NCBI GenBank assembly: GCA_964349945.1
Contig: CAYGIH010000002.1
Coordinates: 125,492-189,491 of the forward strand
Reading direction: 5' to 3'
DNA: 64,000 nt
DNA from: an uncultured Candidatus Saccharibacteria bacterium
GTDB taxonomy: Bacteria; Patescibacteriota; Minisyncoccia; Phycocordibacterales; Zambryskibacteraceae
This document shows, piece after piece, positions 1 to 64,000 of the stretch (positions are counted from its first letter, which is position 1; every line of letters begins with the position of its first letter). The notes under the pieces are model-generated. The model had not been told where the DNA came from. It ran no database searches and saw only the letters and a program-made list of their open reading frames with translations. The translations under genes were made by a program, and so were the position numbers.

Positions 1-1494
1 CATAATATTATTGCCTTTAAAAAAACTGCAGAATCTTTGGAAGTGGCAATGCTTGATACAGAAGACCTTACAGCTATAGATTTTGTGAAGAAAAAAGTAG
101 GTTTAAGAATTTTACCAAGGCTTACAGACAACGAGTCTATGAAGTGGGCCTTACTTTCATATCAAAAAAGTCTAAAAGCTGAATTCGGAGATATCATTCA
201 AAAAGAAGTCGGGTCTATTAAAGCTATAAATGACAATCCAGATGGTGAGACGGAGATTGAGGGCGATTTGAAAAAACTTGCAGAAGATGTGCCTGTAGTC
301 AGAATAGTAGATACTCTTCTTAAGCACGCCATTATTCAAGATGCATCGGATATTCACATTGAACCAGAAGAAGGTCAGGTGTTGGTTAGGTACAGAATTG
401 ATGGTCTACTCCATGATGCGATGGTTTTACCGAAAACTACTGCCGCAGGAATCACTGCTAGGATTAAAGTTTTGTCTAATTTAAAACTAGACGAAAAGAG
501 AGTGCCTCAAGATGGTCGCTTTAAAATTGATATGAATGGAGAAAAGGTTTCTTTTAGAGTTTCTACACTCCCTACTTATTATGGAGAGAAAACAGTAATG
601 CGTTTGCTCAGAGAAAATGTTTCAGGGTTCACATTAGAAGGACTTGGCTTTCATGGGTGGGGATTATCAGAAATACACAAAGCCATAAAATATACTACCG
701 GCATGATTCTTACCACTGGCCCAACTGGTTCAGGTAAAACTACTACTCTTTATACAATTTTGGACATTGTGAACACTCCAGACGTGAATATTTCCACCAT
801 TGAGGATCCGATTGAATATCAAATGAAAAGAATAAATCAAACTCAAGTTAGACCTGATATTGGTTTCACTTTTGCTTCGGGGCTACGAACTCTCGTAAGA
901 CAGGATCCAGATATCATTATGGTGGGGGAGATCAGAGACAATGAAACGGCTGCCCTTTCAGTTAATGCAGCCCTTACTGGTCACTTGGTTCTTTCTACTT
1001 TGCACACCAACTCTGCTGCAGGTGCAATCCCGAGACTTCTTGATATGAAAGTTGAACCATTTTTGCTGGTTTCTACAGTAAATATTGTTGTAGCTCAAAG
1101 ACTTATCAGAAAATTATCTGCTAATAAAGAAAAATATTTTTTGAATAAAGAGGAAATAAAATCTTTAAGTACAATCGTAGATCTCGATAGGATGCTCGAT
1201 TTGTTAAAGGCAGAAAATTTAATTGACAAGAAGGCTACTTGGGATAAGGTGCCGTTTTATAAACCAAAGCCCAGTGTCGACAGCGTGGATGGTTATCAAA
1301 GCCGTATAGGGATACACGAAGTTTTGAAAATGACTGATACAATTAGAAATTTAGTTATGAAAGGAGCTACTGCTCATGAGATAGAAGAACAAGCTAAAAA
1401 AGATGGCATGATGACTATGATAGAAGACGGGATATACAAGGCTGTTCAAGGAGTGACAACTATCGAAGAAGTTCTTAGAGTAATTTCAGAATAA
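1..1494 (+). CDS. pilB: Type IV pilus assembly ATPase PilB/GspE, 5'-truncated at window edge
   Basis: Walker A GPTGSGKTTT, Asp box, His box (LSTLHTNSAAG). The reading frame is open from nt 1 upstream of the M at 37, so the N-terminus lies outside the window. Confidence 0.85.
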   Translation, partial: HNIIAFKKTAESLEVAMLDTEDLTAIDFVKKKVGLRILPRLTDNESMKWALLSYQKSLKAEFGDIIQKEVGSIKAINDNPDGETEIEGDLKKLAEDVPVVRIVDTLLKHAIIQDASDIHIEPEEGQVLVRYRIDGLLHDAMVLPKTTAAGITARIKVLSNLKLDEKRVPQDGRFKIDMNGEKVSFRVSTLPTYYGEKTVMRLLRENVSGFTLEGLGFHGWGLSEIHKAIKYTTGMILTTGPTGSGKTTTLYTILDIVNTPDVNISTIEDPIEYQMKRINQTQVRPDIGFTFASGLRTLVRQDPDIIMVGEIRDNETAALSVNAALTGHLVLSTLHTNSAAGAIPRLLDMKVEPFLLVSTVNIVVAQRLIRKLSANKEKYFLNKEEIKSLSTIVDLDRMLDLLKAENLIDKKATWDKVPFYKPKPSVDSVDGYQSRIGIHEVLKMTDTIRNLVMKGATAHEIEEQAKKDGMMTMIEDGIYKAVQGVTTIEEVLRVISE

Positions 1495-1497
1495 TTT

Positions 1498-2712
1498 ATG
1501 ATTAAATATTCTTATCAAGCAAAAGATAAAGACGGCAAGACCTATACAGGTTTTCATGAAGCGAATAATAGAATAGAACTATATTCAAAAATTAGAGAAG
1601 AAGGAGGATCAGTTCTTTCGGTGAAAGAATTAAAAGGAAGTATTGATTTGGATACTATTATCGCGAGTATTTTTGGTGGAGTTAAGACGCATGACAAGAT
1701 ACTTTTAGCTCGTAATCTTGGTTCAATGATCAAAGCGGGGTTAGCGGTAACAAGGGCGCTTGCAGTAATGGAAAAACAAACAAAAAACAAAATACTTGCT
1801 GCTTTGTTGAGTGACCTATCAAACGATGTAAGTAAGGGGGAGACATTATCTGATTCTATGAAGAAACGACCACATGTGTTTTCTCAATTGTTTGTATCCA
1901 TGGTCAAAGCTGGGGAGGAGTCAGGCAACCTTGCTGATTCCCTTGAAATCGTGGCTAGTCAATTAGAAAAGTCGTATACATTAGTGAAAAAAGTACGTGG
2001 GGCATTAATATATCCAACGGTGATTCTCTTCGCAATGGTGGTAATTGCCATTCTCATGCTTATTTATATGGTCCCAACTCTTACTGCAACATTTAGTGGT
2101 ATAGGGATAGATCTTCCTCTTTCAACCAAAATTATTATTTATGTGAGTGATTTTTTAGTTAAACATACCTTTATTGTTGTCAGTGGATTGATCGGCATAA
2201 TTACACTCATTATTATGTTTTTTAGAACTACTACCGGTCATAAAACATTGGATTTGCTTACTATTAAACTCCCAGCCATTGGCACAATCACAAAGGAAAT
2301 ACAGAGTGCGAGGACAGCCAGAACGCTCTCATCACTATTATCAGCGGGTGTAGATGTTGTTGTTGCTATTGGGGTAACTATAGATGTTGTTCAAAATACG
2401 TATTATAAGAAAGTTTTAGAAGAAATAAGGGTTGCTATCCAAAAAGGGGAGCTTATGTCTGGAATATTTGAAAAAAATGATGATTTATACCCCCCGTTTG
2501 TTGGGGAAATGGTGGCAGTGGGAGAGGAGACAGGAAAGATTTCTGGCATGCTTTTAGAGGTAGCGGATTATTATGAAAAAGAAGTTGATGAAGCTACAAA
2601 AGATTTGTCTACAATTATTGAGCCAGTGCTTATGATTATTATCGGATTGGGTGTAGGTATTTTTGCTGTCTCAATGCTTGCCCCTACGTATTCTATGGTT
2701 AATTATATTTAA
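1498..2712 (+). CDS. pilC: Type IV pilus inner-membrane platform protein PilC/GspF
   Basis: About 400 aa with two GspF repeats and 3 TM segments, immediately after pilB. Stop/start overlap with the next gene. Confidence 0.85.
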   Translation: MIKYSYQAKDKDGKTYTGFHEANNRIELYSKIREEGGSVLSVKELKGSIDLDTIIASIFGGVKTHDKILLARNLGSMIKAGLAVTRALAVMEKQTKNKILAALLSDLSNDVSKGETLSDSMKKRPHVFSQLFVSMVKAGEESGNLADSLEIVASQLEKSYTLVKKVRGALIYPTVILFAMVVIAILMLIYMVPTLTATFSGIGIDLPLSTKIIIYVSDFLVKHTFIVVSGLIGIITLIIMFFRTTTGHKTLDLLTIKLPAIGTITKEIQSARTARTLSSLLSAGVDVVVAIGVTIDVVQNTYYKKVLEEIRVAIQKGELMSGIFEKNDDLYPPFVGEMVAVGEETGKISGMLLEVADYYEKEVDEATKDLSTIIEPVLMIIIGLGVGIFAVSMLAPTYSMVNYI

Positions 2713-3182
2713 TGAGAAAAGAAAAATTTATAAGAAAATCTCTTGGGTTTACATTTCTAGAGTTATTAATTGGTGTTGCTGTCTTCTCTCTTTTTGTTGT
2801 TGGAATATACAATGCATATTATTCCTTGCATGGATCAATTTTGGCATCTCATTCAAAAACGGTCGCATTAGATCTTGCAAACGAACAATTTGAACTAATC
2901 AAAAACCTCCCATATTTAAGTTTGGGAACTGTAGGTGGTAACCCCACAGGACTTATACAAGCAAACCAGTCAATTGTTAGAAGTGATATCACCTTTGATA
3001 TAAATACAACTATCCAATACAAAGATGATCCGTTTGATGGAGTGGCTGGTGGTGTTCCGGATGACACCTTACCAAATGATTATAAATTAGTTGAGGTTAC
3101 TGTATCTTGTTCAACATGTAAAAACTTCGTTCCTGTAGTTATAACAGGAAGATTTTCTCCGAAAAATCTTGAAAGTAATTAA
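2712..3182 (+). CDS. Prepilin-type N-terminal cleavage/methylation domain protein (minor pilin/pseudopilin)
   Basis: N-terminal GFTFLELLIGVAVF class III signal motif. ATGA overlap with pilC stop. Confidence 0.6.
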   Translation: MRKEKFIRKSLGFTFLELLIGVAVFSLFVVGIYNAYYSLHGSILASHSKTVALDLANEQFELIKNLPYLSLGTVGGNPTGLIQANQSIVRSDITFDINTTIQYKDDPFDGVAGGVPDDTLPNDYKLVEVTVSCSTCKNFVPVVITGRFSPKNLESN

Positions 3183-3789
3183 TATGAAAAAAAACGGATT
3201 CACTCTAATAGAATTTTTGATGGCAGTTTCTATGGTGACAATTATTATTGTCGTGGTCACTATGTTCATAAAAGATGTTTTTTCATTCAATTCTTCTTCT
3301 CAAGCAAGCATGACTTCAACACTTGAGGGTAGAAAGGTTTTAAGGACAATGGTAGCTGAAATTAGAGCTATCACTCAAGGTGTAGACAATTCTTATGCCA
3401 TAAATACAGCATCTACCAGCACTCTTGTTTTTTATGTAGATACCAACGGAGATAGTCTTTCAGATAAGATAAGATATTACTTGGATGCTCCTTCTAAATC
3501 AATAAAGAGAGGAGTAATCCTTGCTTCTGGGTCTCCCTCTGGATATTCTGCTTCAGAAGATGTTTCAACCTTAATAAATAATGTCTCAAATGGAACCTCA
3601 ACAGCACTATTTGATTACTTTGATGAGGATTATGCAGGCACTACCAGTCCTATGACTATTCCTGTAGATCCGGCTTCAATTAGAATAATTAGGATTACTG
3701 TTAAGATTGATAAAGATATAAATCGTTCTCCTATGTCAGTCACGGTCACCTCTGAAGCTGTGCTTAGAAATTTAAAGGATAATTTATGA
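3169..3789 (+). CDS. Prepilin-type minor pilin
   Basis: N-terminal KNGFTLIEFLMAVSMV prepilin motif. Confidence 0.6.
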   Translation: MKVINMKKNGFTLIEFLMAVSMVTIIIVVVTMFIKDVFSFNSSSQASMTSTLEGRKVLRTMVAEIRAITQGVDNSYAINTASTSTLVFYVDTNGDSLSDKIRYYLDAPSKSIKRGVILASGSPSGYSASEDVSTLINNVSNGTSTALFDYFDEDYAGTTSPMTIPVDPASIRIIRITVKIDKDINRSPMSVTVTSEAVLRNLKDNL

Positions 3790-4964
3790 TCAACAAAAAA
3801 ACAAATGGATACTTTCTGATTCAAGTGCTTGTTTTTGGAGCAGTGGCAACGATAGTTATTTCCGGTTTAATTATGTTTGCAATTACAAATACTAAACTCG
3901 GAAGGAGAGCCGTCTTATCTGAACAAGCCTTCCAGATAGCTGAGGCAGGTGTTGAGTACTACAGATGGCATTTATCGCATGCTCCTAGTGATTTTAAAGA
4001 TGGAACAAATGATGCGGGACCGTATGTGAAAAATTTTTATGATAAGAATGACAATTTGTTAGGCACTTATACACTGACTATCACTCCATCTGCAAATGGT
4101 AGCTCAGTCACTATAAAATCTGTCGGGACATCGAGCGTAGATCCAAGTGTAAAGAGAACTGTTGTTACAAAAGTAACCACCGGTACAGGGGTAACATTTC
4201 ACTATGGAGTACAATCAGGAGTAGGGGGATTTGTTATGGGTGGAAACTCAGTAGTTAATGGAAATGTTTATTCAAACGGAGATATTACTGGAGGTAATGG
4301 TTCCTCTATAACTGGTAGTGCCAATGCAGTTGGGACAATTTCAAACGTTTCTGTGGGAACGAGTCAGACAGGTGTTTTACCTCAAGATATGCCTGTGACA
4401 CAAGCTGAAATAGATGGATGGAAATTAGATGCTGCTACCACAACTTTTGTGGGTAATAAAACAATAAATGGTTCGAATAATAATCTTGGGCCAATGAAAA
4501 TTCAAGGTAACTTAATCCTAAGCAATAATGCTACTTTAACTATTACTGGCACCTTGTGGGTAACAGGAACTATTACTTTAGGAAATAACGCTACAATCAA
4601 TCTTTCTTCAAACTATGGTGCCACTGGTGGAATAGTTATCGCTGATGGTGATATTTCTCTTGGTAATGATGTTAATCTAAGCGGTTCGGGTACAACAGGA
4701 AGTTATCTAATGTTTATATCTCTTTCAACCTCCTCTTTGGCCATAGATATGGGTAATGGCAATGCTGCTACGGTTATGCTTTATGCCCCAAATGGAACAA
4801 TAAATGTGAAAAATAACGCTAGCCTGAGAGCTTTATCGGCTAAAACTATTAATCTGGGGAACAATGTAGAATTAAATTATGTTACAGGGATTATCGATAC
4901 CACCTTCAGCAGTGGACCTTCAGGGGGGTGGAGTATTGATGGTTGGCAAGAAGTAAGTAACTAA
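3786..4964 (+). CDS. PilX-like pilus-associated protein with C-terminal beta-helix-like repeats
   Basis: N-terminal hydrophobic anchor, then repeated G-N-N-A-T-[LI]-T/N-[LI]-S/T-G units (TLTITGTLWVTGTITLGNNATINLSSN). Confidence 0.45.
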   Translation: MINKKTNGYFLIQVLVFGAVATIVISGLIMFAITNTKLGRRAVLSEQAFQIAEAGVEYYRWHLSHAPSDFKDGTNDAGPYVKNFYDKNDNLLGTYTLTITPSANGSSVTIKSVGTSSVDPSVKRTVVTKVTTGTGVTFHYGVQSGVGGFVMGGNSVVNGNVYSNGDITGGNGSSITGSANAVGTISNVSVGTSQTGVLPQDMPVTQAEIDGWKLDAATTTFVGNKTINGSNNNLGPMKIQGNLILSNNATLTITGTLWVTGTITLGNNATINLSSNYGATGGIVIADGDISLGNDVNLSGSGTTGSYLMFISLSTSSLAIDMGNGNAATVMLYAPNGTINVKNNASLRALSAKTINLGNNVELNYVTGIIDTTFSSGPSGGWSIDGWQEVSN

Positions 4965-5000
4965 TGAGCGTCTTCGGTTGGAATCATTTATACTATAGGT

Positions 5001-5756
5001 ATGGTTAAACCCATTCTTGTTGCTAATTGGAAAAATTATCCAAATTCTTTGGAGGAAGTAAGAGATCTTCTTAGAGATATATCCAAAAATCCTACCCAAT
5101 TTAAAAAAGTTAATCTTTTTATTGCTCCTCCATTCGTGTACCTAGAACAAGTCGTTGATAAAATAAAAAAATTTGGTTCTTTGGCCGTTCAAGATGTGCC
5201 ACTTATGTTTGAAGGTACTTACACAGGAGAGTTGAGTATGCATATTCTAAAGAGTTTTGGAGTTAGACTAAGTATTGTTGGCCATAGTGAGAGGAGAAAG
5301 CTGGGGGAAACAAACGAAGTAATAAACCATAAAATAAAAAATATTTTGAGGGCAGGGATGATTCCACTTCTATGTGTTGGTGAGAAGGAAAAAGATTTGC
5401 ATGGAGAACATTTTGAATTTGTTCGAGAACAGATTGTTGCCTGTTTATATAAGATAAAAAAAGAGGATGTTTCTAAAATTATTATCGCTTATGAACCAGT
5501 GTGGACTATAGGTAAACGGGCAAAAGATGCAATGGAAAGAGAAAATATTGAACAGATGGTAATTTATATTAAAAAAATATTAACTGACCAATATTCCAGA
5601 GAAATCGCTGAAAAAATAAAAATTCTCTATGGGGGTTCTGTGGAGCCAACTAACGCAGAATCAATTTTTGGGTCTGGCGTTAATGGTTTCTTGATTGGAC
5701 ATTCATCAATTGATGCAGGATTTTTTAATAAAATTGTTAAAATGCTAAATAATTAA
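5001..5756 (+). CDS. tpiA: Triosephosphate isomerase
   Basis: VANWKNY N-terminus, catalytic GHSERR, YGGSV phosphate loop. Confidence 0.85.
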   Translation: MVKPILVANWKNYPNSLEEVRDLLRDISKNPTQFKKVNLFIAPPFVYLEQVVDKIKKFGSLAVQDVPLMFEGTYTGELSMHILKSFGVRLSIVGHSERRKLGETNEVINHKIKNILRAGMIPLLCVGEKEKDLHGEHFEFVREQIVACLYKIKKEDVSKIIIAYEPVWTIGKRAKDAMERENIEQMVIYIKKILTDQYSREIAEKIKILYGGSVEPTNAESIFGSGVNGFLIGHSSIDAGFFNKIVKMLNN

Positions 5757-5757
5757 T

Positions 5758-6861
5758 ATGGACTTTAAAACTTTGCTCGAGGTCGGTGACTTGGAAGGAA
5801 AACGAGTTTTGGTTCGTGTTGATTGGAATGTACCTATAAAAAACGGCTCTGTAGTTGATGATTTCAGGATTAGAGAAGCATTACCTACTATTGAATATTT
5901 ACTTAAACATGGAGCTAAGGTGACAATTATTAGCCATGCAGAATCTTCTGTTGGTACAGGTATGCAACAAGAAGTTTCACTTGAACCAGTATATGAATGC
6001 GCGAAAAAATTTCTTCCAGAACTTACGTTTAAAAAAGAAAGCGATTTAGTTTTATTAGAAAATTTAAGACATGATGTTGGTGAGAGGGATAATTCAAGAG
6101 AATTTGCACTCACCTTAACAAAAAATATTGATTTATTTGTGAACGAAGCCTTTTCTGCATCGCATAGAGAGCATGCTTCTATAATTGGGGTGCCAAAATT
6201 GTTACCAAGCTTCGCGGGTCTTCGGTTCACAGAGGAAGTGAAGAGATTGTCAAAGGCTTTTTATCCCAAACATCCATTCCTGTTTATTCTTGGGGGAGCA
6301 AAATTTGATACTAAACTTCCTCTCATAGATAAATTTATTCAAATTGCAGATACTTTGTTTGTTGGGGGAGCGCTGGCCCACAATTTTTACAAAGAAATGA
6401 AACATAATATTGGAGATTCCCTTGTTTCTAATAAAGAATTTGGATTATTAGATAAAATTGCTACAGGTAAAATAATTTTACCTGTAGAAGTGGTGGTCAA
6501 AGGACACGACGGTATACGAGCCGAGTCAGTAGATCATGTGGCCGATGGTGATGTTATCTTAGACGCTGGGCCAAGAACCTTAGAAGATTTGGAAACGAAG
6601 ATTCATAATGCACAATTTATTCTTTGGAATGGTCCGTTAGGAAATTATGAGAATGGGTTTAAGGGGGGAACACTAAAATTGGCTCAATTACTGGCAGAAT
6701 CAGGAAAAGAGGTAATTATCGGTGGGGTAGACACCTTGGCTTGTATTGAAGAGCTAGGTTTGTTTAATAAATATTCTTTTGTTTCTACTGGGGGTGGCGC
6801 AATGCTTGATTTTCTGGCTACGGGCACACTTCCTGGCATAGAAGCTCTTAAGAAGATATAG
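5758..6861 (+). CDS. pgk: Phosphoglycerate kinase
   Basis: RVDWNVP N-terminal motif and GGGA C-terminal hinge motif. Confidence 0.9.
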   Translation: MDFKTLLEVGDLEGKRVLVRVDWNVPIKNGSVVDDFRIREALPTIEYLLKHGAKVTIISHAESSVGTGMQQEVSLEPVYECAKKFLPELTFKKESDLVLLENLRHDVGERDNSREFALTLTKNIDLFVNEAFSASHREHASIIGVPKLLPSFAGLRFTEEVKRLSKAFYPKHPFLFILGGAKFDTKLPLIDKFIQIADTLFVGGALAHNFYKEMKHNIGDSLVSNKEFGLLDKIATGKIILPVEVVVKGHDGIRAESVDHVADGDVILDAGPRTLEDLETKIHNAQFILWNGPLGNYENGFKGGTLKLAQLLAESGKEVIIGGVDTLACIEELGLFNKYSFVSTGGGAMLDFLATGTLPGIEALKKI

Positions 6862-7171
6862 GTATCTTGTGTGGAGTAAGGTGAACGTGAACATGTGGTA
6901 CATCAACTCCAACTATAGAAACTTCAATATAATCTGCCGAGTACTCCTTTTTTAGTTTTATGGCCAATGTTTTCATCACTCTCATCATTTTGTCTGATAA
7001 GTCGTTAGGGAGTTCGTAAAACCAACGATAATGTGGAGACGGGATGACTAGGGTGTGCCCAGGATTAGATTGGTTGATATCTAGCATGGACAATATATCG
7101 CCATCTTCATGATGGGTCTTCTCACTTGGTATTTCACCTTTAATTATTTTACAAAAAATGCAGTCATCCAT
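6848..7171 (-). CDS. HIT-family (histidine triad) nucleotide hydrolase
   Basis: HVHVHLTP histidine triad motif in a 107 aa protein. Confidence 0.8.
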   Translation of the reverse strand: MDDCIFCKIIKGEIPSEKTHHEDGDILSMLDINQSNPGHTLVIPSPHYRWFYELPNDLSDKMMRVMKTLAIKLKKEYSADYIEVSIVGVDVPHVHVHLTPHKIPISS

Positions 7172-7172
7172 A

Positions 7173-8129
7173 TTAGTAGGAATAATAATTTACTAATTTA
7201 CCCATATTATCTAATAGAGAGATTGTATCATTGCTCTTTGACCACATTTCAAAACTTCTACCCAAGAAAATTCTCCATGCTGGATAATTAAAGTCCGGGT
7301 CATCTTTGTGGTTATTAATACACATTGCATAAGATGCGTGTTGTTTAATAAAGTTTACACAGGAGCTTGATAAACGAGATTCTCCATCTACACAACCAGT
7401 ACAGACTTCTCCCTTTTGATTTGAACCATCAAATTTTGGGGTGTGACAGCCAGATATCCCAGAAACATAATCTTTGCATTGCTGATCGAGGCTATTAAAA
7501 CCAACCTCTCTTTTCATTAATGGGCAATTTGTTTCGAGTGGAGGAGTAAATTGGTATTCTGGTAGCTTTTCTAAATATCCAGAACATTTATTTTCTCTAA
7601 AATTAACAATCTTATATGGCGAGTTTATCCCTAATGACCCACTACTTACTATCACTCTATCTCCATCATCGAGCACTATATCAACAAAATTATTATTACC
7701 TGTTGGAGAAATATAAGTTGTTGCCCTGGGTATCATTACTGAATCAATACCATAATTTAATGTATTACCACTTATCTCATAAGTTTTGGTGTCCTTAGAA
7801 TTTTTAAGTGTCCAACCGGAGATGTTTATCTTGTTTTTGCCTCTAGTTTCGATGGTGACATACTCATTAAAAGGATCTGATTCATATGAAGCGTTACCCG
7901 GTCCAACTAAAATTCCTGAGGTAAAGATTGAATCCGGTTTTGGCCCATTGTATGAGTTATTAGAAAAATTCCACTGATTTTTATCTCCTACAGTTCTGAA
8001 TATCCCACCAACTGGGCCAAGCTTCTTCTCAGGGATTATAAAGACGAAGATAACAATACAGAGAGCAATTAATATTAAAAGACCATCATCTCCAGCACCA
8101 CCATTAAATTTTCTAAGTATATTTTTCAT
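7173..8129 (-). CDS. Membrane-anchored protein with lamin-tail-like (LTD) domain
   Basis: N-terminal TM helix, NEYVTIETRG...ISGWTLKN resembling the LTD signature, and a Cys-rich C-terminus. Confidence 0.4.
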   Translation of the reverse strand: MKNILRKFNGGAGDDGLLILIALCIVIFVFIIPEKKLGPVGGIFRTVGDKNQWNFSNNSYNGPKPDSIFTSGILVGPGNASYESDPFNEYVTIETRGKNKINISGWTLKNSKDTKTYEISGNTLNYGIDSVMIPRATTYISPTGNNNFVDIVLDDGDRVIVSSGSLGINSPYKIVNFRENKCSGYLEKLPEYQFTPPLETNCPLMKREVGFNSLDQQCKDYVSGISGCHTPKFDGSNQKGEVCTGCVDGESRLSSSCVNFIKQHASYAMCINNHKDDPDFNYPAWRIFLGRSFEMWSKSNDTISLLDNMGKLVNYYSY

Positions 8130-8178
8130 AAGCTAATCATAATACAAACAGTGATTGCCTGCATGCTAGAATGAATAA

Positions 8179-9837
8179 ATGGAAGTCCTACATTTCGCTC
8201 AAATTTTCGCCTCTATGCTCGAGGAAAGGGGTATTTTCCATGAACAAGCAGAGGAATTTTTGAACCCCAGCTATTCTAAACTACATAATCCACTGCTTCT
8301 ACCAGACATGGAGAAGGCTCGAGATAGGGTAATAGAGGGGGTAAAGAACAAAGAACACATAGTGGTTTTTTCTGATTATGATGCAGATGGTATACCTGGA
8401 GCCGTAGTAATGGCTGACTTTTTTAAACGAATAAATTATGAAAATGTTTCTTTTTATATACCTCATAGACATGATGAAGGTTTTGGATTGAATGAAGAGG
8501 CTGTAAACGAGATAGAGAAAAGGGGAACGAAACTTCTTATCACTGTAGATTGTGGGACAGCCGACCATTTTGAAGTTGAGCATGCTCAAAAGGCGGGTAT
8601 AGATGTGATTATCACGGACCATCATGAATCAGATGAACTACCTAAGGCGTATGCGATAGTGAATCCAAAGAGAAAGGATTCAAATTATCCTTTTAAAGAA
8701 CTTTGTGGAGCTGGGCTGGCATTTAAATTAGTACAAGCCATATTAGAAAAAGAAAAATTTGGGGTGAAGGAAGGGATGGAGAAATGGTCCTTGGATATGG
8801 TGGCTATAGCCACGCTTTCTGACATGGTCCCACTTGTGGGTGAGAACAGAATTTTGGCTAAATTTGGATTAAATGTTCTCCGTAAATCTCCTCGCCTTGG
8901 ACTCTCTGCACTTTTTAGGATTATGAAAATGGATCAAGCGAATCTTTCTGAAGATGATGTGGCTTTTATGATTACCCCAAGGATTAATGCAGCATCAAGA
9001 ATGGGTGTGCCTATGGATGCATTTAATCTACTATCAACTACGAATCAACTAGAGGCAGAAAAATATGCAATGCACTTAGAGCAAATAAATAATGAACGCA
9101 AAGGCATCGTGGCTCAATTGGTAAAAGATGCGAAGCATAAATTATCTTTGAGGCAAGATATTCCTGATGTGATAGTGATTGGTAATCCAGATTGGAAACC
9201 AAGTTTACTAGGTCTTGTAGCTAATTCACTTGTAGAAGATTATCTTCGACCGGTGTTTGTATGGGGAAGAGATGGTGACGGAGTGATAAAAGGTTCGTGT
9301 AGGTCTTATGATGGGATAGATTTGTATGAGCTTATGAAAGGTGCCAAGAAAGCCTTCATTGAATATGGAGGACACACAGGAGCAGGTGGGTTTTCTTGTA
9401 CACTTGAACAGATTGGAGTGCTTGAGGGAAAATTATCTAAAGTGGTCGGGAAACATTCGATGTTAAAAGATTCTCAAACATCGAATGTTGAGGAGACCAG
9501 AATTAAAATTCAAATAGATGATGTTGGGGAGAATCTTTGGAACACCATCGCTCCCTTCGCACCATTTGGGATGGGGAATCCAAAGCCAGTGTTTTATTTA
9601 AAGAATGCAGAAATAAAATCAGCCAAGAATTTTGGGAAGAAAGGAGACCATATGGAAATAATCTTTAAAACCAAAGACGGAAGAAGCATAAAGGCTATTC
9701 AATTCTTTACTACTATAGAAGACCAAAAAACTCCTATCACTGCTGGTTCACATGCCTCCTTTACTGCCCACCTTGAAAAGTCCTTCTTTATGAACCGCCC
9801 AGAGGTTCGTCTACGCATCCTAGAAATAGGGTTATAA
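8179..9837 (+). CDS. recJ: Single-stranded-DNA-specific exonuclease RecJ
   Basis: DHH motifs (DYDADGI, ITDHHE) and a DHHA1 region. Confidence 0.85.
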   Translation: MEVLHFAQIFASMLEERGIFHEQAEEFLNPSYSKLHNPLLLPDMEKARDRVIEGVKNKEHIVVFSDYDADGIPGAVVMADFFKRINYENVSFYIPHRHDEGFGLNEEAVNEIEKRGTKLLITVDCGTADHFEVEHAQKAGIDVIITDHHESDELPKAYAIVNPKRKDSNYPFKELCGAGLAFKLVQAILEKEKFGVKEGMEKWSLDMVAIATLSDMVPLVGENRILAKFGLNVLRKSPRLGLSALFRIMKMDQANLSEDDVAFMITPRINAASRMGVPMDAFNLLSTTNQLEAEKYAMHLEQINNERKGIVAQLVKDAKHKLSLRQDIPDVIVIGNPDWKPSLLGLVANSLVEDYLRPVFVWGRDGDGVIKGSCRSYDGIDLYELMKGAKKAFIEYGGHTGAGGFSCTLEQIGVLEGKLSKVVGKHSMLKDSQTSNVEETRIKIQIDDVGENLWNTIAPFAPFGMGNPKPVFYLKNAEIKSAKNFGKKGDHMEIIFKTKDGRSIKAIQFFTTIEDQKTPITAGSHASFTAHLEKSFFMNRPEVRLRILEIGL

Positions 9838-9844
9838 TGACCAA

Positions 9845-10318
9845 ATGATAATTATTTATACAGACGGATCTTCTAGAGGGAATCCTGGACCGGGGGGTTG
9901 GGGGGCAATAATTGCAGATGAGAAGAAGGTTAGGGAACTTGGTGGGAAAGAAGAACATACTACGAATAATAGGATGGAATTAACTGCGGCCATTCGAGCG
10001 ACTCAATCACTTGAACAAGGTGCAGAAGCCACAATCTTTTGTGACGCTTCTTATGTGGTGAAGGGAATTACAGAATGGATTCATGGGTGGCATAGGAACA
10101 ATTGGAAGACTGCAGGCAAGAAGCCAGTGGAGAACAAAGATTTATGGATTAACTTGTTTGAAGCCATTCAAGGTAAAAAATTACATTGGAAACTCATCGC
10201 AGGTCACGCAGGTATAGAAGGGAACGAGAGGTGTGATGTGATAGCCACAGGCTTCGCAGATGGAGAACATATAGATTTATACGATGGGGCAAGGAGCAAA
10301 TATAAAATTAAACTTTAA
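9845..10318 (+). CDS. rnhA: Ribonuclease HI
   Basis: IYTDGSSRGNPGPGGWG and NNRMEL catalytic motifs. Confidence 0.9.
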   Translation: MIIIYTDGSSRGNPGPGGWGAIIADEKKVRELGGKEEHTTNNRMELTAAIRATQSLEQGAEATIFCDASYVVKGITEWIHGWHRNNWKTAGKKPVENKDLWINLFEAIQGKKLHWKLIAGHAGIEGNERCDVIATGFADGEHIDLYDGARSKYKIKL

Positions 10319-11795
10319 TAAATTCATTAACTCCCCACATGCGGGAGTTTTTGTTTTCATTTGGAGTTTTATTTTAGCTATTTTAATTTCATCATACGTA
10401 ACTATTACTCCAATATATAGTTTGGTTTTAATTTGTTTTGGTTTAATCGGAAGTATTGTTTATATTTTTATTAGAAATAAAGTTAGTATTTTATTTTTAA
10501 TAATTTCCTTAATTATTTTTGGTTTTGGTTTAGGAGTGATGAGGTATGCGGTGAAAGATTTCCATGAATCAGATAATTATCTAGTTTCAAATATTGATAA
10601 AAGAATCACTATAAAAGGTTTAACAGTGAATGAACCAGAACATAGAGAAAATGATATACGTATAGTAGTAGATACGGGCATAGATAGGGTATTGGTTAGT
10701 ACTAATTTGTTCTCAAAGGTGAATTATGGAGATGAGGTCGAAGTGGTTGGAAAGCTAGCATTGCCAGGCAAGTTTGTAAGCGATGCAGGTAGGGATTTTG
10801 ATTATGGAGCTTATTTATCCAAAGAAAATATTTATTACACTATTAGCTTTGCACAAATAAAAATCCTTGAATCAAATAAGGGAAATAAAATAAAAACATT
10901 TCTTTATAAAATTAAGAGCGCCTTCACGAATAAAATAAACGAGATTTTAGTAGAACCAGAATCCAGTTTACTCGCAGGACTTTTGGTGTCTGGGAAACAG
11001 GCATTACCAAAAAATATTTTAGAGGAATTTAGGCGAGCAGGAGTGGTGCATATAGTAGTTTTGTCTGGGTATAACATCACCATTGTGGCTGAGTTTCTAA
11101 AAAAGATTTTTGGATTTCTCTCCCTGCGTTTAGCCACAAGCGCATCAGTATTTGGGATAATTTTCTTCACTATTATGACCGGTGCGACAGCCACAGTGGT
11201 GAGGGCATCGATAATGGTTCTCATAGTTGTTTTGGGTAAGTCTATGGGTCGGACTTATTCTGTCCCCCGAGCATTACTCACAGCCGGGTTTTTTATGCTT
11301 CTTGAGAATCCAAAGATTTTGGTTTTTGATGCATCCTTCGAGCTAAGTTTCCTCGCAGTACTTGCACTCGTTTATGTTGAACCGATTGTATTGAAATATC
11401 TAACAAAAGTCCCAGAGAAATTCGGGCTTCGTTCGATTCTTTCTACAACCATAGCTACACAACTCACTGTCCTGCCATTCCTGCTATATCTCATGGGGAA
11501 TTTTTCTAATGTTTCAGTTTTTTCTAACATTCTAATTCTTATGTTTATACCAATCACTATGTTTGTTGGTTTTTCTGCTGTTGGACTTTCCTTTATAAAT
11601 TATTATTTGGCTCTACCTCTTTCATATATATCGCACTTGTTTCTAATGTGGATTTTGGGTGTCGCGCATTATTTAGGCAATCTGCCTTTCGCTCAATTAA
11701 GTATAAAAAACTTTCCATTATGGCTGGTATTATTTTTATATATTCTATTTATTTTCTTTATTTATAAGCAGAAAAAAACTAAGCAGCTTTTTTGA
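10284..11795 (+). CDS. comEC: ComEC/Rec2 DNA-internalisation channel, membrane (competence) domain only
   Basis: Polytopic membrane protein with the ComEC core (VVHIVVLSGYNIT). No MBL domain in this ORF. The exact start is uncertain because it overlaps the rnhA end. Confidence 0.7.
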   Translation: MGQGANIKLNFNKFINSPHAGVFVFIWSFILAILISSYVTITPIYSLVLICFGLIGSIVYIFIRNKVSILFLIISLIIFGFGLGVMRYAVKDFHESDNYLVSNIDKRITIKGLTVNEPEHRENDIRIVVDTGIDRVLVSTNLFSKVNYGDEVEVVGKLALPGKFVSDAGRDFDYGAYLSKENIYYTISFAQIKILESNKGNKIKTFLYKIKSAFTNKINEILVEPESSLLAGLLVSGKQALPKNILEEFRRAGVVHIVVLSGYNITIVAEFLKKIFGFLSLRLATSASVFGIIFFTIMTGATATVVRASIMVLIVVLGKSMGRTYSVPRALLTAGFFMLLENPKILVFDASFELSFLAVLALVYVEPIVLKYLTKVPEKFGLRSILSTTIATQLTVLPFLLYLMGNFSNVSVFSNILILMFIPITMFVGFSAVGLSFINYYLALPLSYISHLFLMWILGVAHYLGNLPFAQLSIKNFPLWLVLFLYILFIFFIYKQKKTKQLF

Positions 11796-12120
11796 TGAGT
11801 AGGTGGTGAGCTAATGCGTCTATTTCCTCTGTAACTCTTACTAGATGTTCTGTCACCTCATTTGCATCATAATTTCTTATTGATTCATCTCCAATGGTCC
11901 ATTCATGGTGAGTATCAGTGCTTTGGGTGGCATCAAGGTGAGGAATAAACATTTCTCTTTGGAGAATGCCTCGAACTGCTTCATCATAAGCTTCTACTTC
12001 TCTGCTAGTATGGGCATCAAAACTAATAGTCCAATTTCTTTCTCCTTTAGGTTGGATGATTTGTAAAATACTTTCTTGTTCCTTTTCTTTTGGTTGTTCT
12101 TCGTGAAAATCTATAGACAT
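11779..12120 (-). CDS. Hypothetical protein
   Basis: 113 aa ORF at native GC. No recognisable motif. Confidence 0.35.
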   Translation of the reverse strand: MSIDFHEEQPKEKEQESILQIIQPKGERNWTISFDAHTSREVEAYDEAVRGILQREMFIPHLDATQSTDTHHEWTIGDESIRNYDANEVTEHLVRVTEEIDALAHHLLIKKAA

Positions 12121-12124
12121 ATTT

Positions 12125-12727
12125 TTATTGTATTCGTTTATAATTTTCTTCTATTTTCTTCCAATTTATATTGGCAAAAAAATCTTCCACGTATTGTTTC
12201 TTACCACTTGGGAGATAATCTGCGACGTATGAATGTTCCCACATATCAAGACCCAAAATCATCTCACACCCGTTTAATTGTCCAAGGTGTTGTTCGTCTA
12301 CCCAAGAGATCAATAACTCTTGGTCTTTCTTATCGTACCAAAGTACTGCCCAACCAACACCACGAGTAAGGGCGAGAGCTTTAATATTAGAAAGAAAAGT
12401 CTCTACAGAACCGAAAGTTTCAGAAAGTTTCTTTGAAAGTTCACTTTCTGGATTGAGGGCCTTGGCACCATCAGATAGAGAGTCAAAATACACTTCATGG
12501 TTTCTCATACCATTGTATTCAAAAGAGAATCTACGTCCTAATTCTCCAACTACATAAGGCGCGAAAGCATCTTGAGTTGCATATCCTTGATATTCAGGAG
12601 TCTTTTCTAATATGGAGTTCGCATTCTTCACATAACCAGTATAGAGCTTTAAATGTTCTTCGATAGTCTTTGCGCTAATTCCTTTTAATTCCCCAATATT
12701 AAATTTTTTTTCTTCAAATGTAGTCAT
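12125..12727 (-). CDS. Fe/Mn superoxide dismutase
   Basis: DMWEHSY signature near the C-terminus. N-terminal His ligands sit in EEHLKLYTGYV. Confidence 0.8.
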   Translation of the reverse strand: MTTFEEKKFNIGELKGISAKTIEEHLKLYTGYVKNANSILEKTPEYQGYATQDAFAPYVVGELGRRFSFEYNGMRNHEVYFDSLSDGAKALNPESELSKKLSETFGSVETFLSNIKALALTRGVGWAVLWYDKKDQELLISWVDEQHLGQLNGCEMILGLDMWEHSYVADYLPSGKKQYVEDFFANINWKKIEENYKRIQ

Positions 12728-12747
12728 ATGAGAATTATACTATAGGT

Positions 12748-13602
12748 ATGAGTTCTCTAAGACAAAGCTGGAAGAAGCTATTTTTGGTTTTTTTGGTCAT
12801 TTCTAACCTAGTAGTATGGACAGCCGTATATGAGAGGCAACCAGGGAATCTCCATGTTTATTTCTTCGATGTGGGTCAAGGGGATTCAATCTTCATAGAT
12901 TCTCCAACACATGGGAGGGCGCTCGTAGATGGGGGGCCAAATACAAAAGTACTCACAGAGTTAGGAAAAATTTTACCTTTCGGAGATAGACGAATAGATG
13001 TGGTCATAGAAACACATCCAGATAAAGATCATATCGGTGGATTGACTGATGTGGTCTCAAGGTACTCTGTAGGGAAATTTTTGGAACCTGGAGTGGAATC
13101 ACCGAGTAAGGTTGATGATAACTTGAGGGCTGAATTAAAAAATAAAAATATTGAAAGTATTTTGGCACGAAGGGGAATGGTAGTGAATTTTAATGATGGA
13201 GTCAGACTCGAAATACTTTTCCCTGACCGAGATGTATCCAAATGGGAAACGAATCAGGCATCGGTGGTGGCTAAGTTAGTTTATGGAGAGAAATCCTTCC
13301 TTCTCACTGGAGATTCTCCAAAAAAATCTGAATATATGATTATGGAATACGGCAAGAAAGAATTGAAGAGTAATGTATTGAAAGTGGGGCATCACGGCTC
13401 AAAAACTTCTACAGCAATCGCCTTTGCAAGCTTAGTTCGACCGGAGTACGCGGTTATCTCAGCAGGTTTAAACAATAGATATGGTCATCCAAATCAAGAA
13501 ACTTTAGATACTTTAAATAAATTAGGTGTAAAAATCCTTTCAACCATAGAAAAAGGCACTATAGAATTTGAAACAGATGGAAAGAATTTAATTTTAAAAT
13601 AA
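12748..13602 (+). CDS. ComEC C-terminal metallo-beta-lactamase-fold domain protein (stand-alone)
   Basis: N-terminal TM helix, then the MBL fold (FFDVGQGDS, HPDKDHIGG, GHHGS). Confidence 0.7.
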   Translation: MSSLRQSWKKLFLVFLVISNLVVWTAVYERQPGNLHVYFFDVGQGDSIFIDSPTHGRALVDGGPNTKVLTELGKILPFGDRRIDVVIETHPDKDHIGGLTDVVSRYSVGKFLEPGVESPSKVDDNLRAELKNKNIESILARRGMVVNFNDGVRLEILFPDRDVSKWETNQASVVAKLVYGEKSFLLTGDSPKKSEYMIMEYGKKELKSNVLKVGHHGSKTSTAIAFASLVRPEYAVISAGLNNRYGHPNQETLDTLNKLGVKILSTIEKGTIEFETDGKNLILK

Positions 13603-13788
13603 AAATCCCTACCGGTGATTTGGTGGGATTGGGGTGTTGAGTCGTCTCCATTGTATGCCGGCCGAGATAGGAATCAGGCAAACAAAAAGTCCGAAAACAA
13701 TGAAAAGTCCAATAAATACCCAAAGCATGAAGGTCTCCAGGCAGAGTGTCTGTTTCAGTAATACTATTTAAAATACGTAGAGTCAACT

Positions 13789-14031
13789 CTAGATTAGTCC
13801 TGCCTTGGAGAGAGTTTTGTGGGCACCACGCTTGTTGATGGTCTTGATAGCCTTAGTAGAAAGGATAAGAGTGACAGTTTTCTTTAGTTCAGGTATATAA
13901 ACACGCTTCTTTTGGAGGTTGGGATACTTACGAACCATTCCTGTTGGGTTGAATTGGGTAGCACGAGTACGGTTAGAGTAGCCTCCACCAATTTTTGACC
14001 CCTTTTTAGTTACTGGACAGATTCTTGCCAT
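13789..14031 (-). CDS. rpmB: Ribosomal protein L28
   Basis: MARICPVTKK...FNPTG pattern typical of L28. Confidence 0.8.
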   Translation of the reverse strand: MARICPVTKKGSKIGGGYSNRTRATQFNPTGMVRKYPNLQKKRVYIPELKKTVTLILSTKAIKTINKRGAHKTLSKAGLI

Positions 14032-14714
14032 ATATTTGTATAGGTGAATATCCTAACACGATTATTGAGTATTGCAAAGTTTGGTATACTGGCCTTATGC
14101 AAATAGATTTTGTCTTTCAAATAGCAGTTCTAATCATGTCTGTGGTTATCCATGAGGTCAGTCACGGCTATATGGCTTATTATCTTGGTGATCCTACAGC
14201 CAAGTATCAAAATAGGTTAACTTTGAACCCATTTAGACATTTAGAGATTTTTGGTTCACTTATTGTGCCAGCTCTTTGTTATATGACCGGAGGATTTATT
14301 TTCGGTTGGGCTAAACCAGTGCCATATAACCCACATAACCTAAAGCCAGGGAGGTGGTCAGAAGCTCTTGTGGCTCTCGCTGGACCGGCATCCAATCTAT
14401 TTTTGGCTCTAGTTTTTGGAATATTTCTTCGTTTTTATGCCCTTGGAGCATCAGCCAACCCAGCAGTCATACATATCACCGCACTTATAGTTTTTATTAA
14501 CATTATCCTTATGGTTTTTAATCTTGTACCCATTGCTCCTCTTGATGGTTCAAAGATTCTTTATGCGATTTTCCCTGAAAGGATGTACCAATTCCGTGAA
14601 TTTTTCGAAAGATATGGATTTATGTTGGTTATAATCTTTATATTCTTTGGATGGCAATATGTTGCTCCGCTCGCCGGTGTATTCTTTAGATTGATAACTG
14701 GGGTGAATATTTAG
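14025..14714 (+). CDS. Peptidase M50 / site-2 protease-like membrane metalloprotease
   Basis: HEVSHG zinc motif and NLVPIAPLDGSKIL (LDG) motif. Multi-TM. Confidence 0.7.
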   Translation: MPYICIGEYPNTIIEYCKVWYTGLMQIDFVFQIAVLIMSVVIHEVSHGYMAYYLGDPTAKYQNRLTLNPFRHLEIFGSLIVPALCYMTGGFIFGWAKPVPYNPHNLKPGRWSEALVALAGPASNLFLALVFGIFLRFYALGASANPAVIHITALIVFINIILMVFNLVPIAPLDGSKILYAIFPERMYQFREFFERYGFMLVIIFIFFGWQYVAPLAGVFFRLITGVNI

Positions 14715-14776
14715 CTATAAGCTTGCGTTAATCCGTTCTTTTTAGTAGAGTATGGGTCTCCGTTTGGAGGTTTTTT

Positions 14777-15190
14777 ATGTCAACAATCAATCAGCTAGTC
14801 AAGAGAAAAAGAAGCAAAACTACTCGCAAATCAAAGGCGATTGCCCTTACTCGTGGCTTTAATACTATTAAAAACCGCCCAATCTACTTTAACTCTCCAT
14901 TCAAGCGTGGTGTTTGTACCAAGGTGACCACCAAGACTCCAAAGAAACCTAACTCCGCTGTTCGAAAGATTGCCCGTGTTCGTCTATCGAATGGCCAAGA
15001 AGTGACTGCCTACATCCCAGGAGAAGGACACAACCTACAAGAACACTCAGTGGTGGTTATCCGCGGAGGTCGTGTGAAGGACCTTGGAGTTAGATACACT
15101 ATTGTACGAGGACTCCTCGATGCTCAAGGCGTAGAGAAGAGACGACAGTCAAGAAGCCAATATGGAACTAAGAAGCCTAAGGCCAAATAA
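14777..15190 (+). CDS. rpsL: Ribosomal protein S12
   Basis: PTINQLV-like N-terminus and conserved PKKPNSA. One of the few native genes with a GGAGG SD. Confidence 0.95.
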
Positions 15191-15195
15191 TTTTT

Positions 15196-15666
15196 ATGCG
15201 AAGAAAACTCAAAGCCAAACCAAAAATAACCCCAGATTCAGTCTATGAATCAGAAAAAGTAGCGAAGTTTATTAACTACACCATGCTTGAAGGTAAGAAA
15301 ACTACTGCTCGAGGAGTAGTTTATAGAGCGCTTGATGAGATAAAGGAGAAGGCCAAGGTGACTGATCCTATGGAAATCTTTGAACTTGCTTTGAAGAACA
15401 CTGGTCCTACTATGGAAGTTCGTTCTCGAAGAGTTGGAGGTGCGAACTACCAAATCCCACGTGAAGTTCGCCCAGAGAGACGACAACAGCTATCTATGAA
15501 ATGGATTATTGAAGCTGCTCGAAGCAAGAAAGGCAAGCCAATGCATGAGAAACTCGCAGAAGAAATTATTTTGGCTTCAAACAATGAAGGGGATGCAGTG
15601 AAGAAGCGTGAGACTACGCACCGAATGGCTGAAGCCAACAAGGCCTTCGCCCACTTCGCTTGGTAA
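15196..15666 (+). CDS. rpsG: Ribosomal protein S7
   Basis: Conserved S7 sequence and operon position. Confidence 0.95.
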
Positions 15667-15703
15667 TTATTTATTAATATTGTTTTTTTAATTTGTTATT
15701 TAA

Positions 15704-17869
15704 ATGGAACGAGATTATCCACTAGAGAGAGTTAGAAACTTCGGTATCATTGCGCATATTGATGCGGGTAAAACCACAACTTCAGAGCGAGTGCTTTTTT
15801 ATACTGGTGCCCAACACTCAATCGGTGAAGTTCATGAAGGAGATACCACTACTGACTGGATGGAACAAGAGCGAGAGCGAGGTATCACCATCACCGCTGC
15901 GGCCATCACTTGTTTTTGGGCTCCTACATACTTGACCAAAGAGCAACACGAGAAGAAAGAAAATAAATATCGTTTTAATATCATCGATACCCCAGGGCAC
16001 ATCGACTTTACTGTAGAAGTGAAGCGTTCTCTCCGCGTGCTCGACGGTGCAGTTGTGGTTTTCGATGGTGTAGCTGGAGTAGAGCCTCAATCAGAAACAA
16101 ACTGGCGTTATGCAGAAGATGCCAAGGTGCCTCGCGTATGTTTCATCAACAAACTTGACCGAACAGGTGCATCTTTTGAACGTTCATACAAATCTATTTT
16201 GGACAGACTTTCAAAGAAAGCAGTTAGAATGCAAATCCCTATAGGAGAAGAAGATAAACATGAGGGAGTTGTTGATCTTCTAAAAATGAAGGCTTACTAC
16301 TTCGAAGGTAATATGGGTAATCAAGTGGTTGAGAAGGAAATCCCAGCAGAATATCTAGAAACTGCTACAAAATATCGTGCTGACCTCGTAGAAAGAATCG
16401 TAGAAAACGATGAGCACCTCATGAATGCTTACCTTGAAGGTAAGGAAATTTCTCTTGAAGCTCTAAAGGAAACTCTTCGTAAGGCAGTTATCACTAATAA
16501 AATTTTCCCTGTTTATGCTGGTTCAGCTTTGAAGAACAAAGGTGTTCAACTCGTCCTCGATGCAGTGGTTGAACTGCTTCCTTCACCTTTGGACATCCCT
16601 CCTGTTTCTGGTATTGACCCAAACACAGGACTTGAAATCCTTAGACACGCATCTGATTCTGAACCATTTTCAGCACTAGCCTTTAAACTTCAAGCAGACC
16701 CATTCGTTGGTCAGCTTACATTCTTCCGTGTGTATTCAGGAACAATTGAATCAGGAAGTTATATTTACAACTCAACTACAGGCAACAAAGAGAGACTTGG
16801 TCGTATTGTAAGGCTTCAGGCCAACGACAGAGAGGAAGTGAAAAAAGTTTATGCAGGAGAAATCGCCGCCGCAGTAGGCTTGAAGGAAGCCAAGACTTCT
16901 CATACTTTCTCTGATGAAAATTCTCCAATCATCCTCGACCAAATCACATTCCCTGAACCAGTTATTTCTCTCCGTATTGAACCAAAGACAAAAGCTGACC
17001 AAGAGAAAATGGGATTTGCATTGAAGAGACTTTCGGATGAAGACCCAACTTTCAAAATTAAATCAGATTCAGAAACTGGTGAGACAGTTATCATGGGTAT
17101 GGGTGAACTTCACTTAGAAATCCTTGTAGACAGAATGAAGAGAGAATTCTCTGTGGAAGCCAATGTAGGTAAACCTCAAGTGGCTTACAAGGAAACTATC
17201 CAAGGTGAAGCAGAAGTTGATAACAAATACATCAAGCAAACAGGAGGTAAGGGACAATACGGTCACGTACGAATCAAGATTAAACCTCTACCTAAATATG
17301 ATCCAGAAGAGAAAGTACCAAAGAATGCTCATAGGGAAGAAGGTTTCGAATTCATTGATGCTATTAAGGGAGGAGTTATCCCTCAAGAATTTATCCCTGC
17401 AGTAGAGAAGGGAGTGAAGGAAGCTATGGAACGTGGAATCCTCGCAGGCTACAAGATGGTAGATATTTCTTGTGAATTGAATTTCGGTTCTTCACACGAT
17501 GTGGACTCATCAGAAATCGCTTACAAGATTGCTGCCTCTCAAGCATTTCAAGAAGCGGCCAAGAAGGCTCGACCAGTTATCCTTGAACCTATTATGAAAG
17601 TAGAAGTAGTAGTACCTGAGAAGTTCATGGGAGACATCACTGGAAACCTTAGCGGTAAGCGTGGACAGATAGAAGCTATGGAAGACAGAAACGAACTCAA
17701 GGTGGTCCGAGCGATGGTGCCTCTTTCAGAAATGTTCGGATACGTCACCGCTCTTCGTTCTATGACCGAAGGTCGTGGTTCATCCACTATGGAGTTTGAT
17801 CACTATGCTATCGTTCCTCCAAACGTAGCCACAGCTATTATTGAGCAGAGAACAGGAGCAAAGGCTTAA
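15704..17869 (+). CDS. fusA: Elongation factor G
   Basis: G1 motif AHIDAGKTT, DTPGHIDF, 721 aa. Confidence 0.95.
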   Translation: MERDYPLERVRNFGIIAHIDAGKTTTSERVLFYTGAQHSIGEVHEGDTTTDWMEQERERGITITAAAITCFWAPTYLTKEQHEKKENKYRFNIIDTPGHIDFTVEVKRSLRVLDGAVVVFDGVAGVEPQSETNWRYAEDAKVPRVCFINKLDRTGASFERSYKSILDRLSKKAVRMQIPIGEEDKHEGVVDLLKMKAYYFEGNMGNQVVEKEIPAEYLETATKYRADLVERIVENDEHLMNAYLEGKEISLEALKETLRKAVITNKIFPVYAGSALKNKGVQLVLDAVVELLPSPLDIPPVSGIDPNTGLEILRHASDSEPFSALAFKLQADPFVGQLTFFRVYSGTIESGSYIYNSTTGNKERLGRIVRLQANDREEVKKVYAGEIAAAVGLKEAKTSHTFSDENSPIILDQITFPEPVISLRIEPKTKADQEKMGFALKRLSDEDPTFKIKSDSETGETVIMGMGELHLEILVDRMKREFSVEANVGKPQVAYKETIQGEAEVDNKYIKQTGGKGQYGHVRIKIKPLPKYDPEEKVPKNAHREEGFEFIDAIKGGVIPQEFIPAVEKGVKEAMERGILAGYKMVDISCELNFGSSHDVDSSEIAYKIAASQAFQEAAKKARPVILEPIMKVEVVVPEKFMGDITGNLSGKRGQIEAMEDRNELKVVRAMVPLSEMFGYVTALRSMTEGRGSSTMEFDHYAIVPPNVATAIIEQRTGAKA

Positions 17870-17875
17870 TTAATC

Positions 17876-17900
17876 AAAAAAACCGCTTCGGCGGTTTTTT
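17876..17900 (+). terminator. Intrinsic terminator after fusA (AAAAACCGCTTCGGCGGTTTTTT)
   Basis: GC stem CCGC-TTCG-GCGG followed by a T-run. Confidence 0.7.
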
Positions 17901-17942
17901 GAATGGTGTATAATTGATTCATTAATAAATATACATAAAAAT

Positions 17943-18332
17943 ATGGCTGGAAATAAATATGAACCAACCCCAGATGAATTAGCCGATGGGGAAGAAAATT
18001 TAACTGAATACCAGACTCAACTATCAAGAGATAGAAGAGAAATGATGAAAGGTGTTGACTTGGAGCTATTAAAAAAATGTAATTTAGAACTTAATGCTAA
18101 CGGTATGGCGATTATGGGTACGATAGATGGGACTGCAATCAGACTCAGGCTTACACCAGAGGGAGGGTATGGAGGAGGAATAGGGGATCCAGAAGTATTT
18201 TTAGACAATGATATGGCGGAGAAACTTTGGCAAAAATACTATCCGATTGCAAAAATAATAAAACATGATGGTGAGATGGAAACAACCGGAGAGCAAGCAA
18301 AACTTGAGGCGTCTAGATTGTTAAGTTTATAA
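17943..18332 (+). CDS. Hypothetical protein (native GC)
   Basis: 129 aa ORF preceded by a TATAAT box. No SD, as is typical of native genes here. Confidence 0.5.
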   Translation: MAGNKYEPTPDELADGEENLTEYQTQLSRDRREMMKGVDLELLKKCNLELNANGMAIMGTIDGTAIRLRLTPEGGYGGGIGDPEVFLDNDMAEKLWQKYYPIAKIIKHDGEMETTGEQAKLEASRLLSL

Positions 18333-18402
18333 TAGTAAAATAAGTTTTCAACAAAAAAACGGCTTAACAAGGCTGTTTTTTGTTATATTTGAGGCTAAAT
18401 GC

Positions 18403-18431
18403 TTGACATTTAATACTGACTGTGCTATTAT
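18403..18431 (+). promoter_or_regulatory. Near-consensus sigma70 promoter TTGACA-N17-TATTAT driving high-GC cassette gene
   Basis: TTGACA at 18403-18408, 17-nt spacer, TATTAT at 18426-18431. GGAGG SD at 18475-18479. Confidence 0.6.
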
Positions 18432-18485
18432 ACACAAGTACAGATGTCCTTTCCCACTACAACGGCCTAGCGCCGGAGGTATCCC

Positions 18486-19106
18486 GTGAACCGGTTTGAG
18501 AAGCTCCTGAACGCCCTGTTGGCGAAGATCGAGTCCGTCCGCGCCCTGTGCGCTGACATCCCGACCGACGTGGCGACGAAGGTGAGCGAAGAGCTCGCCC
18601 ACGTCGTGAAGGTTCTGCGTGACCCGCAGGCCATCACGACCGGTCGCAACGTCGGCTACGTCGGCGCCCTCGCGGAGGAGGCTCTGAGGGATCTGCGCTC
18701 GAACGAGCGTCGGTTCCTCATCACCCTCGGCACGATCAACGGTCTGCGAGAGCGGATCGGTGCGCTTCACCCGCAGACGCCCATGAAGATGGGGGTCTCG
18801 GACGCCATCACGCTCTACGACATCTCGCGCCAGAATCATGACACGGGGACCGCTGTGCTCCGCACGGAGTACGACGGCATCCTGTTCCTCATGGAGGAGG
18901 CCGAGACCCAGTCCCGGCTTCTGCGCTCGCGCGAAGCGGACGAGCGGATTCGCGAGACCATCGCGAACGGCGTCGTCGGCGCGATCAAGCCGGCCAAGCG
19001 CGGTCGGGCTGCAGGCAAGAGACTTGCTGATGCTGAACGTCGTTCCCAGATGAAGGGCAAGACGAACGGCGGTGGCAAGAACAACCGCAAGCAGAAGACG
19101 GCGTAG
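18486..19106 (+). CDS. High-GC (about 65%) hypothetical protein with basic C-terminal tail; GTG start
   Basis: GGAGG, 6 nt, then GTG. Private promoter and terminator. Composition is foreign to the genome. The antisense ORF 18348-19274 is judged to be a GC artefact. Confidence 0.55.
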   Translation: MNRFEKLLNALLAKIESVRALCADIPTDVATKVSEELAHVVKVLRDPQAITTGRNVGYVGALAEEALRDLRSNERRFLITLGTINGLRERIGALHPQTPMKMGVSDAITLYDISRQNHDTGTAVLRTEYDGILFLMEEAETQSRLLRSREADERIRETIANGVVGAIKPAKRGRAAGKRLADAERRSQMKGKTNGGGKNNRKQKTA

Positions 19107-19107
19107 T

Positions 19108-19168
19108 CGGGGTTCGCCCCACGAAAAGTTCCCACGGATTCCCGTGAGCACTATTCGTGGGGCTTTTT
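19108..19168 (+). terminator. Compound hairpin terminator (GGGGTTCGCCCC ... CCCCACGAA/TTCGTGGGG + T-run)
   Basis: Nested GC hairpins ending in CTTTTTG. Confidence 0.55.
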
Positions 19169-19224
19169 GTTTTCCTAAAAATGTGTAATATAGCCAGAGG
19201 CCCCATAACCAGAGGAGTATGCGC

Positions 19225-19575
19225 ATGTATAATGGTCCGGATTCTGATGTGCAAGGAGTGCCAGTAGTTCCCACTGCATCAGGCCTGTCGAAGGTTCATC
19301 ACAGCGATCTTACGGGTCTTACCCAACCAACGATCAGAGAAGTGGATGCCATGGTGGCCCACTTCAAGGGATGGAAGATGCCATCCCTTGTGGTCGCTCT
19401 TGCTGAGACGGGTTTCGTACATCGTGCGGCATGGTCGCACGGGGAAACCAAGGTTACTCAGGATGAACTCGATCGCGCGAATCGCTGTCTCTCGAAGCAC
19501 ATCACTGGTCAAATCAGGATGAATCGGGAGTACATCTGGTTTGCCAAGACGGGCGGATCAAATCCGGTGAACTAA
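19225..19575 (+). CDS. Mid/high-GC hypothetical protein, second gene of the island
   Basis: GAGGAG SD 7 nt upstream of ATG 19225. Followed by terminator AGGCCCC-AAC-GGGGCCTTTTTT. Confidence 0.45.
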   Translation: MYNGPDSDVQGVPVVPTASGLSKVHHSDLTGLTQPTIREVDAMVAHFKGWKMPSLVVALAETGFVHRAAWSHGETKVTQDELDRANRCLSKHITGQIRMNREYIWFAKTGGSNPVN

Positions 19576-19578
19576 CCC

Positions 19579-19602
19579 AAGGCCCCAACGGGGCCTTTTT
19601 TC
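19579..19602 (+). terminator. Intrinsic terminator
   Basis: GGCCCC/GGGGCC stem plus T6. Confidence 0.65.
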
Positions 19603-19840
19603 TTTAATGAATATTGCCCATTGGATATTGACTATTTTAGTAGTTTTGCGTAAGATAGCCCTTACGCGTCATGTGCCGTTTTTAATTTGCTCTTTGAGAT
19701 CTTTTCTTAATAGACCGAATGAAAATATGGCTTTATTACGCGCTCAATCTAATTCTAGGTCGAAGAGAGCAAATGTTCTCGCGCGCTCCCTTCGTTTTAG
19801 AATTTACCCTTATTTAATTTAATAATAATTATTTACTCAA

Positions 19841-21031
19841 ATGGCAGAATTTAATCGTTCAAAGCCACACCTCAACGTAGGAACCATTGGACACGTTGAC
19901 CACGGCAAGACAACCCTTACAGCAGCAATTTTGAATGTGCTTCACCGCGCAGGCAAGACAGCTACAGTAAAATCAGTAGGTGATATTGATAAGAGTCCTG
20001 AAGAAAAGGCTCGAGGTATTACTATTTCTCTTTCACACAGCGAATACGAGTCAGATGCTCGTCACTACGCTCACGTGGATGCTCCCGGCCACGCCGACTA
20101 CATTAAAAACATGATTACTGGTGCCGCTCAAATGGACGGTGCTATTCTCGTGGTAGCAGCAACAGACGGGGTGATGCCTCAAACTCGTGAACACATCCTA
20201 CTTGCAAAGCAAGTTGGAGTGCCAAAGATTATTGTGTTCTTGAACAAGTGTGACATGGTTCCTGATCCAGAACTCATCGACCTCGTTGAAGAGGAAATCA
20301 GAGAATTGCTCACCAAATACGAATTCGACGGTGCAAATGCTCCTATCATTCGTGGCTCAGCCCTAAAAGCTCTTGAAGCTACAGGTACTGATGATGAATG
20401 GTCAAAGAAAATCCTTGACCTCGTCAACGCCTTGGACACTTACTTCCCAATCCCTGTTCGTGAAGTAGATAAGCCATTCCTAATGCCTATCGAAGACATC
20501 TTCTCTATTGAAGGTCGAGGTACAGTGGTTACTGGTCGTATTGAAAGAGGTATCTGTAAGATTGGTGAAGAAGTAGAAATTGTTGGTATTGAAGCTACTT
20601 CAAAGACAACCATTACTGGTATTGAAATGTTCAACAAACAACTCCAAGAAGGACAAGCTGGAGACAATGCCGGAATCTTGCTCCGTGGTGTGAAGAAAGA
20701 AGAATTGCATCGAGGACAAGTGCTTGCTAAACCAGGAAGCGTAACTCCTCATACAGAGTTCACAGCAGAAGTTTACATCTTGAAGAAGGAAGAAGGGGGA
20801 AGACACACTCCATTCTTCACTGGATACAAGCCTCAGTTCTATGTCAGAACAACTGACGTGACTGGAGAAGTAACTCTTGCTGAAGGAGTAGAAATGGTTA
20901 TGCCTGGAGATACAGTGACCTTCAAAGTTAAGCTCGTAGCACCAGTGGCCCTTGAGGAGCAGACTCGTTTCGCTATCCGTGAAGGAGGCAAGACAGTAGG
21001 TGCCGGAGTGGTAACAAAGGTTATCGCCTAA
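19841..21031 (+). CDS. tuf: Elongation factor Tu
   Basis: [19 protein letters not shown] motifs. 396 aa. Confidence 0.95.
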
Positions 21032-21053
21032 GCATTAATCAACCGCACATTAC

Positions 21054-21437
21054 ATGGCCAAGGAAACAACAAAACCGAAAGAGAAATCAAAAGCAAAGAC
21101 AAAAAGTACCGCAGTGAAGGCTGAAGAAGGCATTTCAATGTTGCGTATTAGAGTCAGAGCTTATGAATCTAAGATTCTGGATGTTTCTGTGAAGCAGATT
21201 ATAGACACAGCACTTCGCTATGATGCAGAAGTGATGGGTCCGATACCTCTGCCAACCGAAATAAAGAAATATACGGTGAATCGTGCTGCATTCGTCTACA
21301 AAAACGCGCGAGAACAGTTTGAGATGCGAATACACAAGAGACTCATCGATATCAAGAATCCAAATCAGAAAATTATTGAATCTCTTACGAACATGAATCT
21401 TCCTTCCGGTGTAAACATAGACGTAAAGCTCGTCTAA
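21054..21437 (+). CDS. rpsJ: Ribosomal protein S10 (with N-terminal Lys-rich extension)
   Basis: S10 core from about residue 28 (LRIRVRAYE...). Confidence 0.9.
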   Translation: MAKETTKPKEKSKAKTKSTAVKAEEGISMLRIRVRAYESKILDVSVKQIIDTALRYDAEVMGPIPLPTEIKKYTVNRAAFVYKNAREQFEMRIHKRLIDIKNPNQKIIESLTNMNLPSGVNIDVKLV

Positions 21438-21455
21438 TAATTCAGAAAATCCAAT

Positions 21456-22073
21456 ATGAAATTCCTTCTCGCCAAAAAGGTGAATATGACTCAAGTCTTC
21501 GATGAAAAGGGCGCGACCTATCCGGTCACGATCCTTTCTGCTACTCCAGTTAAGGTCACCAACATAAAAGATATGGCTCGAGATGGATATAAGGCTGTTC
21601 AAGTAGGATTTGGTGAGAAGCGCGAGAAGAACATCACTAAAGCTCGTCTAGGACAAATGGGAGGTAATAAATTCGAACATCTAAAGGAATACAAACTTAA
21701 AGATGCGGATACCATCCCTGCAGTTGGTGACTCAATCGACCTCTCTATCTTTAGTGAAGGAGACAAGGTTGAAGTGACTGCTGTTTCTAAGGGTAAAGGA
21801 TTCCAAGGAGTGGTGAAGAGACACAAGTTTGGTGGAGGCCGACGTTCACACGGACAGAAACACTCTGAACGTGAACCAGGTTCTATTGGTGGAGGTGCTC
21901 GTGCAGGAGGTCGTGTAGCCAGAGGATTAAGGATGGCTGGCAGAATGGGGAGTGATCGTGTTACAGTGTCAAACCTAAAGATTATAAAAATCTTACCTGA
22001 CACCAATGAGATTATGGTTCATGGAGCTGTCCCTGGGAAGAAGGGGACACTAGTGGAAATCTGGTCAAAGTAA
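21456..22073 (+). CDS. rplC: Ribosomal protein L3
   Basis: Conserved L3 sequence and S10-operon order. Confidence 0.9.
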   Translation: MKFLLAKKVNMTQVFDEKGATYPVTILSATPVKVTNIKDMARDGYKAVQVGFGEKREKNITKARLGQMGGNKFEHLKEYKLKDADTIPAVGDSIDLSIFSEGDKVEVTAVSKGKGFQGVVKRHKFGGGRRSHGQKHSEREPGSIGGGARAGGRVARGLRMAGRMGSDRVTVSNLKIIKILPDTNEIMVHGAVPGKKGTLVEIWSK

Positions 22074-22082
22074 TTCAAAAAC

Positions 22083-22799
22083 ATGGAAGCAAAAGTCTAC
22101 GACATAAATGCCAAAGAAAAATCATCAATCTCTCTCCCAGAGAATCTTTTTGGACTTCCATGGAATTCTGACCTTGTTCACCAAGTTGCAACCTCTCTAA
22201 ATTCATCAAAGAGAAAAACCGTCGCTCATACAAAGAACCGATCAGAGGTTCGTGGTGGAGGCAAGAAGCCTTGGCAACAAAAGGGCACAGGTCGCGCTCG
22301 ACACGGATCAACTCGTTCCCCAATTTGGGTAGGTGGAGGTGTTGCTCATGGACCAAGGAACGAAGAGAACTTTGACCGCAAGGTTTCAAAGAAAATGAAA
22401 GCCAAGGCTTTCTACACTATTCTCTCAAGGAAGTTCAAGGACGGAGAAGTGCTCTTTGTAGACTCTATTTCTTTCAAGGAACCAAAGACCAAGCTTGCCA
22501 TAGGAGCTATGAAGAAGCTTGAAGGCATCAAAGGTTTTGAGATGATTTTCAAGAAGAAAAATAATTCTGCAGTCATTGCTCTTGGAGAGAAAAATACTTC
22601 TACAGAGAAAGCTATTTCAAATCTTTCAAATATGGAAGTGATTGAATCCAGAAACTTGCACCCACTTGCACTTCTAAAATACAAATATTTGGTTATAGAA
22701 AATCCAGAAGTTTCTCTAAAGAACCTCCCGGGCCAACTTACCAAGAAGGTTATGGAGAAAGAAGCTCCAAAGAAAAAAGTAGTAGCCAAGAAAAAATAA
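22083..22799 (+). CDS. rplD: Ribosomal protein L4
   Basis: Conserved L4 core with a Lys-rich C-terminal extension. Confidence 0.9.
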   Translation: MEAKVYDINAKEKSSISLPENLFGLPWNSDLVHQVATSLNSSKRKTVAHTKNRSEVRGGGKKPWQQKGTGRARHGSTRSPIWVGGGVAHGPRNEENFDRKVSKKMKAKAFYTILSRKFKDGEVLFVDSISFKEPKTKLAIGAMKKLEGIKGFEMIFKKKNNSAVIALGEKNTSTEKAISNLSNMEVIESRNLHPLALLKYKYLVIENPEVSLKNLPGQLTKKVMEKEAPKKKVVAKKK

Positions 22800-22803
22800 A
22801 TTT

Positions 22804-23094
22804 ATGACTACCCACATCCAACCAGCAACAGTTCTACTTCGTCCAAGAGTGACAGAGAAAGCAGCGCTCAAAGCAGACAAATCAAACATCTATGTTTTTG
22901 AGGTGACGAAGGGTGCTACCAAGAAACAAATCATCGCTTCTATAAAGGATGCATACAAGGTGACTCCTATATCTGTTCATCTCCTAGCTATCCCTAGGAA
23001 GGAAGTTTTTCGCAGAGGTAAGTCAGGTATAAAGGGGGGAGGCAAGAAAGCTTATATTGAATTAAAAAAGGGAGATAAAATCGAAGTAATATAA
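22804..23094 (+). CDS. rplW: Ribosomal protein L23
   Basis: Operon position and conserved sequence. Confidence 0.9.
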   Translation: MTTHIQPATVLLRPRVTEKAALKADKSNIYVFEVTKGATKKQIIASIKDAYKVTPISVHLLAIPRKEVFRRGKSGIKGGGKKAYIELKKGDKIEVI

Positions 23095-23104
23095 TACAAA
23101 TTTT

Positions 23105-23944
23105 ATGAAGAAATACAGACCAACATCTCCATCAAGACGACAAACTTCAAACGTTGAATTCAAAAAATTCACCACTACAAACGAACCTTTGAAGTCTTTA
23201 ACCAAGGGTTTTAGACGAGCCAATGGACGCAACAATACAGGTAGAATCACCACTCGACACAAAGGGGGAGGACACAAAAGACTTTTTAGAGAAATAGACT
23301 TTACATACAACAAACTCAATGTGCCTTTCACTATTAAAACTGTTGAATACGATCCAAATCGTTCTGGTTTCATTGGACTTGTGGCTTATAAGGATGGAGA
23401 GAGACGATATGCACTTCTACACAAAGGAGTTAAAATTGGGGAAACATTTGTAGCCGGAGAAAATGCTCCTTTGGTGCCTGGGAACAAACTACCTCTAAAG
23501 AATATCCCTGTTGGAACATTCGTATACAACGTAGAACTAAAGCCAAATGGTGGAGCTCGCATCGCTCGCTCTGGAGGAAACTATGTAGAAGTGAGTGCGA
23601 AGGATGGTGGTTATGTAGATGTGAAGATGCCTTCATCAGAAGTTCGAAAAGTTATTGAAACTGCTTATGCAACTATCGGTGAAGCTTCAAATGATGAGAA
23701 CCGTCTTACAAATCTAGGTAAGGCAGGGAGAAATAGATGGTTAGGAGTTCGTCCAACTGTCCGAGGTACTGCTCAAAACCCAGTAGACCACCCACATGGA
23801 GGAGGAGAAGGAAGACAAGGAAGAGGACGCAGACGAGCAATCTCTGTTTATGGGAAGCCAACAGGCAAGGGACAAAAATCTCGACGCTCAAAGAAATATT
23901 CAAACAAACATATTGTCAGAAGACGAAAAGTTGGCAAGAAATAA
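23105..23944 (+). CDS. rplB: Ribosomal protein L2
   Basis: Conserved L2 (GGGHK, HPHGGGEG). Confidence 0.95.
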   Translation: MKKYRPTSPSRRQTSNVEFKKFTTTNEPLKSLTKGFRRANGRNNTGRITTRHKGGGHKRLFREIDFTYNKLNVPFTIKTVEYDPNRSGFIGLVAYKDGERRYALLHKGVKIGETFVAGENAPLVPGNKLPLKNIPVGTFVYNVELKPNGGARIARSGGNYVEVSAKDGGYVDVKMPSSEVRKVIETAYATIGEASNDENRLTNLGKAGRNRWLGVRPTVRGTAQNPVDHPHGGGEGRQGRGRRRAISVYGKPTGKGQKSRRSKKYSNKHIVRRRKVGKK

Positions 23945-23949
23945 AATCA

Positions 23950-23974
23950 AAAATCCCCACTCGGGGATTTTTTG
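23950..23974 (+). terminator. Intrinsic terminator after rplB (AAATCCCC-ACTC-GGGGATTTTTT)
   Basis: Perfect 6-bp GC stem plus T-run. Unexpected here, because rpsS normally follows directly. Confidence 0.7.
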
Positions 23975-24025
23975 TAACACACTTCGGGGTTATACTTTCA
24001 ACAGACACTTAACCGAGGATTGATT

Positions 24026-24268
24026 ATGAGTGAAGCTCAAGAAAAAAATCCTTGGATTAGGTTTGTATATAGTCCATGCGATGATGATCATCGAGTAGTA
24101 GTTGATTTTGTGAACCAACATGAACTGCCGGTCATACTTGATTCAAATGAATGCGCTCCACATCCAGAACTTCGGGTGAATCATGGAGAGATTCTGACTG
24201 GCGCTGATAAAATCATAAACCACTTGAAGGCACAGTTTGCCCACCTCATCACCCCAATGCCTAGTTAG
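24026..24268 (+). CDS. Small thioredoxin-fold (GST-N/glutaredoxin-like) protein
   Basis: GAGGA SD 6 nt before ATG. FVYSPCDDDHRVVVDFVNQHELPVILD resembles the GST-N beta-alpha-beta core. Weak call. Confidence 0.35.
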   Translation: MSEAQEKNPWIRFVYSPCDDDHRVVVDFVNQHELPVILDSNECAPHPELRVNHGEILTGADKIINHLKAQFAHLITPMPS

Positions 24269-24400
24269 GCATTTTTTTGTTTATATTGACAAATATTATA
24301 CATATTGTAATGTTTCTTTGTTTCCGATAGGTGAAGAACACTTTACTCATGGAGCAGATCTCCTTGAGCCACAACGGCGGAACAGTTCTTTGGGGGTTCT

Positions 24401-24799
24401 ATGAGTGAAATTGCTGGATTCATCGGGTGGTGCATCATTGTCATGCTATTTGGTAGCGTTATTATCATGATCCTCGAGATGATCAAAAACTGGTTTACTC
24501 AGAACTCTCGGTTCATTGATGAGTTTGTTGATCAAGGAACGGTCAACTTCAAGATCAGGAATCTCGCTATCGAACTCAAGGATCTCTTTGATCAGCAGAT
24601 CGAAGAGCAAAAGAGGTTTTCTGGGGACTCTCTCCATCAGCGCGAGCACAACATCAATTCGTTTTCTGAGCTTGTTTCTGAAAAGAAGGGGAAGTTTTGG
24701 AAGGTGGTCAATCTGGCCAAGAAGGTCGGCTTCGACACTCCCAGCACCATCGAAGAAGCGCTCGTATTGCCGATTGTCTTTGAAGAAGACGACGATTGA
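24401..24799 (+). CDS. Hypothetical N-terminally membrane-anchored acidic protein
   Basis: TTGACA-type promoter at about 24287, long leader, GGGGG before ATG, one TM helix, terminator at about 24822-24850. Confidence 0.45.
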   Translation: MSEIAGFIGWCIIVMLFGSVIIMILEMIKNWFTQNSRFIDEFVDQGTVNFKIRNLAIELKDLFDQQIEEQKRFSGDSLHQREHNINSFSELVSEKKGKFWKVVNLAKKVGFDTPSTIEEALVLPIVFEEDDD

Positions 24800-24996
24800 T
24801 CTAGTAATCGTCATTATGTCTTTGGCCATCCGTAAGGGTGGTTTTTTCATTGACAAAAACCTAAAATCCTATAAAGTATCCGCATAAGGTCAAAGACAAG
24901 AGGCGAACAATAAGTCCTCTCGAGACTACTCTCTCTGCAATAGCGGACGTTGAGACCTTATATAGGTCGATTTTTTTAGCCAAAAAACAAAACCAA

Positions 24997-25485
24997 ATGG
25001 CAATATCAAGAACCAAAAAAGGAGAAATAATTGATAAGCTCCAAGGAGCGCTCAAGGGTGCCAAGTCTCTTGTTTTCGTGAACTTCCATGGTTTAAAAGT
25101 TTCTGATGCCACCGCGATGCGCCGAGCCCTCAAGGGCGAAGGTGTCTCATACGCAGTGACTAAGAAAAGTTTAACCAAAAGAGTTTTAGCAGATGAGAAG
25201 TTTGAAGGTACGCAACCAGAGCTCACAGGTGAACTGGCAATGGCTTGGTCAGAAGACCTCATTGCCCCAGCCCGTGGAGTTTACGGCTTCCAAAAAAAAT
25301 TCCCAGAAGGTATTCAAATCCTCGGTGGAGTTTTCGAAGGACGATACATGGATAAGAAGGAGATGGAAGGCATCGCCACCATCCCAACTACAGATGTACT
25401 CCGTGGAATGTTTGTGAACATCATCAATTCTCCAATACAGCGTTTCGCTATCGCGCTCAATGAGGTAGCAAAAACTAAGAACTAA
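24997..25485 (+). CDS. rplJ: Ribosomal protein L10
   Basis: Conserved L10 sequence. About 145-nt structured leader upstream. Confidence 0.9.
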   Translation: MAISRTKKGEIIDKLQGALKGAKSLVFVNFHGLKVSDATAMRRALKGEGVSYAVTKKSLTKRVLADEKFEGTQPELTGELAMAWSEDLIAPARGVYGFQKKFPEGIQILGGVFEGRYMDKKEMEGIATIPTTDVLRGMFVNIINSPIQRFAIALNEVAKTKN

Positions 25486-25498
25486 TTAATTATAAAAT

Positions 25499-25861
25499 AT
25501 GACACAAGAACAAATCATCGAAGCTGTAGAGAAGTTGAGTGTACTAGAACTCAACACTCTAGTGAAGGCTATTGAAGAAAAGTGGGGTGTTTCAGCTACA
25601 GCCGTAGCGGCCGCAGGACCTGCAGCAGCCGGTGAAGCAGTAGAAGCCAAGTCAACAGCAGATGTAGAACTTACAGACGCTGGTGCCAATAAGATTGCAG
25701 TTATCAAGGTAGTGAAGGAAGTGCTCGCCCTAGGCCTCAAAGAAGCCAAGGATCTCGTAGATGCAGCACCTTCAATGCTTAAAGCAGGAATGAAGAATGA
25801 TGAAGCCGCAGATCTCAAGAAAAAGATTGAGGAAGCAGGCGGAAAGGTTACTTTAAAGTAA
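25499..25861 (+). CDS. rplL: Ribosomal protein L7/L12
   Basis: Ala-rich hinge and conserved C-terminal domain ([18 protein letters not shown]). Confidence 0.92.
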
Positions 25862-25881
25862 TAAATCATTTGTTCCGATTC

Positions 25882-25906
25882 AAAAAACCGCTTAGGCGGT
25901 TTTTTG
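25882..25906 (+). terminator. Intrinsic terminator after rplL (AAAAAACCGCTTAGGCGGTTTTTTG)
   Basis: Near-identical to the fusA terminator. Confidence 0.7.
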
Positions 25907-25963
25907 TTGACACTGAAACTCACAAGAGTAATCTATCTATAGACGGTCCCCCAAGGAGGAACG

Positions 25964-26221
25964 GTGCGTGCCACCCTAATGGATGTAAGGATCTTGTGGC
26001 TCGTCTGGTTGTATGAGAACAGACGGCCTGCGCGGAGTAAGACGCGCAAGGATCTGAACGCGCGTTTCCTCGGAATGTTCAAGGAAATTGCGAAGATAAC
26101 CAGGAAGAAGATTGGCTTTCCTGGTCGACCAGACGACGAGGTGCCTCTGGACGAGAAGTCGGATGCCCTCTACTGTCGAATGGAAAAAGAGTGGGACAGA
26201 GTCATGTCCCGCAAGAGGTGA
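25964..26221 (+). CDS. High-GC small basic hypothetical protein (85 aa), GTG start
   Basis: TTGACA at 25907-25912. AAGGAGG SD at 25953-25959, then GTG. Terminator AAACCCTATCGCTTTGATAGGGTTTTT follows. Confidence 0.45.
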   Translation: MRATLMDVRILWLVWLYENRRPARSKTRKDLNARFLGMFKEIAKITRKKIGFPGRPDDEVPLDEKSDALYCRMEKEWDRVMSRKR

Positions 26222-26288
26222 AACCCTATCGCTTTGATAGGGTTTTTACTTACTGGCATTCCTTATAGATTGTGAGTAGAATGGCCGT

Positions 26289-26849
26289 ATGACAAAGTCA
26301 GTATCCAATATCTTCGGCGGTGAAGCCAAGGTGAAAATAATGCGTTTATTCATATTTAATCCAGGCACTATTTTCGAAGCTTCAGCTGTATCAGATAGAA
26401 CCCAAGAAAGACGTGCGGTAGTAGCCAGAGAAATTCGCAATTTAATGAAGGGAGGTTTACTCAGAAAAAAAGGTAAGGGTTATACATTAAATTATGATTA
26501 TCCTTTTGTTGAAGCCTTGAATAGTTTCCTCATAGATGCGAGTCCTATTTCAGAAAAGGAAATAATCAAAAAGGTTTCTCGTGCAGGAACGATGAAGCTC
26601 ATTTTAATTTCTGGGGTATTCCTTCATGATCCAGAAGCCAGAGTTGATATGCTCGTAGTGGGGGACCATCTAAAGAAAGGTGTTTTGGTTCAAGCTATTA
26701 GTTCTATTGAAGCCATGCTCGGCAGGGAAATTCGCTATGCATCGTTTGAAACGGCTGATTTTCAATATAGATTAGGTCTCTATGACAAGCTCGTTCGAGA
26801 TATCCTCGACTTCAACCACAAGAAAATCCTTAATAAATTAGGAGTTTAG
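26289..26849 (+). CDS. Hypothetical protein (possible winged-helix N-terminal domain)
   Basis: 186 aa at native GC. No confident family assignment. Confidence 0.4.
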   Translation: MTKSVSNIFGGEAKVKIMRLFIFNPGTIFEASAVSDRTQERRAVVAREIRNLMKGGLLRKKGKGYTLNYDYPFVEALNSFLIDASPISEKEIIKKVSRAGTMKLILISGVFLHDPEARVDMLVVGDHLKKGVLVQAISSIEAMLGREIRYASFETADFQYRLGLYDKLVRDILDFNHKKILNKLGV

Positions 26850-26981
26850 CTTTATTTATTATCCACAAACCCTATACAATCATTGTTTTTATGGTTTTTG
26901 GCGGTGTATAATAAAGCATACCCCTAAAAAGAGGTAACATTAATAATAAGTGCATTTGCACAGACCCTCAGTCAAGAACAT

Positions 26982-27671
26982 ATGTTGATTAATACATGGG
27001 GACAAGTTCTCACACTTTCATTCCAGAATCTTTGGATGGGAGTTGTAGCCTTTGTTCCACAGTTAGTTGTCGCAATTATTATCCTCATCCTCGGATGGCT
27101 CATCGGCGCATTATTTGGCCGAGCTGTCTGGCAGGTGTTCCGTTCTCTAAGAGTTGATGAAGCTCTAAGACGAGCAGGTTTTGAAACATTCCTTCGCCGA
27201 GGAGGACTAAACCTCGATTCTGGTGCTTTCATTGGCGGACTTGTTAAGTGGTTTGTGATCCTTGTTTTCCTTATTGGATCATTCAACGTTCTAGGTCTCA
27301 GCCAAGTTAACGCATTCATTAGTGATGTTGTTCTTCTTTACCTCCCTCGCGTAATTGTCGCTGCCCTCATCCTACTTGTAGGAGGAGTAGTTGGTGATGT
27401 TATCGATCGAGTAGTAGTCACAGCAGCTAAGACAGCTGAAATTCGTTCAGCACACTTCGCTGGTTCACTTTCAAAGTGGGCAGTTTGGGTATTTGCTATC
27501 CTTGTCGCGCTTAGTCAGCTCGGCATCGCGGCAGCCTTTAGTCAAACTCTCTTCACAGGTATTGTTATAGCTATCTCTCTTGCACTAGGCCTTTCATTTG
27601 GTCTTGGAGGTCAAGAAGCAGCGGCTCGATTTATCGAGAAGCTACGTGGAGAGATGAGTGGGAATAAGTAA
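26982..27671 (+). CDS. Conserved-TM-helix repeat membrane protein (MscS-related TM_helix family-like)
   Basis: Four similar amphipathic/TM repeats (LVVAIIILILGWLIGALFGRAV..., VIVAALILLVGGVVGDVIDRVV...). Confidence 0.5.
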   Translation: MLINTWGQVLTLSFQNLWMGVVAFVPQLVVAIIILILGWLIGALFGRAVWQVFRSLRVDEALRRAGFETFLRRGGLNLDSGAFIGGLVKWFVILVFLIGSFNVLGLSQVNAFISDVVLLYLPRVIVAALILLVGGVVGDVIDRVVVTAAKTAEIRSAHFAGSLSKWAVWVFAILVALSQLGIAAAFSQTLFTGIVIAISLALGLSFGLGGQEAAARFIEKLRGEMSGNK

Positions 27672-27752
27672 AAAGAAGTATTATAGCTAGATAATACTTC
27701 AACTTGCATAAAAGGGCCCTATTTAGGGCTCTTTTATGTATTATAAATGTCC

Positions 27753-27781
27753 TTGACTTTATACATCAAGTATGCTATTAT
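27753..27781 (+). promoter_or_regulatory. Consensus sigma70 promoter TTGACT-N17-TATTAT
   Basis: TTGACT at 27753-27758, 17-nt spacer, TATTAT at 27776-27781. Preceded by terminator AAAAGGGCCCTATTTAGGGCTCTTTT. Confidence 0.6.
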
Positions 27782-27835
27782 AGACAGGTACGCTCTTTAG
27801 TTATACTCCCTTTAACGTATTACCACGGAGTAGCC

Positions 27836-28408
27836 ATGACGGTTGCGATGATGCAGGACCAGAGCTCGTCCGAAGGCCTTTGCCTCAAGGACGTGAACAC
27901 GGTGCTGGTGAATTTCAACTTCACCAACCCGCGAGTTGTGCCGCAGGGTCTGCGACATGTCGAACGCAAGAGCGAGCGCGAGCTCCTCGAGCGTCGCAAG
28001 CAGCAGGGCGTTGGTACCGGCCATCAGGTCGTGAACAATGCTCAGCAGACGCAGGTCGCGATGCTCCGCAAGGGTCTCTCGTCGAATGGCTTCCACCTCG
28101 TGGACAGCCACACGACCGAGATCGCGCGTCCGGGCCGCCAGAAGAAGTACCGGGTCGTGCTGCAGTTCCGGCGTATGGAGGCCGGCGAACAGGCTCCTGA
28201 GATTCCTTCGGAAGCTCTCGCCGATCTGCGCAGTCTCGCCACTGACGCTGTCTGGTCCGGCCACGTCTGGTCGAACCCGAACGGCGTGGCGGCGGTGGAC
28301 CTTGTCCAGCGCCAGCCGGGCACCCTTCCGAAGCATGCGTTCGTCACCCGCAAGGGGTGGATCGTGGCGGAGCCGGTGAGCCAGCTCGTTGCGGAAGACG
28401 GGGAGTAA
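27836..28408 (+). CDS. High-GC (about 63%) hypothetical protein, 190 aa
   Basis: GGAG SD at 27827-27830, ATG at 27836. Terminator at 28436-28462. The antisense ORF 27812-28480 is rejected as a GC artefact. Confidence 0.55.
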   Translation: MTVAMMQDQSSSEGLCLKDVNTVLVNFNFTNPRVVPQGLRHVERKSERELLERRKQQGVGTGHQVVNNAQQTQVAMLRKGLSSNGFHLVDSHTTEIARPGRQKKYRVVLQFRRMEAGEQAPEIPSEALADLRSLATDAVWSGHVWSNPNGVAAVDLVQRQPGTLPKHAFVTRKGWIVAEPVSQLVAEDGE

Positions 28409-28435
28409 TTCGCACAAGGGACTGTTCTGGGTCCA

Positions 28436-28462
28436 AGGTCGTCTGAAAAGGCGACCTTTTTT
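28436..28462 (+). terminator. Intrinsic terminator (AGGTCGTC-TGAAAAG-GCGACCTTTTTT)
   Basis: Hairpin plus T6. Confidence 0.65.
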
Positions 28463-28473
28463 CTTATAATAGT

Positions 28474-28502
28474 TTGACAATACGCCTTGATTTCTATACT
28501 AT
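28474..28502 (+). promoter_or_regulatory. Consensus promoter TTGACA-N17-TACTAT directly upstream of rpsS, with 5'-UTR hairpin AAGCTC-TCTCTC-GAGCTT (28511-28528)
   Basis: Seen directly in the sequence. A private rpsS promoter is unusual. Confidence 0.5.
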
Positions 28503-28539
28503 ATCTTCCTAAGCTCTCTCTCGAGCTTCTTTATTTCTC

Positions 28540-28881
28540 ATGACCAGATCATCGAAGAAAGGCCCATATGTAGACCCTCGAGTCTTGAAAAAGATTGAAG
28601 GCAAAAAGCCCGGCGAAACCGGTGTTATTAAGACTTGGGCCCGAGCATGTCAGATTGCTCCAGAAATGGTTGGTTTTACTTTCGGTGTTCATAATGGCAA
28701 GGACCACATCGAGGTTTTTGTCACCGAAGACATGGTTGGTCACCGATTAGGAGAGTTTTCTCTTACTCGCAAGTTTAATAAACACGGAGGAAAGATGCAG
28801 AAAGAGCTCGAGATGAAAAAGAAAGAATCAGAACTAGCAGCAGCCAAGGCGGCCAAAGGTTCAGCAGATGCGAAGAAATAA
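28540..28881 (+). CDS. rpsS: Ribosomal protein S19 (with Lys/Ala-rich C-terminal extension)
   Basis: [13 protein letters not shown]...[23 protein letters not shown] core. Confidence 0.9.
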
Positions 28882-28890
28882 TAAACTACT

Positions 28891-29283
28891 ATGGCCGAAG
28901 CAAAAGCAACATTATCAGATTATAGACAGTCACCACGAAAAGTTCGCATTGTCGCAGATATGGTTCGAGGTAAAAAAGTGGAGGATGCAATCATCACTCT
29001 TTCTTTTATCCCAAAGCGTTCTGCTCTTCCTCTGCAGAAACTTCTTGCTTCAGCAGTAGCTAATGCGAAGAATCTCTCTATCCCTATGGAGAACCTTGTA
29101 GTGAAGGAGATTAGGGTGGATGGAGGAAAAATTTTATACCGCAGACTGCCTATGTCTCGAGGTCGTGCCTTTTCAATAAGAAAGAGAACTACTCATGTGA
29201 ACATTACCCTTGCAGAAGTAGCTCCAAAAGTTAAAAAGTCTAGAGCTAACAAGATAGCCAAAGATTTAAAAGCCAAAAAATAA
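28891..29283 (+). CDS. rplV: Ribosomal protein L22
   Basis: Conserved L22 sequence and order. Confidence 0.9.
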   Translation: MAEAKATLSDYRQSPRKVRIVADMVRGKKVEDAIITLSFIPKRSALPLQKLLASAVANAKNLSIPMENLVVKEIRVDGGKILYRRLPMSRGRAFSIRKRTTHVNITLAEVAPKVKKSRANKIAKDLKAKK

Positions 29284-29284
29284 T

Positions 29285-29962
29285 ATGTCACACACAGTCC
29301 ACCCATATTCACATAGATTAGGAATCCTACGAGACTGGAAGTCACGATGGTTTTCTACTAAAGAAAAATACAAAGAATTTCTACGAGGCGATGTATTAGT
29401 GAGAGAATATTTGGAGAAAAAGCTCAAGGGTTTCTATGTTTCTGATGTAGAAATAGAGAGAAGTGAGAAGGCCATGAGAGTTATTATCATGACTTCTCGT
29501 CCAGGTATGATCATTGGTCGTCAGGGAGATGGGGCAGTTAAACTCCGAGACACAGTTATAAAACTTCTAAAGAAACACAATCTCCATGATCCAAAGATTG
29601 AAGTAAAGCTTGATATTAAAGAAATTCGTTCTCCAGAATCAAACGCTTCTATTGTTAGCCAAATGGTTGTAGAAGGTTTAGAGAAGCGTCTTCCGTTTCG
29701 AAGAGTGATGAAGTCAACACTCGAGAAAGTTATGGCTAACCGCGATGTTCTAGGAGTGCGAGTGCTCTGTTCTGGTCGACTTGGAGGAGCCACTATGTCT
29801 CGTTCAGAGGATAGAAAACTTGGACGACTCCCGCTTCAGACTTTCCGTGCTGATGTTGATTATGCTTGTAACCGTGCTCGTATGCCTTATGGCACCATTG
29901 GTGTGAAGGTTTGGATATACAAAGGAGATATTTTTGATAAAGATATTCTCATAAAGAAATAA
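29285..29962 (+). CDS. rpsC: Ribosomal protein S3
   Basis: KH domain and conserved S3 C-terminus. Confidence 0.92.
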   Translation: MSHTVHPYSHRLGILRDWKSRWFSTKEKYKEFLRGDVLVREYLEKKLKGFYVSDVEIERSEKAMRVIIMTSRPGMIIGRQGDGAVKLRDTVIKLLKKHNLHDPKIEVKLDIKEIRSPESNASIVSQMVVEGLEKRLPFRRVMKSTLEKVMANRDVLGVRVLCSGRLGGATMSRSEDRKLGRLPLQTFRADVDYACNRARMPYGTIGVKVWIYKGDIFDKDILIKK

Positions 29963-29972
29963 TTTTAATACT

Positions 29973-30392
29973 ATGTTAGCTCCAAAAAAAGTTAAATATC
30001 GAAAGTGGCACACTATGCGCAAGAATCCAAAGAAGGTTGGAGCTGCTACTCGTGGAGTGACCATTGCTTTTGGTTCTTTTGGGATAAAGGCTCTTGCTCC
30101 TATGCGTATTCGTTCAAATCAACTTGAAGCAGCTAGAAAAGTACTTTCAAAAGCTTTGGGTAAAACTGGTCGTCTTTGGATTCGCATTTTCCCCGACATG
30201 CCTTATACTGCAAAGCCAGCCGAAGTGAAATTAGGAAAGGGTAAGGGAGATTTGCAAGGCTATGTAGCTCCAGTTCGAGCAGGAACAGTCATTTTTGAAG
30301 TAGATGGGGTGACTGATGCTGTGGCCAAGGAGGCACTTCGCAAGGCGGGCACCAAGCTTCCGGTGAAGGTTAAAATCGTAGCCCGAATGTAA
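29973..30392 (+). CDS. rplP: Ribosomal protein L16
   Basis: Conserved L16 sequence. Confidence 0.92.
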   Translation: MLAPKKVKYRKWHTMRKNPKKVGAATRGVTIAFGSFGIKALAPMRIRSNQLEAARKVLSKALGKTGRLWIRIFPDMPYTAKPAEVKLGKGKGDLQGYVAPVRAGTVIFEVDGVTDAVAKEALRKAGTKLPVKVKIVARM

Positions 30393-30398
30393 TATTTT

Positions 30399-30584
30399 AT
30401 GAAAAAGACAACCTACCTCAATAAACCAACAGCCGAACTACAGAAAACTCTAAAGGAAAAGAGAGTGGTTCTTCGAGATTTTCGTTTTGCTGTGGCTGGT
30501 TCAAAGACCAGAAATGTGAAGGAAGGAAAACAGGCACGCAAGGAAATTGCACGTATAATGACAGAAATCAATAGACAGAAATAA
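30399..30584 (+). CDS. rpmC: Ribosomal protein L29
   Basis: 61 aa with the L29 helical pattern. Operon position. Confidence 0.85.
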   Translation: MKKTTYLNKPTAELQKTLKEKRVVLRDFRFAVAGSKTRNVKEGKQARKEIARIMTEINRQK

Positions 30585-30589
30585 ATTTT

Positions 30590-30832
30590 ATGACTAAAAA
30601 AACCCTTACAAAGAAAAAAACTTTCACTGGTACCGTCGTCTCAGACAAGATGAAGGATACTGTGGTAGTGCTTGTAGAAAGATATGAAAAGCATCCAAAG
30701 TACGGTAAGTTTGTGAAGCACAAGAAGAAATTCAAGGCTCATGATGCAGGTAATACGAAGAAAATTGGAGAGAAAGTTTCTATCCAAGAAACAAAACCAA
30801 TTTCAAAGGATAAGAAATTCATAATTATTTAA
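30590..30832 (+). CDS. rpsQ: Ribosomal protein S17
   Basis: GTVVSDKMKDTVVVLVER pattern. Confidence 0.9.
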   Translation: MTKKTLTKKKTFTGTVVSDKMKDTVVVLVERYEKHPKYGKFVKHKKKFKAHDAGNTKKIGEKVSIQETKPISKDKKFIII

Positions 30833-30838
30833 ACTTTT

Positions 30839-31210
30839 ATGGTTCAACCACAATCAATAGTTCAAATAGCTGACAACTCTGGAGGAAAAATCGGAAGAGT
30901 TTTCAAAGTGCTTGGTTCATCAAAGAAACGCTATGCAACCATCGGTGAGATTGTGGTTCTTTCTGTTCAAAAAGCAGAACCTAGAAAGACAGTGAAGAAA
31001 AAAGATATCCTCTATGCAGTAGTCGTTCGACAAGTGGCTCCGTTTCGTCGAGCTGATGGTTCGTATATAAGGTTTGATGAGAATGCAGTGGTGATTTTGG
31101 ATAAAGCTAAAAAGGAACCTCAAGCAGGACGTGTGTTCGGTCCAATCCCTAGGGAAATTGGAGAAAAAGGTTTCCAAAAGATTATTTCCTTGGCCCAAGA
31201 AGTTGTATAA
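30839..31210 (+). CDS. rplN: Ribosomal protein L14
   Basis: MVQPQSIVQIADNSG N-terminus. Confidence 0.95.
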   Translation: MVQPQSIVQIADNSGGKIGRVFKVLGSSKKRYATIGEIVVLSVQKAEPRKTVKKKDILYAVVVRQVAPFRRADGSYIRFDENAVVILDKAKKEPQAGRVFGPIPREIGEKGFQKIISLAQEVV

Positions 31211-31214
31211 ATAT

Positions 31215-31472
31215 ATGAAAATCAAAAAGAACGACAACGTCATAATCCTCTCAGGCAAAGACAAAGGCAAAACAGGCAAGGTTTTGAAGGCTCTTCCTCG
31301 TGAACTTAAAATAGTTGTAGAGGGTATAAATATTCGTAAGATGCACAAGAAGGCCACTAGAGCAGAAGGCAAGGGTCAGATTATAGAGCGAGCTTATCCA
31401 ATCCACGCTTCAACAGCATCACTTATTGATCCAAAGACAAACAAGGCTACTCGCAAGCGACCTCTAAAATAA
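31215..31472 (+). CDS. rplX: Ribosomal protein L24
   Basis: MKIKKNDNVIILSGKDKGKTGKV (KOW motif). Internal start chosen over the longer ORF 31131. Confidence 0.88.
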   Translation: MKIKKNDNVIILSGKDKGKTGKVLKALPRELKIVVEGINIRKMHKKATRAEGKGQIIERAYPIHASTASLIDPKTNKATRKRPLK

Positions 31473-31476
31473 ATTT

Positions 31477-32010
31477 ATGGAAACATTAAAAACAAAAATT
31501 GAAAAGGCATTTGATACTTTGAAGAAGACTCAAGGTTATAAGAACAAAATGCAATCACCAAAGATTAAAAAGGTGGTTATTTCTGTTGGAGTTGGTTCAA
31601 TCAAGGATAAGGCTAAAATAAAACTCATTGCTGATAGGTTGGCAAAAATCACAGGTCAAAAAGCAGCAGAGAGAACAGCCAAGATTGCTATCGCTGGATT
31701 TAAATCAAGACAAGGAGATATGATTGGATACCAAGTGACTCTTCGTGGTGCGAGAATGTATGATTTCCTTGAGAAGCTTATTCATATCTCTCTTCCTAGA
31801 ACCAAAGACTTCAGAGGTATTAATCGAGATTCAGCTGATGGGATGGGGAACTATACTCTAGGTATCAAAGAACATACTATCTTCCCAGAAACTGCAGATG
31901 AAGATATCAAGGATGTTTTTGGTTTGGCTATCACTATTGTCACTACAGCCAAATCAAAGTCAGAAGTACAAGCCTTTCTCGACTATCTCGGTTTTCCTTT
32001 CAAAAAATAG
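31477..32010 (+). CDS. rplE: Ribosomal protein L5
   Basis: Conserved L5 sequence. Confidence 0.92.
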   Translation: METLKTKIEKAFDTLKKTQGYKNKMQSPKIKKVVISVGVGSIKDKAKIKLIADRLAKITGQKAAERTAKIAIAGFKSRQGDMIGYQVTLRGARMYDFLEKLIHISLPRTKDFRGINRDSADGMGNYTLGIKEHTIFPETADEDIKDVFGLAITIVTTAKSKSEVQAFLDYLGFPFKK

Positions 32011-32029
32011 AACTCAATAAATAGTTATC

Positions 32030-32058
32030 TTGACAATACACCTCAAACGGTGTATTTT
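32030..32058 (+). promoter_or_regulatory. Promoter TTGACA-N17-TATTTT with palindrome ACACC-N6-GGTGT (32038-32053) in the spacer; second palindrome GGTGT-GTG-ACACC (32085-32097) over SD/start codon
   Basis: Seen directly in the sequence. Operator-like dyads overlap the promoter and the translation start. Confidence 0.5.
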
Positions 32059-32089
32059 CTTTTGAGAAAAACCTAACGCCGGAGGGTGT

Positions 32090-32710
32090 GTGACACCAAA
32101 CATTAGTTTTTGGATGCAGGTGTTGGGTGGTACTTTTTACACTCTGAATAAGATCTTCTTCAGCTTTAAGGAGAGAAGTAGTGGAGAAAGAGCGCGTCAG
32201 TGGAGAATCTGGGCCTGGATTGTGTATATCATCGGCTTGGCTCCCTGGCTCGTGATTCTCTCACACGAGAGGAATTGGATGGTGACCTTCGTCGAAGCGG
32301 GCGGAGCTCCTGCAATGTTTCTTGGGCTCATCCTTGCTTTTCGTAGGGCTGATGATCATCCAAGTGAACAGAACAAAAGGCTCGAGAACTTTTTCGACAA
32401 GTTTGCCCGAGTTGCAGCGGTTCTCGGTATCGCCTTTAGTCTTTATGATGTTGGCTTGATGAAGTCGTGGACACAGTGGGCTGAGCTTGGAGTGACGATT
32501 GGTTTCTTGGTTGGGACATATCGTTTGGCCAAGGATCATTTGGATGGTTACCTCTGGTTCTTACTCATGAATTTTTCCTGCTGTGTGCTCATGAACCTAC
32601 AAGGATACAAGTGGCTGGCATTTCAGCAGTTGTTGTCCCTTGTGTTTGTCCTCGATGCTTACAAGGTGAAGAAGTACAGACCCACAGATCCATATTGGTA
32701 TGTTCCTTGA
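32090..32710 (+). CDS. High-GC (about 52%) polytopic membrane protein, GTG start; family unclear (weak PnuC-like features)
   Basis: GGAGG at 32081-32085, GTG at 32090. 5-6 TM helices, Trp-rich (WRIWAW, ERNWMV). Confidence 0.5.
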   Translation: MTPNISFWMQVLGGTFYTLNKIFFSFKERSSGERARQWRIWAWIVYIIGLAPWLVILSHERNWMVTFVEAGGAPAMFLGLILAFRRADDHPSEQNKRLENFFDKFARVAAVLGIAFSLYDVGLMKSWTQWAELGVTIGFLVGTYRLAKDHLDGYLWFLLMNFSCCVLMNLQGYKWLAFQQLLSLVFVLDAYKVKKYRPTDPYWYVP

Positions 32711-32735
32711 CCGACGATGTTGTCGGTCTTTTTAT
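32709..32735 (+). terminator. Intrinsic terminator GACCGAC-GATGTT-GTCGGTCTTTTT
   Basis: Perfect 7-bp stem plus T5. Confidence 0.7.
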
Positions 32736-32763
32736 TGACTATATTTTGCTATAAGGTTATATT
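32735..32763 (+). promoter_or_regulatory. Consensus promoter TTGACT-N17-TATATT
   Basis: TTGACT at 32735-32740, TATATT at 32758-32763. Confidence 0.6.
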
Positions 32764-32803
32764 TTGTCGAGATTTTTTGTTCACATGTACATTTGGAGGA
32801 AGG

Positions 32804-33097
32804 ATGCCGAAACGTTTTGTGATTCTTAGCAACCCGAGCGAGTTTGAACTCATCATGTCGCTCTGGGACAGGAAATCTGGTCCGAGATCAGTACGTTTTG
32901 ACTGTATCGAGAACATTGAAGACGATGCAGACAAGGAAGTGACTTTCGAAGTTCACATCCTTCTCCTGAGGCGGGATCGTACGAACTCTCATGAATGGAC
33001 CTTCAGGGGAGTAATTGAGGAGACCAACGAGGAAGTTAGTGGTCTTTGTTCCACTGATTCTGAAGATCGAGGAGAGTACGTTCTCATCTTTGCTTAA
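32804..33097 (+). CDS. Mid-GC small acidic hypothetical protein (98 aa)
   Basis: GGAGG at 32795-32799, ATG at 32804 (MPKRFVILSN...). Terminator at 33098-33121. Confidence 0.5.
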   Translation: MPKRFVILSNPSEFELIMSLWDRKSGPRSVRFDCIENIEDDADKEVTFEVHILLLRRDRTNSHEWTFRGVIEETNEEVSGLCSTDSEDRGEYVLIFA

Positions 33098-33152
33098 CCA
33101 CGCTCTGGTCGTGGTTTTTTTATATAAAAAATCCGCCTAGTTTCAGGCGGAT
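33098..33152. terminator. Back-to-back terminators (+: ACCACG-CTCTGGT-CGTGGTTTTTTT; -: ATCCGCCT-GAAACT-AGGCGGATTTTTT)
   Basis: Convergent cassette genes end here. Confidence 0.6.
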
Positions 33153-33334
33153 GTTGCGTGGACTGGGACGGGCTTAGGTTCTTGTATTTCGGATTCTTCT
33201 TGATCTGGGAAGCAGATCATCGCGAAGCCTTCAGCAGCAGCTTCCAAAAAGAGGATAGCATCCTCTGCGCTACTGGTTAGGGCTTTCATGAGGTCTCTTA
33301 CTTCCTGATCATCTTCGGACCAAGCAGGCGCCAT
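33143..33334 (-). CDS. Small acidic hypothetical protein (63 aa)
   Basis: Minus-strand promoter TTGTCA (33397-33402)-N17-TATATT (33374-33379). GGAG SD 5 nt before ATG at 33334. The longer ORF to 33511 is rejected. Confidence 0.45.
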   Translation of the reverse strand: MAPAWSEDDQEVRDLMKALTSSAEDAILFLEAAAEGFAMICFPDQEESEIQEPKPVPVHATSA

Positions 33335-33458
33335 CACGTCTCCATGTGTTGAGGAACTGGGGGGTCCAGGCTCAATATAGCTAAAATCACTAGGTTTGAC
33401 AAGATAGGGCTTTATGATAAGCTGAATTACCAGCTTTTCGAAGCTATTTTTATTCAAT

Positions 33459-33644
33459 ATGGCCAAAACGTCAGTTAAAGCTAGAGCAAGAAAAACACCC
33501 AAGTTCAGCACTCGGGCTACTCATCGTTGCTTTAAATGTGGCCGAGGACGGGGCTATATGAGGGATTTCGACCTTTGCCGTATATGTTTTAGAGAATTGG
33601 CTAATGAGGGCAAAATCCCAGGGATAAAGAAATCTTCTTGGTAA
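33459..33644 (+). CDS. rpsN: Ribosomal protein S14 (zinc-binding type Z)
   Basis: 61 aa with CxxC...CxxC (CFKCGR...CRICFRE). Confidence 0.9.
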
Positions 33645-33657
33645 TTCAATAAAAACT

Positions 33658-34044
33658 ATGGATCCTATCGCAAACATGATTACTCAGATAAAAAATGCCG
33701 GCAACGCTGGCAGAGACACTGTTTTGGTGCCATTTTCTAGTATTAAAGAAAATATTGCCAACGTTTTAAAGGCAGAAGGTTTTATAAAGTCAGCAGAAAA
33801 GAAAATGGTTCTAAAGAAGCCAATGCTTGAAATAGGTCTTATTATTGAGAATCGTATTCCAAAAGTTAAAGGTGTCCAAAGAATTTCAAAGACTTCAAAG
33901 AGAATTTACAAAAAATCATCAGAAATTCGTCCAATTAAAAATGGTTATGGTGCTCTCGTTCTTTCTACCCCCAAGGGTGTGATGAGTGGTAGAGATGCAA
34001 GGAAAGCTAAACTAGGCGGGGAAGTCCTCTTTTCAATCTGGTAA
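33658..34044 (+). CDS. rpsH: Ribosomal protein S8
   Basis: MDPIANMITQIKNA N-terminus. Confidence 0.92.
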   Translation: MDPIANMITQIKNAGNAGRDTVLVPFSSIKENIANVLKAEGFIKSAEKKMVLKKPMLEIGLIIENRIPKVKGVQRISKTSKRIYKKSSEIRPIKNGYGALVLSTPKGVMSGRDARKAKLGGEVLFSIW

Positions 34045-34050
34045 AAATAT

Positions 34051-34584
34051 ATGTCACGAATCGGAAAACAAATTATAAATATCCCAACAGGCACAGAAGT
34101 AAAACTCTCTGGTTCTTTGGTTAGCGTGAAGGGTCCTCTTGGAGAACTTACAAAAACTTTTGATCCTATAATCGAAGTGAATATAAATGGCGCAGAAGTC
34201 ACTCTTGTTCCCAAGAAGGAAACTCTAGAATCAAGAGCTCTTTGGGGTACATATGCTGCCCATTTGAAAAACATGGTTAATGGCGTGAACAAACCTTTTG
34301 AACGCAAGCTCATCCTTGAAGGTATTGGTTTCAAATCAGAAGTAAAGGGAGAGGTGATCAATCTCGCTCTTGGTTTTTCTCATCCTGTGAATGTTCAAAT
34401 ACCAGCAGGGTTAAAGGTCACTGCAGAAAAAAATCTCATTACTATTTCAGGTATGAACAAGGAAGCAGTGGGACAATTTGCAGCCCAACTTCGTGCTTTA
34501 AAGAAACCAGAACCATATAAGGGCAAGGGTATGCGCTATGATGACGAAGTCATTAAACGCAAGCAAGGCAAGAAATCAGCATAA
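34051..34584 (+). CDS. rplF: Ribosomal protein L6
   Basis: MSRIGKQIINIP N-terminus with two L6 repeats. Confidence 0.92.
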   Translation: MSRIGKQIINIPTGTEVKLSGSLVSVKGPLGELTKTFDPIIEVNINGAEVTLVPKKETLESRALWGTYAAHLKNMVNGVNKPFERKLILEGIGFKSEVKGEVINLALGFSHPVNVQIPAGLKVTAEKNLITISGMNKEAVGQFAAQLRALKKPEPYKGKGMRYDDEVIKRKQGKKSA

Positions 34585-34588
34585 AAAC

Positions 34589-34912
34589 ATGTCTAAAACT
34601 CCAACAACAAAAGAAAAACGAGTTCGCAAGCATAAGAAAATTCGTACTGAAGTTTCTGGTACTGCTACCCGACCAAGACTTTGTGTTTTCAAATCAAACA
34701 CCGCTCTTTATGCACAACTCATTGATGATGTCGCGGGTAAAACTCTTGTAGAAGCACATGGCAAGGATGCGAAGAAAGTTGGAGCAGACATAGCCAAAGC
34801 GGGTTTGGCTAAAAAGATAGAAGCAGTAGTGTTTGATAGAGGCGGATATATTTATACAGGCAAAGTTAAGGAGCTTGCAGAAAGTGCCAGAACTGCCGGA
34901 CTTAAATTTTAA
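34589..34912 (+). CDS. rplR: Ribosomal protein L18
   Basis: Start chosen at ATG 34589 (MSKTPTTKEK...), after rplF. The longer ORF 34538 overlaps rplF. Confidence 0.85.
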   Translation: MSKTPTTKEKRVRKHKKIRTEVSGTATRPRLCVFKSNTALYAQLIDDVAGKTLVEAHGKDAKKVGADIAKAGLAKKIEAVVFDRGGYIYTGKVKELAESARTAGLKF

Positions 34913-34916
34913 AATT

Positions 34917-35534
34917 ATGGATGACACACTAAAAATTACAGAAGAAATAATCCCAACAACTGATGCTGTTGTGGCTGTTGTTGATGCTCCCAAAGACAAA
35001 CGTCCAGAGAGAGGAGACAGAGGTCGTGGAGGTAAGGGAGGTAATCGTCGTGGACCAAGACGAGATGGACAACGAACTAAACCAGAATTCGACCAAAAGA
35101 TTGTCAGTTTAAGGAGAGTGACTCGTGTGACTTCAGGAGGACGACGCTTCGCTTTCTCTGTTTGTGTTGTGGCCGGAAACAGAAAGGGTATGGTGGGTGT
35201 GGGACAAGGAAAGGCTTCAGATACTCCACTAGCCATAGAGAAAGCCTTTAGGGATGCTCGCAAGAATATGATTACTGTGAACACCACAAAGAATATGTCT
35301 ATCCCTCATGAGATAAATGCCAAGTATGCAGCTTCAGTAGTGAAGATTATGCCCGCTCCAGGCAAGGGAATCCTTGCAGGAAGTTCAGTGAGAACAGTGC
35401 TCGAGCTCGCGGGTCTAAAAGAAATTTCTTCAAAACTTCTGTCTCGTTCAAAGAATAGTGTGAACAATGCCTATGTAGCCATCGCAGCACTCAAGAAGCT
35501 TGATCATACTAAAATCAGACAATCATCTAAATAA
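34917..35534 (+). CDS. rpsE: Ribosomal protein S5
   Basis: Start at ATG 34917 (MDDTLKIT...). S5 dsRBD and C-terminal domain. Confidence 0.88.
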   Translation: MDDTLKITEEIIPTTDAVVAVVDAPKDKRPERGDRGRGGKGGNRRGPRRDGQRTKPEFDQKIVSLRRVTRVTSGGRRFAFSVCVVAGNRKGMVGVGQGKASDTPLAIEKAFRDARKNMITVNTTKNMSIPHEINAKYAASVVKIMPAPGKGILAGSSVRTVLELAGLKEISSKLLSRSKNSVNNAYVAIAALKKLDHTKIRQSSK

Positions 35535-35539
35535 ATTTT

Positions 35540-35980
35540 ATGCAGACACATTCATTAAAGGCTAGAACAAAACGCGTTACTTCTCAGCAAGTTGGACGTG
35601 GAGGCACAAGAGGTAAGACTAGTGGCAAGGGAACCAAAGGTCAAAATGCTCGTGCAGGACGCAAGAAACGTCCAGAACTCCGAGACTTTATCAAGCGTTT
35701 TCCTAAACTACGAGGTCGTGGTATTTCAGCTTTCAAGTCAATTCAAACCAAGCCACTGGCAGTAAACCTTGGTTCTATAGAATTAGCATTTTCAAATGGT
35801 GAGACAGTAAACAAAGCATCGATTATATCCAAAGGAATTCTCAGCCCAAAGAATAGCAAGAAATCATCAGTAAAAATCCTTGGAGCAGGAACCTTATCGA
35901 AGAAACTAAACTTCGAAGGAGTGTTGGTTTCAGCAAGTGCCAGAAAGGCAATTGAAGCGGTTGGTGGTACTATAAAGTAA
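35540..35980 (+). CDS. rplO: Ribosomal protein L15
   Basis: Gly/Arg-rich N-terminus typical of L15. It follows rpsE directly, so no L30 gene is present. Confidence 0.9.
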   Translation: MQTHSLKARTKRVTSQQVGRGGTRGKTSGKGTKGQNARAGRKKRPELRDFIKRFPKLRGRGISAFKSIQTKPLAVNLGSIELAFSNGETVNKASIISKGILSPKNSKKSSVKILGAGTLSKKLNFEGVLVSASARKAIEAVGGTIK

Positions 35981-35984
35981 ATTT

Positions 35985-37256
35985 ATGAATGCGTTAGTAC
36001 AAAAATTAAAACTGGTGTTCGGGGATCCGACGCTCAGAACTCGTTTACTTATTACTCTTGGGATTTTAGTTGCGACCAGAGTACTTGCAGTTATACCTAT
36101 CCCAGGGATAGATGCTCTTAAACTTCAGAGCCTTTTCGCTGGTAACCAATTTTTGAGTCTTTTGAATATGTTTTCAGGAGGAGGACTTTCTACTCTTTCT
36201 ATAGTGATGCTCGGTGTTGGTCCATACATCACCGCTTCTATCATCATGCAACTCATGACTCTTATGGTGCCAAAACTCAAATCAATGTATCAGGAGGAAG
36301 GAGATGCTGGTCGAAGGAAATTTGCCCAGTGGTCAAGGATTATTACTATCCCTCTTGCTTTAATCCAAGGTTACAGCTTTATACTACTTTTCCAGAAACA
36401 AGGAGTGTTGCCAGCGCTTTCTATGTCTGCTCTCGCTCTTGATTTGTTAGTAATCGTCGCCGGTTCAATGTTGCTTGTTTGGTTAGGAGAACTTATTAGT
36501 GAGTTTGGAGCAGGAAACGGAGTTTCCCTTATTATCTTTGCTGGTATAGTTTCGACCTTCCCTGCAAACTTGGGACAACTAGCATTTACTTTTGATCCAT
36601 CTCAGATACCGGTATATGTTGCATCATTAGTTCTTACTCTTCTGGTTATATTCGGTGTCGTCTATGTGACAGAAGCAGAGAGACCAATCCCAGTCACTTA
36701 TGCAAAACAATCAAGGACCGGAGCTTCTACTGGTGGCATAGCTTCATATCTTCCACTCCGGGTAAATCAAGCGGGAGTTATCCCTATAATCTTCGCACTT
36801 TCGATTTTACTCTTTCCTCAAATGATTCTACAGTTCCTTACTGGTGCAAAGGTGGTGGCTGTGGCAAACGCTGCCTCTGTGCTTTTGGGAATTCTTTCTA
36901 ATCAAATATTCTATGCTTGTGCATACTTCGTATTAGTTTTTGCTTTCACTTACTTCTACACTGCAGTTACGTTTGATCCAGATCAGATTGCCACCAATCT
37001 ACAGAAATCTGGAGCCTTTATCCCTGGAGTTCGTCCTGGAGAATCAACTGCACAACATATCTCAAAGATTCTTACTCGCTTAACTCTAGTTGGAGCACTT
37101 TTCCTTGGAGCTATTGCGGTTTTACCTCTAATTCTAAGAGGTATTACTGGGAATCAATCTTTGGCTATTGGTGGTACAGCTCTCCTCATCGTTGTTTCAG
37201 TGGTTATAGATTTGGTGAAGAAAATTGACGCCCAAATTTCAGCTCGCGAATATTAA
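35985..37256 (+). CDS. secY: Preprotein translocase SecY
   Basis: 10-TM SecY with conserved plug/hinge regions. Confidence 0.95.
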   Translation: MNALVQKLKLVFGDPTLRTRLLITLGILVATRVLAVIPIPGIDALKLQSLFAGNQFLSLLNMFSGGGLSTLSIVMLGVGPYITASIIMQLMTLMVPKLKSMYQEEGDAGRRKFAQWSRIITIPLALIQGYSFILLFQKQGVLPALSMSALALDLLVIVAGSMLLVWLGELISEFGAGNGVSLIIFAGIVSTFPANLGQLAFTFDPSQIPVYVASLVLTLLVIFGVVYVTEAERPIPVTYAKQSRTGASTGGIASYLPLRVNQAGVIPIIFALSILLFPQMILQFLTGAKVVAVANAASVLLGILSNQIFYACAYFVLVFAFTYFYTAVTFDPDQIATNLQKSGAFIPGVRPGESTAQHISKILTRLTLVGALFLGAIAVLPLILRGITGNQSLAIGGTALLIVVSVVIDLVKKIDAQISAREY

Positions 37257-37270
37257 GGTAGAATGGAGGT

Positions 37271-37867
37271 ATGCTCCATACAGTAATTTTTATTGGTCGT
37301 TCTGGTTGTGGTAAGGGAACTCAAGCCGGGCTCTTCAAAGATCTCATCTATAAACAGGATTTGGATAGACGTCCAATTCTTTATGCAGAGACTGGAGAGA
37401 GGTTTAGGAGATTTATTAAAGGCACCAGTTTCTCAGCAGATCTTTCAAACAAAATTTACGCTTCTGATGAACGTCAGCCAGATTTTCTTGCCTGTCTAAT
37501 GTGGGGTGGACTTTTGGTTGAAGAGTTAGAGGATAATATGCATTTGGTTTTCGATGGAGCTCCAAGATCAAAAAATGAAGCAGAGATACTCATGACTGCT
37601 CTGGAATTCTATAAGAGAGAAAATGTTACTGTCATTCATATTGATGTCAGTCGCAAATGGTCCGAAGACAGATTGCTCGCAAGAGGAAGAATGGATGATG
37701 TAAATTTGGTGAAAATAAACAAAAGACTTGATTGGTTTGATGCTGATGTGAAGCCTGCGCTTGAATATTTTAAGTCTTTAAAGAATTGTAAATATATAGA
37801 AGTGAATGGTGAACAAACCATAGAAAATGTCTTCAAAGAAATTATAGAGAAGTATAAAAATAAATGA
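37271..37867 (+). CDS. adk: Adenylate kinase
   Basis: P-loop GRSGCGKGTQ in a 198 aa protein. Confidence 0.85.
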   Translation: MLHTVIFIGRSGCGKGTQAGLFKDLIYKQDLDRRPILYAETGERFRRFIKGTSFSADLSNKIYASDERQPDFLACLMWGGLLVEELEDNMHLVFDGAPRSKNEAEILMTALEFYKRENVTVIHIDVSRKWSEDRLLARGRMDDVNLVKINKRLDWFDADVKPALEYFKSLKNCKYIEVNGEQTIENVFKEIIEKYKNK

Positions 37868-38631
37868 TTAAGTTAAAATCTAAAGAAGAAATAGAGATAA
37901 TGAAAGTAGGCGGCGCTCGTCATGCAGAAATTTTAAATGAACTTTCTAAATTGGTAGAGCCAGGAGTCTCAACATTAATATTAGAAGAAGAGGCTAGGAG
38001 ATTAATAAGAGAAAAGGGTGATAAACCCGCCTTTTTGGGGTATCAACCATCTGGAGCCAAAAGACCTTATCCTGCAGCGCTGTGTGTATCCATAAACGAT
38101 GAAATAGTCCACGGAGTACCAAATGAAGCAGAGAGAATATTGAAGCAGGGAGACATTGTTTCTCTTGATTTAGGGCTAATTCATAAAGGGTTGATTACGG
38201 ATGCAGCCATAACCGTACCTGTAGGAGCCATAGATGATGAAGCCAAAGAACTTATAAGGATTACAAAAAAAGCACTTGAAGCGGGGATCAGAGAAGCTAA
38301 GGGAGGCAATACTGTTGGGGATATAGGTCAGGCTATTATGGATGAAGTAAAAAAAACAAAATTTTCTCTAGCCGAAGATTTGGCTGGACACGGAGTTGGT
38401 TATAATGTTCATGAAGATCCATTTGTCCCAAATATTGGGAGAGCAGGTGAAGGAGAAAAATTAGTAGAGGGAATGGTGATTGCTATAGAGCCGATGGTCA
38501 ATGTTGGGAAGGTAGGGATAAAAGTTGCAAGTGATGGTTATACGATTAAAACCAGAGATGGTTCTCGCTCTGCGCATTTTGAACATACTGTAGCAATTAC
38601 AAAAAACGGGAATATTGTTTTAACAAATTAA
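37864..38631 (+). CDS. map: Methionine aminopeptidase type I
   Basis: Pita-bread-fold metal ligands (D, D, H, E, E pattern; HGVGYNVHE). Confidence 0.9.
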   Translation: MIKLKSKEEIEIMKVGGARHAEILNELSKLVEPGVSTLILEEEARRLIREKGDKPAFLGYQPSGAKRPYPAALCVSINDEIVHGVPNEAERILKQGDIVSLDLGLIHKGLITDAAITVPVGAIDDEAKELIRITKKALEAGIREAKGGNTVGDIGQAIMDEVKKTKFSLAEDLAGHGVGYNVHEDPFVPNIGRAGEGEKLVEGMVIAIEPMVNVGKVGIKVASDGYTIKTRDGSRSAHFEHTVAITKNGNIVLTN

Positions 38632-38665
38632 TCTGTTATAATCTCTTTTCAATATAATTATTTTT

Positions 38666-39265
38666 ATGCATCCAAAAAAACAAAGAACATTCGTCGCGGT
38701 TAAACATGATGGAGTACAAAGAGGATTAATAGGAGAAGTTATCACACGTATTGAACGTACAGGATTAAAAGTTATTGCTTTAAAAATGTTTGTACCCACT
38801 CGAGAGAAGGCGATTGAACATTATGGTAAGGATGATGCGTGGTGCGAAGAAAAAGGTGGTCATCTGGTGGAGGGTATGAAAGCCAAAGGAGAAACACCAA
38901 CAAAATCTGCTCTTGAATACGGTCGAGGAATAGTAGAAACAGTTATAAATTATTTCACTATGGGTCCAGTAGTTGGTTTTATCGTTGAAGGAGCTCATGC
39001 GGTTGATGTGGTGAAAAAGTTAGCTGGTAGTACAGAGCCAAGTAAGTCAGATGTAGGGACAATTCGAGGAGACTACAATATTGATTCTTATCTAACAGCT
39101 AATCTTGATAACCGTGCAGTTAGAAATATTTTACACTGCTCTGATAAACCAGAAGAAGCAGAGAGAGAAATAAATATTTGGTTTAAACCAGAGGAGATAA
39201 TCAACTACAGACACATCCAAGAAGAAATTCTCTATGATGTAAATATTGACGGTATTTTGGAGTAG
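38666..39265 (+). CDS. ndk: Nucleoside diphosphate kinase-like protein (long form)
   Basis: TFVAVKHDGVQRGLIGEVI N-terminus and NILHCSD active-site His region. Confidence 0.75.
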   Translation: MHPKKQRTFVAVKHDGVQRGLIGEVITRIERTGLKVIALKMFVPTREKAIEHYGKDDAWCEEKGGHLVEGMKAKGETPTKSALEYGRGIVETVINYFTMGPVVGFIVEGAHAVDVVKKLAGSTEPSKSDVGTIRGDYNIDSYLTANLDNRAVRNILHCSDKPEEAEREINIWFKPEEIINYRHIQEEILYDVNIDGILE

Positions 39266-39555
39266 TTATGTACTTGAATAGGCAGGGACTCATATAATGA
39301 AAATCTGGGGATTAGAATAAATTTTTTACTTTCATTCTCTTCTATGAGGGATATAATTTATTCAGGGTTATTTGAGGTATTATCTAGCAAATATATTTCA
39401 GGGAGCCAACCGTATTATCAAACTTCGGTTCGATGATCGAGGCACCCACCTTAGTTTTTTACTAGGGTATACTGAAAATAACCCCACTAAAGTTCTGCTC
39501 AGAGGAGCAGATTTTTAGTTTAAGAGAAGCAATTCATATCTGGTATAATTAAAAA

Positions 39556-39951
39556 ATGAAAAAATCACTCTTGAATACAAGTTTTTTAGTTTTAATTTGT
39601 ATTTTAATAATTCATCTTATAGGAATAAAATTTTATTTTTATTGGGATTCAAGGTGGTTTGATAATTTGGCTCATTTTACTGGAGGTTTGGGTGTCAGTC
39701 TGCTTTCGCTTTGGATTTTGTTTGTTTCAGGAGTGTTTGGTAAACATAAACCAAGTAAAAAACAAATTTTGTTTGCCAGTATTTTTTGTGGATTGATAAT
39801 AGGTATAGGTTGGGAAGTTTTTGAATTTATAAATGATATAGCTGGGCCGATAGAGAGTTATCAATTGGACACAGCTTGGGATTTGTTTATGGACCTAGTT
39901 GGGGCATCAGTTGCATATTTAATCGCCAGAGATGGAGAATACTATGAGTAA
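39556..39951 (+). CDS. Hypothetical membrane protein
   Basis: 3-4 TM helices. A TGGTATAAT extended -10 sits only about 6 nt before the ATG, so the mRNA is leaderless or has a short leader. Confidence 0.45.
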   Translation: MKKSLLNTSFLVLICILIIHLIGIKFYFYWDSRWFDNLAHFTGGLGVSLLSLWILFVSGVFGKHKPSKKQILFASIFCGLIIGIGWEVFEFINDIAGPIESYQLDTAWDLFMDLVGASVAYLIARDGEYYE

Positions 39952-41308
39952 ACCAACTCTTACTTGTTGGGGTGGAGTTGGTGCGGTCACTGGTGCTAAT
40001 TTTTTGTTTGAGACAGGCACTAAGAAAGTTTTAATTGATTGTGGTCTTCTCCAAGGTCTTCCTAGTGCAGAAAACATTAACGCAGAAAAATTTGATTATG
40101 AACCAACATCAATAGATTTTCTTTTTATTACCCATGCTCATATAGATCATATAGGCAAAGTTCCTAAATTAGTTAAGGATGGGTTCAAGGGTATTATTTA
40201 CTCTACAGGAGAGACAAGGGCCATCGCAGAATTAATGCTTGCAGACATGGCCAAAATAAATACATCTAATGCTCATGGGACAGGGTCAGAGCCACTATAC
40301 GGACATGATCATGTGGTCAAGGCCTTGAGTTTGTGGCAGACGATTAATTATCATGAACAAAAGGATTTTGGGGATTTTAGTCTTGAATTGTTTGATGCTG
40401 GACACATACTTGGCTCAGCCATGTATAAATTCACCTTTAAAAGCGGTAAAACTATGCTTTTCACTGGTGACTTGGGCAATTCGCCTTCTCCGCTCCTCAG
40501 GGATAATGAAAGGGTTTCTGGGCTCAGTTATCTCCTTATGGATTCGGTTTATGGAGACAGAAACCATGAAGATAAAACAGAAAGAGACAGAAAATTTAAA
40601 GAAATTATTGAGAGGACAGCCAAGGAGGGTAGAACACTTCTTGTCCCTGTTTTTTCTCTTGAACGAACACAAGTTTTGCTTTATGAATTAAATGAATTAT
40701 TTGAATCCAAACAAGTGACACAAATTCCTGTTTTCCTTGATTCACCTTTGGCTATTCATGTGACCGAGATTTATGAACGCATCACCAAAGAGTATAAAAA
40801 GACTGTGCAGGATGATATAAGGGGTGGGGATGATATCTTTGTTTTCCCTAAACTTCGTTCTATAACTGAATCACGCGAGTCTAGAGAAATAGTAAATATT
40901 AAAGGTCCAAAGATAATCATGGCTGGTTCAGGGATGTCTACGGCTGGGAGAATTGTGGGGCACGAAGAGATATACCTTCCAGATCCAAAAGCAACCATTC
41001 TCTTTGTTGGGTATCAAGCCCCAGGGACACTAGGTAGACAAATATCAGAAGGTGCAAAAAATGTAATGATAAAAGATAGGGGTGTCGAAGTGAGAGCAGA
41101 AGTGATACAAATCGATGGATTTTCTGCTCATGCGGATTCTGATGCTTTGGTAAATTTTGTCTCGAACACTGCCGAAACATTAAAAAATGTTTTTGTCACT
41201 ATGGGTGAACCAAAATCAGCTATGTTCCTTGCTCAAAGACTTAATGATGAGCTAAATGTGAAAGCTATCATGCCTGAGAGAGGGAAGAGATATGAATTAG
41301 ATTTATAA
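39932..41308 (+). CDS. MBL-fold beta-CASP RNA-metabolising hydrolase (RNase J / CPSF-like)
   Basis: HAHIDHIG motif, beta-CASP region, 458 aa. Confidence 0.75.
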   Translation: MENTMSKPTLTCWGGVGAVTGANFLFETGTKKVLIDCGLLQGLPSAENINAEKFDYEPTSIDFLFITHAHIDHIGKVPKLVKDGFKGIIYSTGETRAIAELMLADMAKINTSNAHGTGSEPLYGHDHVVKALSLWQTINYHEQKDFGDFSLELFDAGHILGSAMYKFTFKSGKTMLFTGDLGNSPSPLLRDNERVSGLSYLLMDSVYGDRNHEDKTERDRKFKEIIERTAKEGRTLLVPVFSLERTQVLLYELNELFESKQVTQIPVFLDSPLAIHVTEIYERITKEYKKTVQDDIRGGDDIFVFPKLRSITESRESREIVNIKGPKIIMAGSGMSTAGRIVGHEEIYLPDPKATILFVGYQAPGTLGRQISEGAKNVMIKDRGVEVRAEVIQIDGFSAHADSDALVNFVSNTAETLKNVFVTMGEPKSAMFLAQRLNDELNVKAIMPERGKRYELDL

Positions 41309-41333
41309 AAAACCGGCACTGCCGGTTTTTTTG

Positions 41334-41678
41334 TTATTTGGTTGCTTCGTAAACTTTTTTGAAAATTTCTGGGTGTTTCTCTGCGAGTTGAGCGAGAATT
41401 TTCCTATCTAGTGCAATCTGCTTCTTCTTTAGAGCTGGGATAAATTTTGAATAAGATGTACCAAGATCCTTGAGGATAGCACTGATGCGAACGTTCCAAA
41501 GTCGGCGCATATCTCCCTTCTTATCCTTTCTGTGGGCAAATGAGTAAGTACCTGCGTGGAAAATGGCTTCGTTTGCTTGTCTCTCCTTGGTACCTCGACC
41601 ATGCCTATAACCCTTAACTTTTCTGAGGATATTTCGTCTTGTTTTGAGAGCGTTTACTCCTTTTTTAACTCTTGTCAT
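41334..41678 (-). CDS. rplT: Ribosomal protein L20
   Basis: MTRVKKGVNALKTRRN... Confidence 0.92.
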   Translation of the reverse strand: MTRVKKGVNALKTRRNILRKVKGYRHGRGTKERQANEAIFHAGTYSFAHRKDKKGDMRRLWNVRISAILKDLGTSYSKFIPALKKKQIALDRKILAQLAEKHPEIFKKVYEATK

Positions 41679-41687
41679 AGGGTTTGA

Positions 41688-41900
41688 TTATAGATTAACT
41701 AGATAACGGCTTCTTTCTTTGTTAGACATATGAAATTCAACCTTACCACTTTTTCCTCCTTTGCTTGCGTGACGCTCCTTGGCATTAAAGTGATTTTGGC
41801 CAGTTTTTCTAGCTAAAATCTTGCCACTTTTGGTGACTTTTAGGCGTTTGCTATATGATTTATTGGTTTTCATAGCCATTTCGGTAGGTTTTAGCTTCAA
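41688..41900 (-). CDS. rpmI: Ribosomal protein L35
   Basis: Small basic protein between infC and rplT. Confidence 0.8.
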   Translation of the reverse strand: MKLKPTEMAMKTNKSYSKRLKVTKSGKILARKTGQNHFNAKERHASKGGKSGKVEFHMSNKERSRYLVNL

Positions 41901-42001
41901 GGTTTTAGCTGTCAGCTTAGGTGCTCTATATTACTCATTTATGCTGTATTTGTCCAGTATTTCAAGCTAGAAAGCTAATTAGCTAATTAGCCGAAAGCCA
42001 C

Positions 42002-42511
42002 CTATGCTCTTTCTACGATAATTGTCATACCCTTAGGGCTTTTGACTGCAGGAGCAGCTGTTTTGTACTCCACAGTGAGGAGCTTCAGCATTCTTTCAAG
42101 GCGTTCTTGGAGGAATTTATTATCCAAATATTTGGCTCTCCCGGGGAGAAAAAGATCTATTTTGACTCGGTTGCCTTCAGCGAGCCACTCACTTGTCTTC
42201 CTGGCTTTGAGGGCGAGGTCATGGTCACCTGTGCCGAGCTTCACTTGAACGGTCTTAATTTCCACAGAGTGAGACTTCGATTTGGCTTGTTTAAGCTTTT
42301 TATTCTCTTCATATTGATACTTACCAAAATCAGCTATCTTGGCCACTGGGGGGACAGCGTTCGGAGATATCTCTATAAGGTCGAGGCCGAGGTCGGTGGC
42401 TTTCTTGAAAGCTTCTTCAAAGCTAATAACACCAAAATTTTCACCCTTAGGTCCGATGACACGGAGTTCACGTGCCCTTATTTGCATATTAAACCTGACG
42501 TTTGTACTCAA
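42002..42511 (-). CDS. infC: Translation initiation factor IF-3
   Basis: IRARELRVIGPKGENFGVIS core. Non-ATG (TTG) start at 42511, or alternatively ATG at 42487. Confidence 0.85.
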   Translation of the reverse strand: MSTNVRFNMQIRARELRVIGPKGENFGVISFEEAFKKATDLGLDLIEISPNAVPPVAKIADFGKYQYEENKKLKQAKSKSHSVEIKTVQVKLGTGDHDLALKARKTSEWLAEGNRVKIDLFLPGRAKYLDNKFLQERLERMLKLLTVEYKTAAPAVKSPKGMTIIVERA

Positions 42512-42582
42512 CTTTTTTGTTTTATTATTGCGGAGATTATAACAGTTTAAAGTGACCTCTACAAGGAGTATAATATTCGGAT

Positions 42583-42816
42583 ATGGAATACAGACACCGA
42601 GTGCCTACCTTAGACGAATTGAGGCAAAACAGAGTTGATTCAAGGCGAAAGACCAACAAACCAAAGTCTAAGTTATTTGGTAATGGGAACAAAGAATTAG
42701 AAGCGATAGAGAAATTGAAGGAAAGGATAGAAATAGAGAACGACATCATCCTTGCTCACCTTGAGAATCAAAACGAGCTTTTGCTTGAGATGATTAGAAA
42801 AATAGAGAGGAAATAA
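42583..42816 (+). CDS. Hypothetical coiled-coil protein
   Basis: 77 aa charged helical protein at native GC. Confidence 0.4.
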   Translation: MEYRHRVPTLDELRQNRVDSRRKTNKPKSKLFGNGNKELEAIEKLKERIEIENDIILAHLENQNELLLEMIRKIERK

Positions 42817-42825
42817 AAGCCGCGG

Positions 42826-43020
42826 TTAGGCGGTTTTGTTGGGTCGACATTCTGGGCAACGTCCATCCACGAGGTACTGTACTCGTACTGCGAGGTGACA
42901 GTTGATGCAGTAAGCAGCCATCTTCAAGAGAATCAAATCAGATTCTCTGGTGGATGCAGATTCTTGGAGATAAGGACTTTTCCTCGCTGGTATCACTGAA
43001 GTGGTCACCTGTTTCTCCAT
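42826..43020 (-). CDS. Possible small zinc-ribbon protein
   Basis: CINCH...CPEC pair. No convincing SD or promoter, so this is a weak call. Confidence 0.25.
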   Translation of the reverse strand: MEKQVTTSVIPARKSPYLQESASTRESDLILLKMAAYCINCHLAVRVQYLVDGRCPECRPNKTA

Positions 43021-43128
43021 TTGAAGTGTCTGAAATAAATTTACTCCATATAGGATAAAAAATCATTTCAAATTGTGTATAACAAAAAAGCCCCGACAGA
43101 AGCCAAGGGCTAATCTGCGGGGCTGAGC

Positions 43129-43359
43129 TTAGAAAAGCGAAGTCAGAGGCAAGGTCAAGAAATATCCGGCCCACTTGAAGAGTACCCCAGTTATCCAGAG
43201 AATTACTCCGATCAGTGGGATGCTAATCGCGACGGTGGCTACCCGACCGGCGGGGCCGAGCGGATATCCGTCTGCAGTGATTGAGTCTCTGTTTACATAT
43301 GCCGTCAACATGGCGACAATGTACAGACACCACGCCAGTATTACGAGAAGGGTGTGCAA
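43129..43359 (-). CDS. Small 2-TM membrane protein (paralog of 43816-44061), TTG start
   Basis: Promoter TTGACA-N17-like at about 43390-43420 (minus). GAGGT-tccc-TTG. Leader and protein align with the 44061 paralog (…AM…SIT…P[IL]G…). Terminator repeat R1 at 43084-43124. Confidence 0.5.
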   Translation of the reverse strand: MHTLLVILAWCLYIVAMLTAYVNRDSITADGYPLGPAGRVATVAISIPLIGVILWITGVLFKWAGYFLTLPLTSLF

Positions 43360-43448
43360 GGGAACCTCGTTTGTGTGAGAGGACGAAGAGTATCTAACTA
43401 GTATTAGATACCTACTTAGACCATTTGTCAAGTAATAAAAAACCCGCA

Positions 43449-43697
43449 TTACTTGCGGGGTTGCTTGCTGACTGTGGTGACCTCAATACGAATTCGCGGT
43501 TCTTCTTCTTGCATTGTCCAAAGAAACGCCATGGCGAGACCAACTTTGCTACCCTTAACTACTAGCCAATCACCCTTGCGTTTGTAGAGCGGGTTAGGGA
43601 TACGTTCCATAATCCATGTGCCCGCAGACAACATGACTCGTTTGCGGTTGCTTCCATCGATGAGTTGAACAGTGATAGGGAAGGTGACTTTGTACAA
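43449..43697 (-). CDS. Small hypothetical protein (82 aa), TTG start
   Basis: GAGGT-gtcac-TTG. Own terminator CAACCCCGCAAGTAATGCGGGTTTTTT (minus) at about 43436-43462. Confidence 0.45.
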   Translation of the reverse strand: MYKVTFPITVQLIDGSNRKRVMLSAGTWIMERIPNPLYKRKGDWLVVKGSKVGLAMAFLWTMQEEEPRIRIEVTTVSKQPRK

Positions 43698-43815
43698 GTG
43701 ACACCTCGTCGAGCGGGTTGAACAGTCTTTTATTACCTTACGCTTAATATAAAAAATGTAAAACAGAAAAGCCCCGACAGAAGCCGAAGCAAATCTGTGG
43801 GGGCATGGAGAAGAA

Positions 43816-44061
43816 CTACTCCTTATTGATGCGCGTTAGGCGTGGGTCGTTCGCTCGAATGTTGAGCACCCAATCGTAGCTCAAGATGAAGATCATGCAG
43901 CCGGCGACCATGATGAGCAAGCTGATGATGGTTGCTCCGATGGGATCGGCGACATTCCCGGTGATGCTGTGACCCAAGCAATCCGCACCGAGTACCGCCA
44001 TGCACATGGCCGGAAAACCGACGAGGAAAAGCAGGAGCAGTGACTTCACAAACACGGACAT
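43816..44061 (-). CDS. Small 2-TM membrane protein (paralog of 43129-43359)
   Basis: Perfect minus-strand promoter TTGACA (44127-44132)-N17-TATAAT (44104-44109). GAGGT-cacg-ATG at 44061. Terminator repeat R2 at 43767-43803. Confidence 0.6.
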   Translation of the reverse strand: MSVFVKSLLLLFLVGFPAMCMAVLGADCLGHSITGNVADPIGATIISLLIMVAGCMIFILSYDWVLNIRANDPRLTRINKE

Positions 44062-44179
44062 CGTGACCTCGGCGTGAGAGAACAGGAAGATACTCTACCT
44101 TATATTATATACCTATTTATCCTATTTGTCAAGTAGAAAATATGCCTAATATACTAGGTTTATTTGCTACAATAAATCA

Positions 44180-44479
44180 ATGACATCACCCGAACAAAAT
44201 TTTTTTAATGACAAGGATATACACGAAGTAGTTATAAACGGTTTACCTGAAGTAGAAGATTTAAAAAAGATTGATAAGGAGTTAGATAAACAAGACGCTC
44301 TTGAGCAAATGTTTGGTGGGAGTATTAAAGAAGATGATAGAGCAGGGAAACAAAGAGCAGAAAGTTCGTGGGACAGATTTTTTAAAAAAGGCTGGCAGAA
44401 AATTAAACCTTCAAAAGCAGAAATAATAGAAGATACAGAGATTACCAGAGCCCAGAGACAAAGCCCAAGGAATCAATAA
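44180..44479 (+). CDS. Hypothetical charged protein
   Basis: 99 aa at native GC. Ends at the bidirectional hairpin 44484-44507. Confidence 0.4.
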   Translation: MTSPEQNFFNDKDIHEVVINGLPEVEDLKKIDKELDKQDALEQMFGGSIKEDDRAGKQRAESSWDRFFKKGWQKIKPSKAEIIEDTEITRAQRQSPRNQ

Positions 44480-44511
44480 ATTAAAAATCCCCAATTGGGG
44501 ATTTTTAATTA

Positions 44512-44905
44512 TGGTGGAGATGCCGGGAATCGAACCCGGGTGCAAAGAGAGATTCAAGTGAAGTCTACGCGAGGTAGGATGCTTCATTTAGTTCGAACAG
44601 AAAGATACAAAACAAACGAAAGCTCTTTCAATTCTATTCCCTTAATCTGAGAGTCAGTCGAGAAACACAAACTCCGAGTCTCTAGTTATTACGCACGCTT
44701 ATGAGTCAGAGGCACCCATCATAAGGCACGGTCGCACGCGAACTGTTAAGCTCGAGCGTAAGCGAACTGGAAATCATTCACACCGAAGTATGGTGATATC
44801 CTTGCAACAGTTTTGTTTGCAATTGTTTTTGAAGCGGATTAAAGAGTCACTTCGGCTCTCTCGCGCATCACTCGAATGAATCTCCTTGTCTAGGCCGATC
44901 ATCCC
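44512..44905 (-). ncRNA. ssrA: tmRNA (SsrA)
   Basis: 3' end ...CCGGGTTCGATTCCCGGCATCTCCACCA (T-arm plus acceptor plus CCA). 5' GGGGATG pairs with the 3' acceptor and gives a G3:U70 wobble. Internal tag ORF ends ...FAYARA-TAA. Adjacent to smpB. Confidence 0.8.
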
Positions 44906-45004
44906 CCTAAAACATTTTTGTATACAAAAATGTTCGGGCGATCGATTTGTAAACAAATCGATTTAGCCATAAAGCATCCTTGTATAAATGTTCGGGCGAA
45001 CAAA

Positions 45005-45274
45005 TTAATGGCTCGCCCTACTTTGTTTGTATTTATCTAGTATTTTCTTCTTTTCTCTCGCGCCCCACAAACTTTTTAGAAATCTTTCTCTATTGAACGC
45101 TTCAGTCTTATCTTCAAATTTTTCACTATGGATAAGACTGAGCGGTCTGCGAGATTTAGTTGCTTGCACGGCTCCATTGTTGTGTCGCACTAATCTTTTC
45201 TCAAGATTAGTGGTGCAACCAACATAAAGTTTGTGGTCTTTAGAACTTAGAAGGATATAAACAAAGTAGGGCAT
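45005..45274 (-). CDS. GIY-YIG nuclease superfamily protein (YhbQ-like)
   Basis: FVYILLSSKDHKLYVGCTTNLEKRLVRHN GIY-YIG motif. 89 aa. Confidence 0.75.
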   Translation of the reverse strand: MPYFVYILLSSKDHKLYVGCTTNLEKRLVRHNNGAVQATKSRRPLSLIHSEKFEDKTEAFNRERFLKSLWGAREKKKILDKYKQSRASH

Positions 45275-45284
45275 ACCATACTTA

Positions 45285-45722
45285 TTATTTCAATTTACGA
45301 TTCAGGTCTCTCTCGACATCGCGTTTCTTGATGGATTCGCGTTTGTCGAATTTTTTCTTGCCTCGCGCAATGGCGAGGTCAAGCTTTAGAAACCTACCTT
45401 TATTATACACCGAAAGAGGCACGATTGTCAAGCCTTTAGTCCCTTCAGCTTTTTCTAATTCACCAAGCTCTGCCTTGGTTAGAAGTATTTTCCTTGCCCT
45501 AGTTGATTCATAGTCCGCAGGGGCGTTTTTTGGCTGATAGGCTGGGATGTCAGCATTGAGGAGGAAGGCTTCTTTACCTCGGATGGTCACATAAGCCCCA
45601 GAGAGGGAAATGTGCCCAGCCCGAACAGACTTCACTTCTTGGCCAGTTAGCTCGAGCCCAGCCGTGAACTTCTCAAGGATTTCATAATCAAATGTCACTT
45701 TTCTGTTCTGTGCGAGTGCCAT
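45285..45722 (-). CDS. smpB: SsrA-binding protein SmpB
   Basis: Conserved SmpB core (GLELTGQEVKS, SGAYV). Confidence 0.9.
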   Translation of the reverse strand: MALAQNRKVTFDYEILEKFTAGLELTGQEVKSVRAGHISLSGAYVTIRGKEAFLLNADIPAYQPKNAPADYESTRARKILLTKAELGELEKAEGTKGLTIVPLSVYNKGRFLKLDLAIARGKKKFDKRESIKKRDVERDLNRKLK

Positions 45723-45767
45723 GGGCTAATCATAGCAAAGTATCTGTTTTTAGGTATAATATGCCCC

Positions 45768-47717
45768 ATGACAACACCTAAAATACCCAAGAATAAAGAG
45801 AAAAAGAGCGCAGGGAAGTCGTTTAAGCTTGTGATAAAAAAGGGTGCAGGAAGTGCGACCAAGGGGCCAATTAATCAGGGCATTATGGCTATCCTGATTT
45901 TTCTTATACTCATCACCATATATTCGATGGTGAGTGATGTTTCGAAGAAAAAGGAAGTCATCTCTATCTCTGAACTTTCTCAAAACATCCAAAAATCTCT
46001 AGTCACTTCTATTGCTGTGAAGGGAGACAACCTCGATATTGTTTATAAGGATGGGGCAGAGAAAACTTCCAAGAAAGAAGAGGGAACCCCCATCACCACT
46101 ACTTTCAAAAATTATGATGTCACACCAGAAGCCCTTTCTGCAGTGAAGATAGATGTACAGAATAATCAAGGGCTTGGATATTGGGTGCTCAACCTCCTTC
46201 CAATTCTCCTCCCAATCGGCTTCATACTTTTCTTCATTTGGTTTTTATCTAGACAGGTGAAAGGTGCGGGTATGCAAGCGATGTCCTTTGGACAATCAAA
46301 GGCGCGCATGACTCTCCCAGATGATAAGAAAAATCTAGTTACCTTCAAGGACGTGGCTGGGGCGAAGGAAGCCAAGGAAGAACTCACAGAAATAGTAGAC
46401 TTCCTAAAAAATCCTAAGAAGTTTCTGGATATTGGTGCCCGTATCCCAAAAGGTATCCTGCTCATGGGTGCACCGGGGACAGGTAAGACTTTGCTCGCTC
46501 GAGCGGTGGCTGGGGAAGCAGGTGTGGCTTTCTTCTCCATCTCCGGTTCTGAATTCGTAGAGATGTTCGTGGGTGTTGGAGCATCACGAGTGCGTGATTT
46601 GTTTGATATGGCCAAGAAGTCGAGTCCTGCGATAATCTTCGTCGATGAGATAGACGCAGTTGGAAGAGTACGTGGAGCAGGAATGGGTGGAGGCAATGAT
46701 GAACGAGAGCAAACTTTGAACCAAATCCTTGTGGAGATGGATGGCTTCGAACCAAATGAGAAGGTGATAGTCATGGCGGCCACTAACCGTCCAGATGTTC
46801 TTGACCCAGCTTTGCTTCGTCCTGGACGCTTTGATAGACGAGTGACTTTGGATCTTCCGGACAGAGGTGATCGTGAAGAGATTTTGAAAATCCATGCACG
46901 ACAGAAGCCTTTTGCAGAAGATGTTCATCTCCCTCTTATTGCTGAACGAACACCTGGATTTTCTGGTGCAGATTTGTATTCACTTATGAATGAAGCGGCT
47001 ATCCTCGCAGCCAGAGAGAATAGAACCAAAGTCAGTCAGTTTGATTTAATTCGCTCCATAGAGAAGGTGATGCTTGGTCCAGAACGAAGGTCACATATCC
47101 TTTCTAAGAAAGAAAAGGAACTCACTGCTTACCATGAAGCAGGGCACGCAATTTTGGCCTCGGTTCTTCCTTATGCTGACCCAGTGCACAAGATTTCTAT
47201 AATTGCCCGCGGTCGAGCAGCCGGATATGTCCTCAAACTTCCACTTGAAGATACCAAACTCCAATCCAAGAAAGAATTTATAGATGACATCACCGTGGCC
47301 CTCGGAGGATATGTGGTGGAGAAAATGATTTATAAAGATTTGACCACTGGTCCATCAAACGATCTGCAAGTTTCTACTGCTCTTGCTCGAGATATGGTGA
47401 CCAAATATGGGATGAGTGAGAAACTTGGACCAATAGCTCTCGAAGGTGCGGGAGGACGAGTGCTCTTTGGTTCTGGAGTAGAAAACAAAGAATATTCTGA
47501 GAGAGTCAGTGCAGAAATAGATGCAGAAGTGTCTAAGATTATGAACGAAGCGATGAAGAAAGCCGAAGAAATCATCAAACAACATGAGAATTTGCTTGAG
47601 GTCATAGCCAAAAGATTAGTTGTGGTAGAGACAATAGAACAAAAGGAATTTGAAGAACTACTCATAGCCAACGGAGTCACTCCAAAGAAAAAGAAAGACA
47701 TCGAACATCAAGCTTAG
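45768..47717 (+). CDS. ftsH: ATP-dependent zinc metalloprotease FtsH
   Basis: AAA Walker A GPPGTGKT, SRH, HEAGH zinc motif, N-terminal TM pair. Confidence 0.95.
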
Positions 47718-48009
47718 TATAATTATCTGGTGTTAAGGAAAACTATAATCATCGGTGTTGCGGTTTATGCGGTCTCTATGTTTCTTGGATTTTTTGTCTA
47801 TAGAAATGTTTATTTGGCCCAGTCCTTGGAAGGGACACAAGATTATCTGGCTTCAGTGTTTTTGGCCTTGAGAAATTTATTTTTTTAAATAACAAAAAAC
47901 CATTTTTCTTTGCACGATAGTTTTCTACTGAAAACTTCTCTGCTCAAGCCAAGCTTTCAGCAAGGCACGAAAAATGGTTTTTTTGTATTACTTCTTTATG
48001 TCGTCCATA

Positions 48010-48213
48010 TTACATCTTTGCCTCACAAGCCTTACAACAATTCTTGTGATTAAATACTTCGTACAATGCAGAAATGCCCACTAAGACGTAAACAATCCTA
48101 GCTACTGTGGTGCCTACATACGTGGCAAGATCCCATCCACCTACGAGAGCTACAAGCAACCAATTCAAACCTCCGATAACCAACAAAACAAATGCAATTT
48201 TATGAAGCTTCAT
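48010..48213 (-). CDS. DUF378-family small membrane protein
   Basis: KIAFVLLVIGGLNW...IVYVLVGISALY matches the DUF378 pattern. Confidence 0.6.
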   Translation of the reverse strand: MKLHKIAFVLLVIGGLNWLLVALVGGWDLATYVGTTVARIVYVLVGISALYEVFNHKNCCKACEAKM

Positions 48214-48343
48214 ATTTTAATTAACAATTAAAACAATTATTTATAAACCTTGTTAATTATAGCATCCCCTAGACTTTGGAAATTTTTTTTCCACAACCTA
48301 TTTATAAGAAAAAATGCCGAGCAACTACGCTCGGCATCTAGTG

Positions 48344-49066
48344 TCATCCCCAACCACGGTGTCGTTCGATGACTCGGTCCACATACTCTACGACAAAAAT
48401 GAACAAGTCGTACAGAAAGTGAACCAAGATTGCCGCCGGCAACCCGTATTTGAACATGAGGTAAAAGAAAAACATGCCACCGAACCAGGAATTTATCATG
48501 CCGATGATACCTTGGTACGCATGACCATTCCTGAAGTCTCCATTCACGCTGATAACTGCAGCACCCACAGCCCACCCGAAGCCATTCATGAGGATTGGCT
48601 TCAGATAGCCTAGAGTAAAGAAGTTGGCAACTGGGATGAAGAAGTGTGTGTAGAACCATTCGGCGATTCCAAAGCCGGCCCAGCCGAAGAATAGCCAGTT
48701 AACGATTTTCAGAGATACCATAGCTCCGAAGAAAAGAATCCAACGGAAGCAGATTTCCTCCATGACACCGGCCTTGATGCTGACGAGGAGACCATTGAGA
48801 AGGTGATCCTCAGCATAACGGTTTTCCTCACGGCTGTTCCTTGTGAAGACTGAAACGAGCGTGGTGATGCCCGTGCCCCACAAGAGCAGTATCCATGAGT
48901 GCTTGACCGCTTCAATCAGAGAGCCACCAATCTTCCAGAAATGGAAGAAATCAAATGGGATAGTCTGTGGGCGGATTGCCTTAACGATGGTGATGAACAC
49001 CAACGTCGATATGGCAATAGAAATGTAACTCCGCTTCTTTTCTTCGGCGGTTATTCTTCGTGACAC
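48344..49066 (-). CDS. CPBP-family intramembrane glutamic endopeptidase (CAAX protease/Abi domain), high GC, GTG start
   Basis: Motifs EExxxR (EEICFR), FxxxH (FRNGH), HxxxD (HFLYD), multi-TM. Minus-strand promoter TTGACT (49155-49160)-N17-TAATAT (49132-49137). GGAGG-6nt-GTG. Terminator GCCGAGC-GTAGTT-GCTCGGCATTTTTT (minus) at 48310-48340. Confidence 0.7.
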   Translation of the reverse strand: MSRRITAEEKKRSYISIAISTLVFITIVKAIRPQTIPFDFFHFWKIGGSLIEAVKHSWILLLWGTGITTLVSVFTRNSREENRYAEDHLLNGLLVSIKAGVMEEICFRWILFFGAMVSLKIVNWLFFGWAGFGIAEWFYTHFFIPVANFFTLGYLKPILMNGFGWAVGAAVISVNGDFRNGHAYQGIIGMINSWFGGMFFFYLMFKYGLPAAILVHFLYDLFIFVVEYVDRVIERHRGWG

Positions 49067-49419
49067 ACATCCTCCGTGGAAATAAGTCAGGGAACTGGTG
49101 AATCAGTGAGATTCCAGCGAGTCTAATGTGAATATTAGCACATAATATGTAAAAAGTCAAGATAAATCCACTTGTCGTCACATGCTTTTAACGTGTCGTC
49201 ACAAGTATTTTTCTGCTGAAAAATCTCGCGACCCCGACTCAGCCCGTCGGCTTCTGTCTCGGACAAGTAAAAAACCGTGTCCCACAAGCTTTTTTACTTG
49301 TCCGCCCTCTTGGAATCTTCACACCTAGGAAACCCACGGTTTTCCCAATCCTTCCTTCACGGGAGACCAGATGTTCTCCCGACCCCTCTCCGTTCGAATC
49401 CAAGAGGATTCACTTCGTG

Positions 49420-49493
49420 TCCGCCCTCTTGGATTCGAACCAAGGACCCCAGAGGTATAAGCTCTGTGCTCTAACCAACTGAGCTAAGGGCGG
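49420..49493 (-). tRNA. tRNA-Ile (anticodon UAU)
   Basis: Cloverleaf: acceptor CCGCCCT/AGGGCGG, D GCTC/GAGC, anticodon stem CAGAG/CTCTG with loop CTTATAC, T arm CTTGG-TTCGAAT-CCAAG. No encoded CCA. Confidence 0.7.
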
Positions 49494-49523
49494 AGTAGGA
49501 ATACTATATAGCAAAATAGACTC

Positions 49524-51680
49524 TTATTCAAAATGCACTTTTTTAATCTGACTTTCTAGATAATTTTTTAGGTTTTTATGATCGTTGAGGGTTGGATCTT
49601 CTTCTATTATTTTTGTAGCTTCAAGGCGGGCGGCCTCAACCATTTTGATATTTTTGATAGCTTCCATCGCAAGGTCACTCACTCCCCATTGTTTACCTCC
49701 ATAGAGTTCGCCTGAACCTCGTTGCTTGAGGTCAAACTCTGCGAGTTCAAAGCCATTTTTGGCAGTCTTGAGGGCATTTAGCCTTTCAATAGTTTTATCT
49801 GTTTTAGAGTCAGCGAAGACAAAGCAGTATGGTTGATGTGTGCCTCGTAGTACTCGTCCACGAAGTTGGTGTAGTTGGGCGAGGCCAAACCGCTCTGCGC
49901 CTTCGATGATGATGAGTGAGGCATTGACTACGTTCACTCCTATTTCTACAACCGATGTGGCGACCAAAATATCTAATTTTTTATCTTTGAACTCTAGCAT
50001 TATTTTTTCTTTCTCCGTTGGCTTCATTTTGGAATGCAAAATACCGATGTTGTATTCAGGGAAGATATTTCTTTTTAATCTTTTAGCCTCTTCTTTAACT
50101 GATTTAACCAATATGGCCGTTTCTTTCTCCGGATCTGGTTCATCTATGCGTGGACAAATTACATAAAGTTGTCTGCCTGCTTGCATCTCCTCACGTATCT
50201 TTTCATAAGTATTTTCTCTCTTATCTTTAGTGACTATTTCTGTGATAATTTGTTTGCGTCCTTCGGGCATTTGATCAAGGAGGGAGAGATCAAGGTCGCC
50301 GTAGAAGGTGAGGGCAAGGGTGCGAGGAATAGGTGTGGCTGTCATAGAGAGCAAATGTGGGACTATGCCTTCTTTACTTATTAATTTTTGCCTTTGAGCT
50401 GTACCGAATCGGTGTTGTTCATCAATGATGGCAAGGGCTAGATGTTTAAACTTCACACTTTTTTGAATAAGAGCATGTGTGCCTATAAGTATGGCTATTT
50501 CACCATTCGCCACCCACTTGAGGAGTTGTGGGCGAGAGATGTTTGTCCAACCTTCTGGGTTGAGTTTAGAAGGAAATTTTCTACAGCCTGTTCCAGTGAT
50601 GAGAGCAATGTTTATAGGTAGGTGTTTGAAATATTTTATAAATGATTCAAAGTGTTGCTGAGCGAGGATTTCTGTGGGGACCATATAAGCGGTTTGAAGG
50701 GTGCCGAAACTCTGGCCCTTAGGTTTGGAAGTAGTGACAGCATAAGCAGCGGCTGCGGCCACAGCAGTTTTACCTGAACCCACATCTCCTTCAAGGAGTC
50801 TACTCATAGGATATCCTCGTCGAAAGTCGTCCAAAATATGTTGAATAGTTTTATATTGTGCCTCGGTCGCTTTGAAGGGAAATCTTTCTATAAACTTTTC
50901 CATCTCATCAAAATTTTTGTCTATCACAAATGATTTTTGCTCTTTGAATTCTTGTTTTATTTTTTGTTTTTCTAATTGAATGAAAAATATTTCTTCAAAA
51001 GCAAACCTTTTTCGCGCAGATTCAGCATCAGCCAAACTGTGTGGAGTATGAATCCATACTAGAGCGGTGCGGAGAGTGGGGAGATTATATTTATTAATAA
51101 TTTCCTCTGGGATTGGGTCAACGAGAGTATCTAAAGCGCCAGATGTGAAAATATTTTGAATTTTATGATAAATCCAATTAGAAGTGACGCCTCGTGTCTC
51201 TGGATAAACTGGATACAAAGTATGCTTTTCATTTTTAGTGCCAAACAATGAATCCCCAATATCAATAGGTAGTTTGGGTATAGTTTCAATTTTTGGATTA
51301 GAAAAATATAATTCACCTTTGCGCTCACTAATTTTCCCCTCTACACGAACAAACGAATCTTCGGTGAGCATTTTGGCGAGGTATGCTTGGTGGAACCAAA
51401 CTATTTTTATTCTCCCAGTCTCGTCTGTTACCCAAGCTTCAGACATGGGGATTCTAGTCCTAAATCCTTTGGAAGTTTTTAGTCCACTGATTTGTCCAAA
51501 TACTACAGCTTCAGTGCCTTTGGTTAAGGTGTTCACATATGTCACTTTGGCTGTATCTCCGTATCTGGTAGGAAAGTAGTAGAGTAAATCCTCCACGGTT
51601 AATACGCCTATTTTCTTTAGAGCATTGGCCTGTACGGGTAAGATACGAAATACAGATGAGAGGTTATCTCTAATATTCAT
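49524..51680 (-). CDS. recG: ATP-dependent DNA helicase RecG
   Basis: Wedge domain plus helicase motifs (GDVGSGKT, DEQHRFG). 718 aa. Confidence 0.9.
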   Translation of the reverse strand: MNIRDNLSSVFRILPVQANALKKIGVLTVEDLLYYFPTRYGDTAKVTYVNTLTKGTEAVVFGQISGLKTSKGFRTRIPMSEAWVTDETGRIKIVWFHQAYLAKMLTEDSFVRVEGKISERKGELYFSNPKIETIPKLPIDIGDSLFGTKNEKHTLYPVYPETRGVTSNWIYHKIQNIFTSGALDTLVDPIPEEIINKYNLPTLRTALVWIHTPHSLADAESARKRFAFEEIFFIQLEKQKIKQEFKEQKSFVIDKNFDEMEKFIERFPFKATEAQYKTIQHILDDFRRGYPMSRLLEGDVGSGKTAVAAAAAYAVTTSKPKGQSFGTLQTAYMVPTEILAQQHFESFIKYFKHLPINIALITGTGCRKFPSKLNPEGWTNISRPQLLKWVANGEIAILIGTHALIQKSVKFKHLALAIIDEQHRFGTAQRQKLISKEGIVPHLLSMTATPIPRTLALTFYGDLDLSLLDQMPEGRKQIITEIVTKDKRENTYEKIREEMQAGRQLYVICPRIDEPDPEKETAILVKSVKEEAKRLKRNIFPEYNIGILHSKMKPTEKEKIMLEFKDKKLDILVATSVVEIGVNVVNASLIIIEGAERFGLAQLHQLRGRVLRGTHQPYCFVFADSKTDKTIERLNALKTAKNGFELAEFDLKQRGSGELYGGKQWGVSDLAMEAIKNIKMVEAARLEATKIIEEDPTLNDHKNLKNYLESQIKKVHFE

Positions 51681-51700
51681 ACCCTATATTGTGTACTAAT

Positions 51701-52138
51701 TTATTTCGCTGCGACAGTCACGTAGCCACCAAGGTTAGGTTGCATATGGTTGTGGTAACCCCAAACTCCCATTTTGTTGAAGGTGAAGACAAATGTTTTT
51801 TCTCCCTTATACTCTGTCTTGTATTGGTCAAATTGTGGGAAGAAAGTGTGTCCTGGGTGTGGGTTGGAGGCAACGGACATTGCTTGAGATGATTCGTTGA
51901 TGAATGTGACAGATTCACCTTGCTTCACAGTAATACCTTCAGGAACGAAACCTTTGTCTGTATAGGTAACAGTTTTAATCTCTGGAACGGTTGGAGCAGC
52001 TTCAGTAGCTGAAGCTGTATTTGGATTAGGAGTTAGTTCAGGTTTGCTGTCTGTTGGTGCGTATTTCCAAACCAAAAACCCAACGACTAATATTGCCAAA
52101 ATGATTATAATTTCTTTCTGCTTCATTTTTTTATTCAT
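51701..52138 (-). CDS. Secreted cupredoxin-like domain protein (no Cys ligand)
   Basis: Signal/TM anchor. His-rich beta-sandwich-like C-terminus (SNPHPGH, GYHNH). Weak call. Confidence 0.35.
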   Translation of the reverse strand: MNKKMKQKEIIIILAILVVGFLVWKYAPTDSKPELTPNPNTASATEAAPTVPEIKTVTYTDKGFVPEGITVKQGESVTFINESSQAMSVASNPHPGHTFFPQFDQYKTEYKGEKTFVFTFNKMGVWGYHNHMQPNLGGYVTVAAK

Positions 52139-52214
52139 TAAATAACTAATTTACGTATACATTATTCTAGCACAATATGAAAAGTCAAAGAAATATGCTA
52201 ATTTAGGCTGTACT

Positions 52215-52303
52215 GGAGACGTGTCAGAGTGGTCTAACGTACCTCTTTGCTAAAGAGGCAAGCCTCTTAAAGGGCTTCGAGGGTTCGAATCCCTCCGTCT
52301 CCG
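52215..52303 (+). tRNA. tRNA-Ser (anticodon GCU), class II with long variable arm
   Basis: Acceptor GGAGACG/CGTCTCC, anticodon stem CCTCT/AGAGG with loop TTGCTAA, variable arm AAGCC...GGCTT, T arm GAGGG-TTCGAAT-CCCTC. Terminator at 52321-52345. Confidence 0.75.
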
Positions 52304-52544
52304 CAAATATAAAAAATACAGGCTTCTGCCTGCATTTTTTATATTCTGCGTTGAGGTAGGAGGGAGAGAAAGACGGAGCACGACGGTGCGAGTCGGGGTA
52401 GCGGAAAATTTCAGTAGAAATTTATCCGTGACCGAATCCCTCCGTCTCCGCAAATTGAAAGAAAAATGAGTGGTGGGTTGTATTAAGGATAGAAAGACAA
52501 TAGAAATCTAAAATCTTTCTTAATTTAACTTCTAACCTTAAAAC

Positions 52545-52916
52545 ATGAAAAAAACAACAATAGGATTAACCTTAATGGTATTTGTGATTGGGCTAACAGC
52601 TATTTCAGCCAGCTCAGCCATGGCTTATAGAGGAGACCCAGCAGTAAAAGGGCCAAATTATTCAGTAGAACGTCACACTGCGATGGCCAAGGCACTTGAG
52701 ACCAAGGATTATACAGCTTGGAAACTACTTATGGGGAACAAAGGCAGAGTAACTCAGATAATCACCGAAGCCAATTTCGCCAAGTTTGCAGAAGCTCACA
52801 ACCTTGCCCTACAAGGGAAAACAGCCGAAGCTCAAAAGATCCGTCAGGAACTTGGACTGGGAACACAAAATAGTCCAAAGGGAAACAGAGGTTGTATGAT
52901 GGGTGTATGGAAATAG
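52545..52916 (+). CDS. Secreted small hypothetical protein (signal peptide)
   Basis: N-terminal signal peptide. 123 aa. Confidence 0.4.
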   Translation: MKKTTIGLTLMVFVIGLTAISASSAMAYRGDPAVKGPNYSVERHTAMAKALETKDYTAWKLLMGNKGRVTQIITEANFAKFAEAHNLALQGKTAEAQKIRQELGLGTQNSPKGNRGCMMGVWK

Positions 52917-53455
52917 GAGAGATAGAAAAACTTTCTGACGAGGAGATAGTAGAAAAGGTTTGTTTGAACAACCGAGACCTTTATGCTGTCATAATCGAAA
53001 GGTATAAAAATAAGCTTTTGAGGTATACAACAAACTTGGTACATGATGAAGACAAAGCGAGTCACATCACCCAAGATTCCTTAGTGAAAGCGTATATTAA
53101 CCTCAAAGGTTTTGATGTAAAAAAGAAATTTTCTAGCTGGATATACCGTATTGCTCACAATGAGGCAATGAATGTGGTTAAGAAATACGAGAAAGAAATA
53201 CAAATACCAGATGATTTTGACTATGAGAGTGAGGAAAACATAATAGAAAATTATGAGAAAAAAGAAGTCATTATACTTGTGGAAAAGTGTCTAAATTCTA
53301 TGCCTATAATTTATTCAGAACCACTAAGTCTTTATTATCTAGATAACAAATCGTATGAAGAAATAAGTGAGATTCTAAGGATTCCTATGGGCACAGTGGC
53401 TACTCGGATTAGCCGAGCGAAGAAATTAATGAAACATATATGTCAAAAGAACTAA
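52892..53455 (+). CDS. ECF-type RNA polymerase sigma factor
   Basis: Sigma region 2 (YRIAHNEAMNVVKKY) and region 4 HTH (YEEISEILRIPMGTVATRISRAKK). The true start is probably M at about 52907. Confidence 0.75.
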   Translation: MYDGCMEIGEIEKLSDEEIVEKVCLNNRDLYAVIIERYKNKLLRYTTNLVHDEDKASHITQDSLVKAYINLKGFDVKKKFSSWIYRIAHNEAMNVVKKYEKEIQIPDDFDYESEENIIENYEKKEVIILVEKCLNSMPIIYSEPLSLYYLDNKSYEEISEILRIPMGTVATRISRAKKLMKHICQKN

Positions 53456-53922
53456 AACAAATTACAGACAACATTATGGACCAAATCCACAATGAGAAGA
53501 TTAAAATGCGTCCAAAAATATATTTTATTATTGGCTCTATCTTAACCTTAGTAGGACTCGTATCTTCGGTAGTCTTCTCAATTTTTTTGGTTGGATTGAC
53601 TCGGTTTTCTCTGCGTTCACACGGACCAATGGCGAATTACAGAATGGATCAAATTATTTCAAGCTTCCCTTGGTGGGCTCCCATACTCGCGGTTATTGGT
53701 TTAATCATAGGTATACAACTACTCCGTAAATATGATTTTTCTTTCAAAACAAATTTCAAGTTAGTGGTTATAGGATTTATTTTCTCTGTTTTTGTTGGAG
53801 GATGGATAGTAGACAGTATTGGATTAAATGATACTTTGGCTCGACGTGGACCAATGCGAGGAATGATGAGGCAATATATGCAAGAAAATTACAATCAAAA
53901 CAATTTCGAGTGGCGACGCTAA
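53440..53922 (+). CDS. Putative membrane anti-sigma factor
   Basis: Immediately downstream of, and overlapping, the ECF sigma gene. Multi-TM. Confidence 0.4.
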   Translation: MSKELKQITDNIMDQIHNEKIKMRPKIYFIIGSILTLVGLVSSVVFSIFLVGLTRFSLRSHGPMANYRMDQIISSFPWWAPILAVIGLIIGIQLLRKYDFSFKTNFKLVVIGFIFSVFVGGWIVDSIGLNDTLARRGPMRGMMRQYMQENYNQNNFEWRR

Positions 53923-53951
53923 ATGAATTTTTGGTGGTGTATACTTAATCT

Positions 53952-54449
53952 ATGCCAAATGAAGAATATCAAAAACTAGGTTGGAAGACTTTCTGGGTCT
54001 TTTTATCCGAGAGGTTAAAGATAGCCATCCTTATCGGATTTATTGCTCTTGCTTTTATTGTTTTCAAGATTCCTTATGCTGGTTGGATTGCTTTAGCTTT
54101 TGTTTTAGCCTCAATTATCACAGCAGTTATCACTTGGGTTGATTATTCGGGTTATGGTTACCAACTTGGACCAGACGCTCTAAAGCTTCGACGAGGGACT
54201 TTCCACAAAGATGAGACAGCTATACCATATAGGCAAATACAAAACATAGGGATAGAGAGGCCTTTTCTATATGTATTATCTGGTACCTCAAAATTAGTTA
54301 TTCTAACTGCCGGTCACGAAGATAAAGATAGTGCAGCAGGTGATGCTGAATCAGAAGGGATAATCCCTATTATAGACAAAGATTTGGCCATTAGGCTTCA
54401 AAACGAGCTTCTTAGTAGAGCCAATATCCAAAAAGTAGTTCAAGCATAA
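53952..54449 (+). CDS. Bacterial PH-domain (bPH_2/YdbS-like) membrane protein
   Basis: Two N-terminal TM helices followed by a bPH_2-like domain. Confidence 0.5.
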   Translation: MPNEEYQKLGWKTFWVFLSERLKIAILIGFIALAFIVFKIPYAGWIALAFVLASIITAVITWVDYSGYGYQLGPDALKLRRGTFHKDETAIPYRQIQNIGIERPFLYVLSGTSKLVILTAGHEDKDSAAGDAESEGIIPIIDKDLAIRLQNELLSRANIQKVVQA

Positions 54450-54451
54450 AT

Positions 54452-55108
54452 TTAGTGCGCCACTGCTACGCACAAAATTTTTCTAGCCCCTGCTTGTTTT
54501 AGCGCACGCTTGGCTTCTGTGAAAGTAGCTCCTGATGTGGTGACATCGTCTAAAAGAATAATATTTTTATCTTTAATTGAATTATTAGCTTGCATTGAAT
54601 TCTTTAAATTTTCATCACGTTCTCGTTTGGTTGCATGAGTCCTCGCTTGGCTTTCCGTATAAAGAGTTTTTTTCAACAAATTAGAGGAATAAACAAATAA
54701 ATTATTTATATCTAATTTTTTTATTTCTTCACCTAATATTTCAGTTTGATTCCATCCTCGTTCACGACGACGTTTGTCTGCAATAGGCATAGGGATGAGT
54801 AGGGGATTTATAAAATTTTCAAAAAGAGCTCTTTCAGCCAATTCATGTTCTAAAACATCAATAAGTATTTGGGCAATTTTTTGAGCGATTCTTTTATTAC
54901 CCTTATATTTGAGTTCCCAAACCAAGGTTTTTACATCTTCATTTTTATAATCAAATAACACAATCATTCTTTCATCTTTTATTTCTCTTGCTTGAGGTAG
55001 ATGATTTAAAAGGTCACCAATACTCATATTTTCTAAAATTTCCACAGCAAGGTTTTTAGGGAAGAGAAAATCTAAAAAATATTCATAGATAGATTTGAGT
55101 TTATCCAT
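54452..55108 (-). CDS. comF: ComF-family phosphoribosyltransferase-domain competence protein
   Basis: C-terminal PRTase motif IILLDDVTTSGATF. Confidence 0.75.
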   Translation of the reverse strand: MDKLKSIYEYFLDFLFPKNLAVEILENMSIGDLLNHLPQAREIKDERMIVLFDYKNEDVKTLVWELKYKGNKRIAQKIAQILIDVLEHELAERALFENFINPLLIPMPIADKRRRERGWNQTEILGEEIKKLDINNLFVYSSNLLKKTLYTESQARTHATKRERDENLKNSMQANNSIKDKNIILLDDVTTSGATFTEAKRALKQAGARKILCVAVAH

Positions 55109-55149
55109 ATATCTATAATAAACGAATATTCACATGTTATACTTAGAAT

Positions 55150-56268
55150 ATGTCGTTTTTCTCGAATATTTTTTCTGCTAAGCAAGAACAAAGTGTCTTG
55201 GGGATAGATATAGGTTCTTCGGCCATAAAAGTAGTCCAAATTAAGCGCCAAAATGGTCAGGCGGTCCTAGAGACATACGGTGAATTGGCCTTGGGTCCAT
55301 ATGCAGGAGGGACCATAGGTCAGGCAGTGGTAATGTCTCCAGAAAAGATTGCTCAAGCTTTAGTAGATCTTATAAAAGAAAAAGAAGTAAATATCACCAC
55401 CAGAAAGTGTGGAGTCTCAATTCCTTTCGCCTCAAGTCTCATGTCTATTGTAGAAATGCCAGAAGTTTCGAATAAGCAGTTGTCTGTTATGGTCCCTATA
55501 GAAGCACGCAAATATATCCCTGTGCCAATTTCTGAAGTAGTTCTTGATTGGTCATTAATTCCCAAAACAGAAGTAGCTGTAGAAGAAACAAACAATACCC
55601 CAGAATCTAATTTACAAAAATCAGCTAGAAAGATAGATGTTTTGGTGGTTGCTATTCATAAAGATACTATTTCTCGCTATGAAGAAATTATTTCTAAGGC
55701 AGGACTTGAAGCCAGTTTCTTTGAGATAGAAATATTTAGTACTATGCGCGCTGTTTTGGATGATTCTCTCACACCTGTGATGATTATGGATATGGGAGCC
55801 GCATCAACAAAGCTTTATATTATTGAAAGGGGGGTTATCAAATCGTCTCATACAGTCAATAGAGGTTCACAAGATATTACTTCCACAATCTCCAAATCAC
55901 TTGGGCTTACTCTTGAACGTTCTGAAGTGATGAAGAGGACTATTGGTGCTACGGGTGAAGATAAAACCTTAACTAGCGTTATTTCTCTCACACTTGATTA
56001 TATTTTTGAGGAGGCCAACAGGATTTTGCTTTCTTTTGAGAAAAGATATAACAAAACAGTTACTAAAGTAATCCTTGTTGGTGGAGGAGCCTCGCTCAAA
56101 GGTTTGAGTGATTTGGCAAAAAATAATTTCAAGACAAATGCAGTGACTGGCGATCCGTTTAACAAACTTTCAAGTCCAGCATTTCTTGATTCAATCCTAA
56201 AAGAGACCGGCCCTGAATTTGCTGTGGCTATAGGAGCTGCTCTTCGTAAACTTTCAGAAGAAGAATAA
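55150..56268 (+). CDS. pilM: Type IV pilus assembly ATPase-like protein PilM
   Basis: Actin-like fold (LGIDIGSSAIKVV, VGGGASL). Confidence 0.8.
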   Translation: MSFFSNIFSAKQEQSVLGIDIGSSAIKVVQIKRQNGQAVLETYGELALGPYAGGTIGQAVVMSPEKIAQALVDLIKEKEVNITTRKCGVSIPFASSLMSIVEMPEVSNKQLSVMVPIEARKYIPVPISEVVLDWSLIPKTEVAVEETNNTPESNLQKSARKIDVLVVAIHKDTISRYEEIISKAGLEASFFEIEIFSTMRAVLDDSLTPVMIMDMGAASTKLYIIERGVIKSSHTVNRGSQDITSTISKSLGLTLERSEVMKRTIGATGEDKTLTSVISLTLDYIFEEANRILLSFEKRYNKTVTKVILVGGGASLKGLSDLAKNNFKTNAVTGDPFNKLSSPAFLDSILKETGPEFAVAIGAALRKLSEEE

Positions 56269-56336
56269 GTTGTTATAAACACCCTAGGGACTTCTATTCT
56301 TTATTAAACATTGTTTCTAGTCTATAATTTGTCTAG

Positions 56337-57014
56337 ATGGATCCGAAATTTCAATCATCATTTATACCAAAGGGGCCTGTCGCTTCTCCGGCGTCTTTTA
56401 CAACACCCAAGAAATCTGGCGGTTTGTTCGGTTTTATTGCCTCAGTAATTTTCTTTATTGCTGTGGCTATTTCTGCTGGGCTTTTTGGTTATGAGAAATA
56501 CCTACTCTCAAGTATCGCTCAAAGAGGTGATGACTTAAAACAAGCCAAAGAAGCACTTAATCCAGATTTGATTAAAGATCTTTTGAAGCTAAATTCTCGT
56601 ATAAATTCTACTGAGGACATCCTTTCTAAACATACCGTACTTTCTCCATTATTTGATTTCCTAGAGAGTTCTACCTATAAATCAGTTCGATATACTTCGT
56701 TTAAATTTTCAAATGATAAGGAATTGACTATTTCTATGGGCGGACAAGCTCGTGGTTATGCCGCTGTGGCCCTGCAAGCAGATACTTTGAGTCGAAGCAA
56801 ATATATAAAAAATCCTGTTTTCTCTGATCTTTTGCTAGATGATAAGGGGAATGTTTTGTTTAGTTTTAAGGCAACATTGAATCCTGATATTATTTCCTAC
56901 AAGAGACAAATAGAGAGTGGTGAATTGGAGATAAACAAAACTCCGGTAAAAGTTTCAACACCAGTTGCTACCACCACTCCAGCTGTTCAAGCGACAACCA
57001 CAACACCAAAATAA
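56337..57014 (+). CDS. pilN: PilN-like pilus assembly protein
   Basis: Single TM then a periplasmic coiled-coil. Position after pilM. Confidence 0.55.
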   Translation: MDPKFQSSFIPKGPVASPASFTTPKKSGGLFGFIASVIFFIAVAISAGLFGYEKYLLSSIAQRGDDLKQAKEALNPDLIKDLLKLNSRINSTEDILSKHTVLSPLFDFLESSTYKSVRYTSFKFSNDKELTISMGGQARGYAAVALQADTLSRSKYIKNPVFSDLLLDDKGNVLFSFKATLNPDIISYKRQIESGELEINKTPVKVSTPVATTTPAVQATTTTPK

Positions 57015-57015
57015 T

Positions 57016-57549
57016 ATGAAAAATTCTACTGCCATAATCGTAATTCTCATTGCTGGAGCCCTCTTTTATACTTTTATTGCACCCGAGTACAGCAAAGTTC
57101 AAGCTCTTAGAGAAAATTTAATAGAGTATGAAAATATTATTCAAAATGTCTCAAGTTTAGCCAAACAAAGAGATAATCTTTTGATTAAATATAATGCTGT
57201 TCCTAATTCGGAAATCACTCGTCTAACCAAGGCATTACCAGACTATATTGATACCGTAAGGCTGGCTATGGACTTTGATAACATTTCTGCAAAATATGGT
57301 ATTTCTATAAAGAGTTTTCAAGTGGTTGATAACAAAACTACTTCAATAGCTGATGCTGTTTCAAATAAGCCCTATAATGCCACTACTGTTTCATTTAGTT
57401 TTGTGACAACCTATCCTAATTTCAGAAAATTTATGAAAGATATAGAGCAAAGTTTGAGAATTATTGATGTGAAGAATGTATCATTTTCAGCCAGCGATAA
57501 TGGTTTGAATGAATATAGTGTTTCGATCCAAACATATTGGCTCAAATAA
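57016..57549 (+). CDS. pilO: PilO-like pilus assembly protein
   Basis: ATG at 57016 (MKNSTAII...). TM helix plus coiled-coil. Confidence 0.55.
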   Translation: MKNSTAIIVILIAGALFYTFIAPEYSKVQALRENLIEYENIIQNVSSLAKQRDNLLIKYNAVPNSEITRLTKALPDYIDTVRLAMDFDNISAKYGISIKSFQVVDNKTTSIADAVSNKPYNATTVSFSFVTTYPNFRKFMKDIEQSLRIIDVKNVSFSASDNGLNEYSVSIQTYWLK

Positions 57550-57552
57550 AAT

Positions 57553-57897
57553 ATGAAAAACTTTCTACAAAACAACAAGAATATCATTATAACCATCATT
57601 ATTTTTGTTATTGGTTTTTATGTTTTCAAATATTTTAAAAACACAACCTCACCAACCGAATCTTTGGATACTAGTGTAGTTTCTGCTGGTAAGGATGTGG
57701 TGGATTTGAGTAATAGTATTAAAACTGCCACCTTGAATAATTCACTTTTTTCTATTCCTGCCTATAAAGCATTACAGGATTTCAGCACAGAAATCATGTC
57801 ACAACCAATGGGTAGAACGAATCCTTTTAGCCCCATTGGTTCAGAAAGCGTTCAGCAAGTAGTTACACCTGCACCAAGTACTTCAACTAAAAAATAA
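57553..57897 (+). CDS. Small membrane-anchored pilus-locus protein (PilP-like?)
   Basis: TM helix plus a Ser/Thr-rich periplasmic region. Confidence 0.35.
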   Translation: MKNFLQNNKNIIITIIIFVIGFYVFKYFKNTTSPTESLDTSVVSAGKDVVDLSNSIKTATLNNSLFSIPAYKALQDFSTEIMSQPMGRTNPFSPIGSESVQQVVTPAPSTSTKK

Positions 57898-59628
57898 ATG
57901 AGCATACTAGATGTTCTGAAAGAGAAAAAGATAATAAAGGAAGGAGATGTCACATCGATTGAGTCTGAGTCGGTTTCTTCGGGTCTTTCTGTTGAGCAGG
58001 TTCTGCTATCAAGAGGAGTAACCCCAGAACAAATCCTTGAGAGTAAGGGAGAGGCGCTCGACATCCCGACTAGGAGTTTAAAGGGCGTAGATATACCAGG
58101 CAAGATTTTGAACTACATCCCTGAAGAATCAGCCAGGCATTATCGTTTGATTGCTATAGGAGTCACGGATGGAGTTTTGGAGGTTGGAATTGTTGATCCT
58201 GATGATATGGAAGGGAGAGATGCATTAAATTTTATTTCTTCTAGAATAGGCATGCCTTATAAATTGTTTTTAATTAGTGAGGAAGATTTAGAACACGAAC
58301 TCGAGCTTTATAAAGGTATTTCTGGAGAAGTGACGAAGGCCCTTTCAGAACTTGAATCAGAATTATCAGAAAAAATTGCAGAACAAAAAATAAGCGAAGA
58401 AGGAGTCGGAGAGAATCAGGGGGGTAAATTAGAACCAAAAATCGTTGAAGATGCACCGGTGACAAAGATTGTGGCCACAATTTTGTCATACGCATCAGAC
58501 GGCAATGCCTCAGATATTCACATCGAACCAATGTTCGAAAACATTAGGGTCCGTTTTCGTGTAGATGGAGTGCTTAATACATCACTAACTTTACCATCCA
58601 AAGTTCACTCGGCTCTTGTTGCTCGAATAAAAATTCTCACAAACAGCATGCGCTTAGATGAGAAGCGTAAACCCCAAGACGGCAGATTTTCTGCCAAGAT
58701 CGAAGGGAAGAAAATTGATTTTCGTGTCTCAACATTCCCCACATACTATGGAGAAAAAGTGGTGATGAGAATTCTGGATCAACAAAGAGGGGTGAACAAA
58801 CTTGATGATATGGGTCTATCTCCAAAAAATCTCGCTTTAATAAAAGATGCTATTAAGCGCCCATACGGACTCATTTTGATTTCTGGTCCGACTGGTTCAG
58901 GAAAATCTACCACCCTATATTCAATGTTAAACGAAGTAGACAAGGATCATATGAACGTTTTGTCTCTTGAAGACCCTATTGAATACAATATGGAAGGAGT
59001 ATCTCAGTCCCAAGTTCATCCAGAGATTGATTATACTTTTGCCACAGGACTCAGAACTACCCTTCGTCAGGATCCAGACATAATTATGGTGGGGGAGATT
59101 AGAGATAAAGAAACTGCCCAACTGGCAATTCAGGCTGCACTTACTGGACACCTAGTGCTTTCAACCATCCATACCAACAACGCCCTTGGAGTTATTCCTC
59201 GTCTCATAGACATGGGCGTTGATCCTTATCTCATTGCCCCTACACTTATTTTGGCTATGGCTCAACGATTAGTCAGAACACTTTGTCCTGGTGGAGGTAA
59301 ACCAATCCCAGTAGAGGACAGCATTAAAATGCTAATCGAAAGAGAGTTTGCTGATTTGCCAGCAGAGTTTCGTAAGGAAATTCCATTTGGAAACGAGATT
59401 TATGAGCCGTTAGTTACTCCAACCTGTCTAAATGGAACTTCTGGTAGAACAGCGGTAATGGAAGTTTTGGATATGAATAAAGATGTTGAGGCGGTTATAT
59501 TAAAGAATCCTACTGAACAAGAATTAAGAAAAGTTGCCAGAAAGAACGGCATGCTATTCATGAAAGAAGACGCCATTCTCAAGGCCTATAATAGGGTCAT
59601 TCCATTTGAGGAGGTAAATACGCTATAA
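57898..59628 (+). CDS. pilB: Type IV pilus extension ATPase PilB (full length)
   Basis: N-terminal GSPII_E_N domain plus ATPase core (GPTGSGKSTT). Paralog of the gene at 1-1494. Confidence 0.9.
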   Translation: MSILDVLKEKKIIKEGDVTSIESESVSSGLSVEQVLLSRGVTPEQILESKGEALDIPTRSLKGVDIPGKILNYIPEESARHYRLIAIGVTDGVLEVGIVDPDDMEGRDALNFISSRIGMPYKLFLISEEDLEHELELYKGISGEVTKALSELESELSEKIAEQKISEEGVGENQGGKLEPKIVEDAPVTKIVATILSYASDGNASDIHIEPMFENIRVRFRVDGVLNTSLTLPSKVHSALVARIKILTNSMRLDEKRKPQDGRFSAKIEGKKIDFRVSTFPTYYGEKVVMRILDQQRGVNKLDDMGLSPKNLALIKDAIKRPYGLILISGPTGSGKSTTLYSMLNEVDKDHMNVLSLEDPIEYNMEGVSQSQVHPEIDYTFATGLRTTLRQDPDIIMVGEIRDKETAQLAIQAALTGHLVLSTIHTNNALGVIPRLIDMGVDPYLIAPTLILAMAQRLVRTLCPGGGKPIPVEDSIKMLIEREFADLPAEFRKEIPFGNEIYEPLVTPTCLNGTSGRTAVMEVLDMNKDVEAVILKNPTEQELRKVARKNGMLFMKEDAILKAYNRVIPFEEVNTL

Positions 59629-59635
59629 TTCTAAT

Positions 59636-60025
59636 ATGAACAAAAAATATTCAATACTCATAGTTGATGATGATAAATTTCTTCTAGATATGTATAGAAA
59701 GAAGTTTGAACACTATGGGATTCTCCCAGAGCTTTCAGTTGGGTCAAATGATGCTCTTAGTAAGCTCAGAGGTGGTTTAAAAGTCGATGTTTTGGTTTTA
59801 GATATTATTATGCCTAGTATGGACGGCTTGGAGCTCCTTGAGACTATAAGGAAAGAAAAGTTATGCTCAACCGCTGTTGTTATTATGCTTACCAATGAAG
59901 GTGATGGGGTGAAAATAGACAAAGCAAAATCTCTCGGTGCAGTGGGTTATATAGTGAAGGCTACCAGTATTCCTTCAGAGGTAACAGAAGAAATTATTCG
60001 CATAGCTGATGCTCATATAAAATAA
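59636..60025 (+). CDS. Stand-alone response-regulator receiver (CheY/PilH-like)
   Basis: ILIVDDD...LVLDIIMPSMDG...K receiver motifs. Confidence 0.8.
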   Translation: MNKKYSILIVDDDKFLLDMYRKKFEHYGILPELSVGSNDALSKLRGGLKVDVLVLDIIMPSMDGLELLETIRKEKLCSTAVVIMLTNEGDGVKIDKAKSLGAVGYIVKATSIPSEVTEEIIRIADAHIK

Positions 60026-60031
60026 ACCAGG

Positions 60032-61096
60032 ATGGCTTTTACAGAAAAATTTTTTGATGAACTTGTAGATATTGTGATCAAGGAAGGGGCTTCTGATTTG
60101 CATTTGACCGAAGGTAGAAGACCAACTATTCGAGTAGCCGGCTTTCTTATTCCTCTTATGAAGATGGAGGTTTTGTCCAAAGAAAATATTGATGGTTTGG
60201 TGGATTTATTCCTAACAACAGAAAATCGAAAGATTTTTGATGTGGAAAAGGAGGCAAATTTCGCTTATACACACAAATCTATAGGGAGGTTTAGGGGTAA
60301 TGTATATATGGAGCTAGGGAAAACTTCTATAGCTTTGCGCCTCGTTGTCTCCAAGATAAAGACACTTGCTGAATTAAATTTACCTTCAGTATTAGAAACT
60401 TTCACTAAATTAAAACAAGGGTTCTTCTTAGTAGTAGGTCCGGCAGGTCAAGGTAAGTCCACAACACTAGCCAGTATGATGGAGATAATCAACGAAGAAA
60501 GGCTTGATCATATTATCACCATAGAAGATCCAATAGAGTATATCTTCGAAGAAAAAAAAGCTCTTATTAATCAACGAGAGGTGAGAGCGGACACTCCTGA
60601 TTTCCACACAGCGCTCCGTGGTGTCTTTAGGCAAGATGCTGATGTGATAATGGTTGGAGAAATGAGAGATCCAGAAACTATGTCTACAGCAGTGACCGCC
60701 GCAGAGACTGGACATTTGGTTTTCTCCACCCTACACACAAACACTGCTGCTCAAACCATTGATCGTATTATTGATTCTTTCCCAGCTGATCAACAGGCTC
60801 AAATTCGAATACAACTTTCAAACAGCCTAGTGGGGATTTTCTCCCAAAGATTAGTACCAAGGATTTCTGGTGGATTGATACCTGCGTATGAACTCCTCAT
60901 AAATAACAACGCTGTTTCGAATTTGATTAGAGAAAACAGGACACATGAGATAACTTCTGTTATAGAGACTGGTTCAGAGGATGGTATGATTGATATGAAT
61001 AGATGTTTGGCTGGTTTAGTAAAAAATGGTGAAGTTACCATAGAAAATGCTATGAGTTTCTCAACCAATCCAAAAACACTAGAAAGATTGATTTAA
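60032..61096 (+). CDS. pilT: Twitching-motility retraction ATPase PilT
   Basis: GPAGQGKSTT Walker A and conserved PilT motifs. 354 aa. Confidence 0.9.
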   Translation: MAFTEKFFDELVDIVIKEGASDLHLTEGRRPTIRVAGFLIPLMKMEVLSKENIDGLVDLFLTTENRKIFDVEKEANFAYTHKSIGRFRGNVYMELGKTSIALRLVVSKIKTLAELNLPSVLETFTKLKQGFFLVVGPAGQGKSTTLASMMEIINEERLDHIITIEDPIEYIFEEKKALINQREVRADTPDFHTALRGVFRQDADVIMVGEMRDPETMSTAVTAAETGHLVFSTLHTNTAAQTIDRIIDSFPADQQAQIRIQLSNSLVGIFSQRLVPRISGGLIPAYELLINNNAVSNLIRENRTHEITSVIETGSEDGMIDMNRCLAGLVKNGEVTIENAMSFSTNPKTLERLI

Positions 61097-61100
61097 AATT

Positions 61101-62309
61101 ATGCTCTATAACTACAAAGCATTAGAGAGTTCAGGTGAATCAAAAAAGGGTTCTATTGAAGCGGTCTCCATTGATGTGGCTATAGAAAGTCTTCAAAAAA
61201 GAGGTTTAATTATTGCTAATATAGAGCCAGCAGAAAAACCATCTTTCTTCTCAAAATTTTATTCTAGTTCAGGTATTTCAAGTAGAGAAATAGTTATTCT
61301 CTCTCGTCAGATGGCCACGCTTTTCGAAGCTCAAGTTTCTGCTTTGAAAATTTTCGCCCTTCTTTCAGCAGAAGTAGAAAATCAGAATTTACACAAGATT
61401 CTTTCTGAAATTGCAGAAGATTTACAAGGAGGAAGTTCTATTTCCAAGGCTTTAGCCAAACATCCTGATGTTTTCTCTGACTTTTATGTGAATATGGTAA
61501 AGTCTGGTGAAGAAACGGGGAAACTCAATGAGACATTTAATTACCTCGCAGATTATTTGGACAGAAACTATGAGATTGTTACCAAAGCTAAAAACGCTTT
61601 AGTTTATCCTATTTTCGTCATTGGTGTTTTTATAAGTGTGATGGTTCTCATGTTTACTTTTATTATCCCTAAAATTAGCGTTATCTTGCTTGATTCTGGG
61701 CAGGCAGTACCGTTTTATACCAAGATAGTTTTCGCTATTTCTAACTTGTTTGTGAACTATGGGGCCTTACTCCTTGCTGCTATTGTAATTCTTATCTTTT
61801 TTATTGTGAGGTTTATAAGGACTGATGAAGGTCGTAGTGATTTTGCCAAATTTAAACTAGGAGTTCCATATGTTGGTGATTTGTATAAGAAACTTTATCT
61901 TTCTATCATTGCAGACAACCTTAACACTATGATTCATGCGGGTATTCCTATGGTCAGAGCACTTGAGGTAACCTCAAAGGTGGTGGGGAACGACGTTTAT
62001 AAACAAATTCTTGAGGAAAGCTTGGCAGCAGTAAAAAGTGGAAGCTCTCTTTCCCAATCCTTGTCTCAATACGAAGAAATCCCAGGGATGCTTGTACAAA
62101 TGATACGTATTGGAGAAGAAACAGGGGGACTCGCGAGTGTATTAAAGACGATGGCGCATTTTTACCAAAGAGAAGTGATAAATACAGTAGACACATTAGT
62201 TAGCCTTATTGAGCCCGTGATGATTGTGGCACTTGGTTTGGGTGTAGGAACTCTTCTCGCCTCAGTGCTTATCCCTATATACAACATTGCTAACTCTGCT
62301 GGAGCATAG
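61101..62309 (+). CDS. pilC: Type IV pilus platform protein PilC (second copy)
   Basis: GspF repeats in a 402 aa protein. Confidence 0.85.
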   Translation: MLYNYKALESSGESKKGSIEAVSIDVAIESLQKRGLIIANIEPAEKPSFFSKFYSSSGISSREIVILSRQMATLFEAQVSALKIFALLSAEVENQNLHKILSEIAEDLQGGSSISKALAKHPDVFSDFYVNMVKSGEETGKLNETFNYLADYLDRNYEIVTKAKNALVYPIFVIGVFISVMVLMFTFIIPKISVILLDSGQAVPFYTKIVFAISNLFVNYGALLLAAIVILIFFIVRFIRTDEGRSDFAKFKLGVPYVGDLYKKLYLSIIADNLNTMIHAGIPMVRALEVTSKVVGNDVYKQILEESLAAVKSGSSLSQSLSQYEEIPGMLVQMIRIGEETGGLASVLKTMAHFYQREVINTVDTLVSLIEPVMIVALGLGVGTLLASVLIPIYNIANSAGA

Positions 62310-62383
62310 GGAGTTATCCACAAGAAGTAATAAAAACCATTAATAGGGTATATAATAGATAGGTAATTAAAATTAATAATAAA

Positions 62384-62845
62384 ATGTCAATAAGATTAAA
62401 TAATAAAAAGGGTTTTACCCTCATTGAACTATTGGTGGTTATCGCCATCATCGGTATTCTATCGTCAGTTGTGCTCGCATCTCTTAACACTGCAAGAGGC
62501 AAGGGAAATGATGCCAAGGTTAAAGCTCAGCTTGCTGGATTAAGAGGAGCAGCAGAGGTTTACTATGATACTAATGGTAATTATGGTGCTGCGGCTGGTG
62601 CTGCATGCAACGCTGGGATGTTTGCTGATACAACATCAGGAATGGCAGCTTACACAAATACAACGGGAGCATTCCCAACAGGAGCTACACTTACTTGTGT
62701 TTCAGTTGGTACCCCATCAACATCATATGCAGTTTCAGCCCTTCTTCCAGGTGCTGGTGGAACAAAATCGTGGTGTGTTGATAGTACAGGCAAGTCAATT
62801 CCAACAGATACTGTTACGATTGGTGCGGGAGACGCTGCGTGTTAA
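62384..62845 (+). CDS. pilA: Type IV major pilin
   Basis: KGFTLIELLVVIAIIGIL prepilin leader, C-terminal Cys pair. Ala/Gly-rich, which explains the locally higher GC. Confidence 0.85.
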   Translation: MSIRLNNKKGFTLIELLVVIAIIGILSSVVLASLNTARGKGNDAKVKAQLAGLRGAAEVYYDTNGNYGAAAGAACNAGMFADTTSGMAAYTNTTGAFPTGATLTCVSVGTPSTSYAVSALLPGAGGTKSWCVDSTGKSIPTDTVTIGAGDAAC

Positions 62846-62875
62846 TCATTTAGTTCTGTCTGGTATACTTAAAGG

Positions 62876-63619
62876 ATGACAACAGTCATCCTTTTTGTTT
62901 TAGGTCTTATTATAGGCAGTTTTCTCAATGTTTTAGGATTAAGGTGGAACTCGGGTCGAGGGGTTGGGGGCAGATCGTTTTGTGTGGTGTGTGAGAAGAC
63001 TTTACCTTGGTATGAACTTGTCCCCGTAGTAAGTTTTCTAGGATTAGGAGGTAAATGCTCAAGGTGCAAAACGAAGATTTCATGGCAATACCCTCTGGTA
63101 GAGCTTTGGACGGGGTTAATTTTTGCTACCGTACCCATCTTAGCTATCCCTATCTTTTGTATTTATGTAGTGATAACCATATATGATCTTAGGCACAAGA
63201 TAATTCCAGACAATCTGGTTTATTCAGCTATCATTCTTTCTATTTTTTATAGATACATAACTGGTGGAGGAATGATTGATTGGTTAATGGGTCCTATTAT
63301 CTTTTCTTTCTTTGGACTTATATGGTTAGCCTCAAAGGGTCGGGCCATTGGATTTGGTGATGCGAAGCTCGGCCTCTCCATTGGACTGCTCCTTGGGGGT
63401 TCTTTGGGTGCTTCGGCTTTTGCTCTGGCGTTTTGGATAGGAGCTTCTGTTTCTCTTCTAATTTTACTCTTTGGGAAGCTCGGTTTTTCTTTGTTTAAGA
63501 GGGCAAAAGGGCTTACAATGAAGAGTGAGATACCCTTTGCACCATTCTTGATTTTGGGTGCATGGTTGGCGGTTGTGTATCAATTAGATATTCTTCATGT
63601 CGCATATTTCTTCAATTAA
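62876..63619 (+). CDS. pilD: Prepilin peptidase PilD (A24 family)
   Basis: CxxC...CxxC zinc-binding N-terminus. Catalytic Asp in FGDAKL. Confidence 0.85.
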   Translation: MTTVILFVLGLIIGSFLNVLGLRWNSGRGVGGRSFCVVCEKTLPWYELVPVVSFLGLGGKCSRCKTKISWQYPLVELWTGLIFATVPILAIPIFCIYVVITIYDLRHKIIPDNLVYSAIILSIFYRYITGGGMIDWLMGPIIFSFFGLIWLASKGRAIGFGDAKLGLSIGLLLGGSLGASAFALAFWIGASVSLLILLFGKLGFSLFKRAKGLTMKSEIPFAPFLILGAWLAVVYQLDILHVAYFFN

Positions 63620-64000
63620 ATTAACTAAAGGATTCACGCTTGTAGAATTGATAGTTTCAATTGCTATTATGGGAATAATTCTAACCACAGTGGTGTCTAG
63701 TCAGACCAACTATACTTCTGGGTCAGCTCTTAGGCAGATTGCTGATGATATCAGTCTCTCCCTACGACAAGCCCAAGTATATGGGATAAGTGTCAGTCAA
63801 CTTTCCCCAGGAAATTTTGATATTGGTTATGGGATAGAGTTTCGTATGGAAAGTGCGGGTGGGAGTGATGGTGCTTATATATTGTTTGCTGACAAGAGTC
63901 CGTATAATTATGTTTTTGACGGTTCTTGGGCTAATTGTGATAACGAGTGTTTACAGAAAACTACTTTAACCAGAGGCAACAAAATAAAAAAATTATGTGC
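63597..64000 (+). CDS. Prepilin-type pilin-like protein, 3'-truncated at window end
   Basis: ATG at 63597. TKGFTLVELIVSIAIMGIIL prepilin motif. The frame is open to nt 64000. Confidence 0.6.
   Translation, partial: MSHISSIKLTKGFTLVELIVSIAIMGIILTTVVSSQTNYTSGSALRQIADDISLSLRQAQVYGISVSQLSPGNFDIGYGIEFRMESAGGSDGAYILFADKSPYNYVFDGSWANCDNECLQKTTLTRGNKIKKLC

Follow-up and report, generated by a model that had tools for sequence, protein, structure and literature searches.

In the window, the 64,000-nt stretch of DNA analysed here, the core gene fusA (EF-G; a 721-aa ORF at 15704–17869, +) lies upstream of tuf (ORF at 19841–21031), and the spacer between them holds the small genes o129, p206 and p116. 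fusA closes with an intrinsic terminator (17877–17900, +), a perfect 10-bp inverted repeat AAAAAACCGC-TTCG-GCGGTTTTTT with a 4-nt loop, as a preliminary description of the sequence had reported. The native, SD-less ORF noted in that description is borne out as o129 (17943–18332, +), which encodes an acidic orphan protein of 129 aa (pI 4.6), has native composition (GC 0.385, GC3 0.285), is preceded by TATAAT at 17909–17914 and is followed by a terminator consisting of a 12-pair stem and a T run (18354–18381, +). Beyond it, the block 18403–19597 is made up of two stand-alone promoter–gene–terminator units, one for p206 (18486–19106) and one for p116 (19225–19575); the autonomous transcription units proposed between fusA and an independently promoted tuf are indeed there. 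The region contains six promoter-like sites, against 2.0 ± 1.5 in shuffled sequences.

The block stands out by its composition. Per 200 nt, GC content is 0.30–0.44 before 18400, 0.63–0.67 over 18500–19100, 0.51–0.555 over 19100–19600 and 0.36–0.39 beyond 19600. In 300-nt windows over the full 64 kb, where the mean is 0.403 (sd 0.056), its peak of 0.66 lies about 4.6 sd higher, and this level is reached elsewhere only at 27.8–28.5 kb. The non-coding parts are GC-rich too (0.56 in the p206 5′ UTR and 0.51 in the spacer between the cassettes). The GC-rich block and every sequence feature listed for it are thus present at the coordinates given earlier, and the jump of more than 25 points is real and extreme; as a sign of foreign origin it does not hold up, since all hosts examined show it as a conserved trait of the gene family. 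The label of a 65%-GC two-gene island suits p206 (GC 0.647), whereas p116 is only moderately GC-rich (GC3 0.55). A check for chimeric assembly had been suggested at the junctions near 18390 and 19600. The Logan contigs of runs ERR3094292 and ERR3094302 are 100% identical to the window over 16976–19921, so that three assemblies, the window and two independent per-run assemblies, agree across both junctions. The block is confirmed as real and an assembly chimera is excluded.

The p206 cassette opens with a TTGACA-N17-TATTAT promoter that carries a TG extension (18403–18431, +; 11/12 matches). At 11 other loci the same architecture, TTGAC-N17-TGnTAnnnT, precedes genes of the p206 and isl2 families and cassette genes next to them. 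The 5′ UTR (18432–18485, +) combines a pyrimidine-rich stretch with a short GGCC-type hairpin abutting the SD sequence GGAGG (18475–18479), and these elements are kept in the relatives L003, L096, L093 and L095. In L096 the hairpin reads GGCT/AGCC, by eye a change under which pairing would persist, and in the RNAalifold stem the GC pairs are retained in 5/5 sequences with one double change overall, a pattern that hints weakly at a conserved hairpin. The gene itself (18486–19106, +) starts with GTG 6 nt past GGAGG and encodes an orphan protein of 206 aa. Residues 1–160 form a predicted helical-bundle body (pI 6.0), while the tail, residues 161–206, is predicted to be disordered, has a pI of 12 with 14 K+R in 46 residues, and ends in KQKTA; the tail motif is conserved across the family, terminating in K-x-K-[ST]-A. 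The AlphaFold2 model has a pLDDT of 88.3 and finds generic helical bundles only in fold searches. The cassette ends in a nested-hairpin terminator, GCCCCACGAA...TTCGTGGGGC followed by a T run (19116–19163, +), recovered as an inverted-repeat pair and in the terminator scan. A terminator of this type also trails the homologues of p206, as well as L087 p195, L090 p208b and L095 p229, which are unrelated genes. The promoter, the GGAGG-GTG gene for a 206-aa protein, the basic tail and the nested-hairpin terminator that had been described were all located.

Between the two genes lies a candidate −10-type element of p116, TG-TAATAT (19184–19191, +), read from the sequence without an accompanying −35 and putatively a promoter; it is conserved as TGTGTAATATAG in L096 and L006. 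p116 (19225–19575, +; GC 0.527) has the SD sequence GAGGAG at 19212–19217 and encodes an orphan protein of 116 aa, the length also called by the gene callers of the source assemblies. Its terminator (19579–19597, +) is an 8-pair stem with six GC pairs and a T run, in keeping with the second 116-aa gene and terminator of the preliminary description. Its homologues include P0026 (71%) and P0027 (66%) and others in L003 and L006, and dN/dS is about 0.2. On the opposite strand, a 308-aa ORF at 18348–19274 was considered as an overlapping gene and rejected. A stop-free antisense frame spans all of p206 in the window, L003 and L096 because these p206 genes lack TTA, CTA and TCA codons (P = 0.07–0.36 for each gene); in L006, L093 and L095 the frame is interrupted.

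The fusA–tuf block is not unique in the window. A second GC-rich cassette (27753–28458, +) sits directly upstream of rpsS, with a TTGACT-N17-TATTAT promoter almost identical to that of p206 (27753–27781, +), a 190-aa orphan gene, isl2 (27836–28408, +; GC 0.64, GC3 0.81), and a terminator (28435–28458, +). Homologues of isl2 (51–54% identity) always lie just upstream of rpsS, and in some genomes the family accompanies the p206 and p116 families in such spacers: L087 carries, in tandem, genes resembling p206 and isl2 together with p195, and L095 has a 115-aa gene at the p116 position between fusA and tuf and a p206-like gene in the rplB–rpsS gap. Members of the p206 family are found upstream of tuf or rpsS, or after an MS-channel gene within the rplB–rpsS gap, and one distant member sits upstream of groES–groEL. 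The 19 p206-family members whose surroundings were read all lie in chromosomal settings of Patescibacteria type.

Downstream of the cassettes, the TTGACT-N17-TAAGAT promoter of tuf (19628–19656) and the roughly 185 nt of its conserved leader, identified by promoter scan and alignment (together 19628–19840, +), are both there, as is the GCGTAAG/CTTACGC palindrome previously described as a hairpin. The leader is 93.5% identical to that of L096, rising to 96–100% in 19650–19840, which exceeds the conservation of tuf synonymous sites; its consensus fold contains six pairs with double changes, and promoter and leader blocks are kept even in L035, which has no island. The tuf promoter and leader are native and lie outside the island. 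The expectation that fusA is normally followed directly by tuf fails in Patescibacteria, where the gap runs from 68 nt to more than 5 kb at the roughly 50 loci in which both genes were seen. Given this range across the phylum, to which the host belongs as a Paceibacteria-type Patescibacterium, a split str operon is normal there as judged from the gene orders, and since tuf owns its promoter and leader, the spacer would normally be open in this Paceibacteria clade.

The order fusA–p206–p116–tuf recurs in L096–98, L006, L003–5, L093/94 and L103/104, with an unrelated second gene in L093 (p100) and L103 (p88). The C-terminus of the fusA product is 98% identical to the window in L096–98, 97% in L006, 95% in L003–5 and 93% in L093/94. 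Carriers of the pair thus represent at least five related lineages, among which the proteins diverge by 40–60%. Homologues of p206 are 59% and 55% identical. The island is absent from the nearest GTDB representative, L035 (fusA 88%), which is more distant than the carriers, and p206 and p116 were found in 0/80 fusA loci of species representatives, whose EF-G is 55–88% identical to that of the window. Gain or loss of the cassettes must therefore have taken place inside a narrow clade. Both genes evolve under purifying selection: third-position differences dominate, and p206 has a dN/dS of 0.15–0.46. dN of the island genes is 5–10 times that of the flanking genes. Against L096, island dS is 1.07–1.24, within the 0.29–2.2 of host genes, and the promoter, UTR hairpin and terminators are conserved among relatives. 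The remaining spacer content differs from genome to genome. o129 occurs here only, the segment 17874–18351 being an indel in the closest relative, L096; a membrane ORF of PH-domain-like type is present in L006, and the spacer of L035 is empty. Metagenome and viral scans, including IMG/VR, found no relative of o129, nor was there a family match in Pfam, PHROGs, PADLOC or NCBIfam. o129 is a strain-specific, separate later addition outside the GC-rich cassettes.

The GC excess resides almost wholly at third codon positions. In p206, GC1/2/3 is 0.65/0.44/0.85 and A3 is 0.03, as compared with a GC3 of 0.27–0.43 in host genes. The same offset between family member and neighbouring genes is seen in L096 (0.79 vs 0.33–0.38), L093 (0.73 vs about 0.50), L095 (0.77 vs about 0.53), L103 (0.82 vs 0.56) and L100 (0.85 vs 0.20–0.29). 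GC3 is lower in L003 (0.61) and L006 (0.56), with C3 down and T3 up, and third positions are composed in the same way in a homologue of 25% identity from a 38%-GC genome. A host-like GC3 (0.47) appears in L087 p209, a degenerate member without tail or own terminator and the sole such case among the sampled genomes. The codons concerned are avoided by the host: CGG occurs six times in p206 and in 0/188 Arg codons of host elongation factor and ribosomal protein genes, CTG nine times against 5/179 in the host, and AAG makes up 13/13. Between the window and L096, 31/65 synonymous third positions differ, and 13/31 third-position changes in the island are C↔G exchanges, as opposed to 14/801 in host genes (Fisher P = 2e-13). 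By calculation, decay toward a host GC3 of 0.34 would require an ancestral GC3 above 1. GC-rich codons are, by these alignments, a trait of the family across hosts of 38–51% GC, and the composition shows that it tracks cassette type rather than location. GC3 is kept despite near-saturating synonymous change, which would call for a non-neutral maintaining force, and we infer that third-position composition is actively maintained and is not a decaying scar. Selection could act on the composition of mRNA or DNA or on the use of rare codons, and biased gene conversion is a further candidate; a regional process would account for the GC-rich UTR and spacer no less well than selection at the codon level.

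Searches for known families place p206, p116 and isl2 as three undescribed protein families, which, to judge from their signals, are probably strongly expressed. Pfam, PHROGs and PADLOC gave no match for o129, p206, p116 or the antisense ORF (E ≤ 1 for Pfam and PADLOC), and NCBIfam returned 0 families for o129, p206, p116 and isl2 (E ≤ 1). Profile searches of the PDB with the p206, p116 and isl2 families found nothing below E = 0.1, and the BFVD fold search reached a best E of 0.3 with no credible match. Neither IMG/VR scans for p206, o129, p116 and isl2, nor tblastn of INPHARED and searches of phage and plasmid records, nor p206 pattern scans of GTDB representatives and JGI contigs yielded a match; the broad p206-family alignments A4 and A5 are too divergent to serve such scans. 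Rfam at E ≤ 1 gave chance eukaryotic miRNA- or snoRNA-type matches only. Within the p206 family, matches of individual members to DnaJ, HSCB_C, Imm3, Mt_ATP-synt_B and TMP_4 are attributed to chance, all being below cutoff and at scattered positions. A role as a J-domain or HscB-like co-chaperone, considered in view of such matches and of the member upstream of groES, was rejected: the DnaJ match scores 18 bits against a cutoff of 27.8 and spans 20 residues, HSCB_C scores 14.9 bits against 22.1, each occurs in single members at inconsistent positions, and the conserved loop reads L[RK]DP rather than HPD. Comparison of the proteins of the two islands, L090 p208b and L087 p195 by hhalign and BLASTP gave no sign that they are hidden p206 relatives. 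Literature searches turned up no account of GC-rich orphan genes in the ribosomal clusters of Patescibacteria.

The toxin–antitoxin, Abi or phage-derived module that had been proposed receives no backing from these families, folds and viral, phage and plasmid records. A type II TA operon is at odds with the 118-nt spacer, where a strong intrinsic terminator is followed by a −10 element distinct from the p206 promoter, with the lack of a Pfam, NCBIfam or PADLOC match at E ≤ 1 and with the generic helical bundle predicted for p206; a known anti-phage or Abi system is discounted by PADLOC, with 0 families for o129, p206, p116 and the antisense ORF. A prophage remnant was dismissed for want of phage homology, an integrase, att-type repeats and a tRNA or tmRNA insertion: no integrase-sized ORF lies in 17.8–19.9 kb, direct or terminal repeats flanking the block are limited to short chance matches, and no tRNA or tmRNA lies within 24 kb. 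An integron cassette was set aside as well, each ORF having its own promoter and a plain intrinsic terminator with no integrase nearby.

We consider it fairly probable that 18403–19597 holds two expression cassettes that have long been resident and were passed on vertically, and not a fresh foreign insert. Each cassette comprises a sigma-70-type consensus promoter (putative for p116), a 5′ UTR that is short and structured and carries a strong SD sequence, a small ORF and an intrinsic terminator, and both occupy the normally open fusA–tuf spacer of a clade of Paceibacteria (Patescibacteria). p206 and p116 belong to tiny, fast-evolving, clade-restricted orphan families whose members always sit directly upstream of heavily expressed housekeeping operons (tuf, rpsS, groES), and a non-neutral force would hold their third positions GC-rich (about 85% G+C, 3% A). 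Vertical descent is inferred from comparison of the relatives, where the shared island points to an old native insertion, even if the more distant L035 is without it. The recent arrival of an island from a donor of about 65% GC, splitting the str operon and possibly derived from a TA, Abi or phage element, is very improbable. Its composition is atypical as such an origin would have it (GC 0.65 vs 0.40), with a GC3 of 0.85 typical of a 65%-GC genome, and it consists of two small adjacent genes of no recognised family that are missing from L035 and the 80 species representatives. However, close relatives carry the pair in the same spacer in at least five lineages and under purifying selection (dN/dS about 0.2), and no donor lineage or homologue from a GC-rich organism emerged: p206 matches only three clusters among 5.8e9 and a family of 19 among 1.84e9 representatives. 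There is also no integrase, flanking repeat or tRNA; a terminator divides the genes, unlike in TA operons, and the second has a promoter element of its own; PADLOC, PHROGs, Pfam and NCBIfam offer no family; and str is commonly split in this phylum. Least credible of all, to the point of near-negligible odds, is an artefact in the form of an assembly chimera, a GC-rich non-coding RNA or spurious ORFs, the antisense frame included. The composition boundaries are sharp and the antisense frame is stop-free in the window, L003 and L096, but three assemblies concur, no Rfam family matches, the plus-strand frame has a strong period-3 signal, changes concentrate at third positions, a protein alignment holds across the family, and antisense openness follows from codon absence and is lost in three relatives.

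Recurrent import is harder to set aside, and we regard it as unlikely yet worth serious weight. Here alleles would be replaced from an unsampled GC-rich reservoir (plasmid, virus or GC-richer Paceibacteria) by homologous recombination anchored on the ultra-conserved fusA 3′ end and tuf leader, and the GC content would mirror that reservoir. Room for such a reservoir is left by the family itself, which, one degenerate copy apart, has host-like GC in none of the sampled genomes. L096, the closest host, carries a short p206 allele of 138 aa, only 49% identical to the 206-aa allele of the window, and its p114 is 72% identical to L003 and only 67% to the window; the gene trees are incompletely congruent with the host tree, which would fit allele exchange also. 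Against L096, the whole block is 50–82% identical between flanks of 86–100%. A sharp mosaic breakpoint suggested by a blastn summary of 87% from 18945 on was discarded, since the windowed alignment stays at 50–82% throughout. One terminator type behind unrelated genes in the same slot looks as if genes had been exchanged within a scaffold, L096 possesses a ComEC-type competence gene, and non-coding parts of the block share the GC richness. Yet no reservoir appears in viral contigs, BFVD, phage and plasmid records, JGI contigs or GTDB representatives, island dS lies inside the host range as expected under co-descent, and the promoter and UTR resemble those of the host and have been conserved where they stand. 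An undescribed conflict system, in which p206, p116 and isl2 act together in defence, anti-defence or epibiont–host interaction under an arms race, is improbable. High dN, allele length polymorphism, slot-wise gene replacement and the co-occurrence of the three families in L087 and L095 would suit it; a dN/dS of about 0.2 with no gene-level positive selection seen, the lack of a PADLOC match and separate transcription of each gene speak against it. As for what the inherited cassettes might do, it is a long shot that the unrelated orphans (p206, isl2, p116, L087 p195, L090 p208b and small membrane ORFs) form a compositionally insulated regulon in AT-rich Patescibacteria, with consensus signals beside EF-Tu, r-protein and GroES operons, whose CGG-, CTG-, NNG- and NNC-dependent output would report, or be gated by, translation state or rare tRNAs. 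A more radical version would have the cassettes codon-adapted for expression in a GC-rich cell with which the epibiont is partnered.

Recent horizontal transfer is the routine interpretation of atypical GC, and the cassettes, in which the signal appears to be an inherited and maintained family property, provide a counter-example and a natural system for asking what holds synonymous sites far from mutational equilibrium. These families are lodged within the gene cluster that is best conserved in these ultra-small, uncultured bacteria and offer inexpensive, specific targets for metatranscriptomics, metaproteomics and structure determination. Should they prove to be ordinary accessory proteins whose GC stems from an unsampled donor pool, the finding reduces to a well-documented orphan islet.

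The cassettes resemble several known systems in part. Like islets at integration or recombination hot spots in core-gene spacers, they are variable, lineage-restricted genes of atypical composition between conserved core genes, but they come without mobility genes, tRNA or repeats and the pair has persisted through species-level divergence. Acquired bacterial islets are usually AT-richer than their host, whereas this block is 25 points GC-richer and stays so. Type II TA pairs likewise consist of two small adjacent genes on one strand; here, in contrast, the genes are separate units, neither falls into a known toxin or antitoxin fold or family, and in some relatives the second gives way to unrelated genes (L093 p100, L103 p88). 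Small basic nucleic-acid-binding proteins with disordered Lys/Arg tails include chlamydial Hc1, the tails of mycobacterial HupB and the extensions of ribosomal proteins. p206 shares with them a helical body, a pI-12 tail, a strong promoter of its own and a site among translation genes, a likeness that comes from predicted features, while neither its sequence nor any specific fold resembles theirs, and it is a fast-evolving protein restricted to a narrow clade. It is possible, as a tentative guess, that p206 is an abundant nucleic-acid-binding protein, associated through its basic tail with ribosomes, RNA or the nucleoid and expressed independently of neighbouring operons. In Streptomyces, bldA/TTA-dependent genes are regulated through genome-rare codons. 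Cassette genes are similarly rich in codons avoided by the highly expressed genes of the host, although their bias spans all G/C-ending codons rather than one. Finally, horizontally acquired genes reportedly ameliorate toward their host in the model of Lawrence and Ochman. The cassettes likewise have un-host-like codons, and the lower GC3 of L003 and L006 resembles partial amelioration; unlike ameliorating genes, the copies in the window and L096 hold a GC3 of 0.79–0.85 after about one synonymous change per site.

The block between fusA (15704–17869) and tuf (from 19841) is built from separately terminated units. A perfect hairpin terminator (17877–17900) closes fusA and is followed by o129, a 129-aa ORF (17943–18332) of native composition that lacks an SD and has its own terminator (18354–18381). 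The promoter of p206 (18403–18431) reads TTGACA-N17-TATTAT with a TG extension and 11/12 matches; the gene itself (18486–19106) begins with GTG after GGAGG, encodes 206 aa ending in a C-terminal tail of pI 12, and runs into a nested hairpin terminator (19116–19163). The 116-aa gene p116 (19225–19575) has a terminator at 19579–19597, beyond which the tuf promoter (19628–19656, TTGACT-N17-TAAGAT) and a ~185-nt leader precede tuf. The ORFs and signals that the preliminary description named lie where it had placed them, and the GC jump that it reported is present. In 200-nt windows GC is 0.30–0.44 before the block, 0.63–0.67 over 18500–19100 and 0.51–0.555 up to 19600, and then returns to 0.36–0.39. 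In 300-nt windows across the whole 64 kb (mean 0.403, sd 0.056) the block peaks at 0.66, ~4.6 sd above the mean, and the only comparable peak lies at 27.8–28.5 kb. Independently assembled contigs from two runs, ERR3094292 and ERR3094302, encode exactly this 206-aa protein and are both 100% identical to window 16976–19921 across both junctions, so the block is not an assembly artefact.

The second peak is island 2 (27753–28458), whose 190-aa orphan gene isl2 lies upstream of rpsS, and the GC excess of the p206 and isl2 cassettes is synonymous. GC1, GC2 and GC3 are 0.65, 0.44 and 0.85 in p206, 0.70, 0.41 and 0.81 in isl2, and 0.59, 0.44 and 0.55 in p116, with host genes at about 0.55, 0.38 and 0.27–0.43 and a window-wide GC3 mean of 0.36 (sd 0.11, 90 non-overlapping ORFs). 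Third positions of p206 comprise A 0.03, C 0.44, G 0.41 and T 0.12; those of fusA and tuf, about A 0.32, C 0.2, G 0.15 and T 0.32. CGG is used six times and CTG nine times in p206, and AAG encodes 13/13 Lys; the host elongation factor and ribosomal protein genes use CGG at 0/188 and CTG at 5/179.

The same bias recurs throughout the p206 family in relatives (whose loci are designated by L-numbers, with genes named by protein length in aa). GC3 of the family member is 0.79 in L096 (neighbours 0.33–0.38), 0.73 in L093 (about 0.50), 0.77 in L095 (about 0.53), 0.82 in L103 (0.56), 0.76 in L099 and 0.85 in L100 (0.20–0.29). The L100 member is only ~25% identical to p206, with nearly equal third positions (A 0.04, C 0.43, G 0.41, T 0.11). 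Unrelated genes in the same cassette type are GC3-rich as well (isl2 homologues 0.59–0.62, p195 of L087 0.69, p208b of L090 0.77), and other spacer genes, namely o129, an MS-channel-like gene and a 186-aa gene, have native composition. The sole p206-like gene with host-like GC3 (0.47), p209 of L087, no longer carries the basic tail and is not followed by its own terminator.

A word-indexed search of 5.8e9 clusters recovered two relatives of p206, at 59% and 55% identity, and searching 1.84e9 representatives in full with an HMM yielded a family of 19 proteins. Members are ~200 aa long, start with MNRFEKLL and have a basic tail whose terminus is K-x-K-[ST]-A. Between fusA and tuf lie p202–p116 in L003-5, p208–p100 in L093/94, p198–p88 in L103/104, p138 (a short allele)–p114 in the NCBI MAGs L096-98, and p115 in L095, which also has p229 after its MS-channel gene. 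In L006, fusA is followed by other ORF(s), p205 and a p116-like gene; in L087 the order is MS-channel gene–p209–p195–isl2-like gene–rpsS; and in the Hainich groundwater contigs L100-102 a leftward secG is followed by p229–groES–groEL. Homologues of p116 reach 71%, 66% and 62% identity, with a weaker one in L006, and those of isl2 (54% and 51%) each lie immediately upstream of rpsS. Neither p206 nor p116 was found at any of 80 fusA loci of GTDB representatives. The families are thus rare, clade-restricted orphans, and all members with readable context occupy chromosomal spacers immediately ahead of heavily used housekeeping operons.

Cassettes of different families and loci have the promoter form TTGAC-N17-TGnTAnnnT in common, and TGCTAyTATA...ACAnnGTAC(A)G is shared by the window p206, window isl2 and L100 promoters. 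Only eight TTGAC-type sites with at least 10/12 matches occur in the 64 kb, two of which are the p206 and isl2 cassette promoters. The cassette UTRs are pyrimidine-rich, a 4-bp GGCC-type hairpin seems to abut the SD (GGCT/AGCC by eye in L096), and the shared terminator type is GCCCCACGAAAG...CTTTCGTGGGGCTTTTGTTTT. Together these signals argue for strong, autonomous transcription, as predicted from sequence. The isl2 promoter (TTGACT-N17-TATTAT) has TGCTATTATAsACArGTAC in common with the island 1 promoter; isl2 (27836–28408) ends at a terminator (28435–28458), the island reaches a GC of 0.67, and rpsS has a separate promoter (28474–28502). Island 2 was also found on an 18.8-kb contig (ERR3094292) and on an ENA contig.

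Three further stand-alone small cassettes occupy the minus strand at 43050–44150: an 81-aa membrane ORF (43816–44061; GC 0.55, GC3 0.77) with a perfect TTGACA-N17-TATAAT at 44132 upstream, an 82-aa ORF (43449–43697), and a small membrane ORF ending at 43129, listed as 106 aa but possibly ~75 aa if an internal TTG is the start. Two terminators in this region are nearly identical (GCCCC.CAGATT...CTGTCGGGGCTTTT), and the UTRs here are similar to those in islands 1 and 2. On the same strand lie a tmRNA (44512–44906) with an unusually long predicted tag peptide (ANKTVARISPYFGVNDFQFAYARA) and a tRNA-Ile with anticodon TAT (49419–49493).

By EF-G the window groups with Patescibacteria, among Paceibacteria/Kaiserbacteria-like and 'Minisyncoccia' MAGs, and the best GTDB representative is L035 (88% protein identity). 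The premise that fusA is normally followed directly by tuf does not apply here: the gap ranges from 68 nt to >5 kb in roughly 50 Patescibacteria loci in which both genes were seen, so in this group the str operon is split as a rule. Between 10.9 kb and 27.1 kb the window and L035 are collinear; L035 has a fusA–tuf spacer of only 433 nt and ordinary GC, in which the tuf promoter and leader can be recognised as homologous. The acidic o129 occurs only in this strain, without relatives in any collection searched, on a segment that is an indel relative to L096; at its position L006 has a different, PH-domain-like membrane ORF. The spacer thus also gathers strain-specific genes.

Other ribosomal spacers are occupied too. 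The S10 operon is broken between rplB (23105–23944) and rpsS (28540) by ~4.6 kb (23945–28539) that hold small ORFs, rplJ (24997–25485), rplL (25499–25861), an 85-aa ORF conserved in L096 (25964–26221, GC3 0.67), the 186-aa gene (26289–26849) and the MS-channel-like gene (26982–27671), an interruption found in this clade and common to L035, L087, L090, L095 and L096. In the closest relatives a 501-aa native-GC gene (L097 14526–16031, on a contig ending before rpsS) follows the MS-channel gene at the place of isl2, so near neighbours differ in what fills the slot before rpsS. The rplE–rpsH gap (32030–33511) contains a promoter (32030), a membrane ORF of 206 aa that starts with GTG (32090–32710, GC3 0.55), a 126-aa ORF (32717–33097) and a minus-strand 122-aa ORF (33143–33511).

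The tuf leader (19628–19840) shows stronger conservation than the synonymous sites of tuf. Its predicted fold pairs GCGT with ACGC in an outer stem, and its hairpin TTGAGA/TCTCAA becomes TTTGAA/TTCAAA in L093; an inverted repeat overlaps the −10 box in every species with shifting register. The leader had no match in Rfam and could represent an undescribed leader RNA or an operator.

Differences in the plus-strand frames concentrate at third positions, showing them to be coding and constrained, with dN/dS of 0.15–0.46 for p206, about 0.2 for p116 and 0.18–0.28 for isl2 (fusA and tuf, 0.03–0.06); dN of the cassette genes is 5–10x that of fusA. In comparison with L096, the closest relative, the flanks are 87–88% identical in nucleotides and the tuf leader 96–100% (19650–19840), and the island is 50–82% identical in 50-nt windows. 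The dS values of p206 (1.07) and p116 (1.24) against L096 are compatible with co-descent, host genes giving 0.29–0.85 in the ribosomal cluster and 1.1–2.2 outside it. Among same-amino-acid codons of p206, 31/65 differ at the third position, 13 of them by C<->G, a change seen at 14/801 in host genes (Fisher P = 2e-13). Synonymous turnover has therefore been heavy while GC3 stayed at 0.79–0.85 in both lineages. In our two-state model with a host equilibrium GC3 of 0.34, a conservative 0.2 synonymous changes/site/lineage would need an ancestral GC3 of ~1.07, and the genes' own dS a value far >1; neutral amelioration in a foreign gene handed down vertically is thereby ruled out. That leaves either a force acting in situ to hold GC3 high or the re-import of copies from a GC-rich pool.

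The AlphaFold2 model of p206 (19 sequences; pLDDT 88.3) has seven helices, with residues 162–206 at low confidence, and its secondary-structure list can be read as two three-helix bundles and a long helix. The body has a pI of 6.0, and inspection found no signal peptide or membrane segment. The short allele (136–138 aa; L096 9451–9867, also P0011) occurs in the genome nearest to the window and retains the N-terminal bundle together with the basic tail, which may be the functional core. Matches of the p206 family to DnaJ, HSCB_C, Imm3 and others were single-member Pfam hits below cutoffs, inconsistent with one another, and were rejected; p116 had no PDB or family match. Tentatively, p206 would be an abundant nucleic-acid-binding accessory protein, associated with the ribosome and RNA or with the nucleoid and acting through its tail, a guess prompted by the basic tail, promoter strength and constant placement beside translation and chaperone operons.

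On balance, we think it probable that these are resident, vertically inherited, autonomously expressed orphan cassettes of a narrow Paceibacteria clade, in which a codon usage rich in GC and poor in A3 is actively sustained. As a rival, we consider it rather unlikely, yet worth keeping in view, that alleles are imported repeatedly through the conserved flanks from some GC-rich pool outside the sampled genomes. Some exchange would explain why the closest host has a short allele without the second bundle and with only 49% identity to p206, why p114 of L096 matches L003 (72%) better than the window (67%), and why one terminator type follows unrelated genes at the same slot; the pool itself, however, left no trace in any collection searched. 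The genes are undescribed, and a GC3 maintained in this way is surprising. Our literature search found no description of GC-rich orphan genes in Patescibacteria ribosomal clusters; the AGNOSTOS study reports, in general terms, many lineage-specific unknown genes in Patescibacteria (PMC9132574).

The preliminary description thus stands as an observation and only in part as an interpretation. Its recent foreign, TA, Abi or phage island is very doubtful. An undescribed conflict or host-interaction system is improbable, if slightly less so. The block lacks the features that define TA systems, known defence systems, prophage remnants, integron cassettes and J-proteins. An artefact, non-coding RNA or antisense gene has the faintest claim, given the constrained frames and matching contigs; a 308-aa antisense ORF, open because TTA, CTA and TCA codons are absent, is broken in three homologues and was discarded as a gene. 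The resident cassettes that we favour resemble ameliorating foreign genes but fail the decay test. Their behaviour is that of accessory islets in core-gene spacers, from which they differ in being free of mobility hallmarks and in a composition bias that runs in the 'wrong' direction.

Follow-up and report, generated by a model that had tools for sequence, protein, structure and literature searches.

GC-rich, SD-led gene cassettes at operon junctions of an AT-rich Paceibacteria genome

Introduction

Translation initiation that is leaderless or independent of an SD motif requires an AUG codon and a start region free of mRNA structure. Genes without an SD rely on a local lack of mRNA structure (PMC3121790; PMC5397173). 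A phage moron, by definition, has its own promoter and terminator and a GC content unlike that of its neighbours, and it separates genes that elsewhere lie side by side (PMC3594210). Here we analyse a 64,000-nucleotide stretch of DNA (the window) that genuinely derives from the chromosome of an AT-rich Paceibacteria/Parcubacteria (CPR) bacterium and contains 14 monocistronic units, denoted cassettes, at operon junctions of a ribosomal-protein and translation region. Twelve of these units are the coordinate pairs listed in an earlier sequence-only reading of the window; the other two are 24026-24268 and 24401-24799.

Results

The exact proteins of the window are present in NCBI, ENA and Logan, and the window matches five independent contigs, drawn from three other assemblies, at 100% identity, so its sequence is no assembly artefact. 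Type IV pilus genes, which could serve DNA uptake, are also encoded in the window.

Composition clearly separates the cassettes from the native ORFs (n = 71), which have a GC3 of 0.326±0.058 (maximum 0.47) and a GC content of 0.394±0.037 (maximum 0.463), whereas the 12 listed ORFs span GC3 values of 0.47-0.85 (z = 2.5 to 9.0; Mann-Whitney p = 1e-8) and whole-ORF GC values of 0.46-0.65. The sequence-only reading had claimed a GC content of about 50-66% for at least 13 ORFs; the elevation is real, but only 12 pairs were listed and five of these (C5, C6, C8, C10 and C12) have 46-48%, at or above the native maximum. GC3 varies strongly from cassette to cassette (chi-square 139, p = 3e-23), evidence against origin from one donor. 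The codons of C1 and C4 are typical of 65%-GC bacteria, with third-position A at 3-4%, AAG at 100%, and CTC/CTG and CGC.

The first group of units is located on the forward strand; for all units, the expression signals are predictions from consensus. The C1 unit (18403-19173) consists of a promoter TTGACA-N17-TATTAT with TG (18403-18431), a leader of ~49 nt, the SD GGAGGT (18475-18480), a GTG-start ORF (18486-19106) and a terminator (19117-19173); the 206-aa product is helical with a basic C-terminal tail (GC 0.65, GC3 0.85), and its structure model is all-helical (pLDDT 65). The C2 unit (19182-19602) has an extended -10 element (TGTGTAATAT, 19182-19191), the SD GAGGAG (19212-19217), an ORF for 116 aa (19225-19575, GC3 0.55) and a terminator (19579-19602). 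The o82 unit (23972-24279), absent from the sequence-only reading, combines a weak promoter (TTGTAA..TATACT), the SD GAGGA (24015-24019), an 80-aa ORF (24026-24268) and a terminator (24256-24279), and is SD-led yet not GC-rich (GC3 0.35). It is followed by the o132 unit (24286-24848), with a promoter TTGACA..TAATGT (24286-24313), a leader of ~85 nt, an ORF for 132 aa with one N-terminal TM helix (24401-24799, GC3 0.60) and a terminator (24824-24848). The C3 unit (25907-26248) includes a promoter TTGACA-N16-TAATCT (25907-25934), the SD GGAGGA (25955-25960), a GTG-start ORF for 85 aa (25964-26221, GC3 0.67) and a hairpin with a T-run (26222-26248), the latter identified by direct reading of the sequence. 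The C4 unit (27753-28463) carries a promoter TTGACT-N17-TATTAT with TG (27753-27781), a 49-nt leader, the SD GGAGTA (27827-27832), an ORF (27836-28408) for a 190-aa alpha/beta product (GC 0.64, GC3 0.81) and a terminator (28435-28463), after which comes the native rpsS promoter (28474). Two further forward units are the C5 unit (32030-32733), with a promoter TTGACA-N17-TATTTT (32030-32058), the SD GGAGGG (32081-32086), a GTG-start ORF for a 206-aa multi-TM protein (32090-32710, GC3 0.55) and a terminator (32709-32733), and the C6 unit (32735-33121), with a promoter TTGACT-N17-TATATT (32735-32763), the SD GGAGGA (32795-32800), an ORF for an acidic 97-aa protein (32804-33097, GC3 0.49) and a terminator (33096-33121).

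The remaining units are on the reverse strand. The terminator of the C7 unit (33126-33402) lies at 33152-33126, back to back with that of C6; the promoter TTGTCA-N17-TATATT (33402-33374) and the SD GGAGAC (33343-33338) precede an ORF for an acidic 63-aa protein (33334-33143, GC 0.52). C8 (42826-43020, GC 0.48), a Cys-rich 64-aa ORF with CxxC...CxxC in its translation, is by its predicted signals an atypical cassette, with neither an SD nor a good -35. The C9 unit (43084-43431) comprises a promoter TTGACA-N17-TCTAAT (43431-43403), the SD GAGGTT, a TTG-start ORF for a hydrophobic 76-aa protein with about two TM segments (43359-43129, GC3 0.61) and a terminator (43123-43084), and the C10 unit (43437-43760) a weak promoter, the SD GAGGTG (43707-43702), a TTG-start ORF for 82 aa (43697-43449, GC3 0.53) and a terminator (43459-43437). 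In the C11 unit (43766-44132), a perfect promoter, TTGACA-N17-TATAAT (44132-44104), and the SD GAGGTC (44070-44065) are followed by an ORF for 81 aa, again hydrophobic with about two TM segments (44061-43816, GC3 0.77), and a terminator (43803-43766). C9 and C11 are 75% identical over the 67 nt of promoter and leader and have nearly the same terminators, but their ORFs are dissimilar. Finally, the C12 unit (48309-49160), directly downstream of tRNA-Ile and a duplicated tRNA 3' end, has a promoter TTGACT-N17-TAATAT with TG (49160-49132), a leader of ~60 nt, the SD GGAGGA (49075-49070), a GTG-start ORF (49066-48344, GC3 0.61) and a terminator (48339-48309); its 240-aa multi-TM product contains EExxxR, FxxxH and HxxxD motifs.

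Initiation signals differ sharply between the two sets of genes. Pairing of -6 kcal/mol or stronger with an assumed anti-SD was predicted for 11 of the 12 listed ORFs versus 6 of the 71 native ones (p = 3e-6), and the median start-region MFE (-20..+20) is -7.05 kcal/mol in cassettes and -1.4 in native genes (p = 3e-5). ATG starts 69 of the 71 native genes, whereas six listed ORFs start with GTG (C1, C3, C5, C12) or TTG (C9, C10). For about 23 native genes, the predicted -10 box ends 7-9 nt before the ATG and there is no -35; most cassettes have a predicted TTGACA-N17-TAnnnT promoter, often TGn-extended, and a leader of 25-60 nt. A sequence scan reproduced all seven 17-bp-spaced promoters given as examples in the sequence-only reading (18403, 27753, 32030, 32735, 33402(-), 44132(-) and 49160(-)) and added those at 25907 and 43431(-). 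In the 17.5-34 kb region, promoter-like sites (45 observed, 24.6±4.7 expected) and terminator-like sites (32 observed, 14.7±4.3 expected) are both in excess. The same -35/-10 grammar precedes the native leadered operons of tuf (19628), rplJ (24850) and rpsS (28474), so TTGACA-N17 is, as far as consensus predicts, common to cassettes and native leadered operons and no monopoly of the former. Thus, in composition and signal grammar the cassettes are indeed a distinct set, as had been proposed, and the SD-less native genes and the five or six GTG/TTG starts were read correctly; an SD in every cassette does not extend to 42826-43020, queried already in that reading, and a private terminator is predicted for every SD-led unit.

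Only two products are recognisable, and both assignments are putative: C5 as a distant PnuC-like transporter, with weak PF04973 (PnuC/NMN-transporter-like) matches in 13 of 34 among its 45 homologues, and C12 as a CPBP/Rce1-like membrane protease by its motifs. The earlier description of mostly unrecognisable products and one CPBP protease therefore holds. By contrast, the suggested profile of defence, toxin or immunity cargo found no backing, with no significant match for the cassette products in PADLOC, PHROGs or NCBIfam and only a weak PADLOC match for o132 (PDC-M09A, 5e-4). A fold search with the C4 structure model (pLDDT 67) likewise yielded no significant match.

Several cassettes have diverged homologues at equivalent positions. 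Between fusA and tuf, homologues of C1 (59% identity) and C2 (62%) are present in locus L090, where EF-G and EF-Tu are 93% and 94% identical, and their GC3 of 0.61 and 0.56 compares with 0.27 in the flanks. In L093, EF-G (97% identical) is followed by a C1 homologue (55%) and a C2 homologue (33%), both also raised in GC, and the C2 homologue is cut off by the end of this short contig. The GTG start of C1 is kept in L090; C1 has a GC3 of 0.85 versus 0.61 and 0.56 in its orthologues, and at the DNA level, identity is 70-75% in the C1 promoter and leader versus 55-73% in the ORF (60-nt windows). A homologue of o82 (61% identity) occupies the matching position in L006. The C5 homologue in L181 (70% identity) retains the GTG start and SD and has a GC3 of 0.54 versus 0.24-0.42 in the surrounding AT-rich genes, but is located elsewhere in its genome. 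Across C1, C2, C4 and C5, the homologues examined exceed their neighbours in GC3, and in most of them the promoter type and an SD are preserved.

The C4 family could be followed furthest. Three loci (L006, L086, L089) encode a homologue with 47-54% identity between the MS-channel gene and rpsS, in each case with a GGAGG SD and with a GC3 of 0.58-0.72 versus 0.41-0.55 in these flanks. The family includes 173 clusters, with only Paceibacterota or Parcubacteria among the source names, and searches of 5.8 billion and 1.84 billion proteins gave no homologue of C1 or C4 from outside these groups. Four distant members adjoin truD, a second conserved slot; their GC3 is 0.92, 0.63, 0.83 and 0.67 (neighbours 0.25-0.39), all four have a TTGAC(A/T)-N15-TGCTAnnAT promoter, kept at 33-37% protein identity, and three have a GGAG-type SD, the fourth only GAAGGA. 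Altogether, the nine family genes examined in DNA agree in promoter type; eight of them have an SD, and all nine have a GC3 (0.58-0.92) above that of the neighbours (0.25-0.55). Judging from these genes, the family is apparently phylum-wide and GC-rich in each case examined.

For the nine units C3, C6-C12 and o132, no homologues were detected among ~170 related loci, and an accessory role is plausible. The junctions they occupy are hot spots for insertion throughout the lineage: in 46 of 67 loci the L5|S14 gap is longer than 300 nt, toxin-antitoxin genes occupy these junction slots in L006, and in L104 the recG..o67 and tmRNA..infC slots hold other SD-led, GC3-richer ORFs. In 113 other loci, GGAG/GAGG precedes 30% of GC3-rich ORFs (those exceeding the locus median by more than 0.15) versus 5.8% (odds ratio 6.8, p = 4e-10), and the control motif CTCC/CCTC is not enriched in these ORFs. 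Only 4% of the ORFs in related loci are SD-positive, and GC-rich Paceibacteria relatives (genome GC 0.50-0.56) are equally SD-poor (Spearman rho 0.13, not significant), so a GC-rich gene can dispense with an SD if its start region is open.

Discussion

We lean, with little better than even confidence, towards a native class of leadered, SD-dependent genes, joined by species-specific additions in lineage-wide hot spots. The host would use two regimes of expression. In the first, operon-first native genes would be leaderless, with a -10, usually without a -35, ending ~7 nt before the ATG, and internal genes would start in A/U-rich, nearly unstructured sequence without an SD; in the second, a cassette would have, besides a full -35/-10 promoter and its own terminator, a leader with a strong SD and a GC-enriched ORF that starts with ATG, GTG or TTG. 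The uniform signal grammar would then be the host's own for leadered, SD-dependent genes. Because SD-less initiation needs an open start and an AUG, presumably only SD-led genes could be GC-rich at the start or begin with GTG or TTG, and the private promoter and terminator would let a unit sit between essential operons undisturbed. C1, C2, C4, C5 and o82 are probably lineage-specific families, several of them old and conserved, and the remaining cassettes would be species-specific occupants of the hot-spot junctions.

The actinobacteria-like codon usage of C1 and C4 (GC3 0.81-0.85, third-position A 3-4%) is what a recent import would look like. Nevertheless, it seems unlikely that the cassettes were imported in several events from several GC-rich, SD-using bacterial donors, with the ORF, SD and non-ATG start stemming from the donor, host-type promoters and terminators recruited later, and the older acquisitions C1, C2, C4 and C5 not yet ameliorated. 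The nine units without homologues in related loci, the tRNA-Ile and duplicated tRNA 3' end next to C12 and the use of hot spots fit such a history, as does the coupling of GC-rich ORFs to SDs while GC-rich Paceibacteria are SD-poor, which could make both traits donor marks. However, the protein searches returned C1 and C4 homologues only from Paceibacterota/Parcubacteria, each of two slots shows conserved synteny, the C4-family promoter persists even between deeply diverged members, and neutral amelioration should erase a GC3 excess of 0.3-0.6 over such a distance. Swapping of cassettes within the lineage, whereby promoter/leader and terminator serve as recombination arms, natural transformation between Paceibacteria populations often replaces alleles of a slot and GC-biased gene conversion at recombination hot spots raises GC3 and speeds divergence, would account for the identity of 59% in C1 where EF-G has 93%, the better conserved C1 promoter and leader, the wide GC3 spread between orthologues and the shared signals around the unlike ORFs of C9 and C11, and the type IV pilus might take up the DNA. 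We nonetheless consider it decidedly improbable, given that known bacterial effects of GC-biased conversion amount to a few percent GC3 rather than 30-60 points, that five independent contigs of the population are identical, so that no polymorphism was seen, and that EF-G and EF-Tu are unusually conserved, so that 59% versus 93% need not imply replacement.

The architecture of the cassettes fits the definition of morons (PMC3594210), and a tRNA 3'-end duplication adjoins C12; still, there is very little probability that they are phage morons, a prophage remnant or the cargo of one mobile-element family. The flanking ORFs examined included no recognisable phage, integrase or transposase gene, PHROGs yielded no hit with E below 0.03, 50,697 phage records contained no tblastn match to C1 or C4, four IMG/VR scans found no relative, Foldseek against viral structures gave TM-scores of at most 0.30, and the units are spread over 31 kb between essential operons. 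Textbook-consensus signals and sharp GC boundaries might evoke deliberate engineering or a chimera from assembly or binning, but we reject both as next to impossible: independent assemblies of three other datasets show this arrangement at 100% identity, and both ideas are refuted by diverged, conserved homologues of the same architecture, which occur in no fewer than eight further environmental genomes or contigs of unrelated studies. Thus, the single donor, mobile-element family or engineering offered by the sequence-only reading are contradicted by heterogeneous GC3 and by syntenic relatives, in which C1, C2, C4 and o82 homologues occupy the same slots and the C5 homologue, in another place, is also GC3-raised.

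Returning to the native, SD-dependent gene class, orthologues at family-level divergence are GC-rich next to AT-rich neighbours, and we therefore favour a gene-class-specific force behind the GC richness rather than recent import. Selection might act on the composition of codons or mRNA, or the force could lie in GC-biased conversion linked to frequent allele exchange; a constant selective optimum would not predict the GC3 spread between C1 orthologues. The lasting GC richness of these ORFs is the chief point of interest.

Composition and expression signals of the cassettes

The native genes of the window have a mean third-codon-position GC (GC3) of 0.326±0.058 with a maximum of 0.47 (71 ORFs), whereas the flagged ORFs span 0.47–0.85, corresponding to z = 2.5–9 (Mann–Whitney p = 1e-8). 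The excess is found in 13 of the 14 units analyzed, namely the 12 ORFs singled out by the sequence-only reading (C1 to C12, in order along the window) and two that it had missed, o132 (24401–24799; GC3 0.60) and o82 (24026–24268); the latter is the exception, being preceded by a Shine–Dalgarno (SD) sequence but not GC-rich (z = 0.3). The estimate of about 50–66 % GC for these ORFs was right as to the elevation but not the range: whole-ORF GC is 0.46–0.65, and five units fall slightly below 50 %. In the fine-scale profile, sharp islands stand out at 18.5–19.1 kb and 27.9–28.4 kb (GC 0.61–0.68) with milder ones elsewhere, the window outside the flagged spots having a GC content of about 0.32–0.45. 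The codon usage of C1 and C4 resembles that of a bacterium with 65 % GC, with third-position A at 3–4 %, AAG at 100 %, and CTC/CTG and CGC dominant.

The expression signals attributed to these ORFs withstood reanalysis. An upstream sequence that pairs with the anti-SD at ≤ −6 kcal/mol was found for 11 of the 12 listed ORFs but only 6 of the 71 native genes (p = 3e-6); GTG/TTG starts, previously counted as five or six, number six, whereas 69 of the 71 native genes start with ATG. All the promoter coordinates that had been proposed hold, additional promoters were found, and a GC hairpin followed by a T-run ends every SD-led unit. A single ORF surrounded by its own predicted promoter and intrinsic terminator is the arrangement in 13 of the 14 units; C8 (42826–43020), which has no convincing promoter and no SD, is an atypical member. 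Between 17.5 and 34 kb, there are 45 promoter-like sites (24.6±4.7 in shuffled sequence) and 32 terminator-like sites (14.7±4.3). C1, C4, C12 and the homologous cassettes of relatives have a common promoter form, CTTGAC-N15-TGCTAnnAT. The median folding energy (MFE) of the start region (−20 to +20) is −7.05 kcal/mol in cassettes versus −1.4 kcal/mol in native genes (p = 3e-5).

C9 and C11, whose small and largely hydrophobic products probably have two transmembrane segments each, share 75 % identity over 67 nt of promoter and leader (43373–43439 and 44074–44140) and near-identical terminators (43084–43123 and 43766–43803), with no similarity between the ORFs detectable by BLASTP. They look like tandem duplicated cassettes with diverged or swapped coding parts.

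The grammar of the native genes is different. In about 23 of them, a TATAAT-like −10 box, frequently with TG or G in front of it, ends 7–9 nt ahead of the ATG and is accompanied by no recognisable −35 element (start codons at 5001, 8179, 9845, 12727 (−), 12748, 26289, 37271, 38666, 39556, 41678 (−), 42583, 44180, 45722 (−), 45768, 53952, 55108 (−), 55150, 56337, 59636 and 62876, among others), and operon-internal genes start within A/T-rich sequence. The proximity of these boxes to the ATG indicates that leaderless mRNAs are, by prediction, pervasive in this candidate phyla radiation (CPR) genome. TTGACA-N17 promoters are also present at the leadered native operons of tuf (19628), rplJ (24850) and rpsS (28474); the cassettes therefore employ the host's own strong leadered promoter architecture. 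The related loci examined include no 16S rRNA 3′ end on which the anti-SD could be checked.

The chromosome segment and its authenticity

The window encodes type IV pilus genes, tpiA/pgk, rpsL-rpsG-fusA, tuf, the S10/spc/alpha ribosomal-protein genes, secY-adk-map, infC-rpmI-rplT, smpB, tmRNA and a recG-like helicase. Exact copies of the cassette proteins are present in NCBI, ENA and Logan, where they lie on a contig of 196,114 bp. The window is matched at 100 % identity by five contigs drawn from three further assemblies (ERR3094292, ERR3094302, ERZ27247817); the segment therefore belongs to a real organism and is not a chimera or a construct. Since every independent contig is identical, there is no strain polymorphism from which the direction of mutation could be read. 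The closest genomes are Paceibacteria/Parcubacteria MAGs, with L5 protein identity of up to 81 %. Independent assemblies of this population from short reads are interrupted at about 19.9, 25.7 and 42.71 kb (ends of the Logan contigs L004, L001 and L002 at window positions 19921, 25729 and 42710, respectively), the last in both runs and immediately ahead of the C8–C11 cluster; strain variation or coverage shifts at cassette clusters could be the cause.

Several other features of the segment deserve mention. The S10 operon is split (23105–28881), with rplJ-rplL, a conserved protein of 186 aa and a small MS-channel-like membrane protein (PF05552) between rplB and rpsS, an arrangement common to about 12 related loci (L006, L007, L008, L013 and L086 among them); rpsS is preceded by a conserved promoter of its own, TTGACAATA..TTTCTATACTATAT. 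Within the smpB coding region (45285–45722, −), at 45402–45431 (−), there is a perfect 12/12 promoter, TTGACA-N18-TATAAT, upstream of a small GIY-YIG/T5orf172-like gene (45005–45274) and the tmRNA gene (44512–44906). In relatives, homologues of the GIY-YIG gene occur dispersed at other positions, which suggests that it is mobile and resembles a homing endonuclease gene. Each end of the window carries a type IV pilus/secretion ATPase paralogue (699–761 and 58866–58928), and two pilC-like genes accompany them; these two pilus or competence-like gene sets bear on DNA uptake in the lineage. The 458-aa metallo-beta-lactamase/beta-CASP/RMMBL protein encoded at 39932–41308 also matches the Anti-Pycsar Apyc1 Pfam family. 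Relatives carry it at the corresponding position, however, which favours a role as a housekeeping nuclease of the RNase J type over one in anti-defence.

Conservation of the cassettes in relatives

The closest relatives, L090 and L093, cover only the fusA–tuf slot. In L090 (EF-G 93 % and EF-Tu 94 % identical to the window), the gap between fusA and tuf holds homologues of C1 (59 % identity) and C2 (62 %) with recognisably conserved promoter, leader, GTG start and terminator, and with GC3 of 0.61 and 0.56, respectively, against 0.27 in the flanks. In L093 (EF-G 97 % identical), the C1–C2 pair directly follows fusA, and the contig stops inside the C2 homologue. The stretch 3′ of fusA varies: the window carries an AT-rich ORF of 129 aa (17943–18332, within 17870–18370) with a TATAAT box about 30 nt upstream, which is an insertion relative to L090, where fusA and the C1 homologue are no more than about 150 nt apart, and L093 has a different insert at that place. 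The junction therefore accepts AT-rich, SD-less cargo too.

A homologue of o82 (61 % identity) occupies the corresponding place in L006, the closest genome of the GTDB set. C5 belongs to a PnuC-like family with 45 homologues; the one examined at the DNA level, 70 % identical and from another Parcubacteria genome, retains the GTG start and SD and has a GC3 of 0.54 compared to 0.24–0.42 in the surrounding AT-rich genes. Unlike C1, C2, C4 and o82, which have matching slots in relatives, C5 is conserved at a different genomic place. The proposal of a foreign or engineered origin therefore fails for C1, C2, C4 and o82, whose homologues sit in the corresponding slots of sister genomes. At least five units appear, from these comparisons, to be vertically conserved, lineage-specific genes rather than recent additions. 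For the remaining nine (C3, C6–C12 and o132), no homologue was found in about 170 related loci.

The C4 family

Among 5.8 billion proteins and the related loci, C4 has only three close relatives, two detected by protein search (P0013, P0014) and one, in L006, by tblastn. Each of them is flanked by the MS-channel gene and rpsS (in L006, L086/L087 and L089), has a GGAGG SD and is higher in GC than its neighbours. A profile search against 1.84 billion representative proteins expanded the family to 173 clusters, 79 of them below E = 1e-10; none contains a Pfam domain, and all named sources are Paceibacterota or Parcubacteria. Each of the four distant members with genomic context is convergent with truD, the gene for tRNA pseudouridine synthase D, and far exceeds its neighbours in GC3: 0.92 versus 0.29–0.42 in L175 (~7001–9425), 0.63 versus 0.27–0.39 in L177 (~7001–9184), 0.83 versus 0.25–0.37 in L179 (~6001–8313) and 0.67 versus 0.28–0.39 in L180 (~1707–4008). 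All four combine a TTGAC(A/T)-N15-TGCTAnnAT promoter with a long leader and end in a hairpin terminator; the SD is GGAG-type in three of the four, L180 having only GAAGGA. Counting a ninth gene, on an 825-bp contig (GC3 0.75), all nine C4-family genes examined at the DNA level are GC-rich, and the family extends across the phylum. The pairing with truD could reflect a functional link or merely a stable origin-proximal slot; in L175 and L177, the C4-family gene is about 7 kb from dnaA.

The leaders of this family contain long perfect hairpins of unrelated sequence, about 30 bp in L175 (6800–7003) and about 20 bp in L177 (6850–7003). An upstream anti-SD pairs with the SD, with compensatory differences: TACTCC/GGAGTA in the window (27782–27835), CCTCC/GGAGG in L006 (6209–6266) and ACUCC/GGAGU in L175. 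Such pairing may constitute a family-specific translational control element. As a control common to the whole class, sequestration of the SD by an upstream CU-rich anti-SD was rejected: in 22 leaders from the window and homologues folded against shuffled upstream sequence, SD accessibility was not below that of the shuffles (mean z = +0.36, not significant).

Lineage-wide occurrence and insertion hot spots

The association of SD with high GC3 extends across the lineage. A strong SD precedes about 4 % of the ORFs in 114 loci, and the GC3 of these ORFs is raised in comparison with their locus (p = 4e-7). In the 113 loci other than the window, GGAG/GAGG is found upstream of 30 % of the ORFs whose GC3 exceeds the locus median by more than 0.15, versus 5.8 % (odds ratio 6.8, p = 4e-10), whereas the control motif CTCC/CCTC, of the same composition, is not enriched (p = 0.32). 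Paceibacteria with genome GC of 0.50–0.56 are equally SD-poor; therefore, an SD is not strictly required by a GC-rich gene, and borrowing of both SD and GC from GC-richer Paceibacteria relatives is rejected.

The cassette junctions are, as far as comparison of loci indicates, insertion hot spots. The gap between the L5 and S14 genes exceeds 300 nt in 46 of 67 loci; L006 carries AT-rich toxin–antitoxin genes in junctions that hold cassettes in the window (2691–3241 and 11154–11651), with a HicA toxin (PF07927, 6e-12) and a YafQ-like toxin (2.5e-4), each with an upstream partner; and in L104, the slots recG..o67 and tmRNA..infC are occupied by different ORFs that are SD-led and richer in GC3.

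Products and the question of mobility

Scans of the cassette products against PHROGs, PADLOC and NCBIfam yielded nothing significant, and the suggestion that they have the profile of defence or toxin cargo is not borne out by the PADLOC and NCBIfam results; the only two PADLOC matches, both weak, were C7 (E = 0.029) and o132 to PDC-M09A (5e-4, 17.6 bits). C5 scores 25.2 bits against PF04973 (PnuC/NMN transporter; cut-off 27.3), a family matched at E < 1e-3 by 13 of 34 C5 family members, and is probably a distant PnuC/NMN-transporter-like membrane protein, with no sequence match in the PDB. C12 (49066–48344, −) scores below the cut-off of PF02517 (CPBP/Rce1-like intramembrane protease; 17.4 bits versus 22.4, E = 0.0055) and has no NCBIfam or PDB sequence match; its translation contains EEICFR, FRNGH and HFLYD, which correspond to the CPBP motifs EExxxR, FxxxH and HxxxD/N. 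Structure prediction gives a helical protein with a basic tail for C1 and an alpha/beta protein for C4, and neither model has a significant structural neighbour.

A phage origin was sought using PHROGs, tblastn against INPHARED, four IMG/VR scans and a BFVD fold search, all negative. The neighbours of the cassettes are fusA, tuf, ribosomal-protein genes, infC and smpB, not phage or prophage genes, and no integrase was recognised among the Pfam-annotated flanking ORFs or the extra ORFs scanned. One site deserves attention in this respect. The 16-nt 3′ end of tRNA-Ile(TAT) (49419–49493, −), TTCCAAGAGGGCGGAC, is duplicated 119 nt downstream (49419–49434 and 49300–49315), with an inverted copy of the T-arm between the copies and a perfect 14-bp hairpin terminator after them; the copies adjoin C12 but do not bracket it. 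Two or more matches to this 16-mer, with up to three mismatches, occurred in 7 of 100 shuffles. The duplication looks like the scar of a site-specific integration or excision event just upstream of the C12 promoter.

Comparison with known systems

The closest known architecture is that of phage morons, independent units with their own sigma-70 promoter and intrinsic terminator (Juhala/Hendrix; reviewed in PMC3594210). [quoted passage not shown] Unlike morons, they reside in a bacterial chromosome among ribosomal-protein operons and have no phage relative in the databases searched; moreover, C1, C2, C4, o82 and C5 are not recent, absence from relatives applying only to C3, C6–C12 and o132. The cassettes lack two defining traits of morons, residence in a phage and, for at least five units, recent acquisition. 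The cassettes are not integron cassettes either: they are likewise small single-gene modules ending in an inverted repeat, but integron cassettes are mostly promoterless and arrayed, whereas those described here have their own promoters, are scattered across 31 kb between essential operons and end in what appear to be plain GC-stem/T-run terminators, with no integrase recognised. With genomic islets and laterally acquired ORFans, which occupy hot spots beside tRNAs and at operon junctions, they share atypical composition, fixed junctions with variable content and one unit beside a tRNA whose 3′ end is duplicated. Whereas ORFans of this kind usually exceed the host in AT, the cassettes are GC-richer; several are conserved in place, and mobility genes were not found.

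Leaderless and SD-led translation coexist in Mycobacterium/Actinobacteria and in Deinococcus; PMC12641261 cites Cortes et al. 2013 in this connection. As in those bacteria, many genes in the window have a −10 box straight before the ATG and no SD, a leadered minority is SD-led and the SD-less starts are unstructured; unlike there, SD-led genes form a very small minority (about 4 % of ORFs across 114 loci), which has a GC3 up to 0.6 above that of the genome and consists of insulated monocistronic units. We know of no comparable GC dichotomy in Mycobacterium/Actinobacteria or Deinococcus, and full-text searches on SD or leaderless translation in CPR/Patescibacteria/Parcubacteria yielded no account of the pattern. 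The coexistence itself is known; its link to a large excess of GC that is conserved and found in insulated monocistronic units is, as far as we could ascertain, new. The TTA/bldA-dependent genes of Streptomyces, a regulon based on codon composition, offer an analogy only: a small gene set also runs against the genome bias, but the direction is opposite (codons ending in G or C, in a genome rich in AT) and the entire ORF rather than a single codon is affected.

Possible causes of the GC-richness

Leaderless initiation depends on a 5′ AUG. SD-less genes depend on the local absence of mRNA structure (PMC3121790; PMC5397173). An SD-bearing leader would permit a GC-rich, structured start and a GTG/TTG codon, and a private promoter and terminator would let the unit sit amid essential operons. 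The idea that a GC-rich start needs an SD is weakened by the SD-poverty of the GC-rich Paceibacteria.

Among the explanations for the GC-richness itself, we rank a gene-class-specific force on GC first. The C1 and C4 families occur only in Paceibacteria, show synteny in two conserved slots and retain their GC3 excess at 33–55 % protein identity, a combination at odds with a single old transfer followed by neutral amelioration. The heterogeneity of GC3 among the window cassettes (chi-square 139, p = 3e-23) counts against a single donor. Horizontal transfer (HGT) from multiple donors, which we place second, agrees with the codon usage of C1 and C4 but implies repeated import without any visible donor. 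Cassette swapping combined with biased conversion comes third; neither a fixed GC3 optimum nor simple descent fits the spread of GC3 among C1 orthologues (0.85, 0.61 and 0.56). Altogether, the observation made in the sequence-only reading is confirmed and its interpretation partly supported: the cassettes are a distinct set by composition and signals, but the GC3 heterogeneity and the homologues in relatives speak against co-origin and engineering.

Implications

Atypical GC is routinely taken as a sign of recent HGT, yet the one-phylum families described here stay far GC-richer than their genomes. Because the excess persists across family-level divergence, together with conserved positions and promoters, the usual inference of HGT breaks down and a gene-specific force is called for. 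In this CPR lineage, leaderless/SD-less initiation is the rule and a small recognisable gene set is SD-led, which makes it a natural system for asking why the anti-SD is retained. Gene callers based on ribosome-binding sites or ATG starts would mis-start both classes, and the cassettes offer predicted strong native promoter, ribosome-binding-site and terminator parts for future CPR genetics.

It is conceivable, although we consider it rather unlikely, that Paceibacteria actively keep a conserved and hitherto undescribed gene class (exemplified here by the C4, C1/C2 and C5 families) GC-rich, with GC3 of up to 0.92 in genomes of about 0.3, and express it through a separate channel of full-consensus extended −10 promoter, long leader and strong SD, the remaining genome being leaderless/SD-less, so that composition itself would be selected and functional. 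If so, composition could set mRNA stability, codon- or tRNA-based gating, or insulation from the default initiation mode, and an orthogonal expression regime would operate inside one cell.

Follow-up and report, generated by a model that had tools for sequence, protein, structure and literature searches.

A 4.6-kb block carrying rplJ-rplL between rplB and rpsS as a probable inherited gene order of one Paceibacteria clade

The canonical order of the bacterial ribosomal protein genes is rpsL-rpsG-fusA-tuf followed by rpsJ-rplCDWB-rpsS-rplV-rpsC-rplP and further genes. Within it, rplB-rpsS generally counts among the best-conserved gene adjacencies in bacteria, and it is routinely assumed in binning on ribosomal protein blocks, phylogeny, and synteny checks. 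In the window (the whole stretch of DNA analysed, 64,000 nucleotides), these two genes are 4,595 bp apart, and rplJ-rplL plus six further ORFs lie in between. The initial annotation considered this either an unprecedented rearrangement or a composite or engineered locus, which raises the question of what the block represents. The present analysis indicates, with a probability of approximately 85%, that the block is authentic and that its gene order has been inherited vertically within a single clade of Paceibacteria (Parcubacteria; NCBI class Minisyncoccia). The region is composed as follows, its promoters and terminators being consensus matches only that are presumed to function as such:

23105-23944, + strand: rplB (L2), an ORF whose 100% identical counterpart in contig L001 carries PF00181 and PF03947; the upstream S10 fragment (rpsJ-rplC-rplD-rplW-rplB) ends with it
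23949-23972: predicted bidirectional intrinsic terminator after rplB, AAAAATCCCCACTCGGGGATTTTT, with a 10-bp hairpin and T-runs on both strands
24020-24268, + strand: o82, an accessory ORF of 82 aa with its own predicted terminator (24256-24273)
24401-24799, + strand: o132, from its translation a predicted TM-anchored acidic protein of 132 aa; predicted terminator at 24824-24843
24850-24877, + strand: predicted rplJ promoter, TTGACA-16-TAAAGT, conserved in relatives
24880-24996, + strand: rplJ leader, recognised by its fold, compensatory changes, and covariance model R1
24997-25485, + strand: rplJ (L10), PF00466 (E 8e-18)
25499-25861, + strand: rplL (L7/L12), PF00542 and PF16320; predicted terminator at 25882-25906
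25964-26221, + strand: o85, an ORF of 85 aa starting with GTG behind AAGGAGG, with a predicted TTGACA promoter and a predicted terminator (26222-26248)
26289-26849, + strand: o186, combining a winged helix-turn-helix at the N-terminus with an alpha/beta domain at the C-terminus
26982-27671, + strand: Msc229, a small membrane protein of 229 aa with two MscS-type conserved TM helices, PF05552 (E 9e-14)
27752-27791, + strand: predicted hgc190 promoter, TTGACT-17-TATTAT, with extended -10
27836-28408, + strand: hgc190, 190 aa, 64% GC, GC3 0.81
28435-28458, + strand: predicted hgc190 terminator
28474-28502, + strand: predicted rpsS promoter, TTGACA-17-TACTAT, conserved across the clade
28511-28528, + strand: 5'-UTR hairpin of rpsS, 8-11 nt past the -10 box, then a U-rich tract
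28540-28881, + strand: rpsS (S19), PF00203 (E 1e-32); the downstream fragment (rpsS-rplV-rpsC-rplP and further genes) starts with it

The anatomy given in the initial annotation was largely retrieved. Indeed, rplB ends in a predicted terminator and rpsS starts 4.6 kb further on with its own predicted promoter and 5' hairpin, and the rplJ-rplL pair, the TM-anchored acidic protein, the 85-aa GTG-start gene, the winged-helix protein, the membrane protein, and the 190-aa high-GC gene were present as described. The one exception is the tentative thioredoxin-fold label of o82, for which the single support was a sub-threshold Pfam match (E 0.027); a PDB sequence search gave no match. Predicted terminators follow rplB, o82, o132, rplL, o85, and hgc190; rplJ and rplL are immediate neighbours with a spacer of 13 nt. 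Each gene of the rplB-rpsS region occurred once in the 64-kb window.

Gene content, relative order, and orientation agree with the canonical str-S10-spc super-cluster from S12 through S8 and further on, and the S10 gene set (rpsJ-rplC-rplD-rplW-rplB-rpsS-rplV-rpsC-rplP) keeps its order on one strand. Unlike the canonical super-cluster, however, the present one is broken at EF-G|EF-Tu, L2|S19, and L5|S14 into fragments that are separately terminated and promoted, as far as predicted signals go, and these breaks contain 1.2-4.6 kb of unrelated genes. Instead of rplB and rpsS being contiguous behind one upstream promoter/leader, the gap holds a predicted terminator, and rpsS possesses a separate, conserved predicted promoter with a 5' hairpin. 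The initial annotation was thus right that the order is not that of the canonical S10 operon of bacteria and that rplJ-rplL is displaced from its rplKAJL-rpoBC context. The S10 operon appears to be divisible into independently promoted units without gene loss. In Gammaproteobacteria and Bacilli, insertions of several genes are described between the core operons of this cluster (PMC6735719, PMC8046335); they likewise pile up at operon boundaries in an otherwise conserved cluster, but the break found here lies inside S10, which is a single operon elsewhere, and the insert includes other ribosomal protein genes.

Gene-order comparison with relatives revealed a lineage-specific but genuine arrangement, an outcome that the initial annotation had listed as a refutation. 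The order L2|L10-L12-o186-Msc|S19 was present on one contig in 19 other GTDB species as well as in two metagenome contigs (L083 and L086), with core protein identities of 65-98%, so that the rearrangement is not unprecedented; approximately 11 further genomes were consistent with it as far as the contig end. All L2|cassette|S19 genomes formed one clade when the four cassette proteins were analysed by neighbour-joining, in a quick tree of these proteins themselves and not an independent species tree. In the sister clade, the cassette is located between fusA and tuf (EF-G|cassette|EF-Tu), and in more distant genomes it is found amid unrelated genes. L063 and L069 also possess L2|cassette, without S19 after the cassette, and therefore the association with the L2 junction may have arisen more than once. 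As the block is inherited by a whole clade, end to end in at least 19 species-level genomes, it represents a lineage-specific re-wiring into separate transcription units rather than an assembly error or engineering. A literature search for the L2|L10-L12...S19 arrangement returned no description of it. A whole Paceibacteria clade breaks the rplB-rpsS adjacency and houses rplJ-rplL there, and pipelines that read this order as a misassembly would wrongly discard good contigs.

At the core of the block is a cassette of four genes, rplJ, rplL, and those for a winged-helix protein and an MscS-TM-like membrane protein; it was present in each of the 75 Paceibacteria loci that have the full set, and it is equipped with its own predicted promoter and a conserved leader bearing a terminator-like hairpin. 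The o186 protein is a conserved partner of rplJ-rplL across Paceibacteria; it displays a winged helix-turn-helix fold like MarR/ArsR-type regulators, but its C-terminal alpha/beta domain is atypical of MarR, and the protein of the window had no Pfam or NCBIfam match above threshold. Similarly, Msc229, the last gene of the cassette, shares TM helices with MscS mechanosensitive channels but misses the channel domain: PF05552 (conserved TM helix) matched in two stretches and was the only match, the MscS channel/beta domain PF00924 being absent, and the NCBIfam msc model gave 75 bits, under its cutoff of 100. Within 10 kb of rplJ, no signal of L11, L1, or NusG (tblastn, E ≤ 0.1, with approximate E. 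coli queries) or of RpoB and RpoC was found in 82 loci or the window, from which the RpoB/RpoC motifs searched, NADFDGD and GRHGNKG, were absent. Unlike the rplKAJL-rpoBC cluster, the 82 loci thus lack rplK/rplA upstream and rpoBC downstream, and the winged-helix and MscS-TM-like proteins come after rplL.

That the locus is a chimeric assembly or was artificially composed, with the joins at 23945, 24996, 25862, and 28539 as artefacts, could be suspected from the non-canonical gene order and from the abrupt GC jump (0.34 to 0.64 to 0.40) around 27836-28408. Contigs from two other sequencing runs are, however, 100% identical to the window, L001 (7,926 bp) covering each of the four joins and L002 (5,271 bp) the first two; the order recurs in at least 19 species from unrelated studies; and the GC jump matches the CDS boundaries exactly, with L004-L009 and L023 carrying homologous high-GC genes at this site. 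The composite or engineered reading is effectively refuted. It is also very unlikely that rplJ-rplL is an extra, recent copy, brought in for instance by a mobile element, with the functional copy at the canonical rplKAJL-rpoBC site. The block does contain foreign-looking genes, and the analysis covers loci and contigs rather than the whole genome, but the cassette is orthologous over 75 loci and its tree unites all L2|cassette|S19 genomes. Furthermore, no duplicate rplJ-rplL was found, the window having one copy and 79 of the 80 related genomes contributing a single locus; the only genome with two contigs among the L10 matches (CAZAXK01; L058 and L061) falls outside this clade, of which no genome appeared twice. 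No relative has L11/L1 or RpoBC beside rplJ, L10 and L12 have a host-like GC3 (0.44 and 0.36, respectively), the borders carry no long flanking repeats or tRNA, and no integrase-like domain was detected among the block ORFs.

The rplJ leader resembles an L10(L12)4 autoregulatory attenuator, a control that acts on the rplJL leader translationally in E. coli and by transcription attenuation in B. subtilis (PMC4538822). As in leaders under this control, adjacent rplJ and rplL genes lie behind a conserved structured leader. The stem that closes this leader (AUAAGGUC/GACCUUAU) cannot form together with the terminator-like hairpin GACCUUAUAUAGGUC plus U-run, such competition with upstream pairing being expected of an attenuation architecture. 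The minimum free energy fold has a z of -2.7, and the inner helix shows double compensatory changes at four of its five pairs. In addition, covariance model R1 gave a single match per locus in 60 of the 81 sources, invariably immediately upstream of rplJ and irrespective of cassette location. L10(L12)4 probably binds this leader, although Rfam L10_leader (RF00557) had no match at E ≤ 1 in positions 23900-28600. No Rfam family was found at the gathering threshold in the whole window or at E ≤ 1 in the block, and the single weak Rfam match in the block, to NRON, was considered a chance match. The rplJ-rplL unit is portable because its own leader is carried along.

The predicted promoter and hairpin upstream of rpsS were conserved in 26 sequences, including those of the clade with the cassette elsewhere, which points to L2|S19 as a boundary between operons throughout the wider group, one that would predate the insertion. 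Upon per-sequence folding, a comparable 5' hairpin was obtained in nearly all 26 sequences, with at least three different stem sequences; RNAalifold predicted no pairs on the alignment of the rpsS upstream regions, because MAFFT misregistered the hairpin arms. The new rpsS 5' element and the L10-leader variant are defined study candidates from organisms not yet culturable, as are the winged-helix and membrane-protein partners of rplJ-rplL and the GC-rich ORFans confined to single CDSs.

Around the conserved cassette, the joint gaps are hypervariable (147-4265 bp). Homologues of o82 occurred in L005 only (two copies; 61% and 29%) and of o85 in L003 only (71%). The + frame of o132 is matched by a 43% homologue in L003, where the promoter flank is conserved and the gene body is not; the minus-strand ORF over it (24446-24856), the choice of gene callers, had no homologue, so the + frame was preferred. 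Some accessory genes have a GC3 of 0.67-0.85 versus a window median of 0.34. The proteins o82, o132, o85, hgc190, hgc206, and hgc118 had no matches in Pfam, NCBIfam, or PHROGs. hgc190 seeds an uncharacterised family of 173 clusters (approximately 200 aa), and its confidently predicted fold had no PDB match; as its profile misses the hgc206 family, a single superfamily of all high-GC ORFs was rejected. A phage or viral origin of the high-GC genes was not supported, INPHARED and IMG/VR giving no matches, and a literature search for GC-rich ORFans in CPR returned no description.

In AT-rich genomes, GC-rich islands classically point to non-coding RNA, both strands carry long ORFs, and Prodigal-type calls in L001 took the minus strand, so that the stretches 27800-28450 and 18450-19600 might be structured non-coding RNAs, or the real gene a minus-strand ORF of 222 aa. 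This is extremely improbable given the coding pattern of the + frame of hgc190 (GC3 0.81 > GC1 0.70 > GC2 0.41), whose protein shares 52% identity and conserved motifs with P0002 and P0003, belongs to the 173-cluster family, and has an AF2 model with a pLDDT of 92.6. Moreover, similarity is 29-32% in the minus frame versus 46-50% in the + frame, the ORF is flanked by a predicted + strand promoter and terminator, and no Rfam family was found; the minus-strand ORF opposite hgc190 (27812-28480) was regarded as spurious. Horizontal acquisition of the whole block as a genomic island from a high-GC donor is just as hard to sustain. It would account for the GC3 of hgc190, o85, and o132 (0.81, 0.67, and 0.60, respectively), but the compositional deviation does not reach beyond single CDSs, the intergenic flanks being host-like (0.34-0.41), the cassette genes are host-like (GC3 0.34-0.44), the core of the block is vertically inherited, and phage or viral matches were lacking.

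Phage morons are ORFs with their own promoter and terminator and a deviant base composition, inserted between conserved genes. Likewise, hgc190, o85, o82, and o132 are bracketed by a promoter-like site and a terminator between conserved genes and differ in composition, and hgc190 and o85 each form a moron-like unit on the basis of consensus signals. Unlike phage morons, they reside in a bacterial ribosomal gene cluster and have no viral homologues, and the shift in composition does not extend over the entire inserted unit but ends at the CDS borders. Among the block ORFs, no integrase domain of an integron or other site-specific cassette system was detected, and the repeated sequences were only short promoter/terminator look-alikes, not attC-like recombination sites.

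The ribosomal super-cluster of this clade is probably a chain of self-contained transcription units and no longer a few long operons. rplB would be closed by its terminator and rpsS restarted from a strong sigma-70-type promoter plus 5' hairpin, and a pre-existing four-gene cassette would have been placed once into the L2|S19 operon boundary. It would have brought along a promoter of its own and a structured leader, with a terminator-like hairpin, resembling the L10(L12)4 attenuator, and its regulation would therefore be independent of its position. The joints L2|L10, L12|o186, and Msc|S19 are hot spots for the gain and loss of accessory genes, which are small and fast-evolving and have individual predicted promoters and terminators. 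A more tentative idea, possible though doubtful, is that EF-G|EF-Tu, L2|L10, L12|o186, Msc|S19, and L5|S14 are preferred landing sites for a pool of self-contained single-gene cassettes moving from joint to joint, which, if true, would imply either that cassettes are exchanged by an unrecognised mechanism drawing on a GC-rich pool or that individual genes are selected for GC-ending codons. Movement is suggested by three cargo families that are each present at two different joints, namely the hgc206 family, fam10, and a HicA toxin pair; the homology of the HicA pair ends at the CDS borders. A subset of the cargo genes has a GC3 of 0.7-0.9 strictly within the CDS in genomes with a GC3 of approximately 0.3-0.45, independent of host composition; one high-GC homologue reaches a GC3 of 0.92 in a genome of 39% GC. 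Finally, the predicted hgc190 promoter is 73% similar to the promoter of another high-GC gene, at 18402-18441.

Within the window, which is of the Parcubacteria/Paceibacteria type (~40% GC), all str-S10-spc genes lie on the + strand, and the distance from L2 (rplB) to S19 (rpsS) is 4,595 bp, with the following features:

14777-17869, +, S12, S7 and EF-G
19219-19575, 118-aa ORF (GC3 0.55) in the fusA-tuf break
19841-21031, +, EF-Tu
21054-23944, +, S10, L3, L4, L23 and L2
23949-23972, predicted terminator 3' of rplB
24020-24268, ORF o82, L2-S19 gap
24401-24799, ORF o132, L2-S19 gap
24850-24877, predicted promoter of the cassette, followed by a conserved leader
24997-25485, rplJ, L2-S19 gap
25499-25861, rplL, L2-S19 gap
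25964-26221, ORF o85, L2-S19 gap
26289-26849, ORF o186 (winged helix), L2-S19 gap
26982-27671, 229-aa protein with MscS-type TM helices (Msc229), L2-S19 gap
27836-28408, 190-aa ORF of 64% GC (hgc190), L2-S19 gap
28474-28502, predicted promoter TTGACA-17-TACTAT upstream of rpsS
28511-28528, hairpin upstream of rpsS
28540 onward, +, S19, L22, S3, L16 and further genes

The block between rplB and rpsS reflects a genuine rearrangement shared by a whole clade: the rplB/rpsS operon boundary is filled by a portable rplJL cassette (rplJ, rplL, o186 and Msc229), flanked by accessory genes with a fast turnover. The initial annotation described this block accurately, as its genes, the rplB terminator, and the rpsS promoter and hairpin were all retrieved; solely the thioredoxin fold assigned to o82 lacked support. 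It had also questioned four joins (23945, 24996, 25862 and 28539). However, an exact L10 protein look-up yielded independent contigs from the sequencing runs ERR3094302 and ERR3094292, which shared 100% nucleotide identity with it along 7,926 and 5,271 bp of the window, respectively, the former covering all four joins. Hence, the block is not an artefact.

The gene order had furthermore been proposed to be unprecedented, but relatives share the order L2, cassette, S19, which is the outcome that had been named as speaking against this claim. One genome per GTDB species was scanned and gene order was read by tblastn with the window proteins, resulting in 80 loci (L10 identity 55-98%), the nearest GTDB relative being a Minisyncoccia bacterium (L003; L10 identity 98%). 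The four genes formed a single cassette in all 75 loci that possessed them (75/75). In ten of these, o186-Msc was inverted and divergent from rplJ, yet the linkage to rplJ-rplL was kept, as is typical of regulator-target pairs; Paceibacteria with this inversion were L038, L039, L044, L045, L047, L049, L055, L067 and L072. The order L2, cassette, S19 was present on one contig in 19 species (L004-L013, L015, L022-L025, L027, L028, L034 and L037) and on two metagenome contigs (L083 and L086), and about 11 further species were compatible with it as far as the contig end. Elsewhere, the cassette was located immediately after EF-G or immediately before EF-Tu (L031-L033, L035 and L036; both flanks visible in L031, L032 and L036), after L5 (L080), or after L2 but without S19 downstream (L063 and L069). 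In the remaining loci, the 10 kb around the cassette contained no ribosomal neighbour; at L065, for example, which is part of a complete chromosome, the cassette neighbours encoded a glycosyltransferase, a methyltransferase and an LCAT-like protein. A neighbour-joining tree of the four cassette proteins themselves grouped the L2|cassette|S19 genomes into one clade, with the EF-G|cassette|EF-Tu clade as its sister and both nested within lineages with a free cassette. L11, L1, NusG, RpoB and RpoC were not detected near rplJ in the window or any locus examined. A literature search found no published description of the rplB-cassette-rpsS arrangement; the type of event, rearrangement of ribosomal gene clusters, is already known.

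The predicted rpsS promoter (TTGACA...TATACTAT) was conserved among relatives, and a hairpin located 8-11 nt past the -10 box and followed by a U-rich tract occurred in nearly all of 26 sequences. At least three distinct stems were found (AAGCUC/GAGCUU, AAGCGU/ACGCUU and UCCCGC/GCGGGA), and such different sequences forming the same hairpin indicate that selection acts on its structure, which may serve as an mRNA 5'-end stabiliser or an attenuator. The sister clade, carrying the cassette elsewhere (L2 to S19, 935-1572 bp), keeps a -10-like box (CTATAGTA/CTATAATA) and a hairpin upstream of rpsS too, so that L2|S19 is a predicted operon boundary across the wider group, plausibly predating insertion of the cassette.

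The rplJ leader (24880-24996) gave an MFE fold (z = -2.7) with a closing stem AUAAGGUC/GACCUUAU around a three-way junction, competing with a terminator-like hairpin GACCUUAUAUAGGUC plus U-run; its inner helix displayed double compensatory changes in 4/5 pairs (17 species). A covariance model built from the rplJ leaders of these loci matched 60 of 81 sources (43 of them outside the training set), once per locus and always immediately 5' of rplJ, with zero off-target matches in 1.24 Mb. The architecture resembles that of the attenuation controlled by L10(L12)4 in B. subtilis (PMC4538822). As the Rfam L10_leader model did not match, the element is termed L10-leader-like, not a family member. Judging from this anatomy, the predicted promoter and leader would make the cassette an autonomous unit, for which any genomic position would be possible. 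In the distant relative L080, an element of ~170 nt, reading '...aatgcgactat...atcccctccttat...aaaagaaggggatgatgattttctaa...aaaatctatcATG', was repeated, with one copy immediately 5' of rpsS and another immediately 5' of rplJ (approximately 5930-6101 and 9830-10000), possibly as a mobile or structured leader insert.

Across species, the joints varied widely in length, namely L2-L10 (182-4265 bp), L12-o186 (15-4283 bp), Msc-S19 (147-3957 bp), EF-G-EF-Tu (176-3465 bp) and L5-S14 (24-1874 bp). Their contents clustered into many small families, nearly all on the + strand, including a bacterial PH-domain protein, a cold-shock protein, a HicA toxin pair, TruD (minus strand) and several ORFan families. 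Three families were present at two different joints, namely the hgc206 family, fam10 and the HicA pair. The two-gene HicA modules of L005 (11197-11747; L12|o186 gap) and L020 (2345-2908; EF-G|EF-Tu gap) shared 68% nucleotide identity, homology ending at the borders of both CDSs. Core DNA of the window and L003 was 87-90% identical and the o132 promoter flank was alignable, but no alignment was obtained for the o82 and o132 bodies or for part of hgc206. Every accessory ORF of the window was flanked by a promoter-like site and a predicted terminator, a moron-like layout. Two further cluster breaks occurred in the window, namely fusA/tuf (17870-19840), with o129, the 206-aa ORF hgc206 and the 118-aa ORF, and rplE/rpsN (32011-33458). 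The latter contained an ORF for a membrane protein of 206 aa resembling NMN transporters (PF04973, E 1.8e-5, below the cutoff), an ORFan of 126 aa and, on the minus strand, a 122-aa ORF overlapping the rpsN start. The predicted 25-mer terminators 3' of fusA (17877-17901) and rplL (25882-25906) were 96% identical (AAAAAACCGCTT(C/A)GGCGGTTTTTTG).

The most unusual element of the locus is the GC-rich ORFans, whose composition is confined to the CDS. GC1/2/3 amounted to 0.70/0.41/0.81 for hgc190 and 0.65/0.44/0.85 for hgc206 (18486-19106; fusA-tuf break), the window GC3 median being 0.34 (IQR 0.29-0.41), and GC dropped to 0.34-0.40 directly outside both CDSs. Their predicted promoters (27752-27791 and 18402-18441, respectively) were 73% similar over 40 nt (TTGAC(A/T)-N17-TGCTATTATA). 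In the + frame, which is the real one, hgc190 was 52% identical to P0002 and P0003, which occupy the equivalent site upstream of rpsS on other contigs. A profile search yielded 173 cluster representatives, none of which (0/173) matched Pfam. Some members had a high GC3 whatever the host composition, such as one of GC3 0.92 between polA and truD on a CPR contig of 38.7% GC; others had no excess. A family member followed by an opposite-strand truD was found in L004 (12551-14671), L008, L009, L010 and the distant CPR contig L089 (8001-10425), in the latter outside the ribosomal cluster; L021 had truD in the corresponding gap without a detected family member. Homologues of hgc206 occurred in EF-G|EF-Tu gaps (L003 and L004) and one Msc|S19 gap (L014). 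A search for viral homologues of the high-GC genes found none. Between Msc and rpsS, L083 (6518-8600) and L086 (2039-3468) carried two to three successive ORFs of ~200 aa without a Pfam match, which may represent a tandem array of GC-rich ORFan families. Small GC3-deviant ORFs also adjoined the tmRNA gene (44512-44906; ORF 43816-44061, minus strand, GC3 0.77) and a tRNA-Ile gene (ORF 48344-49066, minus strand, GC3 0.61), indicating that GC-rich ORFs are not confined to the ribosomal cluster. This tRNA-Ile (49419-49493, minus strand; ARAGORN) has a TAT anticodon, which is uncommon, since AUA in bacteria is usually decoded by a lysidine-modified CAT tRNA.
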